52,938 bases of DNA, taken from NCBI RefSeq assembly GCF_004010195.1, contig NC_057718.1, forward strand, positions 70,645,741 through 70,698,678, given 5' to 3'. A program made the translations under genes and the position numbers. How positions within the stretch are numbered: the stretch's first letter is position 1; the number at the start of each line of letters is the position of its first letter. Origin of the DNA: Chiloscyllium plagiosum. Lineage: Eukaryota. The notes below the pieces were generated by a model. The model was given only the letters and a program-made list of their open reading frames with translations, made no database searches and had not been told where the DNA came from. This document shows, one piece after another, positions 1 through 52,938 of the stretch.

Positions 1-1429
1 AATATTTATTTCCCAGGCCCTGTCCACTTGAAGCCATGTCTCAGTTATCCCCACAATATCGTATCTGCCAATTTCCAAAAAGAGCCTCAAGCTCATCCAG
101 CTTTGTGCATTCATGTATAGTATTTTTAATTTGTTACTGCTCTCACCCTTCCCATCAACCCTTATTTCACTCAACCTTACAGCATGATGCCTTTCCGAGT
201 TTTCTGCCTCATTGATACAGTTGTCTTTCTTGACTTCTCTATAATAAGGGCTGTCCAAGGTTAGCTGTGAAATTTCACTCTTTGCTTAATTTCCTTGGAT
301 AGAACTCCAATATCCAGAGATGCTTGTAACTTCAGGTGTAAGAATTCAGAGCTTCTGATAGGAAAAATGACTGGAACAGCTTCATTAGTCAATTTCAGCA
401 CTATTCATTTTGCTTTATGGTACAATAAGATGGCTGCTATATTTTGATAAATTAAGTTTGATACGTATAAAACTCAGAGACACAATTTTAAACCAGAATT
501 CCACAGGGCAGGCTCTAGGAAAACATCACGAGAAAGAGAAAGTTCTCTGCTAAAGTGTGGTCGAGGAACTGTTAGTTTTGCTGAAAGAATCTAAGCAATC
601 TGTGATTGCAATACTAGTGAGAGAAAAGCAGCCTTCACTTTTGCCTTGTCTAACAAATTATTTTTTACCAACTGAGTCTACCCATAAAAAGCAAACCCCA
701 ACTATTCAACTACAAAAGCTATAACAGCTGCCCAATGCTAATTTGCATGTTTTCAATCACTTCACCTCAAAGAGAAATCTTCAAACTAATTACAGGCATG
801 CGAGGATATTTGACAAATCTTATTCTCATTAGTATCTGTTATCTACTTTTGATCTCTGCATCTGTATTTCATCTAATACTTATCTCCTTACAACTAGTAA
901 CTTGCAGCAATAAATATAAAGCTTTCCTCATGGTTATTTCTAAATTGGAACAGGAAAAGACCTGTAGGCAGCTAATGGAGCTATATAAACTCTCTCTCTT
1001 TAAATACCATTTTGCAGACATGCTGGGTGTGGTTATGACAATGACCCAGGAACTTAAATGACATATATCAAATATTACTCTGCTTTTTTTAATGTCTGGG
1101 AATTACTGATTAATTTTCCAGTTTGTTTTAGTCCTTCACGAGGTATGAGCATTCTTTGGCAACGGTAGCTTTTGATACTCATTCTTAATTTCCCTTTGAG
1201 AAATTGATGGTGCATTAAAATGAGGTCATATGGGAAAATAGTTTGTGAAACACTACTTCACTTTGCATAAAAAATCAGCAAGTTCTATTGTTGAATGCTG
1301 AAACACTGAATTTAGGGATTTTATGTCCACATTGGTCCACACTGTTGATGGTTGTACAAGGAAAACAAAAGTTGCTACCCACCTGAAGACTACAAATTCC
1401 ACTAAGTTGAAGTGGCCTCCAAGCGTTTT

Positions 1430-3090
1430 AGAATCATATACGATAGAAGAGGTTTTTTTGGCCCATTGAGTCTGCACCAACACATGAGAAACACCCGACC
1501 TTCAACTAAATCTCATTTACCAGCACTTAACCCATAGCCGATGACATGCCAAGTGCTCATCCAAGTATGTTTTAAAGAATGTGTGACAATTTGCCTCTAC
1601 CACCTTTCCGGACACACGTTACAGGCCAACACGTTTCCACTTGTGACTGAGATAAATGGATGCTCGTTATGGTCTTTGTCTATGCCCCTCGATCTTGTAC
1701 ACCTCAAATAGATCACCCTTTAGTCTTTTCTGCTCCAATCAAGCCGATCCAACCTTTCCTCACAAATTAATGTCCTCTATATTCCCTCCAGTCCAATCAC
1801 ATCCCTCCAGTAATATGGTGATCAGAACTGCACACAATACTCTAGCTATGGTCTCAAAGTTCTACACAATTCCAACATGACTTCTCTGTTTTTGTAATCA
1901 ACACCTCGATTGCTAAAGGCAAGTGTCCCATATGCCTTGTTTCTCCACCTTCAGAGATCTATGGAGGAATACACCAAGGTCCCTTTATTCCACAGACTCT
2001 CCTTGTGTCATGCAGCTTATTGAATACTTTCTTGTCAAATTACTCTTTCCAAAGTGTGCCACCTCATACATTTTAAGATTAAATTGTATCTGCCCATTTG
2101 ACTATCCCAATTATATCATCTTGCACTCAAGACACTCAATGTCACTGTTAACCACCCGATCAATCTTTGTTTCATGTGCTCACTTACTATAAAAATTAAT
2201 TACACAGTCATTTGTGTCATTTATATAAATGACAAATAATAGAGGATCCAGCACAGACCTCTCTGGTATGCCACTGGACACTGGCTTCCAGTTACTCAAG
2301 CAGCCTTCTGTCATCATCCTCTGTTTCGTATAACAGACAATTTTAAATCAAAGTCTTTTCCCTGGGGTCAGGGAGTCCAGAACTAGAGGGCATAGGTTTA
2401 GAGCGCAAGGGGAAAGATATAAAAGAGATTTTCACACAGAGGGGTGGTACGTGTATGAAAAGAGCTGTCAGAGGAAGTGATGGAGGCTGGTACAATTGCA
2501 ACATTTAAGAGGCATTTGGATGGATATATGAATAGGAAGGGTTTGGAGGGATATGGGCCGGGTGCTGGCAGGTGAGACTAGATTGGGTTGGGATATCTGG
2601 TCAGCATGGGTTGGACCAAAGGGTCTGTTTCCATGCTGTACATCTCTATGAGTCTATGACTCTAACTACATCAATTGCACTAACGTCATCCACATGCCTG
2701 GTCACCTCCTCAAAAATATTCAAGCAGATTTGTTAGGCATTCCCTTCCTCTGACAAAGCCATGCTGACTCCCTGATCAATCTTTGGTTCTCCAAGCAGAT
2801 CTAAATGTTCTCCTTCAGAAGTTTCTCTAATAGTTTCCCTACCACTGATGTGAGATTCATTAGTCTGTCGTCTTATCATGACAACCTTTCTTAAATATCG
2901 AAACCACATTAGCTGTTCTCCAGTCCTCTGGCATTAACCCCATGGTTAGAGAGGAATCAAATATTTGGGTCAATGCTGTTGCAATCTCCTCCTTTTCAGC
3001 TTGGATCACAATTTATCTCAATCTGGAGATCTGCTCACCTTTAAGCCTGCCAAACCCTCCAATACATTTTCCTTCCCTATAATTACTTGA
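1430..3090 (-). mobile_element. Decayed CR1 3' half, with a nested plus-strand CR1 3' end at about 2346-2662
   Basis: RT C-terminal nucleotide similarity to other copies in the window; (TCTATGA)n tail on the nested piece. Confidence 0.8.
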
Positions 3091-3249
3091 TAGTAGGCTT
3101 TATGTGAGCATTTGGGAGCAGGCACAGCCAGAGTGAGGTTTGCACAAGTTAGTTTTCTTTTTGTTCATTCATGAGACAAGGGTTTCATTAATTTAGGTCA
3201 GCATTTATTGCCCATCCCTAATTCCCCAGAGGGCAGTTAAGAGTCAACT

Positions 3250-5560
3250 TCCCTTTGGAAGGGGGCTGTGTCCTCGATGGACAGGTGGCAACTGCACCAG
3301 AATTGTAGGAAGGTTTCAAGTGCTTTTGGAGTGGGTTTAAACTAATTTTGCAGGGGTGTATGTCCGGAGGAAAGTTTCAACAGGGGTAATGTTAGCTAAA
3401 ATTAGAAGAGGCAGCAATGAGTCAGGAAGGCATAGACATTATAGGTGCCAGTTAAGACACAAGGGAGTTTGGCAAGGTTGGATAGTATTTACTTTAATGC
3501 AAGAACATTGACAGATAAAACATGGGAGCATGATATCACTGCTGTTGCTGAGAAATGGTTGAGAGAAGGCCGAGATTGGCAGCTCACTATTCCAGCATAC
3601 TGGGTTTTCAGGCAATAAAATGACAGAGACAAAAGAGGATGAAGGGTTGCAATTTTGATCAGGGGATCTATTACATCATTAAGGAGGATGACATCTTAGT
3701 AACTGTTCAGAGAGTGAAAGAATTAGTGATAACTCTTTCTGGAATAAATTGTTTCCTGAGATAAAAGGGATAAGGACAACCTGTTACAAAGGAATTAAAA
3801 GCACCATAACAATTCTTCCTTGGGAAAAGCAACATAAACAAACCGTTTTCTGTAAGAGAGGAAGTAACAGCTGCTTGATAGTTGGCTATTATATGCCACA
3901 AGGACATAGGATTGCCCTGCAGAAGAATTTAAAGGAGTTAACAGCAGTAGTCTGTGTTTTGAACTGATGGCTAACACCAAATGTGACAAGGAACAGAGAA
4001 GCCACTCCTGATAAGACGGCAAGTGATAGACTCAGTTGAAATTGTAGCTAAATTACACCATTAATCGGTAACGGCTGAGCTGGGAAGTGCAGCTTAATTT
4101 ACATACTTGAGGGAACTTATTTTGTTTTAAAGTTGAAATAATTGTGTCAGCATTTGATTGTACATGGGTTTTATTTTAATAAGTAGTTTAATTAAAGGTA
4201 GCTTGTGGTAGTTTATGCACAAAGCCCTGAGTAGAAAAAAGGCAAAAACCAAAAAGGAGCAATCACACTGCTGGGAGTGTACTATAGGCTCCATTACAGT
4301 CTGAGAGAAAAACAAGAGCAGATATGTCGGCAAACTTCAGGAAAGTTAAATGTAATAGGCTAATGATAATAGGGGATTTCAACCTTCCCAACATTAATGA
4401 TGGTAGTCAGCGTGAGAAGGAGCAGAATTTTTAAAATGCATCAAGGACAGTGTTTTAAGCCAGTACATTGAAGGCCATACAAGGCTGGGGGGGGGGATGT
4501 AGCTGGGCAAGTAGCTGAAACCTTAGCAGGGAAGCAGTTTTCAGGCAGCATACATAATCCTGTTGGACTCAGGACTATTATGGAAAAAGACAAGGATGGA
4601 CCTGAAATCAAAAGTTCTCAACCTCAAAGCTTATTTTAATAAGATTAGATGGGATTTAGCCAGAATACTCAGGCAGCAGATAATTTCAGGTAGATCTCAA
4701 TCTCAGAACAGTGGGATGCATTCAAGAAGGAAATATAGACAGTACAGTGACAATATGTTTTAAGTGAACAAAAAGGGTGAGACCATCAAAATTCTATGAA
4801 TGCTGGATATCAAGAGATATTCATAGTCATAGAGATGTACAGCATGGAAACAGACCCCTCGGTCCAACCCTTCCATCGACCAGATATCCCAACCCAATCA
4901 AGTCCCACCTGCCAGCACCCGGCCCATATCCCTCCAAACCCTTCCTATTCATCTACCCATCCAAATGCCTTTTAAATGTTGCAAATTGTACCAGCCTCCA
5001 CTACTTCCTCTGGCAGCTCATTCCATACACGTATCACTCTCTGTGTGAAAAAGTTGCTCCTTAGGTCTCTTTTATATCTTTCCCCTCTCACCCTAAACCT
5101 ATGCCCTCTAGTTTTGGACTCCCCCACTCAGGGAAAAGACTTTGTTTATTTATCCTATTCATACCCCTCATGATTTTATAAACCTCTATAAGGTCACCCC
5201 TCAGCCTCCAACACTCCAGGGAAAACAGCCCCAGCCTGTTCAGCCTGTCCTTATAACTCAAATCCTCAGTATTGGGTTAAGAGAAAAGAAAGGCTTATTA
5301 GAGCTCAAAACAACAGAATCCCTGGAGGAGTATAGATGTGCATGAGGGAATTTGAAAAAGAGAGTTAAAAGGGGCATGAAAAGATACTGTTAGCTCAAAT
5401 TAAGAAAAATTCTAAGATGTTTTACAGGTACATTAAAAAGGATAAGAATGGGAACAGTTGGATCCATTATGGACCACACTGATAATTTGTTGGTAGAACC
5501 AGAGGATGTAGATAGAGTTATAAATGAATACTTTGTGCTGGTATTCACTCGTTGGAAGAC
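3250..5560 (+). mobile_element. Decayed CR1 ORF1 end/ORF2 endonuclease, with a nested minus CR1 3' end at about 4820-5267
   Basis: gggtttaaactaa junction; YFNAR-like, GDFN and GVYYR motifs. Confidence 0.8.
3704..4220. mobile_element. Unclassified insertion (LTR-like) interrupting a CR1 endonuclease region
   Basis: CR1 endonuclease-like sequence stops at about 3703 and resumes at about 4221. The insert has TGT...ACA ends. Confidence 0.35.
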
Positions 5561-5789
5561 CACAAAAAGATAAGACTATCATTAAGTTTGATCCACCGTC
5601 CTATTATGGCTAATATATTTCTCAATTCCGTTCTCCTGCCATCTCTCCATAACGTTTGATCCCATTACTAACCAAGAACTTAACTCTCTCTGTCTGAAAA
5701 ACACTCAATGAATTGGCCTCCATGGCCTCCTGAGGTAATGAATTCCACAGATCCACCACCCTTCAGTTGAAGAAATTCCTCCTCATCTC

Positions 5790-6136
5790 CGGGTGGCACA
5801 GGTGGGTGGCACGGTGGCACAGTGGCACAGTGGTTAGCTGTGCTGCCTCACAGTGCCAGAGTCCTGGGTTCAATTCCTGCCTCTGACTGTGTGGAGTTTG
5901 CACATTCTCCCGGTGTCTGCATGGGTTTCCTCCAGGTGCTCCGGTTTCCTCCCACAGTCCAAAGATGTGCAGGTTAGATGAATTGGCCATGCTAAATTGC
6001 CTGTAGTGTTAGGTGCAGGGGTAAATGTAGGGGAATGGGTCTGGGTGGGTGCGCTTCGGCGGGTCGGTGTGGACTTGTTGGGCCGAAGGATTAGATTAGA
6101 TTACTTACACTGTAAGTAATCTAATCTAATCTAATT
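5790..6136 (+). mobile_element. HE1-like tRNA-derived SINE
   Basis: A box tggcacagtggttagc, B box gggttcaattcc, (TAATC)n tail, TSD atctc. Confidence 0.9.
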
Positions 6137-6365
6137 ATCTCAGTTCTAACAGGTCATCCCTTCACTCTGAGGCTCTGGCCTTAGGTTCTAGTCTATCCGA
6201 ATGGAGACATCTTTTCCATGTCTATCCAGACCTCTCAGTACTCTGTTTCAATGAGAACATCCTAATCCTTCTAAACTCCATCAAATACAGACTCAGAAGC
6301 CTCTACTATTCCTCATAATAAGCCCTTCACTCTTGTCAACCGCCTCTGGACCCACTCCAATGCCA

Positions 6366-7740
6366 GTAGGTACTATCCTTTGTAAGGAAGATTGAGAATC
6401 CTGCATAGTATATTGCCTGCTCAGTGCCGTGGTGTGTGACACCTCTGACTGGCTTGAGAAGGAGGGGCAGGATCCAGCTGTTGTGGTCCATGTTGGGACT
6501 AACATCATAGGTAAGGCTAGGAAGAAGGGATTATTCAGGAACTGGGAACCAAATTAAAGAACAGGTCCTCAAAAGGGTCATTACCTCTGGATTAATGCCT
6601 GAGCCACGTGCAAATTGGCATAGGACGTGAGAATAAGGGAAGTAAACATGTGGCTAAAAGAATGGTGCAGGAAAGAGGGCTTCCTTTTCATGGGACACTA
6701 GCATCAGTATTGGAGTGGGAGGGATCTGTACCATTGGAATGGTTTATATCTGAACCAAGCTGGGGCCAGTGTTCTAGCAAAAGGGTAAATGGGGTGGTCA
6801 ACAGTACTTTTAACTAGGAAGTGGGGGGAAGGAAAGGGTAAAACTCTGAGAAGTATAATAACCAATGGGAAGCAACACTGCAGGTTAACATTTGTGGGGG
6901 TGGATTCAACTGCAATAAAAAGCATGAAACAAATGAAAAGACAGGAGAACTCAGCAGAGGTTATTAAGTCTTCAGCACACAAAACAGAGTGTTTGTAAAA
7001 GGTTAGGAATCACACTTCAAACACACTGGATAAATGGATAACAATAAGAAGAGAGAAGGTCTATACAGAATTGAAGGTATTGTATCTGAATGCGCACAGT
7101 GTACAAAATAAGGTAAATGAGCTTGTGGCGCAGATCAAAATTGGCAGGTAAGTTGTGGTGGGCATCATGGAGACGTGGTTGCAAGGAGATAAGGACTGGG
7201 AGTGAAATATCTAATGATATGCATCCTATCAAAAAGACAGGCAGAGGGGAAAGGGTTGCCTTGTTAGTAAAAAATTAGATTAGATTACTTACAGTGTGGA
7301 AACAGGTCCTTCGACCCAACAAGTCCACACCGACCCTCCAAAGAGCAACCCACCCAGACCCATTTATCCTTTCACCTAACACTACGGGCAATTTAGCATG
7401 GCCAATTCACTTAACCTGCACATTTTTGGACTGTGGGAGGAAACCGGAGCACCCGGAGGAAACCCACGCTGACAGGGGGAGAATGTGCAAATTACACACA
7501 GACAGTTGACTGAGGCGGGATATGAACCCGGGTCTCTGGCGCTGTGAGGCAGCAGTGCTACTGTGCCACTGTGCCGCCCCAATTAAATTAAATTTATAGC
7601 AATAAAAGAAGTAGGATCAGATAATGTGGAATCTGAGTGGGTAGAGTTGAGGAACAAGAATAGTAAAAAAACATAATGAGAGTTATCCATAGGCCTCCAA
7701 ACAGTAGTCAAGATATGGGCCATAGGACACACCAAGAGCA
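6366..7740 (+). mobile_element. Decayed CR1 ORF1 esterase/ORF2 start
   Basis: VVVHVGTNII-like and LYLNAHSV-like motifs; interrupted by a SINE. Confidence 0.78.
7275..7580 (-). mobile_element. HE1-like SINE
   Basis: Reverse complement of the same family. Confidence 0.9.
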
Positions 7741-8447
7741 TAGACAGAGAGAAGGTTCTAAGTAGTGCGCATGCTTAAAAGTGGATACATTTCCAGGGCC
7801 AGATGTAATATAGCCCAGATTTTTGAGTGTGGCAAGGGCATAAATAGGGGTGCTTGCAAAATGGTTAATTTTTCTCTGGCCATAGGAGAGGTGACAAAGG
7901 ACTGGAGGACAACCAATATGGTATCACTATTCAAGCTAGTAATTAAGAATGAGTGATAAATGCTGCAAGTGGAAGTCACCATTGTCCTAGAGGAACATAT
8001 AGGTTACTCTCTCATTAGAGAGCAATGATTGATAGTGAGGTTAACCTGGGGGTCATTACACCTCAGGTGAGCATTGAGACGATAAGGCTGAGAGTGGGGC
8101 CTTCATGGTGATCTCTGCCGTTGTGAGAATTGATACACAGTGATTCATCCTGCTCACACCATTCCTGACACACAAGAAAAGAATCAATTGTGTATGGTTC
8201 ACCACTACATATATCTTATTCGCAATACGTTGGAATAAATTCAGCACAATTCATACCATAATCACAATATATGGAAAGAAGGTTGATACTGAGAAATTTT
8301 CACTCTGAGTTGTGTGGCTGCACACAATGGTTCCTTTGAATTATTGTTGTTGCATACTACAAAAATTAAAACAAGTAAATTCAACAAATTTTCAGTAAAT
8401 TCCAAAAATTGCTCATGCTTCATTCTAAATATAAGGAATGAATATAT

Positions 8448-9222
8448 GGAACAGAGGTGGCAAATGGAGTTTAATGTGCAAAAGTGTGAGGTGATTCACT
8501 TTGAAAGGAGAAATGGGAATGCAGATTATTGGGCTAATGGTAAGATTCTTGGTGGTGTAGATGAGCAGAGAGATCTCGGTGTCCAGGTACATACCCAGGT
8601 TGATAGGGTTGTTAAGAAGGCATGAGGTGTGTTAGCTTTTATTGGTAGAGGGATTGAGTTTTGAAACCGAGATCATTCTGCAGCTGTACAAAACTCTGAT
8701 GCGGCCACATTTGGAATATTGCGTACAGTGTCGTCACTGCATTATAGGAAGGATGTGAAAGCTTTGTAAAGGGTTCAGAGGAGATTTACTAGGATGTTGC
8801 CTGGTATGGAGGAAAGTTCTTATGAGGAAAGGCTGAGGGTCTTGAGGCTGTTCTCGTTAGAGAGAAGAAGGTTTAGAGGTGACTTAATTGAGACATATAA
8901 AGCAATCAGAGGGTTAGATAGGTTGGACAATAAGAACCTTTTTCTTCAGATGGCGATGGCTAACATGAGGGGATATAGCTTTGAATTGAAGGGTGATAGA
9001 TATAGGACAGATGTCAGAGGTAGTTCCTTTACTCAGAGAGTAATGGGGCATGGAATGCACTGCCTGCACCAGTAGTAGACTCACCAACTTTAAGGGCATT
9101 TGGATAGGCATATGAACGAGAATGGAAAAGTGTAGGTTAGATGGGTTTCAAATTGATTTCACAGGTCGGTGCAACATCAATGGGCGAAGGGCCTGTACTG
9201 CGCTGTAATGTTCTACGTTCTA
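8448..9222 (+). mobile_element. CR1 3' fragment
   Basis: WQMEFNVQKCEVIHF and SYEERLRVLRLFSLERRRFRGDLIETYK, ending in a gttcta tail. Confidence 0.9.
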
Positions 9223-9281
9223 TATATGGGGTGAGATTGATACAGTGTACTTCAGCAATGTTCAAACTCCATTTCTAATTT

Positions 9282-9329
9282 GTGTGTGTGTGTTGGGGGG
9301 GGGGGGGGGGTTGGGGGGGGTGTGGTGGT
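9282..9329 (+). repeat. (TG)n plus poly-G tract
   Basis: tgtgtgtgtgtg ttG15 ttt G8 tgtggtgg. Confidence 0.9.
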
Positions 9330-9599
9330 AAGACTTGTTGCCGTGTTATTGAGCATCAAAACCCAATCAAACTAAATGGGGGCAGATTGGCACAGTACAG
9401 TTAAGTGCTGCTGACACCACATGCCAATTACATGAGATTGATTGAATTTCTTTTAACAATACACACATCTCAATGTCAACACAATCGATGAAACTTGATG
9501 CAGTTTGATTCAAGACTGTTCATACTTCTTTACCAATATATGGGAGAATGCTTATGCTGTGGGACACCAAACTACTGACCTCATTCCAAATATATATGA

Positions 9600-10498
9600 T
9601 GTTATGCCTCACTCGGGTAACACACTGGAAATCAAGCCCCATCATTCCCAAAATGACCAAAAAAGTTAAAGATGTTAAAAATGGTGCAAATTTCCCCAAT
9701 ATGCTTGATCTTTAGGTTTAGGGTGGTGGAATGCACGGACCAAGTTTCTATTCTTACCAAGAATAACTATTTATTAAAAATAAAAAGAGTCAAGTCACAG
9801 AATAAACAATTATGAACCATTGGCATGTAACTTTACGCATTAAAACTCTAATCCCCTTATAAATTTCCCCTTGCATGCACACAGAGATACAGACAAAAAT
9901 AAGAAATAATGAGTGTTAGGCAGAGAGAAAAACTGGAAAAGCAATTCAGTAATCTCTGTTCAGAGGATAGTTGAGATGATTCTTGTGCTGATTAAAATGT
10001 TGTTTCCAGTTTTCCTTTGTCGGATGGTACACGGGAATGGATAACACTTATAAAAGGTCTTTGACTCATTAATTAAATTTCACACTTTACAGCAACTGGA
10101 GAAAGAATAAACTGGTTATCTACAGGCTTGAAGTAGATTCTGCTGCAAAGAACAGACATAGCCCGAGCAGGTGGATATCTTATTGTTTCCTTGCTATCTT
10201 TATAGCCTAAGCTGTTCAGCTGATAATGAAGGCCTTTGTCATCAATAACTGCTCACTTGTGCATGACCAATTAGACACTTTTTGCTGACTTAATCTCTAT
10301 TTGTACACTCTTGGCTCCAGATCGCCAGCACATTACACATCAAAGAGTTGTTGTGTAAGTAGCACATACAATGTGTGTCAGGTTACTTGCTTTCAAAAAC
10401 TGCAGTAATCCTTCAGCAATCCTGGACTTGAAAACAATTCTTTCCCCATTTTAACCACAATTGAAAATATAGAAAAATAAAAAGACATGGTCTTTACA
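9600..10498 (-). mobile_element. Possible solo LTR
   Basis: TGTTAT...TTTACA termini, about 0.9 kb, non-coding, minus-strand AATAAA near 9770. No convincing TSD. Confidence 0.35.
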
Positions 10499-10571
10499 AT
10501 AGCAGACTTGATAAAAGGAGATTAATTACTAATCATAACTCATTTCCAAAACATGAGAGAAAAAGATCTAA

Positions 10572-10896
10572 ATTTATACAGTACTTCTCCCAACCACTAG
10601 ATGTCTCAAAAGGCTTTACAGTCAGTGAAGTATCTGAATTATTATTACTGTTGCAGGAAAGGTGGCAACATGTTTGCATACAGAGAAGTACCAGTGTACC
10701 ATTGTCTAAAATAATGCCATATGGTTGTTTGTATCCTTCCAGATGGGGCCTTGGTTTAACATATCATCTAAAAGACCTCCAAAGGTACAGCACTCCCCCA
10801 GGACTATGCTTGTGTGTCTGTCTCAGATACTGTTCTGGAGTGGCATTTGAACCCAGAACTTGTGATTCAGAGTTGAGAATGCTGCTAAGTGAGCCA
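10572..10896 (-). mobile_element. Ancient tRNA-derived SINE (SacSINE1/DeuSINE-like)
   Basis: Minus head tggctcacttagcagcattctc...gggttcaaatgcc, Deu-like ggagtgctg...gatgatatgttaaaccaaggcccc, tail ctgtaaagcc...tataaat. Family assignment is from memory. Confidence 0.6.
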
Positions 10897-10959
10897 TAAC
10901 AACAACTGATATTGCTCAATTCACCTCTCACATTTCATACCCATTACATGACAGACAGG

Positions 10960-11170
10960 ACTGATTAGCTTGGATGGCTGGTTTGCAGTCTACAGTGAAG
11001 CCAACAGCAGGGGTTCAATTCCCACACTGGCTGAGGTTAGCAAAGAAAACTTTCCTCTCAAAGTCTCCCCTTACCTGAGGTGTGGTGATCTTCACGTTAG
11101 ACCATCAGTTATCTTTCTCTTCAATGAGAGAGCAGCGCTGTGGTTTGATGAGACTATGGTGGCTACTTAC
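10960..11170 (+). mobile_element. Second old tRNA-derived SINE family (another copy at about 7965-8160, minus)
   Basis: B box ggttcaattccc; shared cctgaggtgt...aatgagagag body in both copies. Confidence 0.6.
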
Positions 11171-11949
11171 ATACCTGACAAAGAGTTGATACAGCAGGAT
11201 TCAAGAAATCGCAGATCTTAGCCCCAACATATTTGGAATGAGTTGTGATTTAGTAATCTTTTCATGACAATAATAGTGCTACAACCACTGTAAAGCATTT
11301 ATATAAGCATTTTACACTATGGATACATTAAATGCATGTTCTGATCCCTGTAAAAACTTCTAATAACTTTCAAAAATTCGATCCTTCAGTTAATAGCTGA
11401 ATGGATAATGGAAGATTTCATATTTGAAGATGTGTACAGTAATAAACAGACTAAAAATATGACTAAATAGCACTTTTGTTGGCAATTCATATTTTAAACT
11501 GTAAACATAACTTTTAAATACAATTGAATTGATCTATGAAGTACACATTACACATTAAGTAAACATTCAAATCTCCTAGAATCAGTCCAAAATGATTCTT
11601 TGCACCTGAGGGTTCACTTCTGATCTTTTCCCTTAGCAGCCTGGAAATTTAATTTCCAGAAATGTCTTTCATGGTGCAGTTGTTCATGGAAATGGTTACT
11701 TCTACCTGAAGCTACATAATTCTTCTAGTCTGGCAGTATCTATGGAGAGAAAACAGAATTAATGCTTTGAGTTTAGTGATCCTTCTTCAGAACTGCAGTA
11801 CTACATGGCAAACCACTTACATTTTTGGCATCTCCTGAACATTGGCAGACTAACCTTAGCTGTGGGTAATTGGGGTATCTTAGATCCTTCTTAACTCAAA
11901 ACTCAACCTTCATGGTAATGTGCATAGTGTCAGCTTTGTATGCAGTGAA

Positions 11950-13320
11950 AACTGCTAACTACCGGTAGTTACCGGTGGAAAGCAAGGTATCAGAAAAGAT
12001 GTTGAGAGATTGAATTTAAGGTTATTTGGAAAAACTTAGTTTGATTAAAGATAGTCAGCATGACTTTGTGAGGAGCAGGTCATGCCTCACAAACCTTATT
12101 GAATTCTTTGAGGACATGACGAGACAAGTTGACAAAGGTCGAGCAGTGCATGTGGTGTATATAGATTTCAGTAAGTTATTTAATAAGGTTCTCCATGGTA
12201 GGCTCATTCAGAGAACTTAAGAGATATGGGATACAGGGAAACTTGGCTATCTAGATACAGAATTGGCTGGCTGAAAGAAAGCAAATGGTAGTGGATGGAA
12301 AGTATTCTGCCTAGAGGTTGTTGACCAGTGGTGTCCCGCAGGGATCTGTTGTTGGGCCTCGGCTCTTTGTAGTTTTAATAAATAACTTGGATGAAGAAGT
12401 GGAAGGTTGGGTTAGTAGTTGGTTGATGACATGAAGGTTGGTGGTCTTGTAGATAGTGTTGAGGGCTGTTGCAGGCTACAACATGACATTGACAGGAAGC
12501 AGAGCTGGGCTGAGAGTGGCAGATGGAGTTCAACACAGATAAATGCAAAGTGATTCAGTTTGGAAGGTCGAATTTGAATGCTGAATTCAGGGTTAAAGAC
12601 AGGATTCTTGGCACTGTGGAGGAACAGGAGGATCTTGGGATCCATGTACATAGATCCATCAAAGTTTCTACTCAATTTAATGGGGTTGTTAAGAAGGCAC
12701 ATGGTGTTTTGACTTTCAGTAACGGGGGATTGAATTTAAGAGCCATGAGGTTTTGCTAGAGCCCTATAAAACCCTGGTTAGACCACACTTGGAATATTGT
12801 GTCCAGTTCTGGTCGCCTCATTATAGAAAAGATGTAGATGCTTTAGAGAGGGTGCAGAGGAGATTTACCAGGATGCTGCCTGGATTGGATGACGTGTCTT
12901 ATGAAGAGAGGTTGAGTGAGCTCAGGCTTTTCATTCTGGAGAAAAGAAGGAAGAGAGGTGACTTGAAAGAGGTGTACAAAGTAATGAGTGGCATAGATGG
13001 AATAGATAGTCAGAGACCTTTCCCCAGAGCAGAAATGGTTGTCACAAGGGGGAATAATTTTAAGGTGATTGGAGGAAGGTATAAGGGAGATGTCAGAGTT
13101 AGGTTCTTTACACACAGAGTAGTGGATGCGTGGAATGTACTGCCAGCGGTAGATGTAGAGTCAGAGACAGTAGGGACATTTAAGGAACTGCTGGACAAGC
13201 ACATGGACAGCAGTAAATTGAGGAGGTGTGTAGGTTAGGTTGATTTTAAATTAAGATAAATGCTTTGCACAACATCGTGTACCAAAGGGCCTGTACCATG
13301 CTGTACTGTTTAATGTTCTT
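11950..13320 (+). mobile_element. CR1 RT to 3' end
   Basis: QHDFVRSRSCLTNLIEFF and YKTLVRPHLEYCVQFWSP. Confidence 0.9.
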
Positions 13321-13736
13321 GTCTTTAAATCCCAACTTTCCTTTATCTTAGCAGCATGTGGACAATTTAAAGTACAACTGTTTGCAAAGTGACTTTATCA
13401 GAACCCTTCCAAGACTTTAAAGAATCTCAGTATATCCACTGTTAGCAAATGGTGCCAAGGCAGCAGTCATCCTCCCGGTAAAGTAATCTGAGCCATCTTT
13501 AATCTTTAAAAGCCAAACCAACCAGCCTTGTGTCCAGCTAAACTTCAAAGCAAGTCGTATAACTCCTGTCATTTCAGCTTAAAAATACAGTTCGAACAGT
13601 GGCATTCTTATAAATCTCATCATTGAACCATGAGAAAATTTTACCTTTCTGTTTAAAAACCTACATTTATAATACTGTGAGCAAAAATGTATGCACACAT
13701 TATTCAAAGAAATTCAGGATCAAGCACTGTTATTAC

Positions 13737-13907
13737 CTTATCTTGTAGGTGGTACCAGTTATATGACTGAGTGAAATTCTCTTCAAATTTCCAATCTCCA
13801 AAAGGAATCAGCAATTCCCCGAGAAACACTTTCCGTTTGAGCATTGTACAGTGCCAAACAGAGACTTGAAGTGTCCTTGAGTCCAACTGCGATCTTTCAA
13901 TATTATA
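13737..13907 (-). CDS. SYTL3: SYTL3 coding exon (C2A end)
   Basis: Acceptor ttttgtataccatag|TAT, donor AAG|gtaata, 171 nt, phase 0/0. Reads YNIERSQLDSRTLQVSVWHCTMLKRKVFLGELLIPFGDWKFEENFTQSYNWYHLQDK, in frame with the previous exon. Confidence 0.93.
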
Positions 13908-14784
13908 CTATGGTATACAAAATATAATATAAAATTTAAAAATTAAACAACTTGGCTAACTTGCTTTATAATAGCTAGTGACATTGAGTTTGGTGGTTTA
14001 CTAAGTGATGCACCTATGTAAATGAAAATTATAAGTTCCAAAGGTGCATTGATAGATTAAACAAATGAGCAAAGCTATGGCAGATGAAATTTAATGTTAG
14101 GAAATGTGAAGGCATTCGTTTTGGATCCATGAAATATAGATTATAATATTTTCTAAATGCCAATCTAAATGTTAATTCCTGATGCCCAACTACTGATTCT
14201 TGGGGTATACTGCTAAATGCAACCTGCCAACCTCAACACTACCTCTATCTTATGAATTCCAGATTTGTGTATTACTTCTTATGTGGCACCTTACTGAATG
14301 CATTTTGAAAAGGTTATGTTTACAGCCACCTTAATTACCCAGAAATTATTCCAACCTAATTGCAGTATCTATGACATTACGTTAGCAATGTACAGGTAAT
14401 TGCTTGCATCAAAGAATAGGACCAATAAAAGGGTTTATTTTTAAATGTTTTAGATCATTTCAATTCAAATCCCGTGATCACAATATAAGTCAGCCTCACT
14501 CCTCACTGTCTCCCTCCAGCACAATGCCTTGTCCATCACTACTTACTGTTCCCACAAACAAGAAAGAGCAGTGTGGTGAATAGGAGGAGAGCAATGGTGA
14601 GGTAAAGACTGGGGAAGTCGCTCCCTGGAAGTAGCAAGTGGATGGTGACTAGAGTAGGTAGATCAAGTGTAGTGCAAGTATTCCTTGGGCATACAATCAT
14701 CAGTGGCTCTATAGGCGGAATGGAGACTGATCTTCAGTTCCAGACATATATCAACGACATCAACAACATAGACTGTAAGACCAG

Positions 14785-16835
14785 AGAAATAGAAATAAGA
14801 GTAGAAGGTTCTGCCTCTCAAACTTGATGCACCATTCAATAGAATAATGATTGATCTATCATGCTTGACATTTGTGGGTGGCACGGTGGCACAGTGGTTA
14901 GCACTGCTGCCTCACAGCGCCAGAGACCCGGGTTCAATTCCCGCCTCAGGCGACTGACTGTGTGGAGTTTGCACGTTCTCCCCGTGTCTGCGTGGGTTTC
15001 CTCCGGGTGCTCCGGTTTCCTCCCACAGTCCAAAGATGTGCAGGGTCAGGTGAATTGGCCATGCTAAATGCCCGTAGTGTTAGGTAAGGGGTAAATGTAG
15101 GAGTATGGGTGGGTTTCGCTTCGGCGGGTCGGTGTGCACTTGTTGGGCCGAAGGGCATGTTTCCACACTGTAATGTAATCTAATCTAACCTAATCTAATC
15201 CACTTCCAACACTCTATGGCAAGGAGTTCCAAAAACTCACAACTCTCAAAGAGAAAAAATTCCTTTACATCCCAGTCTTAAATTGGCTGAGATGATGCTC
15301 TCTGGTCGTAGACTCTCCTACGAGGGGGAACATCGTCTTACCATTTACACTGTGAAGACTGTTAAGAATTCTATACGTTTCAATGAGATCACCTTTCATT
15401 CTTCTAAACTCCAATGAATAAAGTCACAACCTGTTTAATGTTTGCTCATGTGGCAATCCCTCCATACTGGGGATTATACCTACATTAAACAAGGTAGGCT
15501 GCTATCAATACTCCAGATGTGGTCTCACCAGTACCTTGTACAGTTGCAATCAGACTTTCCAACTCATACATTCTAACACGCATGAAGTAAGAACCGACAT
15601 TCATTATCTTTCCTGATTACCTGCTGTGCCTCTGTGTTGTTTTTTTGTGTTTCATACCCAAGTACTGTGTTGCAGCTTTCTGCTGTTTTTTTTCCTCCAT
15701 TTAATTCTGTTCTTTTGTTCTCCCTTCCAAAGTGAACAATTTCACATTTTCCTACATTATAGTCCATTTGAAAACTTTTTGTTAGCTTACTTAACCTATC
15801 AATATCTCTCTGTAAACTCTGTATCCCTCTTGCAACCTACCTTTCTACTCATTTTTGTGTCATCAGCAAACTTAACTACAATACATTACATTCACTTCCT
15901 TTCTCCACATCATTAATATATAATAGTAAATAGCACTGATCCCTGTAGAACCCCACCGGTCACAGGTGACCAACCTAAAAATGAGCCTCTTATCCCCACT
16001 CACTTTTCCTGCCCATTCTCTAACCATGCCATTACCGCCAACACCACGGGTCTTATCTTATGACTTAACCTTTTGTGGAAGTCCCTAATACAACACAACT
16101 ATTGGTTTTCCACCATCCACACTTGTTGAGACTTACTCAATAAACTCTAAAAAAAAAATTAGTCAGATATGATTTCCCTTTCATGAAGCCATGCTGACTG
16201 GTTGATGAGATTGATTTTCCAACTATTCATCTATTATTTCCTTAATAATTGATGCCAATACTTTTCCAACAATAGATGTTAAGCTAAATCAGCCCACAGT
16301 TACCTGCTTTCTGTCTCCCTCTCTTTTTGAAGTGTTGCAATGACAGTTTTCCAATCCTCTGTATTTCTGCAGAATCCATGATCTTTGGAAAATTACAACT
16401 AACGCATCCACTATCTCAGTAGCTACTCATTTAGGATCCTAGAATGCCAGTCATTAGCGTCAGGCAACTTAAGTGCGTTTAGCTCCATTAGTTTGTCTAA
16501 TACTACTTCACTAATTCCTCTTCTGCATTCTTTAGTGTTCATGAGTGATGGAAAATATTTATTTAACTCTTCTGCCATTTCCTTGCTCCCCATATATGTC
16601 TCCCCAGATTCATTTTCTCAGGGGCCTACGCTCACTTTGACCATGCTCTCTTTCATTTTATTTATTTAAAGAAACTCTTAATATCAGCTTTCATATTCCT
16701 CTCCAGTTTATCTCCTAGTTTATTTTCTCTGTCTTAGTCCTATTTTGCAAGATTCTTAATTTATCCTAGCCTTCATGGTGATTATTGAGTTTTGCTATCT
16801 TATACACTTTCTTCATCAGCTTAATAGTCTCATTA
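14785..16835 (-). mobile_element. Decayed CR1 3' half with a nested SINE
   Basis: MDYNVGKCEIVHFG motif and a typical 3' terminus. Confidence 0.78.
14876..15200 (+). mobile_element. HE1-like SINE
   Basis: Intact A/B boxes and (TAATC)n tail. Confidence 0.92.
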
Positions 16836-16840
16836 ACTTC

Positions 16841-17140
16841 GGCACGGTGGCACAGTGGTTAGCACTGCTGCCTCACCCGGGTTCATTTCCCGCCTCGGGC
16901 GACTGACTGTGTGGAGTTTGCACATTCTCCCCGTGTCTGCATGGGTTTCCTCCGGGTGCTCCGGTTTCCTCCCACAGTCCAAAGATGTGCAGGTCAGGTG
17001 AATTGGCCATGCTAAATTGCCCGTAGTGTTAGGTAAGGGGTAAATGTAGGGGTATGGGTGGGTTGCGCTTCGGCGGGGCAGTGCGGACTTGTTGGGCCGA
17101 AGGGCCTGTTTCCACACTGTAAGTAATCTAATCTAATCTA
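16841..17140 (+). mobile_element. HE1-like SINE
   Basis: Same family, with a small deletion between the A and B boxes. Confidence 0.92.
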
Positions 17141-17419
17141 AAAAAACTTCCTTGGTTTTGGAATCAAGCAGGAGAGAGGATTTAAGAAACAATCCAGGTA
17201 CCATTAAACTACTGGCTACATTCCACATTGTTAGAAAGAAGATAGCAGAGGAAATTTAAAGGGAAAATAGTGAAAAGTGCTCTGCTATGGACTGCTAACA
17301 ATGGGGACTTTGATTACCCAAATAATGACTTAGGTCGGAACAATGTAAAGGATATCGCATGAAAGTGTGAAGAGCTTTTGAAAAGTGTACGGGAGAGGAT
17401 TCTTGATCAGTTCTAAACT

Positions 17420-19112
17420 CCTCACCCCTCCAAACATTATAAATATAGGGTCCCCCTTTACTCACTTTCCACCCCACTAGCCTCCACATCAAACATATCA
17501 CCCTCAAACACTACCACCAACTTCAATTAGACCCCAGCACCAAGAACATCTTCCCCTCCCAACTCCTCCCTGCCTTCCACAAGGACCATTCCCTTTGCCA
17601 CTCCCTGGTTTGTGCCACACTCCCCACCAACATACCCCAATCCCCTGGTACCTACCCGTGTAAGTGAAAAAGATGCAACATCTGCCCGTACACCACTTCC
17701 CTCACCTCACAGAACATAGAACAGAACAACACAGTACAAGCCCTTCAGCCCTGGATGTTGTGCCAACCTTTTATCCTACTCTGAGATCAGACTAACCTAT
17801 ATACCTTTCATTGTACTATCTTCCATGTGGCTATCCGAGAGTTGCTTAAATGTCTGGTAAACCTTCATATATCAATCCGGCTATCCAAGGAATCAATCTG
17901 GTAAACCTTCATTTTCTTCACTCAGCGAGTCGTAAGTTCATGGAATGCCCTGCCAGCAGCAGTGGTGGACTCTCCCTCTTTATGGGCATTTAAGCGGGCA
18001 TTGGATAGGTATATGGAGGATAGTGGGTTAGGATAGGTTAGGCGGGCTTGGATCGGCGCAACATCGAGGGCCAAAGGGCCTGTACTGCGCTGTATTCTTC
18101 TATGTTCTATGTTCTATGTCCCTAATGTATCTAACGCTACTGCCATTGTTGGCATTGCATTCCATGCATCCACCATTTAAAGAATTTAAATGGTTTAAGG
18201 AACCTAACTCTGACATCTCTCCTGAACCTTCCTCCAATCACCTTAAAATTATGCCCCCTCATGATAGCCATTTCTGCCACGGGAAAAAAGTCTCTGGCTC
18301 TCAATCCAGGGCCCCAAACAGTCCTTCCAGCTGAGACAGAGGTTCACCTGCATCACCTCCAGCCTAGTCTACTGCATCCAGTGCTCCCAATGTGGTCTTC
18401 TCTACATCGGTGAGACCCAATGTAGATCGTTTTGCAGAGCATCCTCGCCAGGCCTGAAATGGCCAGCCTGACCTCCCAGTCACTGCCCATTTCTATTCCC
18501 CCTCCCATTCTACCTCCAACATGTCCATCCTCAGCTTCCTCCACTGCACAGTGAATCTAACCACAAATTGGAGGAACACACTTAATCTTCCACCTGGTCA
18601 GCCTAGAGCCTGGAGAACTTAAATTGAGTTCATGAGTATCAAACAATCTTCCCACCATCTCCCAGCTTCCTTTCCAGCCCTGTCTCCTCCCTTCCATTCC
18701 ACATCCTCACCCTTTCTTCCAGCTACCAACTGGATTCATCCCTCCCAACAACCTGAAGAAGGGCTTATGCCCGAAACGTCGATTCTCCTGTTCCCTGGAT
18801 GCTGCCTGACCTGCTGCACTTTTCCAGCAACACATTTTCAGCTCTGATCTCCAGCATCTGCAGACCTCACTTTCTCCTCCCAACAACCAACCAGGTCATA
18901 CCCCCTACTTGTGTTCACCTATCAGTACCTCACTATTCTGATACTCTCCCCAACTCCCACTTTGTCTGTAGCTCCTGTACCCCCACATCTAGTCCTGAAG
19001 AAAGGTTATACCCAAAACGTTGACATCTCCACCTCCTGATGCAGTCTGGCTTGCTGTGTTCTTCCAGCTCCTGCCTGTCTACTTTGGATTCCAACATCTG
19101 CAGTTTTTTGTC
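17420..19112 (+). mobile_element. Decayed Penelope-like (Neptune-type) element, interrupted by CR1 fragments at about 17711-18300
   Basis: Cys-rich linker (PC..KRCNIC) and GIY-YIG motif LVYCIQCSQCGLLYIGET...FAEH; the tail has a degenerate hammerhead at 18992-19024. Confidence 0.8.
18753..18875 (+). mobile_element. Short Penelope tail insertion starting at a hammerhead core
   Basis: ctgaaga-a-gggc ttat gccc-gaaacgtc followed by the same tail family as 48560; 13-bp TSD cctcccaacaacc (18741-18753 / 18876-18888). Confidence 0.8.
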
Positions 19113-19423
19113 TCTATCCCATACACTTAGACTGTGACCCCTGGTCTGGACTCTCTAGTATTCAGAATCATCCTTCTTGTGTTTGCCCTGTCCAGTTCTG
19201 TTAAAACTTTATAGGTTCCTGTAAGAACTACCCTTCATTCTTTTAAACTCCAGGGAATATAGTCCTAACTGATCTAATCTCTCTTCATATATCAATCCGG
19301 CTATCCAAGGAATCAATCTGGTAAACCTTCATTGCACTCCCCCCATAGTGCAATGGAAAGAAAACTGCTAACTGAAAATGTTTAAATGAAGGAATATCCT
19401 ATTATCATCAAGAAATGAATTAC

Positions 19424-19526
19424 CCTTAATATTTCATTAAAAACTGGATTCACCGAGTTCTTCTTCACTGTGCTCTTCAACTTACTCTGAGGTGATTTGT
19501 CAGGAAGCAAATAGGTCTTCACATAC
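19424..19526 (-). CDS. SYTL3: SYTL3 coding exon (C2A middle)
   Basis: Acceptor ctttgttttag|G, donor AGG|gtaatt, 103 nt. Completes the split CC|G Pro codon and reads [34 protein letters not shown]. Confidence 0.93.
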
Positions 19527-20084
19527 CTAAAACAAAGCTCAGAATCACAAAGATGTAGCTTCAACAACTACACAATGTTCTTTGTTCCAATTTTTGGATT
19601 TTATCATTAATTACATTATTTCAAGATAGTCAAGGTGGGGAAGGAATCAGTCCAGAGTAACTTGGTTTTAAAAACTATTGAAAACATTAGCAAAGGAGAG
19701 AAGTTACCACTAAACAAAAGGATGAGACAGAACTTGAGAAAGAATTTCAAACCTGAAAATCAAGACATAGAATCATTATGAGTACAGTGAAGAAATGGAC
19801 AAGGACAGAAAACACTTTTGGATGTTAGAGGTCCCAACAACAGTAGTTACATTGTTTGACAAAATAACAGGCCAGCAAATGTGAAGTGAGAAAAACTTTT
19901 ACACAGCAAATGGTTACAATATGCAGTGCACTGCTTGGAAGAGTGCTGGAATCAAAGATATGAGGGAAAGCAGGGCATTGGCAGGAGGTAGTGGTGCTCA
20001 TTTGAAGAGCTGGTGTCACCATTGTGGCCTGTGTCATGGAACAAAGGTGATATAATACTTAAAATGCACTTTATTCAGCCTACA

Positions 20085-21865
20085 GATTTGAGAAGACAAA
20101 CCAGTCTCGGTTTTAAAATATTTATGGAAATGAACAGGCCTGATCCACAAGGAAAATTTCTAAACTCGGGCAAATTCAATTGTAATGATATTAGACAGGA
20201 ACTTTAAAAAAAATGATTGGGGGAGAGGGATGTCTGGCAAGTGAGAGGTTTCCAAAAGTGAGATAACGAGAATTCAGGGCCATCATGTCCCTGTTAGTCT
20301 GAAAGGCAAGGCTGGCAGGAGTGCGAAACAGTGTATGACTAGAGACATTGAGGCTCTGGTCAAGAATAAGGAGGTATATGTCAGGTATGGACAGCTGGGA
20401 TCAAGTGAATCCCTTAAATTATACAAGTGTACACTTAAAAGGGAAATCAGAAGGGCAAAAAGGGGATGTGAAATAGCTTTGGCAGATAGGGTAAAGGAGA
20501 ATCCAAAGAGATTCTATAAGTATATTAAGGGCAAAACAGTAACTAGGGAGACAAAAGACCCCTCTTAAAAGATCAATAAGGTCGTCCATGTGTGGAGACC
20601 AGGAGATGGATGAAATTCTAAACATATGTTTCTTGTCAGTATTTACTGTGGAGAAAGACATAGAAGCTCAGGAACTCAGGGAAATAAATAATGAAAAGAG
20701 TCCACATGAAATAAAAGAAGGTGCTGGGAGTCTTAAGGATCTGATCAAATATATCCCAGGACACGATGGGAAGTTATGAAAGAAATTGCAGGGCCCTAGC
20801 AGAGACATCTGCAATATTGAAAGCTACGGGCAAGGTGCTGAAAGACTGGAGGGTGGCTATTGTTGTGCCATTATCTAAGAAAGTCTGCAAGGAAAAACCA
20901 GGTAACTCCAGACCAGTAGACTCACATCAGTGGTGGCTAAGTTATTGGTGGGGATTTTGAGATACAGAATCTGCATGCATTTGGAAAGACAAGGACTGGT
21001 TAGGGAGAGGGTCAGCATGGCTTTGTGCACAGGAAATTATGTCTCACAATTTGGATTGAGGTTTTTGAAGAGGTGACCAAGAAGATAGATGAAGACAGAG
21101 CAGTAGATTTTGTCTTCGTGGATTTTAGCAAGACCTTCAATAAGGTACTGCATGTTAGATTGATTAGTAAAGTTACATTTCATGGAATCCAGGGAGGGCT
21201 AGCCAATTGGATACAACATTGGTTTGATGATAGGAAACAGAGAGTGGAGGTAGGTGGTTTTGTTCAGACTGGAGGCCTGTGACCAGCTGCAAGGTTTGGT
21301 GCTGGATTGTCATTTATATAAACAGTTTGGATGAGAGTATAGGAGGAATGGTTAGTAACTGAATGGTTAGTAAGTTTGCACATGACACCAAAATTGGTGC
21401 TATAGTGGACAGTGAAGGAGGTTATCTAAGAGTACAAGGTGTCTTGATCAACTGGGCCAGTGACTGATGAATGGCAGGTGAAGTTTAATTCAAACAAATG
21501 AAAGATGTTGCATTTTGGTAAGACAAGCTAGTGCGGGACTTAAATAGTTAATGGTTGGGCCCGGGGTGTGTTCTTGAACAGATAGACCTAGGGATGCAGG
21601 TACATAGTTCTTTGAAAGTGGTGTCACAGGTAGACAGGGTGATGAAGATGGCATTTGGCATGTTTGCCTTCATCAGTCAGAGCACTGAGTAAAGCAGTTA
21701 GGCTGTCATATTACAGCTGTACAAGACATTGGTAAAGCCACATTTGGAGTACTACATATAATTCTGGTTGCCCTGCTATAGGAAGGATGTAATTAAACTG
21801 GAGAGGGTACAAAAAAGATGTACAAGGATATTACCAATACTGGAAGAATTGAGCTATAAGGAAAG
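20085..21865 (+). mobile_element. Decayed CR1 ORF2
   Basis: KENPKRFYKYIK and FVDFSKTFNKV; resumes at about 22938. Confidence 0.88.
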
Positions 21866-22937
21866 AACAAACAACAAAGAAAATTACAGCACAGGAACAG
21901 GCCCTTTGGCCCTCCATACCTGCACCGATCTAGATCTGCTATCTCCCCCTATATCATTGGTGCCTCTACGCACCACAAAAACTTTGCTGTTCACTCTTCC
22001 TCCCCTCAGAACGTCCTGCAGCCGATCTGAGACATCCCTGACCCGTGCACCTGAGAGGCAACATACCATTTGGGAGTTTCGTTTTTGACCACAGAACAGT
22101 TGAATCTCCTATGACTATAGCCCTTCCATTCTTTTTCCCACCTTCTATACAGCATGAACCTGGCTACTGCTGACTTCCCTGGTGAGCCACCTCCCTAAAC
22201 AGTTTCCAATACAAGTACACCTACTTTGGAGGGAGGTGACCACAGGGGACACATGGACTGCCTTCCTGCTCTTTCTCTGCATTTTGGTCACCCATTCCCT
22301 TTCTCCCTCAGCAATCCTAATCTGCGATCTGACCAATTCGCTAAACGTGCCACCCACGACCTCCTCAGCATCGTGGATGCTCCAAGGTGAGTCCATCTGC
22401 AGCTTTGGAGCCATCATACGGTCTAACAAGAGCTGCACTGAACACACTTGCTGTACGTGAAGGAGTCAGGGACATCAGCCACGTCCCTGAACTCCCACAT
22501 TGAGCAAAAGGAGCATAACACGGGTCTGGTATCTCCTGCCATTTTTACCCTTAAGCTTAACTTAGTCCAACTATAATAGCAAATAACAGATAAATGAAAT
22601 TTTTAAAAATTACTAATCACACCACTTACCAGCACACAATAAAAAAGAGAAAGACAAACCTTTCCTTATCAACATAACACAGTCTTTTTTTGGTTAGAGG
22701 AGATGGGCGGGTGAGAGGCACTACACATGTAGTGTGTTGGGTTTAGCCACTACCCAAATATATCAGTTCCCAGAGCGCAATTCGACCACTCTCACTCAGC
22801 TCCTCACTCTCACCGCTCCTGCTGCTGCTGCAAAATGGAGGATGCTGATTCCACGAGGTAAGTATTTAAATGGGAAATTTGCCTTCCCGGCAGCCCCTTG
22901 GTCCTCACTCTCACTGTTCCTACTGCTGCTGCACACT
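21866..22937 (-). mobile_element. Internally deleted CR1 (5'UTR plus partial ORF1 fused to the 3' tail)
   Basis: ORF1 start atggcagga at 22542; esterase motif GTNDIG joined directly to the 3' terminus; TSD gaaag (21861-21865 / 22938-22942). Confidence 0.78.
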
Positions 22938-23019
22938 GAAAGGCTGGAACGACTTTCCCTAGAGCATAGGAGGCTGAGGCATAGACTTATTGGGGTGTAT
23001 AAAATCATTAGGGACATAG

Positions 23020-23960
23020 TTTCCCCATTGTAAAGGAGACCACATTGTGAGCAGTGAATGCAGTAGACTCGATTGTGAGAAGTGGAGGTAAAACACTGCT
23101 TCACAAGGAAGGTAAGTTTGGGCACTTGGATACTAAGGATGGATGAGGTAAATGAGCAAGTGTTACACCTTCAGCAATTGCAGGGGAAGATGCCGTGGGG
23201 CTGTGGAAGTGGGAGTGAAGAAAGTGTGTACCTGGATGTCCCAGAAGGAATGGTCCCTGAGGAAGGCAGACAAGGGGGGGACTATATGAGGTGATGGAAA
23301 TGGCTGCTAATGATTTTCTGCTTATGGATGCCGGTGGGATGGTAGGTAAAGACAAGGGGAACCCCTATTGCTGTTGTGAGAACGAAAAGAAAGGGTAAAG
23401 TCCAAAGTGCGCAAGATACATCGGATGTGGTTGAGGGCCATGTCAACAATGGTGCTGAGGAATCCTCAGTTGAGAAAGAGGGTGGATATTTCAGAGGCTC
23501 CCTTGTCAAAGTTGGTATAATCAGAACATATGCAACAGAAACGGAAGAACTGGGAGAAAGGAACAGAAACTTTACAGGAAGCAGGATGTATAGTTCAGGA
23601 AATTGTGGGAGTTGGTGGGATTATAGTGAGTATTAGTGGCCAGTATATCCCCAGAAATAGAAACAGAGGAGTCAAGGAAGGGAAGAGAAGAGTCAGAGAT
23701 GGATCAGGTGAAAGCAAGCCAGGGTGGAAATTAGAAGCAAAATCGATAAACATTTCCAATTCTAGATGAGAGAGGGAAGCAGCACACATGCTATTTTTGA
23801 CATACTGGAGAAAGAGTTGTGGGTGCGGGCTGGAATAGGACTGGAACAAGAAATGTTCCAGGTATCCCATAAAGAGGCAGGCATAACTAGGATCCACCTG
23901 TGTTCCCATGACCATTCCTCTGACCTGAAGAAAATGAGAGGAGTTAAAAGTGTTCTCGTT
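23020..23960 (-). mobile_element. Decayed Penelope-like element (RT C-terminus to GIY-YIG)
   Basis: FNSSHFLQVRGMVMGTQVDPSYACLFMG and VYCIHCSQCGLLYNGET in the ORF track. Confidence 0.85.
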
Positions 23961-24326
23961 TATGATGAGGACAGCTGCATGCTTACTTTCAGCGACTGGC
24001 ACACAAGGATACCCAAGTCTTGACCCCTTTCTCAATCTATCACCATTCATTTAATAATCTGCCTTCCTGTTTTTGCTACCAAAGTGGATAACTTCACGTT
24101 TATCGAAATTATAATTAATCTGCCATGTATTTGCCCATTCACTTAACTTATCCAAATGACACTGACGCATAGTTGTACAACATAAAAACAGGCTCGTCGG
24201 CCCACTGTGGAAGTAACTGCCAACACTTATCCCATTTACTTGCTCTTGGTCTGAAGCCTACAATGACCTGGCATTTTAAGTACTCTTCCAAATGTTGCAA
24301 GAGTACCTGCTTCCTATATCATCTCA

Positions 24327-24530
24327 AGCAGACAGGCAGGAGGCTGCAAGAACACAGTATGTCAGACAGCATCAGGAGATGGAGAAGTTGACTTTTTGGA
24401 TGTAACTCTTCTTCAGGAAGAAGGGATACACCTGAAACATTGACTTCTCCACCTCCTGATGCTGCCTGGCTTGCTGTGTTCTTGCAGCCTCCTGCCTGTC
24501 TACTTTGTATTCCAGCATCTGCAGTTTTTT
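24327..24530. mobile_element. Penelope-derived hairpin element (older)
   Basis: Inverted arms centred on tcttcttcaggaagaag (about 24415); 19-bp TSD tgcttcctatatcatctca (24308-24326 / 24531-24549). Confidence 0.82.
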
Positions 24531-26642
24531 TGCTTCCTATATCATCTCAGGCAGCATGTTTAATACTTCAACCATGCTCTGGGTGAAAAAGTTCTTTGTC
24601 AGATCTCCTCTAAACTACTTACTCCTCACCTTAATTTATACTCTCTGGCCTTTGACACATCTGCCATGGGGAAAAGATTCTCACAATCTACTCCACGCCT
24701 CTCATAATTCTGTATACCTCAGTCAGATTGCCCTTCAGCCTCCTCTGCTGCAAGGAAAATAAACACAACCCATCCATTCTCTCCTTATAACAAATTTCTT
24801 AACCCAAGTAACATCCTGGTGAATCTTCTCAGTACCCACTCCAGTGCAATCACATCTTTTGAATAGTGTGGTAACCAGGATTGAACACAGTATTCCATAT
24901 GTGGCCTAACCAAAGTTTTATAAATTTGTGAAAAGACTTTCTATTTCTACATTCTATGCCCGGCTAATGAAGGCAATCATCCTGTATGCTTTCTTCACTA
25001 TCCTGTCCATACAGACTGACACCTTCAGGGATCTATGTATTTCCCTACCAATGTCCCTTTGTTCCTCAGTGCTCCCTGAGGGCCTATCATTCATTGTATG
25101 TGCCCTTCTCTTATTAGAACTACCAAAATGCATCACCTTGCACTTATCAGGATCATCATTTGCCATTGTACCGTCCAATTTACCAGATGATGAATATCAG
25201 ACTGAAGCCTGAGACCATTTACCTCACTATCAACACCATCAATTTTCATGTCAGCTGCAAATTTACTATTATACCTTCTATGTTCACATCCAAGTTGCTA
25301 ATGTAAACAATAAACAACACCGAACCTTGTAGTACACTGCTTGCCACAGGCTTCCAATTGCAAAAATCAACTTTCCACCATCACTTTTTGTCTCCTGTTT
25401 GAATGCAGTTTGCCAAATTGCCTTGGATCCCATAGACTCTGGATCAGCCTTCCATGTGGGAACTTGTTAAAGGCTTGAATGAAATCCACGTAAACCACAT
25501 CACCTGCACTACTCTCATTAATGTATTTAGTCACCTTTTCAAAAAAAAACACAGACAGTTTCTCCCTTTAATAAATATCTTTAAACAATGTCTGCCTTTC
25601 CAAATATTGTTTAATCCTATCCTTCAATTATTTCCCAATAATTTCTCCACCACTAAGTTCCAACTAAGTGATCTGTAATTACCTAGCCTATCCCTGTTGC
25701 CCTTCTTGAATAAAGGAACCCTCTTATCTATCCTTCTGGCAATTTACCTGTGACAAGCGAGGTTACAACTACTCCCATCAGAGGCCCAGCAATCTCCATC
25801 CTTGCTCCTATTGCAGCCTGGGATAAATCTTATCAGGCTCTGGGGATTTGTGCACCTGTATGCCCATTAAAACATTTATTAATCTAGGACCTTACTATCC
25901 AAACTGAAATTCTCAGCTACAATGTCTTTCTCGTCTGTGAATACAACTGAGAGGTATTTATTTAATATCTCACCCACATCCACTGACTCCAAGCAAAGGT
26001 TGGAGCCTTTGATCTCAAATAGATCCCATCCTTTCCTTGGCAATCTTCTCTTCATTAACTCATAATAAGTCTTAGGTTGTGGCCCCTCTTTGACATCATA
26101 GTTTTCTTCTTAGGAAATCTCCAACTCTCTCTATACTTTTGAAAGGCTTCCTCTGTTTTTAATGTACTGTACCTGACATGTGTTTCTTTCTTTTTCTTTA
26201 TCAAACTCAGATATCCCTTGACATCCATGCTTTCCTGGACTTGTGCCCCTGCCTTTCACTCAGCCCTGAATTATCACTGTACTACTTTTAAAAGAGTCCC
26301 ATTTTCTAAATGTAGCTACTCCCAATCTATGTTTGCCAGATCCTGTCAAATAATATTGAAATTGGCTTTACTGCAATTTAGACACTAAACTTGTGCACAA
26401 TCCTTATCCCTTTCTAGAGTGACTTTGAAACTTACAGAGCTTTGGTCACTATCCTCAAAATGCTCACCACTGAAACTTAAACCACTTGAGGGCTTTGTTC
26501 TGCAGGAGTAGGTTTAATGCTGCCCTATCTCTTGTAGAACTACCTACATACTGGCACAAAAATTCTCCTGTATACAATTTTAAAATTCCACTTCATCTGA
26601 TCAATTCACACTAAAGATATCCCAGTTACATTAGTAAAGTTT

Positions 26643-26957
26643 GGGGTGGCACAGTGACTCAGTGGTTAGCACTGCTACCTCACAGCAGTAGGGTCCCAGG
26701 TTCAATTCCAGCCTTGGGTGACTGCCTGTGTGGAGCTTGCACAATCTCCTTTTGTCTGTGTGGGTTACCTCTGGGTGCTCTGGTTTCCTCCCACAGTCCA
26801 AAGATGTGCAGGGCAGGTGAATTGGTCATGCTAAATTGCTCATAGTGTTAGGTGCATTAGTTAGAAGGAAATGGATCTGGGGGGGGTTACTCTTCGGAGG
26901 GTCGGTGTGGACTAGTTGGGCTGAAGGCCCTGTTTCCACACTGTAGGGAATCTAATT
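26643..26957 (+). mobile_element. HE1-like SINE (older subfamily)
   Basis: A/B boxes and a gggaatcta tail. Confidence 0.88.
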
Positions 26958-28289
26958 TTAAAAAAGTTGAAGGGCCCTGTAACTATAACCTGTTTCTCAC
27001 ATTTTCCTGTAGTTTGCTTACATATCTGCTCCTCTCTCTCTCTGTAGCACAATCCAGCAAGTTAATCACACTTTTTTTTTAAAATTTCCGAGTTCTACCC
27101 AGAGTGGCTTCATTTGAAGATCCTTCCATAATGTCCTCCCTCATTACTGCAGTGATAGCTTCCCTTATTAATAATGCAATGATCCCACCTCTCTTTATTC
27201 CCTGCCTGAAATCTTTATACCCTGGAAAGTTGAGCTGCCAGTCTTGTCCTTCCTTCAACCACATCTCAGCAATTGCAACAATATTATATTTCCACATGCA
27301 GATCAATGTTCTAAGTACATCTGCCTTACCAGTCAAGCTCCAGCAAGAAAATTCAATTTAGCTTTCCGGACCTTTCATGTGTCTTATCCTCTCAATGTCT
27401 TCTCCACCTATTGCACTCTCCTAGCATTCCTTCTACATCGGATTGGACCTTGCTTCTGATTTTCTATCAGATGTGTGCCCCATCTCCCTGCCAAATAAAT
27501 TTATACCTCCCCAACAGCATGAGAACATCTCACAGTAAGCAAGGATATTGGATCTGCCTCATAGTCCACCCTCCTACCCAGCTTTGAGTGATCTGCAAAC
27601 TTCGATCTACTACATTTTATGTTCTCATCCAAATCATTAATGCATTTGTGAATAGCTAGAGCTCTAGCACTGATCATTACAGCAACCCATTAATTATTGG
27701 CTACCACTTGGAAATAGACACATTTATTTCTACTCATTGATTCCTATCTGCCAGCCATTCTTTATCTATGTTAGTATACTACCCCAAAACCCATGTGCTT
27801 TAGTTTTATATTCTAACCTCTTATGTTGGACCTTCAAAAGTCTTCTGAAAGTCCAAGTAAACCACATGCACTGGTTCCCCCTTCACGACTTGAAAAATTC
27901 CAGTAGATTCTTCAAGTTTTTCAAATGCTCTGCTAATTAAGCTTTTGAACTCTAGCATTCTCCCCATTACCGATGTCAAGCTAACTGGTCTGTAATTCCC
28001 TATTTTCTCTTCATTTTCCTTTTTATAAATAGTGAAGTTACATTAGCTACCTTCCAATCCATAGAAACTGTTCCAGATTTGAAAGAATCTCGAAAGATGA
28101 CTACCAATTTAATCACTATTCCTGAAGCCACTTCCTTAAATAGTCTGTAATATAGATTGTTGGGCTCTGGCAGAACTGTCACATGTTGGAATCTTGTCTA
28201 ATATCATGTTGGCGTTTAACATCTTCATCACCATAGGCTGTCAAATGTTTTATGTCTTACTTGGCACATGTATGTGTGTATTTGTATGT

Positions 28290-29124
28290 ATTTACAAATG
28301 AGAGGGACCGTATTGTGTATTTACAAATGAGAGGGACCGTATTGTTGAAGAGGAGAGTGTGAAACGGACTGGTAAGCTAGAAAAGATATTTGTTAGGAAG
28401 GAAGATGTGTTGGGCATTTTGAAAACCTTGAGGATGGACAAGTCCCCCAGGCCTGACGGGATATATCCTAGGATTATGTGGGAAGCAAGAGAGGAAATTG
28501 CAGAGCCGTTGGCAATGATCTTTTTGTCTTCACTGTCAACAGGGTGGTACCAGGGGACTGGAGAGTGGTGAATGTTGCGCCCCTGTTCAAAAAAGGGAAT
28601 AGGGATAACCCTGGGAATTACAGGCCAGTCAGTCTTACTTCTGTGGTAGGCAAAGTAATGGAAAGGGTACTGAGGGATAGGATTTATGAGTATCTGGAAA
28701 GACACTGCTTGATTAGGGACAGCCAGCACGGATTTGTGAGGGGTAGGTCTTGCCTTACAAGTCTTATTGAATTCTTTGAGGAGGTGACCAAGTATGTGGA
28801 TGAGGGTAGAGCAGTGGATGTAGTGTACATGGATTTTAGTAAGGCATTTGATACGGTTCCCCATGGTAGGCTTATGCGGAAAGTCAGGAGGCATGGATTA
28901 GAGGGATATTTGGCCAGTTGGATAGAAAACTGGCTAACCGGTTGAGTCAGAGAGTGGTGGCAGATGGAAAATATTCAGCCTGGAGCCCAGTTACAACTGG
29001 AGTTCCACAGGGATCAGTTCTGGGTCCTCTGCTGTTTGTAATGTTTACTAATGACTTGGAAGAGGGAGTCGAAGGGTCGGTCAGTAAATTTGCAGACGAT
29101 ACAAAGATTGGTGGAGTTGTGGAT
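28290..29124 (+). mobile_element. Young 5'-truncated CR1 RT region running into a gap
   Basis: NYRPVSLTS, QHGF, DFSKAFD, GVPQGSVLGPLLF and KFADDTK. Confidence 0.93.
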
Positions 29125-29730
29125 NNNNNNNNNNNNNNNNNNNNNNNNNNNNNNNNNNNNNNNNNNNNNNNNNNNNNNNNNNNNNNNNNNNNNNNNNNNN
29201 NNNNNNNNNNNNNNNNNNNNNNNNNNNNNNNNNNNNNNNNNNNNNNNNNNNNNNNNNNNNNNNNNNNNNNNNNNNNNNNNNNNNNNNNNNNNNNNNNNNN
29301 NNNNNNNNNNNNNNNNNNNNNNNNNNNNNNNNNNNNNNNNNNNNNNNNNNNNNNNNNNNNNNNNNNNNNNNNNNNNNNNNNNNNNNNNNNNNNNNNNNNN
29401 NNNNNNNNNNNNNNNNNNNNNNNNNNNNNNNNNNNNNNNNNNNNNNNNNNNNNNNNNNNNNNNNNNNNNNNNNNNNNNNNNNNNNNNNNNNNNNNNNNNN
29501 NNNNNNNNNNNNNNNNNNNNNNNNNNNNNNNNNNNNNNNNNNNNNNNNNNNNNNNNNNNNNNNNNNNNNNNNNNNNNNNNNNNNNNNNNNNNNNNNNNNN
29601 NNNNNNNNNNNNNNNNNNNNNNNNNNNNNNNNNNNNNNNNNNNNNNNNNNNNNNNNNNNNNNNNNNNNNNNNNNNNNNNNNNNNNNNNNNNNNNNNNNNN
29701 NNNNNNNNNNNNNNNNNNNNNNNNNNNNNN

Positions 29731-29920
29731 TCGCTATTACCCCCCTGCCAACTTGCATCCACCTATCACCTTCCCAGCTATGTTGCCTCCAGCTCCACCC
29801 TATACCCCTATTTATCTCTCAGCCCCCTTCCCCCTCCACCTTTCTGATGAAGGGCTTATGCCAGAAACATAGACTCTCCTGCTCCTCAGGTGCTACCTGA
29901 CCTGTGCTTTTCCAGTGCCA
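29731..29920 (+). mobile_element. Penelope-like tail with degenerate hammerhead core
   Basis: ctgatga-agggcttatgcca-gaaacata at 29844-29871 plus the shared tail. Confidence 0.7.
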
Positions 29921-29924
29921 TAGT

Positions 29925-30975
29925 TTTTGAATATAGAAAAGTGTGAAATTATGCACATTGGTAGGAAGAATAGACGGGTAGAATATTTTCTAAATGAGGA
30001 ACGGCTTCAGAAATCTGAAGCACAAAGCAACTTGGGCATCCTAGTTCAGGATTCTCTTAAAGTGCAGGTTCAGTTGACATTTCAGGCGGCAAATGCAGTG
30101 TTACCATTGAGGGCTAGGGCACAAGAGCAGAAATGTATTGCTAATGCTTCATTAGGCTCTTTTCAGACAGCATTCGAAATATTGTAGAGTAGACAGTCAG
30201 AAACTTTTTCCCCGGGTGCAACAGAGTGTTACAAGGGGACATAAATTTAAGGTGAAGGGTGGAAGGTATAGGGGAGATGTCAGGGGTGGGTTCTTTACCC
30301 AGAAAGTGGTGGGGGCGTGGAATGCGCTGCCCGTGGGAGTGGTAGAGTCCGAATCTTTGGTTACCTTTAAGCGGCAATTGGATAGGTACATGTATGGGTG
30401 CTTAAGCTAGGACAAATGTTCGGCACAACATCGTGGGCCGAAGGGCCTGTTCTGTGCTGTATTGTTCTATGTTCTATGTTCTATGTTCTAAGGGCCTGTT
30501 TCCTCACTGCAGGGAATCTAATGTAATCTGACTCAAGGGACTGTGTTATAGGGAGAAGTTTGACAAGCTAGGACTTTTTCTTTAGAAGGTAGAAGACTGA
30601 GGGGGGTCTTTTAGAAGTGTATAAGATCATGAGAGGTATGGATAGGATGAATGCACTCAGTCTTTTTCCCAGGAATCAAGGACCAGAGGCCATTAATTTA
30701 AGTTTGGAGGAGAAAGAATAAATGGAAACCTGAGGGGCAATGCTTTTACACAGAGGGTGGTAAACATATGGAATGAGCTGCCATCAGAAGTGATTGAGGT
30801 AGGTATATTAACAACATTTAAAATGCAGTTGGACAACTACACGGGTAGGAAAGGTTTAGAAGGATATGGGTCAAGTGCAGGGAAATGGGGTTAGCGTGGA
30901 TGGATATTTTGGTTGGAATGGAGCAGTCTCAGCGTAAGGGCCTATCTTCATGCTGTCGGACACTATAACTCTATG
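29925..30975 (+). mobile_element. Cluster of CR1 3' fragments and a SINE tail
   Basis: FFTQKVVGAWNALP, (TTCTATG)n tail at about 30465-30490, then a second 3' fragment. Confidence 0.85.
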
Positions 30976-31471
30976 AAGTGATTCTCTGGGAAGACTAATA
31001 TATGAAAGAGCAAAAATAAAGTCAGGTTTAGGAAGTGTAGATTAACAGAAACATATAGATTTCCTTATTGCCAATTATATGCCACATACACAAAACATGC
31101 CCCATACACAAATCTTTAAGTATTCACAAGTGGCCTAATAAAGTATTTCAAGAAGAGTTTTGATAGACAAGATAGTGGTCATGTCACTGGACTAGTAATC
31201 CATCAATCCAGGTCATTGTTTTGGGAACATTGCATTAAAACCCATCATGGCAGCTGATAGAATTTAACACTCTATAATAAATCTGAAATTCTAAGTTATT
31301 ATCAGTAACAGTGGTCTTGAAATTATCAATGTTTAATACACATCTGACTCATGACATTTACCTAGTTCACCCTAAATGTGATTCCTGACTAACGTTAAAC
31401 CGCCCTTTGAAATAACCTAGTAACATTGTTAATTCAGGGGAAATTTGGGATAGGTAACAAATTCAGAGATT

Positions 31472-32052
31472 AGAACACAGAACATGGAACTGTATAGCAC
31501 AGGAGCGGGTCCTTCAGTTCCTGATGTTGTGCCAAACATGACGCCAAATTAAACTAATCCCTTCTGCCTGTCCTTTGTCCAAATTTCTCCATTCCTTGCA
31601 TATTCATGTGCTTATCTAAAAGTCCCTTAAATGTCTATATTGTATTTGCCTTCAAGACGATCCTTGGCAGCACATTCCAGACTCCTACCACACTTCATGT
31701 AAAAAGCTTGCCCGTCACAGCTCCTTCGAACTTATCCCCTCACCTTAAATGCATGCTCCCTAATATTAGACATTGCAACTCTGGGAAAAAGATTCTGACT
31801 GTGAACTCTATCTGCGCATCTCATCATTTTATAGATTTCTATCAAGTCTCCCCTCAACCTCCACTACTCCACAGAAAACAACCTGAGTTTTTCTAGTCTC
31901 TCTTTATAGCTCATACACTCGCAGGCAACATCCTGGTAAACCTCTTCTGCATACTCTCCTAAGCCTCCACATCCTTCCTGTAATGAGGCAATCAGAATTG
32001 AACACAATCCTCTAAGCGTGGCCTAACCAAAGTCTTACAAAGCTGTAACATG
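31472..32052 (-). mobile_element. CR1 3' fragment
   Basis: agaaca-type tail and RT C-terminal similarity. Confidence 0.82.
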
Positions 32053-32422
32053 AACCACATTTTGATACGGATTAGTGGAAAAACAATAGAAAGAACATCC
32101 CATTAATAAGTTTAAAGGGAGTTATAAAGCAGGGATGTGAATATCAGCATGACCGCTCTTTCAATAAGACAAGGACATGCAAAGCCTTTCTTCTGTAACA
32201 TTGGCTCCTATTAGAAAAGATTATCTGGTCATTACCACCTGGCAGTGTGTAGAACTTCAAAGTTTGGCCGTCACATTTCTGATACTATAAAAATGTTTAC
32301 ATTTGAAATTTACTTAATTGGCTGTGAGGTAGTTTTGGGCAACCCTGAAGTCACAAAGGTTCCTGTATATATCAAAGTATTTTCTTTTTAATAAAAATCT
32401 TGATCGAGAAACAAGTACGTAC

Positions 32423-32601
32423 GGGTTACATCGTTTTTTTTTCTCATCTCCATAAGCTAGTTTTTTGCATCCTTTAATGTAGATTTCCAGTGCCACAGCC
32501 TGAAAATTGTACCGTATACATAGCTCAATTTCACCAGTAACATTCACATTGTCCAAAGTCTCTGGTTCTGTGCACGTGCTGTTGATGCTGTATATGCTAT
32601 C
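32423..32601 (-). CDS. SYTL3: Synaptotagmin-like protein 3 coding exon (linker plus start of C2A domain)
   Basis: Minus strand: acceptor ttttcattgttcccatag|GAT, donor AACCC|gtacgt, 179 nt. Translates DSIYSINSTCTEPETLDNVNVTGEIELCIRYNFQAVALEIYIKGCKKLAYGDEKKKRCN(P), which resembles vertebrate SYTL3 C2A as I recall it (NVTGEIEF...[26 protein letters not shown]). Confidence 0.92.
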
Positions 32602-32999
32602 CTATGGGAACAATGAAAAACACATTACAAATCATGCCTTACAAATGCTTTTCTTGTCCTCGGTTTTGATTCTGATTCCTTGTTTTATTTTGAACCAGTG
32701 TGCTCTTCCTTTACTTTAATGACAAGTTGCATATTTTGTTAACTTTAATAATTCTGCAAATATCACTTCCATTATATTACTTAGAAATTACGACAGTAGC
32801 TGGACTATTGACCCCAACTAGCCTGTATCTATGTTCCTCCTCCACATGAAGATCAGACCTATTCCCAGATTCCTATTGCTTCACTTCAATCACCAACTTG
32901 GGTACTGATTTCACAAAATTTCAACCTCTGATATTTGATTAAATATAAGAAATATTGTACAAGGTCCTCTCATGCTGGACACTTCAATTACTAGAAACA

Positions 33000-33620
33000 A
33001 CAGATTTCTCCCTTTACCCATTCTGGATGCTATACTTTGGGAAAGACATGATGACATTAGACAGAGTTAGAAATGATTTAGGAGAATGGTTCCAGGGATG
33101 AGATACTTCAACTTACCTGGATAGATTGAAGAATTTAGGATGTTTTCCTTGGAGAAGAGAGGTTTGATAAAGTATTCAAAATCATGTAGAGCCTGAAGAG
33201 AGGAGATAGGGAGAAACTCTTCCCGCTCATGAAAGGATCATGAATGAGAGGGCACAGATTTAAAGAAACTGCAACAATCGCAATGGCATTATAAAGAAAA
33301 ACCTTTTTATGCTGCAAATGATTAAGGTATGACAAACACTTGCTAGTGTGGTGCAAGCTGCTTCAATTGAAACATTCAAAAAGGAATTAGTTAACTGAAA
33401 AAGGACTACACAGGGAAGACGGGAAAATAGTAATAGATGAATTGCTTATTTGGACAGCTAGGAGAAAGTGAGGACTGCAGATGCTGGAAATCAGAGCTTA
33501 AAAATGTGTTGCTGGAAAAGCGCAGCAGGTCAGGCAGCATCAAAGGAGCAAGAGAATCGACAATTTGGACAGCTGGCAAGATTTGACGGGCTGAATGTCT
33601 GTCTGCATTGTGATAATGAT
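33000..33620 (+). mobile_element. Old CR1 3' fragment
   Basis: Similarity to the RT C-terminus (aggagaatggttccagggatgag...ttggagaagagagg). Confidence 0.7.
33461..33561 (-). mobile_element. Short Penelope tail insertion
   Basis: Same tail family as 18753 and 48560; 12-bp TSD atttggacagct (33448-33459 / 33563-33574). Confidence 0.8.
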
Positions 33621-34032
33621 GTGATTCTGTAAACCTGTTTCATTTTTTCACAATTATAAGCACATCTTTGAAATCACCTCTTAATTTGCTCTGTTCTGTT
33701 GAAAACAGCCAAAGCTATTCAGCCTTTGTTTATTTTTGCATAACCCCATATCGGGTGGTATCCTAGAAAAACCTAATGGAGTGCCAATTTCATTATTCAA
33801 AGTCCTTTTCCTTTGTGAATACAGATGATATATATTCATCTAAGACCTGACCCATACACTCTGGCTGCAAGCCCCTTTGATCTCTAATAGGCCCCACTCT
33901 TTCCCTGGTAATCTTACATTTAATGTACCTTGGGATTTTCCTTAATCCTACCTGCCCCTCTTTGTCAGCTAATTTATTTTTCAATCACTCCCGTACTCAC
34001 TATTCTTTTGAAGGGCCTCCCCTGTTTTTAAT

Positions 34033-34318
34033 CAGCACTGCTGCCTCACAGCGCCAGGGACCCGGGTTCAATTCCTGCCTCAGGCAACTGTCTGTGTGGA
34101 GTTTGCACATTCTCCCCGTGTCTGCGTGGGTTTGCTCCGGTTTTCTCCCACAGTCCAAAAATGTGCAAGTTAGGTGAATTGGCCATGCTAAATTGTCCGT
34201 AGTGTTAGCTGAAGGGGTAAACATAGGGGAATGGGTCTGGGTGGGTTGCTCTTTGGAGGGGCGGTGTGGACTTGTTGGGCTGAAGGGCCTGTTTCCACAC
34301 TGTAAGTAATCTAATCTA
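34033..34318 (+). mobile_element. HE1-like SINE, 5'-truncated
   Basis: B box, family body and tail. Confidence 0.9.
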
Positions 34319-34760
34319 AAAACCTAACATATGCTTCCTTCTTAACCACAGAATATTTACAGTCATAGATTCCAATAGCACAGAGACAGGCTCATCGGCC
34401 CAAATTGGTCAATGCTAAACAAACTGTCCATCCACGCTAACCCCATTTCCCTGCACTTGGCCCATATCTTTCTTATTCAAGTATTTGTCCAAATGACTTC
34501 TAATGTTGTTAATGTACCCGCCTCAATCACTTTTGCTGGTAGCTCATTCCACATGCGTACCACCCTCTGTGTAAAAATGTCACCCCTCAGGTTCCCTTTT
34601 ATCCTTTCCCCTCTAACCTTAAACTGATGCCCTCTCATCCTCAATTCCCCAACCCTGGGCAAAAGACTCAGCACATTCCCCCATTCCATTCCTCTCATGA
34701 TCTTATACACTCTATGAGATGCCCCCGCCCCACCACCTTAATAGCCTATGGTCTGAGAAA

Positions 34761-35042
34761 AGTTCTAGCTTGTCCAACCTCTTCACTATAACTCAGACCT
34801 CAAGTCCTGGCAACTTCCTTGTAAATTTCTTCTGCACTCCTTCCAGTTCAATAACATCCTTCCTATAGCAAGGTGACAAACATTTCTTGACATTCAGGGT
34901 TAGTTCTAGCTTGTCCAACCTCTTCACTATAATCAGACCCTCAAGTCCTGGCAACTTCCTTGTAAATTTCTTCTGCACTCCTTCCAGTTCAGTAACATCC
35001 TTCCTATAGCAAGGTGACAAACATTTCTTGACATTCAGGGTT
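34761..35042 (+). repeat. 141-bp tandem duplication
   Basis: 34761-34901 vs 34902-35042; few differences. Confidence 0.93.
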
Positions 35043-36711
35043 CGCTGGACTTTCTGTCCTTGCCCTTCACTCTTATGGGAACATGCTGGCCCTGAATTCT
35101 CATTATACTATTTTTAAAATACTCTTACTTTACAAACGTAGAGTAAAGTGGCTGCTTACAGCCCATGTTTGCCAGATATTGAAATTGATCTGCCCTAATT
35201 TAGAACAACTTCTCCACTATCCTTATCTCTTTCCATATGACTTTAAAACTTACAAACCTATGGTCACTATCCCCAAAATGCTCACCTACTGACCCTTCAA
35301 CCACATAGCTCACTTAATTTCCAAGGATTAGGTCTAGTACTGCCCCATCTCTAGTTGGACTATCTATGTACTGGCACAAAATGTTCACCTGGATGTACTT
35401 TAAAAATTGCATCATATTTAATCGTTTCACACTAAGGTGATAGAACATAGAACATAGAATGTTACAGCGCAGCACAGGCCCTTCGGCCCTCGATGTTGCG
35501 TCGATCTGTGAAAATAATCTGATGCCCATCTAACCTATACCATTCCATTATTATCCATATGTATGTCCAATGCCCATTTAAATGTCCTTAACTTCGGTGT
35601 GTCTGCTACTGTTGCAGACAGGCTGTTCCACGCCCGTACAACTCTCTGAGTAAAGAAACTACCCATGATATCTGTCCTAAATCTATCACCCCTCTGCATC
35701 TTATCTATGTCCCTATCCAACCCACAACATCCTTCAGCACTATCTACAACTCTGCCAACCTTAGTGTCATCTGCAAATTTACTATCCCATCCTTCTAAGC
35801 TCACATCCATATCATTTATAAAGATGACAAACAGCAGTGGCCCCAAAACAGATCCTTGTGGCACACTACTGATAACTGAGCTCCAGGATGAACTTTTCCA
35901 TCAACCACTAACCTCTGTCTTCTTTCAGCTAGCCAATTTCTGATCCAAACCGCTAAATCAACTTCAATCCTGAAACTCCTTATTTTGTGCAATAGCCTAC
36001 CGTGTGAAACCTTATCAAACACTTTACTGAAGTCCACATACACCACATCAACTGCTTTATGTTCATCCACCCGTTTTTTCACCTTCTCGAATAACTCAAT
36101 AAACTTAGTTAGGCATGACCTACCCTTCACAAAACCATGTTGACTAACCCTAATCAAATTGTTCCTTTCTAGATGATTATAAATCCTATCACTTATAACC
36201 TTTTCCAACACTTTTCCCACAACCAAAGTAAGGCCCTCTGGTCCTGACTCCACTTCTTAAACAAGGGAAAAGCATTTGCTATCCTCCAGTCTTCTGGCAC
36301 GACTCCTGTTGACAATGATGACATAAAGATCAAAGCCAAAGGCTCTGCCATCTCCTCCCTGGCTTCCCAGAGAATCAGAGGACAAATCCCATCCGGCCCA
36401 GGGTTCTTATCTATTTTTAGATCTTCCAAAATTGTTAAAACTTCCTCTTTGTCAACCACAATTCCATCTTATCTAATATTAGATTATTTCTGTATTTCCG
36501 TATTCTCACTAACATTGCACTTTTCCCATGTGACTACTGACAAAAAGTATCCATTAAGCACTTCTCCTCTGTCCTCAGATTCCACAGACAACTTCCCACT
36601 ACTGTCTTTGATTGGCCCTAATCTTACTCTATTAATTTCTTTATTCCTGATATACCTATAGAAGGCCTTAGGGTTTTCCTTGATCCTATCCGCCAACAAC
36701 TCATGTCCCCT

Positions 36712-36973
36712 CTAGGCTCTTCTTAGCTCTCTCTTTGGGTCTTTTCTGGCTAACTTGTAACTCTCAAGCCCTCTAACTGAGCCTTCAAGCCTCATCCTCA
36801 CATAAGCCTTCTTCTTTCTAAGTTTGTGCGAAGATTTGTAGCCTAGGCTCTTCTTAGCTCTCTCTTTGGATCTTTTCTGGCTAACTTGTAACTCTCAAGC
36901 CCTCTAACTGAGCCTTCAAGCCTCATCCTCACATAAGCCTTCTTCTTTCTAAGTTTGTGCGAAGATTTGTAGC
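36712..36973 (+). repeat. 131-bp tandem duplication
   Basis: 36712-36842 vs 36843-36973; one substitution seen. Confidence 0.93.
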
Positions 36974-37340
36974 TTGGGTGCTCGTTGTTGTGGTTCTGTT
37001 CGCCGAGCTGGAAGTTTTTCTTGCAAACGTTTCGTCCCCTGGCTAGGCGACATCATCAGTGCTTGGGAGCCTCCTGCGAAGCGCTTCTTTGATGTTTCCT
37101 CCGGTGTTTATAGTGGTCTGTCCCTGCCGCTTCCGGTTGTCAGTTTCAGCTGTCCGCTGTAGTGGTTGGTATATTGGGTCCAGGTCGATGTGTTTGTTGA
37201 TGGAGTTTGTGGATGAATGCCATGCCTCTAGGAATTCCCTGGCTGTTCTCTGTCTGGCTTGCCCTATGATAGTAGTGTTGTCCCAGGAAAATTCATGTTG
37301 CTTGTTGTCTGCTTGTGTGGCTACTAAGGATAGCTGGTCA
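36951..37340 (-). mobile_element. Penelope-like element 3' end (GIY-YIG C-terminus plus pseudo-LTR)
   Basis: Minus translation DQLSLVATQADNKQHEFSWDNTTIIGQARQRTAREFLEAWHSSTNSINKHIDLDPIYQPL, typical of the end of a PLE GIY-YIG domain. Confidence 0.85.
37023..37062 (-). ncRNA. Putative minimal type I hammerhead ribozyme
   Basis: GCA-CUGAUGA-U-GUC...GAC-GAAAC-GUU-UGC: full core, stem I GCA/UGC, stem II, palindromic ACGU stem III. Confidence 0.72.
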
Positions 37341-37342
37341 TG

Positions 37343-37997
37343 CTAAATTACCCATAGTGCCCAGGGATGTGCAGGTTAGGGTGTATTGGTGATCCTAAAT
37401 TACCCATAGTGCCCAGGGATGTGCAGGTTAGGGTGTATTGGTGATCCTAAATTACCCATAGTGCCCAGGGATGTGCAGGTTAGGGTGTATTGGTGATCCT
37501 AAATTACCCATAGTGCCCAGGGATGTGCAGGTTAGGGTGTATTGGTGATCCTAAATTACCCATAGTGCCCAGGGATGTGCAGGTTAGGGTGTATTGGTGA
37601 TCCTAAATTACCCATAGTGCCCAGGGATGTGCAGGTTAGGGTGTATTGGTGATCCTAAATTACCCATAGTGCCCAGGGATGTGCAGGTTAGGGTGTATTG
37701 GTGATCCTAAATTACCCATAGTGCCCAGGGATGTGCAGGTTAGGGTGTATTGGTGATCCTAAATTACCCATAGTGCCCAGGGATGTGCAGGTTAGGGTGT
37801 ATTGGTGATCCTAAATTACCCATAGTGCCCAGGGATGTGCAGGTTAGGGTGTATTGGTGATCCTAAATTACCCATAGTGCCCAGGGATGTGCAGGTTAGG
37901 GTGTATTGGTGATCCTAAATTACCCATAGTGCCCAGGGATGTGCAGGTTAGGGTGTATTGGTGATCCTAAATTACCCATAGTGCCCAGGGATGTGCA
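37343..37997 (+). repeat. 52-bp tandem array, at least 12.6 apparently identical copies, running into a gap
   Basis: Unit ctaaattacccatagtgcccagggatgtgcaggttagggtgtattggtgatc, resembling the internal/3' segment of the HE1-like SINE. Confidence 0.95.
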
Positions 37998-38856
37998 NNN
38001 NNNNNNNNNNNNNNNNNNNNNNNNNNNNNNNNNNNNNNNNNNNNNNNNNNNNNNNNNNNNNNNNNNNNNNNNNNNNNNNNNNNNNNNNNNNNNNNNNNNN
38101 NNNNNNNNNNNNNNNNNNNNNNNNNNNNNNNNNNNNNNNNNNNNNNNNNNNNNNNNNNNNNNNNNNNNNNNNNNNNNNNNNNNNNNNNNNNNNNNNNNNN
38201 NNNNNNNNNNNNNNNNNNNNNNNNNNNNNNNNNNNNNNNNNNNNNNNNNNNNNNNNNNNNNNNNNNNNNNNNNNNNNNNNNNNNNNNNNNNNNNNNNNNN
38301 NNNNNNNNNNNNNNNNNNNNNNNNNNNNNNNNNNNNNNNNNNNNNNNNNNNNNNNNNNNNNNNNNNNNNNNNNNNNNNNNNNNNNNNNNNNNNNNNNNNN
38401 NNNNNNNNNNNNNNNNNNNNNNNNNNNNNNNNNNNNNNNNNNNNNNNNNNNNNNNNNNNNNNNNNNNNNNNNNNNNNNNNNNNNNNNNNNNNNNNNNNNN
38501 NNNNNNNNNNNNNNNNNNNNNNNNNNNNNNNNNNNNNNNNNNNNNNNNNNNNNNNNNNNNNNNNNNNNNNNNNNNNNNNNNNNNNNNNNNNNNNNNNNNN
38601 NNNNNNNNNNNNNNNNNNNNNNNNNNNNNNNNNNNNNNNNNNNNNNNNNNNNNNNNNNNNNNNNNNNNNNNNNNNNNNNNNNNNNNNNNNNNNNNNNNNN
38701 NNNNNNNNNNNNNNNNNNNNNNNNNNNNNNNNNNNNNNNNNNNNNNNNNNNNNNNNNNNNNNNNNNNNNNNNNNNNNNNNNNNNNNNNNNNNNNNNNNNN
38801 NNNNNNNNNNNNNNNNNNNNNNNNNNNNNNNNNNNNNNNNNNNNNNNNNNNNNNNN

Positions 38857-39037
38857 GGCCATTACAGCGGACAGCTGAAACTGACAACTGGAAGCGGCAG
38901 GGACAGGCCACTATAAATGCCGGAGGAAACACCACAGAAGCGCTTCACAGGAGGCTCCCAAGCACTGAGGATGTCACCTAGACAGGGGACGAAACGTTTG
39001 CAACAAAAACTTCCAGCTCGGCGAACAGAACCACAAC
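38857..39037 (+). mobile_element. Inverted copy of the same Penelope-like pseudo-LTR
   Basis: Reverse complement of about 36985-37165 with a few substitutions, followed by the TSD ttcttctttct. Confidence 0.85.
38962..39001 (+). ncRNA. Putative minimal type I hammerhead ribozyme
   Basis: GCA-CUGAGGA-U-GUCACCUAGACAGGGGAC-GAAAC-GUU-UGC. Confidence 0.7.
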
Positions 39038-40524
39038 TTCTTCTTTCTCTTGACAAGAGCTTCAACTTCTTTAGTAAACCACAGCTGCCTCGGTTGAACA
39101 CTTCTTCCCTGTCTGACAGGTACATACTTATCAAGGACCCATAGCAGCTGTTCCTTGAATAAGCTTCACATTTCAAGTGTGTCCATCCCCTGCAATTTCC
39201 ATCCTATGCATCCTAAATGTTGCCTAATCGCATCATAATTGCCTTTCCCCCAGTTATAACTATTTCCCTATACAATATATATACCTATCCCTGCACATTG
39301 CTATTGTAAACATAATCAAATTGTGGTCACTATTCTAAAGTGCTCACTTACCTCCAAACTAACACCTGGCTGGGTTCATTTCCCAGTACCAAATCCAATG
39401 TGGCATCGCCCCTTGCTGGTTTGTCGGCATACTGTGTCAGGAAACCCTCCTGCACACCTTGGACAAAAACTGATCCATCTCAACGACTTGAACAATAGTA
39501 TTCCCTGTCAATATAGGAGAAGTTAAAGTCCCCATAGCAACTACCTTGTTACTCTCACTCCTATTGAGAATCATCTTTGCTATCTTTCCTCTGCATCCCT
39601 GGAACAATTCGGAAGCCTATAGAAAACTTCCAACAGGGTTTCCTTTCTTTTCCTGTTTCTAACCTCAGCCCAAACTACCTCAGTGGATGAGTCCTCAAAT
39701 GTTATCTCAGCTGCTGTAATACTACCCTTGATTAACAATGCCACAGCGGCCCCCCTTTTACCATCTTCTCTGTTAGAACATAGAACATAGAACAATACAG
39801 CACAGAACAGGGTATTCCGCATTCTTATTTGTTCTTCCAAAATGGACAACCTCACACTTGGCAGGGTTGAACTCCATCTGCCACTCCTCAGGCAGATGTT
39901 CTTACTGAAACATTTAAATCCCGGAATCTGCAACAACCATTCCTGTCCCTCCTCTAGCCATGTCTCTGAAATGGCCATAACATCAAAATCCAAGGTATCA
40001 ACCCATGCTGCAAGTTCACCCACCTTGGTCTGGATGCTCCTGACATTGAAGTACACACATTTCAAACCAACATCTTGATTGGCAGTGTCCTCTTGCAACC
40101 TAGTAAACTTTTCCCTGACCTCACTGCCCTCAACCTCCTGTACACTGGAACTACAATTCAGGTTTCCATCCCCCGAGTGATCTTAGTCAATGTTTGCAAA
40201 GTTGAAATTCCCAACAATTATCACCCTATTTCTCTCTCATCTTTCCGTGATTTGCCTACATATCTGTTCCTCTATCCTCCTCTTACTGTTGGGAGGCCTC
40301 TAGTCTAATCCCAGCAAAATAATCACAGCCTTTCTTATTTCTAAGATATACTCAGATGGGGCTCATTTGAAAACCCCCTGGGATATCTTTCCTCATTACT
40401 GCTAATGGTGGTTTCCTTTATCAATAATGCAATGGCCCTATCTCTCTTACAGCTTCCCAATTTATGCCTGAAACCTTCAAACCCTGGAATGTTGAGTGCC
40501 AGTTCTGTCCTTCCTTCAACCATA

Positions 40525-40851
40525 TAGAATCCCTACAGTGTGGAAACAGGCCATTCAGCCCTACAATTCCACACTGATTCTCTGAAGAGCATCCCACTCA
40601 GATTCACCCTCACCCAATCCCTTCTTTTTCCATGTCTAATTCACCTAACCTACACATCCATGGCCACTATGGGGCAATTTAGCATGGCCAATCCATCTAA
40701 CCTGCACATCTTTGGATTGTGGGAGGAAACCGGAGCACCCGGGGGAAACCCACACAGGCACAGGGAGAACGTGCAAACATTCGCCCGAGGCTGTAATTAA
40801 ACCCAGCTCCTGGCACTAGCAGTATTAACCACTGAACCACTATGCTGCCCC
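40525..40851 (-). mobile_element. HE1-like SINE
   Basis: Family body on the minus strand. Confidence 0.85.
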
Positions 40852-41269
40852 TCAGTGATTGCAACAATATAATTCCCACGTGCTGATCAACACTAAGTTC
40901 ATCCGCAGTCACGTTCCTTGCATTAAAATAGATATAACTTAGCTTTCCAGGTGTATCTGTGTGCCTTATCAAGCCCATGTCTTCTACTCCTGCTGGACTG
41001 TCCTTGCTCCCGACTTTATATCTTCTCTGTGCTCTTGTCAAATTAGTTTGAAACCTCCCCAACAACACGAACAAACCTCCCAGCAAGGATACTGGATCCA
41101 TTCCAGTTCAGGTGAAACCTGTCAAGCTTGTACATCACATCTACCCTAGAAATCGTCCAAATAATCCAAAAAACTAAAGTCCTCACTTCTACACCATCCC
41201 TTTTAGCTACACCTACATCTGACCTATCTTCTTATTCGTATACTCAGTACCATGAGTATAGATATCTAT

Positions 41270-41600
41270 AGAATCCATTTACCAGTCAAGGAAAGGCTGC
41301 CAGCATTCTCAAAGATCCATCCCACCCTAGCAATGTTTTTCTACAAACTTGACCATTGGGCAGAAGGTACAGAAGCTTGAAAACATGCACCAGCTGGTTT
41401 CGATACACTTTCTACCCTACTGTTGTTAGAATACTGAATGGACTCACAAACTCTTAACATTCGCCTGTACCTGTGTTTTTATTTTTGCCACTGTTTACCT
41501 ATTGTTTACTTATCTGTGCTACTTAACTCTGTGATTTGCCTGTATTTTTTCGCTGTGCCTCAGTACACGTGAAATTAAATTCAATCCAATTCAATTCAAT
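41270..41600 (+). mobile_element. Rex1/Babar-like LINE 3' end
   Basis: GRRYRSLKTCTSWFRYTFYPTVVRILN-like C-terminus and a (TTCAA)n tail. Confidence 0.65.
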
Positions 41601-42990
41601 GTGGTACTGGAAATAATTGGGAAATTGCAATCACAGCAGTCTTCCTCTTCATTTTACTACCTGTCTAAATTCGAACTGCAGGATCTAATTTCTTTTTTTA
41701 ATCCATGTCATTAGCACCAACATATACCATGACTGCTGGGTGTAGACCCTCCCCCTTCAGAAAGTTTGGTAGCTGCTCTGAGACATTCCCAATCATAGCA
41801 CCAGGGATGTTGACACTTATTGACAGTTCTGGGAAAGTTGGGGTTTAGGAACCCTCCATAGTAACAATCCTAAAGAGCACCCACCTATCCAAAAAGGATC
41901 CCTAAGGCAACCCCCTATCTGCCCGAGAAGCACATTTTCAGGGGTATCACGGATCTCCAAAGCCTTATAGCTAGTTAAAAGAAGTGCACTGAGGTCAGAC
42001 CTGTTTTACCTAGTCTAATCCACACAGTCTAGGTTTCAGACCAAGAGAGACTCCAAAATCTGATTTTAGTGGATGCAGCTCATCCGTTAAATGGTCAAGT
42101 GTCTCCATCAAATGCACATGCATAAATTATGGATTATCCCCAATCCTGCTCTCATGAAAATTAGAAATGCCAGGTTTCAGGGCATCACTTAGACCTCGTA
42201 ACACTTTACCACCATATTTGTTATGACAGACAGGGTTTCTATCACATTGAAAACCTGGGCCTTAATATTTCATATCCATCATAAACGTAGACCTCTCTTT
42301 TCTTTCTCTACTATTTGTCTGCCTCTGCAATTGTTTTAAATTTGATATGTCTCAACTTTTCTCAGTTCATGGAAAAGTCAGTATCAACTCTCTTTATCTT
42401 TCCACAGACGATGGTCAATCTAAATACAAGCAGCAATTTCTGTTTTTATTCTAGGTTTTTGGCATATTTATGATTTTCTATTTGCTACTGATAGTATTAA
42501 GCCAGCCATAATGACAATGCCATCTTAGATCAACAATTCCATGTTGGAACTGGAGAGGGAAAACAAAATAAATTGACTCGTGGTGGTAGGATCTATTGCA
42601 TGGAGGTTTCATTGATATGCTATTAAAAAGATACAAAGAGAAGGAATATTTCTACATAATACTCAGAAAATGCACTGGATACTGAGAAAACTATGAGGCC
42701 TGGCAATGTTATGGTGATAGTATTGAAGTTTGTACTCCAAAAGTAGCCACATGCCTAGTCAAGAACAGTTACAGAGCACTGAGGAAAAATAGCCAGCTAT
42801 GACTTGCCTACAAAGAACAAAATAAATTCGATCTGGCCATTTACTTCCATATTAACCAACTCAATTGACAGTGTTATCAGCATCACTTGGACAGCAATAA
42901 CATGCACGTAATGCTCAGTTTGTGCTTTGCCAGAGCTCCTGTCTTCATTAGACACTTGATCCAAATATGGACAAAAGAGTTGAATTAAGT

Positions 42991-43213
42991 CATGTTGTGC
43001 AGGGGCTGGTGTTGGACTAGGGTGGGCAAAGTCAGAAGTCACACGACACCAGGTTATAATCCATTGGATTTATTTCAGATCACACAAGCTTTTGGAGCTC
43101 AACTCCTTTCATTGCACTGCATCTGATGAAAGGGCTGCACTCCGAAAGCTTGTGCAATTTCAATTAAACTTGCTAGGCTTTAACTTGTTGTCGTGTGACT
43201 TCTGACTTTGTCC
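42991..43213. mobile_element. Penelope-derived hairpin element (degenerate; related to 44870-45076)
   Basis: Inverted arms caaagtcagaagtcacacgaca / tgtcgtgtgacttctgactttg; core ctgatga...ccgaaagctt at 43123-43151. Confidence 0.75.
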
Positions 43214-43249
43214 GCCTGAGGGAAGTGAGAGTGAGTGCCCTCGACATCG

Positions 43250-43893
43250 AATCATTGAATCTCAGCAGTGTGTCTACAGATTATTTGGCCCATGAAATCC
43301 ATACCGACCATCCAAAGAGCATCCTACCCAGACCCAGTCTGCTGCTCTATCCCTGTAACCCTACATTCCCCAAGGCTAATCCTCCTAGCCTCCACATCAT
43401 TGGACAATATGGGCAATTTAGAATGGCCAAGCCATGTAACCTGCACATCTTTGGACTCTGGGAGGAAACCGGAGCATCAGAGGAAACCCAGCAGACTCAG
43501 GGAGAATGTGCAAACTCCACACTGACAGTCACTGAAGTCTGGAATCAAACCCATCCCCTAACCCTGTGAGACAGCAATGCTGATTAAATTACTTACAGTG
43601 TGGAAACAGGCCCTTCGGCCCAACAAGTCCACACCGACCCGCCGAAGCGCAACCCACCCAGACCCATTCCCCTACATTTACCCCTGCACTTCACACTACG
43701 GGCAATTTAGCATGGAAAATTCACCTGACCTGCACATCTTTGAAATGTGGGAGGAAACCGGAGCACCCGGAGGAAACCCACGCAGACACGGGGAGAATGT
43801 GCAAGTTCCACACAGTCAGTCGCCTGAGGCAGGAATTGAACCCGGGTCTCTGGCGCTGTGAGGCAACAGTACTAACCACTGTGCCATTGTGTT
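43250..43893 (-). mobile_element. Two adjacent HE1-like SINEs (about 43250-43582 and 43583-43893)
   Basis: Two successive family bodies. Confidence 0.85.
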
Positions 43894-44869
43894 GCTCTGA
43901 CATCAAGGAATACTAGCAGAATTGTAGTCAACAGGAGTTATAGGGGAAATTCTCTAATGGGTGGAGTTGTGCCTAGCACAAGAAAAGATAGCTGTGATTG
44001 TTGGAGGGGCATTATCTTAGAGACAGGACACTGCTGCAGAAATTCATCAAGGTAGCATCCTATACTAAAAGCCCAACCAACTTCAGCAGTTTCAACAATG
44101 ACCTTCCTGCCTTCAGCCAATGGAAGACAACATTCAGCACCCTTTGTGATTCCTTCAATACCAAACCAGTCCATGTCCATATGCAGCATGATGTGGGCAA
44201 CATTCAGGGTTGGACTGATAAATGGTAACTGACAATAAGGCCATACAAGTGCCAGGCATTGGCCATGTCAAACAAGGGAGAACTTAACTATATCCCCTTG
44301 CAATTCAATGTCATTATGATCAATGAATCTACTATCAACATTCTGGGGATTGTCACTGATCACCATATAAATGCTGTTAAACTAGGTTTTTGGCTGGAAT
44401 TTTAGAGGCATGTAACTCACTCCTTACTCCTCAAAGCCTCAGTACTATTGTTATAAAGTCAAAAGAGTGTATGATCACTTTAAGACAGAAAACACTTTTC
44501 TGAGCTGAATGATTCACGTGTATCATGTCTAGCTAACAGGCACAGAGAGAGCAGAATTGATAATATGTAACAGTCAGCTTGGGATTGTGTTTTAATGTTA
44601 AGGCAACCTGATTTTAATTTAACCAATTAATTTAAATTATGTCCAGGATACTAAAACCCAATTGAATGTGAATTTATTGTATTGACAACATCGGACCAAT
44701 GAGAGGATACGATGTTGGTAGTATAGAAAGGTAAAGCATTTTGAAAAGAGTCAGAACTAATTGCCCATTGAACCAGAGAGCATCTGAAAGGGGTTTTCAA
44801 AACTCTTAAGGCAACATCTATTAAAGGTACCAAGAAATTTTACACAAAGACACTAACAATAAAAAGTAA

Positions 44870-45076
44870 TCATGATTCGGAGATGCCAGTGTTGGACTGG
44901 GGTATACAAAGTTAAAAATCACACAACACCAGGTTATAGTCCAACAGGTTTAATTAGAAGCACACTAGCTTTCGGAGCGACGCTCCTTCATCACCTGATG
45001 AAGGAGCGTCGCTCCGAAAGCTAGTGTGCTTCCAATTAAACCTGTTGGACTATAACCTGGTGTTGTGTGATTTTTA
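44870..45076. mobile_element. Penelope-derived hairpin element
   Basis: Near-perfect inverted arms of about 80 bp centred at about 44994; 12-bp TSD aataaaaagtaa (44858-44869 / 45077-45088). Confidence 0.85.
44992..45026 (+). ncRNA. Putative minimal type I hammerhead ribozyme
   Basis: CAC-CUGAUGA-A-GGAGC guc GCUCC-GAAAG-CUA-GUG: stem I CAC/GUG, palindromic AGCU stem III. Confidence 0.7.
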
Positions 45077-46072
45077 AATAAAAAGTAAGATGACCCAGGG
45101 AGAAGACAGCAGAATCGGAAGGATGGAAGGAAGCAACAGATTCAGAAGACTGGAAGGAAGACAACATAAGAGGCTGTATGGACTTTGAAAGATTAAGTTG
45201 ATTTAATGTTTAATAATTGTGTTATTAGAGCAGCACTATTATAGAGTGGGGCCAGAAAGTGATGTAGTTCAGAAGAACAGGAGCTTGGATCTATTTGTTA
45301 ATAGATTTTGTTTAGTGTTCACGATTAGAGTTAGGAAAATAAATTGTTATTTCTTTTCTTTAAACAGTGGCAATCAGGGATTTTCTTTCACTCACTCACA
45401 CGTTTAGCAGATTACAAAGTGATGCAAGCTTTTATGGGGTGTTAGTTTTAATTAGCAAAAGGGTTTGACTTCTGCATCACAACACTACCTATAAGGCACA
45501 AATGAAGACGTGCATTGGAATACTTCCCTCATGGCTGGATTAGGACAGCTCCAATATCCTCCAAGAAGCTTGGCACAAGCCAAAACAATGCAGCCAGCTG
45601 ATTGTCTCCCCCATTCTCTACTTTTAACATTTACTCCTTCTATCATAGGTGCACCAATAGAAGCACTGACTCAAGGGAATTTAGAGACACGCAACAAACA
45701 GTGGCCTAGCCAGAGATGCTTGAATGCCATGAAATAACAAAAAAAAATTAAGCCCACGAAGACTGCTTATTTTCTAAACAAGACCCTGAAGCTTCCATTG
45801 ATATTAGTGTAAATATAGAAAAATAGAGACTAGGAGCGGGAGGTGGGGAGCAAGTCATTCAACTTTTCAAGCCTCCTCTGCCGTTCAATATGATCATGGC
45901 TGATCCTCTTTCTCAATGCCATATTCCATTTTTTTCTCCATACCCTTGAATGCTTTTGGCCTTCAAAGTCTTCTATGGTAGACAATTCCACATGTTTCTT
46001 ACCAGTGGAGTGAAGTTGAACATTTTCCTCATCTCAGTCCTAAATGGTTACCCCATATCCTGAGACTGTGTA

Positions 46073-46764
46073 CAGTCTGTTCTGCTACAATAGCGGGTAG
46101 TTGTGTTCTTGTGTGATAGGAAATTGTGCAATAGAAATAACGGGGCTTATGGGAAAAATAGGGTTACGGATGAACCAACAAAAGTATCAGTAAAAGCCAA
46201 ATCAAAATTAACAGTTAGCCTAACACAAATGATAGCACGGTCTAAGGAAATGGTAAAATCATATATTTAAATGGAATAATACAATAAATTTAACACTTTA
46301 AGGGGTTTCTGAGTTTGCTGAATTACAGTAATGAATGAAGACGTGGGCTGAGGGTCATCAACAGCATCATTACTTTCAGGTGCAGTTCTGGGTGCAGGGT
46401 TATGACGAAAGAAATTACTTAGTCCAGAAATGGATGGCCGTATTTCATTGTCCTCAGGCTGTTTCTTTGGGGTTGGCTTAAAAAAGGCACCTCGTTTTTG
46501 ATGCTTTGCCATCTTTCTTCTTTCATGAAGAAGCTGTTCATAGGGTACCAGATAAGACTTTATGCCACAAACTGCTGTCCTGCTGCATTCTGCATTGTAG
46601 TCATTGCCTTCTAAGAGCTGCAACTGCTTCTCAACTTCCCTCAGGATAGAAGACAAAAAGGAAGTGGAATGTTCTCATGGTGCTGCATCCTGGACTTCAT
46701 CGCCTTCAGCTCGAGCTTCAATTTCCCCCACAACAACAAGCTGTTGTAGATCAGACTCCACTTA
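46073..46764 (-). mobile_element. Tigger/pogo-like DNA transposon 3' fragment
   Basis: Begins TA|CAGTCTGTTCTGC (TA target plus CAGT terminus). Minus ORF 46267-46656 (...LVPYEQLLHERRKMAKHQKRGAFFKP) resembles a Tigger transposase C-terminus. It is interrupted by CR1 and the other TIR is not seen. Confidence 0.65.
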
Positions 46765-49700
46765 GAGTCATAGAGTCATAGAGCACAGAAACAGACCTTT
46801 TGGTCAACCCGTCCATGCCGACCAGATATCCTAAACCAATCTAGTCCTACCTGACAGCATCCAGCCCACATCCCTCCAAACCTTTCCTATTCATATACCC
46901 ATCCAGATGCCTTTTAAATGTTGCAATTGCACAAGCCTCCACCACATCCTCTGGCAGCTCATTCCATACACGTACCACCCTCTGCATGAAAAAGTTGCCC
47001 CTTAGGTCTCTTTTATATCTTTCCCCTCTCAACCTAAACCTATGCCCTCTAATTCTGGACTCCCCCACCCCAGGGAAGAAGACTTTGTCTATTTAACATA
47101 CTCATGCCCCTCATGATTTTATAAATCACTGTAAGGTCAACCTCAGACATCCCATGGAAAACAGCCCCAGCCTGTTTAGCCTCTCCTTTAGCTCAAATCC
47201 TCCAACCCTGGCAACATCCTTGTAAATCTTTTCTGTACCCTTTCAAGTTTCACAACATCCTTCTGATAGGAAAAAGACCAGAATTGCGCACAATATTCCA
47301 ACAGTGGCCTAACCAATGTCCTGTACAGCCGCAACATGACCTCCCAACTCCTATACTCAATACTCTGACCAATAAAAGAATGCATACCAAACACCTTCTT
47401 CACTATCCTATCTACCTGCAACTCCACTTTCAAGGAGCTATAAACCTGCACTCCAAGGTCTATTTGTTCAGCAACACTCCCTAGGACCTTACCATCAAGT
47501 CCTGCTAAAATTTGTTTCCCAAAATGCAGCACCTCAGATTTATCTAAATTAAACTCCATCTGCCACTTCTCGGCCCATTGGCCCGTCTGATCAAGATCCC
47601 ATTGTAATCTGAGGTAACATTCTTTGCTGTCCACTACACCTCCAATTTTGCTCACCCTTTCTAGCCCTCTGATTATCTTATATGTCTCAATTAAGTCACC
47701 TCTCAACCTTCTTCTCTCTAACAAAAATGAGCTCAAGTTCCTCAGCCTTTCCTCATAAGACTTTCCCTCCATACCAGGCAACATCCGAGGAAAACTCCTC
47801 TGAACCCTTTCCAAAATTTCCACATTCTTCATATAATGCGGTGACCAGAATTATATGCAATACTCCAAGTGCAGCCGCACCAGAGTTTTGGAGCACTGCA
47901 ACATGACCTCATGGGTCCAAAACTCAAACCTTCTACAAATAAAGGCTAACACACCTTATGCCTTCTTAACTACCTTATCAACCTGGGTGGCAACTTTCAG
48001 GGATTTATGGACATGAACACCGAGATCTCTCTGCTCATCTACACTACCAGGAATCTTACCACTAGCCCAGCGCTCTTTATTCCTGTTGCTCCGTCCGAAG
48101 TGAATCATCTCACACTTTTCCACATCAAATTCCATTTGCTACCTCTCTGCCCAGCTCTGCAGCTTATCTATGCCCCTCTGTGACCTGCGACATCCTTTGG
48201 CATTATCCACAACTCCACCAACCTTAGTCTCATCTGCAAATTTCCCAATAACTCATCTGTCTACGTCCTCATCCAGGTCATTTATAAAAATGACATACAG
48301 CAGTGGTTCTAAAACAGATCCTTGCAGTACACCACTAGTAACTGAACTCCAGGATAAGCATTTCCCATCAACCACCATCCTCTGTCTTCTTTCAGTTAGC
48401 TAATTTCTGATCCAAACCACTAAATTACCCTCAATCCAATGCCTCCATATTTTGTGCAATAGCCTACCATGGGGAACCATATCAAATGTCTTACTGAAAT
48501 CCATACAAACCACATCAACCAGTTTACCCTCATCTACCTGTTTGGTCACCTTCTCAAAGGAGAAAGTGAGGTCTGCAGATGCTGGAGATCAAAGTTGAAA
48601 CTTTATTGCTGGAACAGCACAGCAGGTCAGGCAGCATCCAGGGTACAGGAGATTTGACGTTTCGGGCACAGGCCCTTCTTCAGGAAGAAGGGCCTGTGCC
48701 CGAAACGTCGAATCTCCTGTACCCTGGATGCTGCCTGACCTGCTGTGCTGTTCCAGCAATAAAGTTTCAACCACCTTCTCAAAGAACTCAATAAGGTTTG
48801 TGAGGCACGACCTACCCTTCACAAAACCGTGTTGACTATCCCTAATCAACCTATTCCTTTTTTGATGATTATAAATCCTATCACTTATAACCTTTTCCAA
48901 CACTTTACCCACAACCGAGGTAAGGCTCACTGGGTTTTCTCTACTCCCCTTCTTGAACAAGGGTACACCATTTGCTATCCTCCAGTCTTCTTGCACTATT
49001 CCTGTAGACAATGACGACATAAGGATCAAAGCCAAAGGCTCTGCAATCTTCTCCTTAATCTTACTCTAGTCATTCTTTTATTTCTGACATACCTATAGAA
49101 GGTTTTAGGGTTTTATTGATCCTATCTGCCAATGACTTGTCATGTCCCCTCTTGTCCTTCTTCGCGCTCTCTATAGGTCTTTCCTGGCTAACTGGTAACT
49201 CTCAAGCCCCCTAACTGAGCCTTCACATTTCATCCTAACATAAGCCTTCTTCTTCCTCTTGACAAGAGATTTAGCTTCTTTAGTAAACCACGGGTCCTTA
49301 GCTCAACCACTTCCTCCCTGCCTTACAGGTACATACTTATCAAGGATACGCAGAAGCTGTTCCTTGAATAAGCTCCACATTTCAATTGTGCACATTCCCT
49401 GCAGTTTCTTTCCCCATCCTATGCGTCCTAAATCTTGTCTACTCGCATCATAATTGCATTTCCCCAGCTATAACTCTTGCCCTGTGGTATATACCTAGCC
49501 CTTTCCATCGCTAAAGTAAACACAACCAAATTGTGGTCACAACCTCAAATCTAACACCTGGCTGGGTTCATTACACACTACCAAATCCAATGTGGCCTCA
49601 CCCCTTGTTGTCTATCTACATACTGTGTCAGAAAACCCTCCTGCACATATTGGACAAAAACTGATCCATCTAAAGTACTCGAATGATAGTATTTCCAGTC

Positions 49701-50750
49701 AATATTTGGACAGTTAAAAAACCCCTGTTACTCTCACTCCTATCCAGAATCATCTTTGTTATCCTTTCCTCTACATCTCTGAACAGGGTGACGTCTCCTT
49801 TCCTGTTTCTAACCTCAGTCCATACTACCTCATTAGATGAGTCCTCAAACATCCATTCTGCCACTGTAACACTGTCCTTAATTAACAAGGCCACGCCTTC
49901 CCCTCTTTTATCATCCTCTCTGGGTTCTTATTGATTTATCTAAATCCCAGAACCTGCAACAACCAAAATGTCCCTCCAAAATGGTCACAATATTGAAGTC
50001 CCAGGTACCAACCCATGCTGCAAGTTCACCCAACTTATTCTTAACGCTCCTGGCATTCAAGACATACTCCAAATCACCTTCCTGCTTGCCGGTGTACTCT
50101 TGCAACTTTGAAACCTTATTTCTGACCTCACTACTCTCAACCTCCTGGACACTGAAGCTACATTTAGATTCCCAACCCGATGCTGAATTAGTTTAAACCC
50201 TTTCAAAGAGTATAAGCAAACCACCCTGCCCCGGCAAGGATATTGGCACCCCTCTGTTTCGGGTGAAGACTATCCTGTTTGTAGAGGTCCCACCTACCCC
50301 AGAATAAGCCCCAATTATCCAGGTATCTGAAACCCTCCCTCCTCCATCATCCCTGTAGCCACATGTTCAACTCCTCTCTCTCCCTATTCCTCACCTCACT
50401 AGCACGTGGCATGAGTAACAAACCAGAAATAACAACTCTGTTTGTTCTACCTCTAAGATTCCACCCTAGCTCCCTGGATTTCTGCCTTAAATCCCCATCC
50501 CTTTTCCTACCTATATCGTTAGTGCCTATGTGGACTACAACTTGGGGCTGCTCCCCCTCCTCCTCAAGGATCTTGAAAACACGATACGAGACATCACAAA
50601 CCCTGGCATCTGGGAGGCAACACACCAATTGTGAGAATCTCTCATTCCCACAGAACCTACTATCTTTCTCCCTAACTATGGAGTCCCTAGTAACTAATGC
50701 TCTGCTCCTCTCCCCCTTCCCTTCTGAGCAACAGGGACAGACTCTGTAAG
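46765..50750 (-). mobile_element. Decayed CR1 LINEs (at least two copies joined near 47650; ORF1 remnant through 3' tail)
   Basis: Fragmentary ORFs with RT, endonuclease and esterase motifs (QHGFVKGRSCLTNLIEFF, VVHIGTNDIG, YRTLVRPLLEYC) and a (TCTATGAC)-type tail at the left end. Confidence 0.88.
48560..48771. mobile_element. Penelope-derived hairpin element with hammerhead core
   Basis: Inverted arms of about 85 bp centred at about 48683; 13-bp TSD caccttctcaaag; the minus strand carries CUGAAGA-A-GGGC cugu GCCC-GAAACGUC. Confidence 0.85.
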
Positions 50751-51150
50751 TCATCCTCCCCAACATTTTTGAGTGCGAGCAGCAGCTGAGTTTAAACGAA
50801 CCCGGAAGGCTACAGCTAAGGTGAGACAGTTTGTTTTAAAATTACTTACCGGTAGCGGGCAGCGGTGTTTTTTTTTCTCTTCACAGAAAGAGTGGGAGCA
50901 GCAGGGGGAAGTGACGACGACCAGAGGGGCAGCTGGAAGCTGGTGTAGCACAAGCTTACCTGGGTAGGTTTTATTTCCTATAAAAGCGCGCAGGAGAAGA
51001 ACCCAAGGCACTACAGAGGTAGTGCCTCCCACCCTCCCTCCTCCTCTAACCTAATAATAAGGCCCGTTGTGGTAAGTAGGTAAGTGCTGCATTTTGCTTG
51101 TTCTATTCTTTAGACCTATTTTTTTTTTTTAATAGGTTACTTTTAGAGGG

Positions 51151-52071
51151 ATGGCAGTGAAGGCAGTGCAATGTTCCTCTTGCAACATGTTTGAGGTGAG
51201 GGATGCCATGGTTGTCCCTGCTGATTACACTTGCAGGAAGTGCACCCATCTCCAGCTCCTCCAAGACCGTGTTAGGGAACTGGAGCTGGAGTTGGATGAA
51301 CTTAGGATCATTCGGGAGGCAGAGGGGGTCATAGATCGGAGCTTTAGGGAAGTAGTAACTCCAAAGATTGCAGACAGATGGGTGACAGTGAGGGGGACTG
51401 GGAGGAAGCAGCCAGTGCAGGGACCCCCTTCGGCCGTTCCCATCAAGAACAAGTATACCGTTTTGGATACTTGTGGGGGGGACGACTTACCAGGGGTAAG
51501 TAACGGGGCTCAGGCCTCTGGCACGGAGCCTGTCCCCATTGCTCAGAAAGGAAGGGTGGAGAAGAGCAGAGCAATAGTTATTGGGGACGCGATAGTTCGT
51601 GGCACAGATAGGCGGTTCTGTGGGGGCGAGAGAGACTCACGTTTGGTATGTTGCCTCCCAAGTGCAAGGGTACGTGACGTCTCTGATCGTGTTTTCCGGG
51701 TCCTTAAGGGGGAGGGGGAGCAGCCCGAAGTCGTGGTCCACATTGGCACCAACGACATAGGTAGGAGGAGGGCTGAGGATGTTAGACAGGCTTTCAGGGA
51801 GCTAGGTTGGAAGCTCAGAGTTAGAACAAACAGAGTCTCTGGTTTGTTACCCGTGCCACGTGATAGAGAGACGAGGAATAGGGAGAGAGAACAGTTAAAT
51901 GCATGGCTACAGGGATGGTGCAGGAGGGAGCGATTCCGGTATCTGGATAACTGGGGTTCTTTCTGGGGAAGATGGGACCTCTATAAACAGGATGGTTTGC
52001 ACCTGAACCTGAGGGGCACCAGTACCCTTGGTGGGAGGTTTGCTAGTGCTCTTGGGGGGGGTTTAAACTAA
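51151..52071 (+). CDS. CR1 ORF1 protein (zinc finger, coiled coil, SGNH esterase-like domain)
   Basis: 306 aa with CSSC...CRKC, a heptad-like LQDRVRELELELDEL, and SGNH blocks VIGDAIVR, VHIGTNDI and DGLHLN. Confidence 0.9.
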   Translation: MAVKAVQCSSCNMFEVRDAMVVPADYTCRKCTHLQLLQDRVRELELELDELRIIREAEGVIDRSFREVVTPKIADRWVTVRGTGRKQPVQGPPSAVPIKNKYTVLDTCGGDDLPGVSNGAQASGTEPVPIAQKGRVEKSRAIVIGDAIVRGTDRRFCGGERDSRLVCCLPSARVRDVSDRVFRVLKGEGEQPEVVVHIGTNDIGRRRAEDVRQAFRELGWKLRVRTNRVSGLLPVPRDRETRNREREQLNAWLQGWCRRERFRYLDNWGSFWGRWDLYKQDGLHLNLRGTSTLGGRFASALGGGLN

Positions 52072-52938
52072 CTCTGCAGGGGCATGGGAACCCAGACTGT
52101 AGCTTTAGGGTGCAGAACCTGGAGTGTAGGGAGGTTAGGAACATGGCAATAATTTCCAAGGAGGGTGTCTGTAAACAGGAAAGTGGCTTGAAGTGTGTAT
52201 ACTTCAATGCAAGAAGTATACGAAATAAGGCAGGTGAACTTGCAGCGTGGGTTGGTACCTGGGACTTCAATGTTGTGGCTATTACGGAGACATGGGTAGA
52301 ACAGGGACAGGATTGGCTGTTGCAGGTCCCAGGGTTTAAATGTTTTAGTAGGGTCAGAGATGGGGGTAAAAGAGGGGGAGGTGTGGCATTGCTTGTCAAA
52401 GATAATATTACAGTGGTGGAAAGGACGATGGATGAGGACTTGCCATCTGAGGTAGTTTGGGCTGAGGTTAGGAATAGGAAAGGCGAGGTCACCCTGTTAG
52501 GAGTCTTTTACAGGCCTCCAAATAGTCCTAGAATCATTGAAGAAAGGATAGGGAAGGTGATCCAGGAGATGAGTGACAGTAATAGGGTGGTTGTTATGGG
52601 GGACTTTAACTTTCCTGATATTGATGGGGAAAGCTATAGCTCAAGTTCGTTAGATGGGTCAGTGTTTGTTCAATGTGTGCAGGAGAGTTTCCTGACACAA
52701 TATGTAGACAGGCCAACAAGAGGTGAGGCCATACTGGATTTGGTTCTGGGTAACGAACCAGGCCAGGTGTTAGAATTAGAGGTAGGTGAGCAATTTGGGG
52801 ACAGTGACCACAGTTCGGTGACTTTTACTCCAGTGATGGAGAGGGATAAGAGTGCACTACAGGGCAAGAGTTATAGCTGGAGTCAGGGAAATTGTGATGC
52901 GGTGAGGCATGACTTAGGATGCGTGGCTTGGAAAAGTA
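52068..52938 (+). CDS. CR1 ORF2 N-terminus (APE endonuclease), partial; open from 52068, first ATG at 52143
   Basis: Manual translation: LKCVYFNARSIRNK...AITETW...GGGVALLVK...GVFYRPP...MGDFNFPDI...PTRGEAILDLVL...GDSDH, with no stop before the window end. Confidence 0.88.

Follow-up and report, generated by a model that had tools for sequence, protein, structure and literature searches.

Separately formed end pieces of Penelope-like elements and their position relative to a hammerhead motif in Chiloscyllium plagiosum

End pieces of Penelope-like elements in the window

The DNA analyzed, here called the window, is a 52,938-nt stretch of NC_057718.1 (GCF_004010195.1) from Chiloscyllium plagiosum. 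It contains nine insertions derived from the ends of Penelope-like elements (PLEs), assigned to families A (A1-A4), B (B1 and B2), and C. Positions within the elements are numbered with the C of the hammerhead core CUGANGA as +1, and minus values lie 5′ of the core. The features are as follows.

18340..18465, + strand: decayed remnant of a GIY-YIG endonuclease (EN) of an old Neptune-type PLE, by translation (VYCIQCSQCGLLYIGET)
18752..18878, + strand: solo end piece of family A1, start -1..+2, end +125, 13-bp TSD (18741-18753 / 18876-18888)
18889..19109, + strand: old family A2 copy with 3′ UTR, core at 18995, and tail, extending 5′ of the core; host of the 18753 insertion
24327..24530, unstranded: family A2 head-to-head pair, - arm -2..+90, + arm +3..+116, 19-bp TSD
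29731..29930, + strand: family A3 copy, core at 29844, end at about +87, tail absent, by alignment
33461..33561, - strand: solo end piece of family A, start +26, 12-bp TSD
36951..37339, - strand: family C (Penelope/Poseidon-type) arm with EN C terminus, core at 37059, tail to +109
38859..39037, + strand: second family C arm, core at 38965, end +73, running at least 106 nt upstream to an N gap
42991..43216, unstranded: family B2 head-to-head pair, + arm about -5..+94, - arm +4..+125
44870..45077, unstranded: family B1 head-to-head pair, + arm -3..+83, - arm +2..+125, 12-bp TSD
48559..48771, unstranded: family A4 head-to-head pair, - arm -3..+125, + arm +3..+90, 13-bp TSD

The four hairpins, with axes at 24415.5, 43118.5, 44994.5, and 48682.5, belong to two families (four subfamilies). 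The family C arms at 36951 and 38859 share a 12-bp TSD and thus form one inverted pair (36951-39037), the arms of which extend at least 280 and at least 106 nt upstream of the core; in the first of them an ATG within the core opens a reading frame that runs through the tail. All five pairs combine one tailed with one untailed arm, the tails being 26-42 nt long. The untailed arm contains the entire core at 24327..24530 (- arm), 42991..43216 (+ arm), and 44870..45077 (+ arm), with the tail on the opposite arm, and at 48559..48771 the - arm holds both the entire core and the tail. The arms of this last pair differ from each other at 1 of 88 nt and from the 18753 copy at 11-12 of 88 nt. TSDs of 13, 19, 12, 12, 12, and 13 bp were found at six of the seven insertions tested, a search at the 43118 hairpin giving none; the TSD of the 18753 solo overlaps the start of the core. 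We infer that the A2 copy with its core at 18995 is continuous with the GIY-YIG remnant upstream. The A3 copy likely extends at least 100 nt upstream, to an N gap, as judged from a weak upstream alignment that 16 of 500 shuffles equaled; the score of this locus in the hairpin/arm scan was produced by N runs and was set aside, as was a SINE-end microsatellite hairpin at 6089-6131. The window also contains a decayed ORF at 23029-23900, and no intact RT lies within the stubs. CTGANGA itself is not enriched across the window (36 occurrences versus 34 expected), and 9 of the 36 lie inside PLE ends.

The repeats are PLE end pieces that arose separately, an ordinary and already described kind of element. 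A GIY-YIG motif (18340-18420) and the EN C terminus of family C lie upstream of the terminal repeat, as at outside loci L025 and L065, and no endonuclease was seen upstream of the family B copies. The GIY-YIG assignment of the 18340-18465 remnant is by motif; a Pfam search of the two EN fragments gave no match, so the endonuclease call is a motif-based one. According to the available text of PMC8557442 and PMC3846280, insertion units of EN+ PLEs consist of a pseudo-LTR with an adjacent inverted, 5′-truncated copy and a 30-40-bp tail on one end. The present units show this arrangement and a TSD, and they share the head-to-head arms, the single-arm tail, the similar TSD size, and the palindromes at the inverted junction. 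They differ in being shrunk to 200-230 bp, ORF-less, and very abundant, with the junction at the front edge of the ribozyme, whereas those papers, in the text available, give junctions without the ribozyme position.

By sequence, intact copies carry the CUGANGA, GAAA, stem II, palindromic stem III, stem I, and NUH of a type I hammerhead (min-HHR), and the single bulged base and short stem I are also those of metazoan PLE min-HHRs, which the available text of PMC4209133 describes as mostly solo with some opposite-strand pairs 100-700 bp apart. An Rfam search gave no hammerhead match at E ≤ 1; miRNA-family matches on the 44940-45050 hairpin, below the gathering score, were taken as shape matches. 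Non-LTR retrozymes, in the accessible part of their description (bioRxiv 10.64898/2026.07.22.740005), are likewise non-coding, PLE-end-derived, and equipped with a type I hammerhead, but form head-to-tail tandem arrays with a hammerhead in each unit, whereas the present units are solos and head-to-head pairs. No tandem units occur in the window, and a head-to-tail joint is supported by only 18-29 reads (read sets X21, X23, and X24). The family A tail pattern had 0 matches in metagenome contigs, and a looser pattern had 23 matches in viral contigs, probably by chance. MITEs (class II) are short, with inverted-repeat shape and a TSD, and Chompy elements are crocodilian palindromic PLE derivatives. 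In contrast to MITEs, the present units have unequal arms, heterogeneous junctions, TSDs of 12-19 bp, and retroelement ends without transposase termini, and a single fixed structure and junction in many copies was not found.

Position of the ends relative to the core

Five of the nine window events start within 6 nt of the core, spanning -5..+4; one, the 33461-33561 solo, includes the GUC and starts 3 nt before the predicted cut; and three extend at least 100 nt upstream, 29844 likely so. Tested against a uniform null, with a landmark chosen post hoc and a preselected window, five of nine events within ±6 nt have p = 2.5e-4 for a span of 170 nt and 5e-5 for one of 240 nt. The arm 3′ ends of the hairpins fall at two fixed sites, approximately +83..+94 and +116..+126, with a spacing of about 35 nt. 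A preliminary description of this DNA had reported clustering of 5′ ends and axes at the core, and its six coordinates (18753, 24415, 43115, 44994, 48683, and 33461-33561), its TSD range of 12-19 bp, its paired stem II, and the non-uniformity of the breakpoints all check out. It had left out the counter-examples 18995, 29844, and 36951-39037; family C, the stem II of which (GUC/GAC) it cited as support, does pair there, but its arms run far upstream of the core. Its statement that stem III is always a palindrome is too strong, because the ACGT or AGCT of intact copies has been lost to decay from at least 3 of 14 arms (29844, 24417, and 24416-).

Comparison was made with 34 inverted pairs from other animals and 111 outside loci, selected by an intact core and with short arms under-detected. 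The paired ends lie at +75..+94 in 25 of the 34 pairs. A two-arm fit conditioned on the core shows that ends are rare within the tail (0.004-0.010 per nt, and 0.009-0.010 at +26..+38), rise about five-fold to 0.030 at +7..-6, and then trail far upstream (0.024, 0.016, and 0.012). A constant end rate is rejected (p = 3e-5 to 6e-3), whereas the peak exceeds the upstream rate only about two-fold (p = 0.026 for 34 pairs, 0.084 for 31 after dropping three, and 0.09-0.29 with wider zones). Both ends lie at the core in 4 of 34 pairs, and 13 of 34 are near-symmetric versus 23% by permutation (p = 0.011). Where the TSD is at least 10 bp and one whole core is present, the untailed arm holds the entire core in four of five outside pairs, compared with three of four window hairpins. 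Tight hairpins are found at -14 and -96 as well (L043 and L096). Of 26 core-bearing copies in three young outside families, only 2 have their end within 6 nt of the core, and 20 extend past -25.

In reads of two organisms (X21 and X23), arms of one family that cover the core mostly reach -1, with an edge ratio of 0.83 of the 3′-end calibrator. Six contig joints enter at 18752 among 12 of 437 rows; four carry letters ending in ATT, and none goes beyond CATT of the upstream consensus, equivalent to starts at -4/-5. Loose-end agreement at 18752 is 0.52-0.58, which rules out a stop of all copies at -1 (0.30 predicted) and fits a stop at -4..-10 in 60-75% of them (0.50-0.59 predicted); an alignment break within the element gives 0.57 by this measure, however, so that most copies may instead continue upstream. 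Joint rows were not taken as proof of a peak at 18752, where they pool every arm reaching the reference edge, or at 18819/18842, which sit on alignment breaks. In X21 the read depth rises at the A2 core from about 66 to 1,900-4,700, but this step was rejected as evidence because the reference is old and the upstream sequence varies among subfamilies. Read depth is about 110,000 on the tail and no higher than about 1,500 on the EN remnant, a ratio that is an upper bound because the remnant is old. Our literature search found no description of a positional bias of ends at the hammerhead front edge.

Formation of the ends

With a probability of about 0.5, we read the repeats as abortive EN+ PLE insertions with ends at the front of the motif in two of three families, where the RNA would start just before the core and the RT would run off. 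The front-edge position of the ends would then likely reflect a template RNA that begins a few nucleotides 5′ of the core. Each insertion was separately made, with its own 12-19-bp TSD and arms ending at two fixed sites. By analogy with the Poseidon element PAc of Anolis carolinensis, in which the available text of PMC11167929 describes two internal RT start sites that bound the tail and nicking and extension of both strands, the RT-endonuclease would nick both target strands and prime internally at two sites about one tail length apart. Priming in the upstream pseudo-LTR, at the RNA 5′ end, would leave only 90-130 nt to be copied and would therefore yield a large excess of stubs. A single cDNA would give a solo; for the head-to-head pairs, the best reading is two cDNAs primed at one staggered break, from two nicks, and joined by 2-4-nt microhomology, presumably quasi-palindromes from stem I and the core (TC..GA, TTC..GAA, and TGCA). 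Long copies would come from families with RNA starting further up, or from priming in the downstream pseudo-LTR.

The two fixed arm ends match the two published priming sites, and an untailed arm with the entire core is what two primings allow. In the same text, the PAc ORF also begins in the ribozyme (as in family C), cleavage is dispensable, and one of the start sites lies about 120 nt away from the core; the PAc template differs in extending 126-145 nt upstream of the ORF, and that text holds no passage on 5′ ends or inverted pairs. In Drosophila virilis Penelope, the pseudo-LTR carries an Inr/DPE promoter located 46 bp upstream of an intron (PMC2377424); this intron, in the available text of PMC4209133, ends at helix I. 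A2 and the A1 read consensus contain an Inr-like motif with its A at -4 (background 1.4% per site), which is absent from family C, whose copies do not end at the core. YYANWYY is the initiator (Inr) consensus. Two of the three young families also have the motif at -4, accounting for 14 of the 15 matches in the 111 outside loci; the motif is thus insufficient and may simply mirror stem I pairing. Against run-off stand the outside core peak of only about two-fold and the three young families, in which most core-bearing copies run past -25.

Alternatively, but less probably, the RT might hold the RNA by its last 90-125 nt, which comprise the ORF start and the ribozyme region, and detach faster once these are copied, with no RNA end involved. 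The stepwise rise and decay of the outside end rate would follow, and PAc requires ORF +20 to +172 of its RNA, the ribozyme of which folds only with protein (PMC11167929, available text). Priming-site distance and ribozyme position are moreover collinear in all families seen, the distance being equal. The window ends (-5..+4), however, are tighter than 0.03 per nt gives, and a constant 0.03 predicts an agreement, by a soft measure, of 0.69 rather than 0.52-0.58. In a separate and unlikely reading, the minimal hammerhead would act as a non-catalytic clasp at the very start of the RNA: two RNAs paired through the stem III palindrome on a dimeric RT-endonuclease would have both nicks primed together, and their cDNAs would extend to the 5′ edge of the ribozyme and be joined head to head. 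If true, this would account for the retention of a poorly cleaving ribozyme in PLEs and for inverted 5′ copies as a PLE signature.

The preliminary description held that the folded hammerhead, as monomer or dimer, blocks the RT or lets the cDNA snap back, and this now appears doubtful. In its favor, ends are concentrated at the motif, self-complementary bases from stem I and the core serve at the junctions, and self-priming has been proposed for palindromic PLE junctions (PMC3846280, in the text available). The ends lie, however, 5′ of the helices, on the side reached after these have been copied, and not at the cut. Because reverse transcriptase copies RNA 3′ to 5′, a helix barrier should leave ends on the 3′ side, at +26..+38, where there is no peak. 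Of six stretches folded as monomers, five gave weak structures (z = -0.9 to +1.7), tight hairpins also form at -14 and -96, and tail-primed snap-back cannot give pairs in which the untailed arm holds the entire core, including the loop, as seen in seven of nine informative pairs.

It is improbable that the pile-up reflects ascertainment, with homology seen only from the conserved core and core-picked copies turning a short-copy bias into a peak. Three of nine events had indeed been left out, and the outside set needs an intact core and under-detects short arms, but axes and TSDs fix ends without a reference and the core-conditioned fit rejects a constant rate. Amplification of a few master hairpins, MITE- or SINE-like, is very improbable: two subfamilies share a 2-nt-spacer center and single junction rows reach 57-105 reads, so that minor amplification is possible, but the spacer orientation relative to the tail is opposite in 24415 and 48682, and the 34 outside junctions all differ from one another, apart from one probable orthologue pair. 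The top junction row holds 0.65-0.78% and the nine best 2.2-2.4% of edge reads, with 1,090 more rows, and no dominant master MITE exists because no single fold-back junction exceeds 0.8%. The heterogeneous junctions bear out the earlier view that hairpins formed repeatedly, whereas its term MITE-like holds for shape only, with no sign of amplification as a unit. Run-off from hammerhead-cut RNA is highly improbable, for although one solo starts close to the cut, it keeps the GUC 5′ of the cut and outside the TSD, eight of nine events include core sequence that would be missing from cut RNA, and uncut RNA is the main substrate in vitro (PMC11167929, available text). Self-cleavage has no visible part in end formation; cleavage and circular templates are proposed in the available text of PMC4209133, whereas the present ends lie off the cut site.

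Significance for Penelope-like elements

The architecture of inverted PLE ends is already known. Very many stubs in one genome, with arms that end at the two sites of RT initiation and start at the ribozyme front edge, make up a large natural data set that bears on what PLE hammerheads do and how the inverted ends arise, and that can serve for deciding among run-off, loss of the RNA anchor, and snap-back.

Element families and insertion starts in the window

A profile search of the window identified 14 retroelement-end arms that make up nine insertions and fall into three families of Penelope-like (PLE) ends (eight arms in A, four in B and two in C). Family A is associated with a GIY-YIG remnant that we take, from its motifs, to be of Neptune type, and family C with an EN C-terminus presumably of Penelope/Poseidon type on the same basis; the EN fragments of both had no match in Pfam. 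A minimal type I hammerhead motif is present in every family, in the order CUGANGA, bulged base, stem II, GAAA, ACGU or AGCU, cut, and a stem I of 3–5 bp. CTGANGA by itself is not enriched in the window (36 occurrences versus 34 expected), and no hammerhead was detected there by Rfam. Other features of the window are listed here.

23029–23900 (−): another decayed ORF end of Neptune type, which shares the C-x2-C GIY-YIG motif and is truncated before its terminal repeat
34761–35042 and 36712–36973: 141- and 131-bp segments, each present as two tandem copies (97–99% identity), probably assembly overlaps; the second duplicates the family-C tail end and flank
37335–37997: 12.8 copies of a 52-bp unit (99% identity) with SINE-like content, between both family-C arms and extending into the N gap; either captured filler or an assembly artefact
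about 50800–52938 (+): 5' part of a LINE, presumably CR1-like, with ORF1 and the ORF2 start apparently well preserved by eye

With the C of CUGANGA numbered +1, the arms of the four hairpins start at −2/+3, about −5/+4, −3/+2 and −3/+3, and the solo copy at 18753 starts at −1 to +2. The solo copy at 33561 starts at +26 and includes, outside the TSD (target-site duplication), the GUC preceding the predicted cut, in agreement with the preliminary description, which placed the end of the 33461–33561 copy near this site. Three insertions reach far upstream, namely 18995, the family-C pair and probably 29844, for which 16 of 500 shuffles align equally well. The two family-C arms, separated by an assembly gap, extend at least 280 and at least 106 nt upstream of the core and are one insertion, as indicated by the TSD and the continuity of the host LINE. 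TSDs of 12–19 bp were found in six of the seven insertions tested. Starts lie at most 6 nt from the core in five of nine insertions (p = 5e-5 to 2.5e-4 versus a uniform spread, for a landmark chosen post hoc in a preselected window), whereas three of nine extend far upstream. The proposed clustering of 5' ends at the core is thus real but partial.

Ends in reads and at outside loci

Raw reads of two organisms, which are probably related and therefore not independent, and one contig set were aligned to 18290–19130 at 80% likeness. Over the A1 tail, 1,934 Mb of reads gave a depth of about 110,000, and 1,874 Mb from organism B gave 81,000; depth was almost flat from +33 to +66, with a ratio of 0.94–0.95 in sequence sets X21 and X23 and 0.88 in X24. 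With the fixed 3' end as calibrator, the fraction of core-covering arms that extend to −1 is about 0.83 in X21 and X23; the X24 equivalent of 0.97 is inflated, being scaled on the best two rows of the 3' end only. Reads departing from the reference at −1 (43,916, 43,443 and 29,084) share an upstream consensus, with an agreement of 0.52–0.58 versus 0.33–0.37 for random flanks, indicating that some continue beyond the core. An agreement of 0.50–0.59 results from simple models in which 60–75% stop at −4 to −10, and a constant end rate of 0.03 predicts 0.69, on a soft measure that also reaches 0.57 at an alignment break within the element. Strand-changing joints are numerous and each small, the best row holding 0.65–0.78% and the best nine 2.2–2.4% of edge reads, with 1,090 further rows. 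Among the six contig joints listed as entering at 18752, four have letters ending in ATT, and at most CATT of the upstream consensus is carried. Within the A2 tail (19032–19068), the alignment of 133 and 162 reads from organism A and 24 from organism B steps back by 37 nt and gains 12 letters; these reads belong to a subfamily carrying a local duplication.

A minimal hammerhead pattern search of a sample of about 20,000 metagenome contigs gave 117 loci, including some chance or bacterial ones; judged by their stems and family structure, most resemble PLE ends, and two have a GIY-YIG motif upstream. An inverted arm is present at 34 of the 117 loci versus 0 of 110 shuffles. The later-starting arm of these pairs has a median start of +2 (range −93 to +55) and the earlier-starting arm a median of −40, inferred from the spacer. 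Both starts lie within −6 to +7 in 4 of 34 pairs, or 3 of 31 upon removal of L036 (cut by a contig end), L079 (tail uncovered) and L128, which is probably orthologous to L118. In a two-arm fit conditioned on an intact core, a constant end rate is rejected at p = 3e-5 to 6e-3. The rate per nt is 0.004 at +60 to +39, 0.009 at +38 to +26 and 0.006 at +25 to +8, these low values being due in part to under-detection of short arms, then 0.030 at +7 to −6 and progressively 0.024, 0.016, 0.012 and 0.010 upstream. For zones picked after the data were seen, the core-zone excess over the upstream rate has p = 0.026 (34 pairs) or 0.084 (31 pairs), and p = 0.09–0.29 with wider zones. In three young families (26 copies), 2 copies end within 6 nt of the core, 4 at −12 to −22, and 20 extend past −25, of which 3 are truncated by contig ends. 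Because end rates and young copies spread upstream in this way, the ends outside the window form an onset with a long tail rather than a point. An ATG at +7 occurs in 57 of the 117 loci (L024–L140), partly forced by the search pattern, and the ORF of Anolis carolinensis Poseidon likewise starts at this position. Core-to-end distances of about +85–94 and +111–126 recur among unrelated families.

Origin of the hairpins and of the ends

For Anolis carolinensis Poseidon, PMC11167929 shows that the tail is bounded by two internal RT start sites, that both target strands are extended and that ribozyme cleavage is dispensable; it also predicts a dimer. In every window pair the two arms end at different sites, one at +109 to +125 and the other at +73 to +94, and 25 of 34 outside paired ends lie at +75 to +94. 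Two primings followed by end joining would permit a whole core on either arm. The untailed arm carries it in three of four window hairpins. Among the five outside pairs that have a single whole core and a TSD of at least 10 bp, four (L059, L070, L074 and L107) show this arrangement and one (L097) the opposite. Wherever sequence upstream of them is available, the junctions lie at 2–4-nt quasi-palindromes, as in A2 (by comparison with 18995), in A1 (by the read consensus) and in B2 (TGCA). Hairpin 48682 has arms that differ from each other at 1 of 88 nt and from the 18753 copy at 11–12, and that therefore have one common source.

On the reading we place first, ends at the core could reflect the RNA's own start at −5 to +1, judging from an initiator-like motif with A at −4 that is present in A1 and A2 and missing in C and the A3 copy. 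Two outside families that have this motif at −4 but show no pile-up argue against this reading. In family C an ATG inside the core opens a frame running through the tail, so that its RNA must start further upstream. In Drosophila virilis Penelope, the pseudo-LTR contains an Inr/DPE promoter whose start lies 46 bp upstream of a 75-bp intron (PMC2377424), and this intron terminates at helix I (PMC4209133).

The mechanism of the preliminary description, in which the ribozyme fold dictates where RT stops or snaps back, is mostly not supported. Since RT moves 3' to 5' on its template, ends 5' of the core arise once the helices have already been copied, and this, together with weak monomer folds, disfavours a fold barrier; snap-back of tail-primed cDNA requires the loop on the tailed arm, whereas in most informative pairs the untailed arm carries the whole core.

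No statement that ends gather at the ribozyme 5' edge was found in searches of an open-access library; subscription papers or supplements may contain one. The element itself is of a known kind: PMC8557442 and PMC3846280 describe inverted, 5'-truncated copies that carry the tail on one side, and PMC4209133 describes minimal hammerheads that are solo or on opposite strands.

Follow-up and report, generated by a model that had tools for sequence, protein, structure and literature searches.

How ORF2 is translated from the bicistronic RNA of LINEs is a long-standing question, which has been answered mainly for elements of the L1 type, by reinitiation; in the silkworm element SART1 the ORF junction is a UAAUG overlap. 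As to frameshifting in viruses, the slippery site between coronavirus 1a and 1b is U_UUA_AAC. Heptamers for -1 frameshifting are defined by the X_XXY_YYZ phase, according to PMC3542737, and a large review of the subject describes -1 frameshifting at gag-pol of LTR elements (PMC5009743). For the LINEs TRE5-A and TRE3-A of Dictyostelium a review states that ORF2 is expressed by a -1 frameshift (PMC5911963), and in the account given by PMC1965478 the ORFs of L1 and Zorro3 do not overlap, Zorro3 needing its AUG. In most vertebrates the dominant retrotransposons are, according to the main text of a 2026 survey, CR1-group elements, which account for 22-34% of the genome in sharks and rays (PMC13343379).

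The stretch of DNA analyzed here (the window, 52,938 nucleotides from Chiloscyllium plagiosum) carries at about 50.9-52.9 kb the 5' part of a CR1 LINE, the ORF2 of which is quite probably translated by programmed -1 frameshifting on U_UUA_AAC, giving an ORF1-ORF2 fusion. ORF1 (51151..52071, plus strand; 306 aa and a stop) encodes a Cys-rich N-terminus, a predicted coiled-coil-like stretch, an SGNH/GDSL esterase (PF13472, E 2.6e-10) and a Leu-Asn-stop end. Its 3' end is GGT TTA AAC TAA, which places U_UUA_AAC (52062..52068) in the X_XXY_YYZ phase directly before the UAA stop (52069..52071); an earlier sequence-only reading had reported this arrangement, and reading the sequence confirmed it. 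The claimed continuity of the -1 frame into the endonuclease likewise held. The last stop of this frame (52044..52046) closes it five codons 5' of the heptamer, with no AUG in between, and from 52047 it is open to the end of the window. Within it lies the Pfam match Exo_endo_phos (PF03372, E 1.3e-17), i.e., the APE-type endonuclease domain of ORF2 (52200..52811), whose frame runs beyond the window end. The -1-frame linker from the heptamer to the endonuclease (52068..52205) contains an in-frame ATG (52143..52145) in the strong context AACATGG.

The esterase-type ORF1 (PF13472) is the canonical architecture of vertebrate CR1, as described in the main text of PMC13343379, and is present here together with an ORF2 bearing the APE endonuclease (PF03372, PF14529), a feature of the CR1 clade. 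Among the matches listed, the closest named relatives of ORF1 come from sharks and rays. No reverse transcriptase motif was readable in the full-length copies fetched, so that the assignment to CR1 is based on ORF1 and the endonuclease, on close RT-bearing relatives (the closest to ORF2, at 74% and 67% identity, carry PF00078) and on one tail of the repeat type. CR1 elements end in short tandem repeats, and the 3' end of one copy (L257) from the subfamily of the window LINE, designated A below, shows two TTCTATG units and no poly(A). The absence of poly(A) is named as a CR1 trait in the main text of PMC13343379. The window copy itself is slightly decayed: the GDS motif of its esterase reads GDA (T at 51589 in all aligned reads and contigs), and six bases present in most reads are missing at 51834.

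The junction motif, TTTAAACTAA, occurs exactly at 3336 (plus strand), 50188-50197 (minus strand) and 52062, and in degenerate form at 41043 and 6808. By count alone the motif is weak (13 one-mismatch matches against 7.4 expected, with 3 of 100 shuffles reaching 13), and all five sites proved to be ORF1/ORF2 junctions of CR1 copies, in agreement with what had been read from the window alone. The heptamers lie at 50191..50197 (minus strand) in a copy of subfamily B, which is AUG-less, at 3336..3342 (plus strand) in a copy of the old subfamily C, with no AUG 5' of the endonuclease, and, decayed, at 41046..41052 (minus strand) in a copy of subfamily D and at 6808..6814 (plus strand) in a copy of subfamily E, which has a UAG stop. 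Counting in the alignment reproduced the roughly six synonymous differences noted earlier between the 52-kb and 50-kb copies upstream of the ATG. These two copies, of the sister subfamilies A (50861-52938, plus strand) and B (49408-50747, minus strand), are oriented back to back, with about 110 nt between them. The copy at 40.1 kb had also been called as a witness; it has lost the junction, its linker being joined to another endonuclease piece, and hence provides no test of the heptamer. In this rearranged copy (39196-40230, minus strand) an internal endonuclease piece is joined to the linker 3' of the place of the heptamer, and the start of a second endonuclease follows.

Samples of seven subfamilies (A-G) were drawn from the genome by taking the 30 best loci of one search per subfamily. 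For A-E the queries were DNA spanning the five window junctions (best 30 of 40-42 matches in each case); for F and G they were ORF1 proteins (best 30 of 128 and of 118, respectively). Identity between subfamilies is 41-86% over the last 49 residues of ORF1 and 43-86% at third positions. The heptamer stands in the majority sequence of all seven and is intact, in the order A to G, in 27, 20, 14, 17, 19, 22, and 27 of the best 30 loci. The codon before the Leu is GGT, GTT or ACT (Gly, Val or Thr), always with its final U kept, and the Leu codon is TTA in seven of seven majorities. By comparison, TTA accounts for 0 of 51 Leu codons in the flanking sequence and for 14 of 74 in a longer set from the endonuclease. 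Among fourfold background third positions 2 of 11 columns are invariant, among twofold ones 2 of 16. Since the residue varies while the U is constant, the Leu is always UUA and background sites are mostly variable, the constraint acts on the bases, and the heptamer is conserved beyond protein need. The ORF1 stop varies among subfamilies (TAA, TGA, TAG), and in the young subfamily G it is shifted one codon downstream, with the heptamer retained in 27 of the 30 loci (best 30 of 118). The loci of G (L226-L255) include many intact ORF1s and constitute a natural test of the importance of an adjacent stop. In a control whose query did not include the junction (endonuclease protein, best 30 of 150 matches), the heptamer junction was kept at 22 of 30 loci, at all 22 in the -1 phase, and the remaining eight were 5'-truncated at or behind the heptamer.

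From the heptamer to a conserved endonuclease Asn the linkers of A-G measure 48, 48, 54, 54, 96, 55, and 69 codons, respectively. In six subfamilies (all but E) they contain no -1-frame stop, with 1-9 stops in each of the other frames; by base shuffling the chance of a stop-free -1 linker is 0.004-0.067 per subfamily, though subfamilies and homologues are related, and p-values here and below therefore overstate independence. The majority linker of E has one -1-frame stop, and the mix of codons at this position (TGA 10, CGA 5, CAA 2 of the 30 best loci) points to CpG decay as its probable origin. Among copies from the best 30 loci of each young subfamily, 29/29 are in phase in A, 23/30 in B, 17/26 in F, and 21/25 in G; in the old subfamilies most are out of phase, with 7/28 in phase in C, 9/28 in D, and 8/29 in E. 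The out-of-phase copies of C and D carry scattered private indels, and their indel-free copies are in phase; in F two or three copies share linker indels of +3 and +6. In E the length of the G-run varies between copies, and this subfamily was thus not counted as independent support for the phase. Variable phase, or stops between heptamer and endonuclease, in young elements had been named beforehand as evidence that would speak against frameshifting; in the young subfamilies the phase is constant and such stops are absent.

The main competing explanation is termination-reinitiation, which we regard as unlikely: the ribosome would stop and restart nearby in the -1 frame, with an upstream UGGGA helping as in calicivirus TURBS, and ORF2p would be a separate protein. 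The candidate restart sites are UAAUG in F, AUU in B and D, CUG overlapping UGA in G, and the AUG at 52143 in A. The first of these speaks for reinitiation in F (L196-L225), where UAAUG directly follows the heptamer in 28 of the 30 best loci, the frameshift site and the stop-start overlap both being present; F is the only one of the seven subfamilies in which an AUG overlaps or adjoins the ORF1 stop, and the window copy has none there. The strong AUG of A speaks in the same direction. The sequence-only reading had described this ATG as not conserved, which holds between subfamilies and fails within A, where it is found at 29 of the 30 best loci; the same position in B reads AAG in 14, GAG in 6, ATG in 5, and GTG in 2 of the 30 best loci, a variation such as would be seen in an internal codon. 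Non-AUG restarts are tolerated in TURBS systems, according to PMC3542737, and the start of L1 ORF2 tolerates any sense codon (work cited in PMC1965478). UGGGA, for which a distance of 40-90 nt is characteristic of such reinitiation, is found 81-96 nt 5' of the stop in all seven majorities, but the matches are Trp-Asp codons at two places that are not homologous, and the background density of the motif is 3-7 per 1.25 kb. Nothing resembling a start codon is present at the stop of subfamilies A, C, and E. Reinitiation does not explain why the heptamer is invariant at synonymous sites, why it is retained in G despite the moved stop, or why the proteins of a distant clade, described below, end in Gly-Asn or Lys-Asn. 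It accounts for F and perhaps for A, not for the heptamer.

The subfamilies in which an AUG is missing bear on the choice between frameshifting and internal starts. In the majorities of B and C no AUG precedes the endonuclease: the first in-frame Met is codon 164 in B, 116 codons behind the conserved endonuclease Asn at 48, and codon 59 in C, five codons behind the Asn at 54. The heptamer phase and the open -1 frame are both kept across subfamilies, including these two. The N-termini of ORF2 proteins in databases, with predicted starts scattered over Met or Val, are gene-caller output and hence uninformative. As for selection on the stretch upstream of the ATG, for which a dN/dS check of the -1 frame had been suggested, the comparison of A with B gave 0.22 in the -1 frame against 2.69 and 0.73 in the other frames (Fisher p 0.007), and 11 of 19 differences fall at third positions (p 0.024). 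Judging by this one pair, the pre-AUG stretch is evolving like a -1-frame protein under purifying selection, and the signal may be older than the ATG of A. An ungapped comparison of C with D showed no selection signal in the pre-AUG stretch (dN/dS 1.09).

Protein sequences extend the comparison to other genomes. Of 97 ORF1 relatives listed, 62 have a complete C-terminus, and 61 of these end in Leu-Asn; they include sharks and, at 28-40% identity, rays, frogs and turtles. With profile searches added, the C-terminus was usable in 168 of 250 proteins. Of these C-termini 146 are distinct, and among them Asn is the last residue in 112 and Leu-Asn the ending in 94. Only 2 of the 94 Leu-Asn endings are preceded by a residue whose codons cannot end in U, as compared with 17% expected. 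Twelve of the 18 other Asn endings are Gly-Asn or Lys-Asn with Gln or Ser before, which at the protein level fits the heptamers G_GGA_AAC and A_AAA_AAC; they are confined to one distant clade and thus reflect few events. The 34 of 146 C-termini that do not end in Asn depart from the pattern and belong mostly to distant or truncated models. The members of a distant ORF1 clade (part of P0195-P0288) end in QGN, SGN, SKN or FFR/FFH, each compatible, as a protein sequence, with canonical slippery heptamers. Where gene models cross the junction in the -1 frame, those of a ray (P0039) and a stork (P0103, P0111) have F-K-L and those of a frog (P0101, P0105) V-K-L, and either reading requires a UUA codon. 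We incline, by a small degree, to the view that -1 frameshifting is ancestral and still general for ORF2p of esterase-type CR1, from sharks to frogs, turtles, and birds, the distant clade having swapped to G_GGA_AAC and A_AAA_AAC. If so, the product of esterase-type CR1 LINEs would be an ORF1-ORF2 fusion resembling Gag-Pol, and its natural stimulator would be of the G-rich, quadruplex type.

Junction DNA from other species was obtained neither from metagenomes (13 loci, at least 599 candidates) nor from viral sequences (2 loci), prokaryote genomes (0) or plasmids (0). The metagenomic loci include a distant LINE with an esterase ORF1 and no heptamer: at one of them (L183:1570-1720) ORF1 and the endonuclease share a frame that only a single TAG interrupts, and another (L184:1040-1180) is shorter by 5 nt at this place. 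Two records labelled Pseudomonas aeruginosa (P0007) and Carnobacterium (P0114) are 72% and 55% identical to ORF1 and ORF2 of the window LINE and are likely shark DNA in bacterial records.

With regard to a stimulator, the earlier proposal of a stem between CUGCAG and CUGUAG had to be abandoned: this hairpin does not appear in the minimum-energy fold, the region has a z-score of -0.15 against shuffles, and the other subfamilies do not share it. Pseudoknot-free folding gave no subfamily a better fold than its shuffles (z -1.1 to +2.4 across the seven), and no fold significant or common to subfamilies was found downstream of the heptamer with this method, for pairing within about 800 nt. When the seven subfamilies were compared ungapped, anchored on the heptamer, the only invariant downstream positions beyond the heptamer and the next base were those of a GGGG-NNN-GGG element (52079..52088 in the window), which begins 10 nt behind the heptamer, just beyond the usual 5-9 nt, in all seven. 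This fixed G-rich element is, on such comparisons, a better candidate stimulator than the hairpin. A G-quadruplex is predicted in four of seven subfamilies (C, D, E, and F), with three tiers possible only in E and two in C, D, and F, and in none of A (the window's own), B, and G. An uncontrolled search for pairing partners of the element from -450 to +800 nt found the best duplexes at -220 or -430 in most subfamilies, as differing gapped pairings.

Gly-x-Gly recurs, in species ranging from sharks to a frog, in the peptide encoded by the -1 frame, and a need for these residues could contribute to the conservation of the G element. The recurrence also speaks for another explanation, in our estimation highly improbable, that the heptamer and the G element are kept as a signal for packaging, reverse transcription or polymerase slippage, or for the sake of Leu-Asn and Gly-x-Gly in the proteins, with ORF2 translated from linker AUGs or near-cognate codons. 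Linker AUGs do exist in five of the seven subfamilies, D, E, and G among them, but B and C have to do without, protein constraint fixes neither UUA nor GGG codons (GGG makes up 33 of 91 background Gly codons), and no letter is inserted at the site in the aligned RNA reads, where depth is low. Splicing, which we consider extremely improbable, would use CUAAC as branch point and CAG/G (52077-52080) as 3' splice site to yield an mRNA for ORF2 with an upstream start. Subfamilies A-D do contain a branch-like CURAY and a CAG/G, and F has CAG/G with an imperfect branch motif; against this, only about 8 nt separate the branch A from the AG, a pyrimidine tract is lacking, and E and G have no CAG. No joint ends there in 341 RNA reads of one raw run or in two contig sets, which is weak counter-evidence, the raw-read depth at the junction being about 6; from a second raw run no read aligned.

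The proposal of an ORF1-ORF2 fusion made by -1 frameshifting, already put forward in the sequence-only reading, is thus supported by the invariance of synonymous sites, by the AUG-less subfamilies B and C and by purifying selection. According to the frameshift model, most ribosomes would terminate at the ORF1 stop and release ORF1p, while in a minority tRNA-Leu and tRNA-Asn on UUA-AAC would re-pair on UUU-AAA and reading would continue, with GLN-LTLQG as the predicted junction peptide. The pause would be provided by the G-rich element 10 nt downstream, possibly as a weak G-quadruplex, and perhaps also by the adjacent stop. Such frameshifting would set a low ratio of ORF2p to ORF1p and keep the enzyme attached to the ORF1p particle. 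In subfamily A the AUG at 52143 may be a second route to ORF2p.

If the frameshift model is true, the N-terminus of CR1 ORF2p is to be redefined as a fusion and not an AUG start, with consequences for the building of active CR1 constructs and for repeat-library annotations, and vertebrate genomes would contain a further natural frameshift site, one that is very widespread and perhaps has an unusual stimulator rich in G. We found no account of frameshifting in CR1 in the freely available literature; papers under subscription, including the 1997 descriptions of chicken and turtle CR1, which may mention the overlap, were outside the scope of the search. The main text of the 2026 CR1 survey (PMC13343379) does not mention frameshift, overlap or slippery, and in the available text of the large frameshifting review (PMC5009743) non-LTR elements appear only as the Drosophila telomeric HeT-A and TART, and CR1 never. 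Apparently, this is a known recoding mechanism unreported for a dominant vertebrate LINE clade.

Three sequence features of the canonical -1 frameshift class are found in CR1, namely an in-phase heptamer, an open -1 ORF, and conservation beyond protein need. Like the retroviral and LTR gag-pol junctions and that of coronaviruses, CR1 has a canonical heptamer in phase, a -1 overlap and a structural ORF that would be fused to a polymerase ORF. It differs from them in that the host is a non-LTR element, the ORF1 stop of the window copy directly follows the heptamer, a G-rich element takes the place of a predicted pseudoknot or hairpin, and no protease domain was seen in ORF1 or the endonuclease part. 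G-tracts placed behind UUUAAAC in reporters produced up to about 7% frameshifting, best at a spacing of 6-8 nt, as reported in PMC3919603; those quadruplexes were engineered with three tiers, whereas in CR1 only E could form three, C, D, and F two, and none is predicted for A, B, and G. Mammalian L1, yeast Zorro3 and silkworm SART1 resemble CR1 in their bicistronic LINE RNA and low ORF2p output, their ORF2 being translated by reinitiation or stop-start coupling, and the UAAUG of SART1 recurs in subfamily F. Unlike in L1 and Zorro3, the frames of CR1 share a conserved heptamer in their overlap, and there are AUG-less subfamilies. TRE5-A and TRE3-A, for which the -1 frameshift is taken here from the statement of the review (PMC5911963), are APE-type LINEs as CR1 is; they are, however, elements of an amoeba with another ORF1, whereas CR1 is a dominant LINE of vertebrates.
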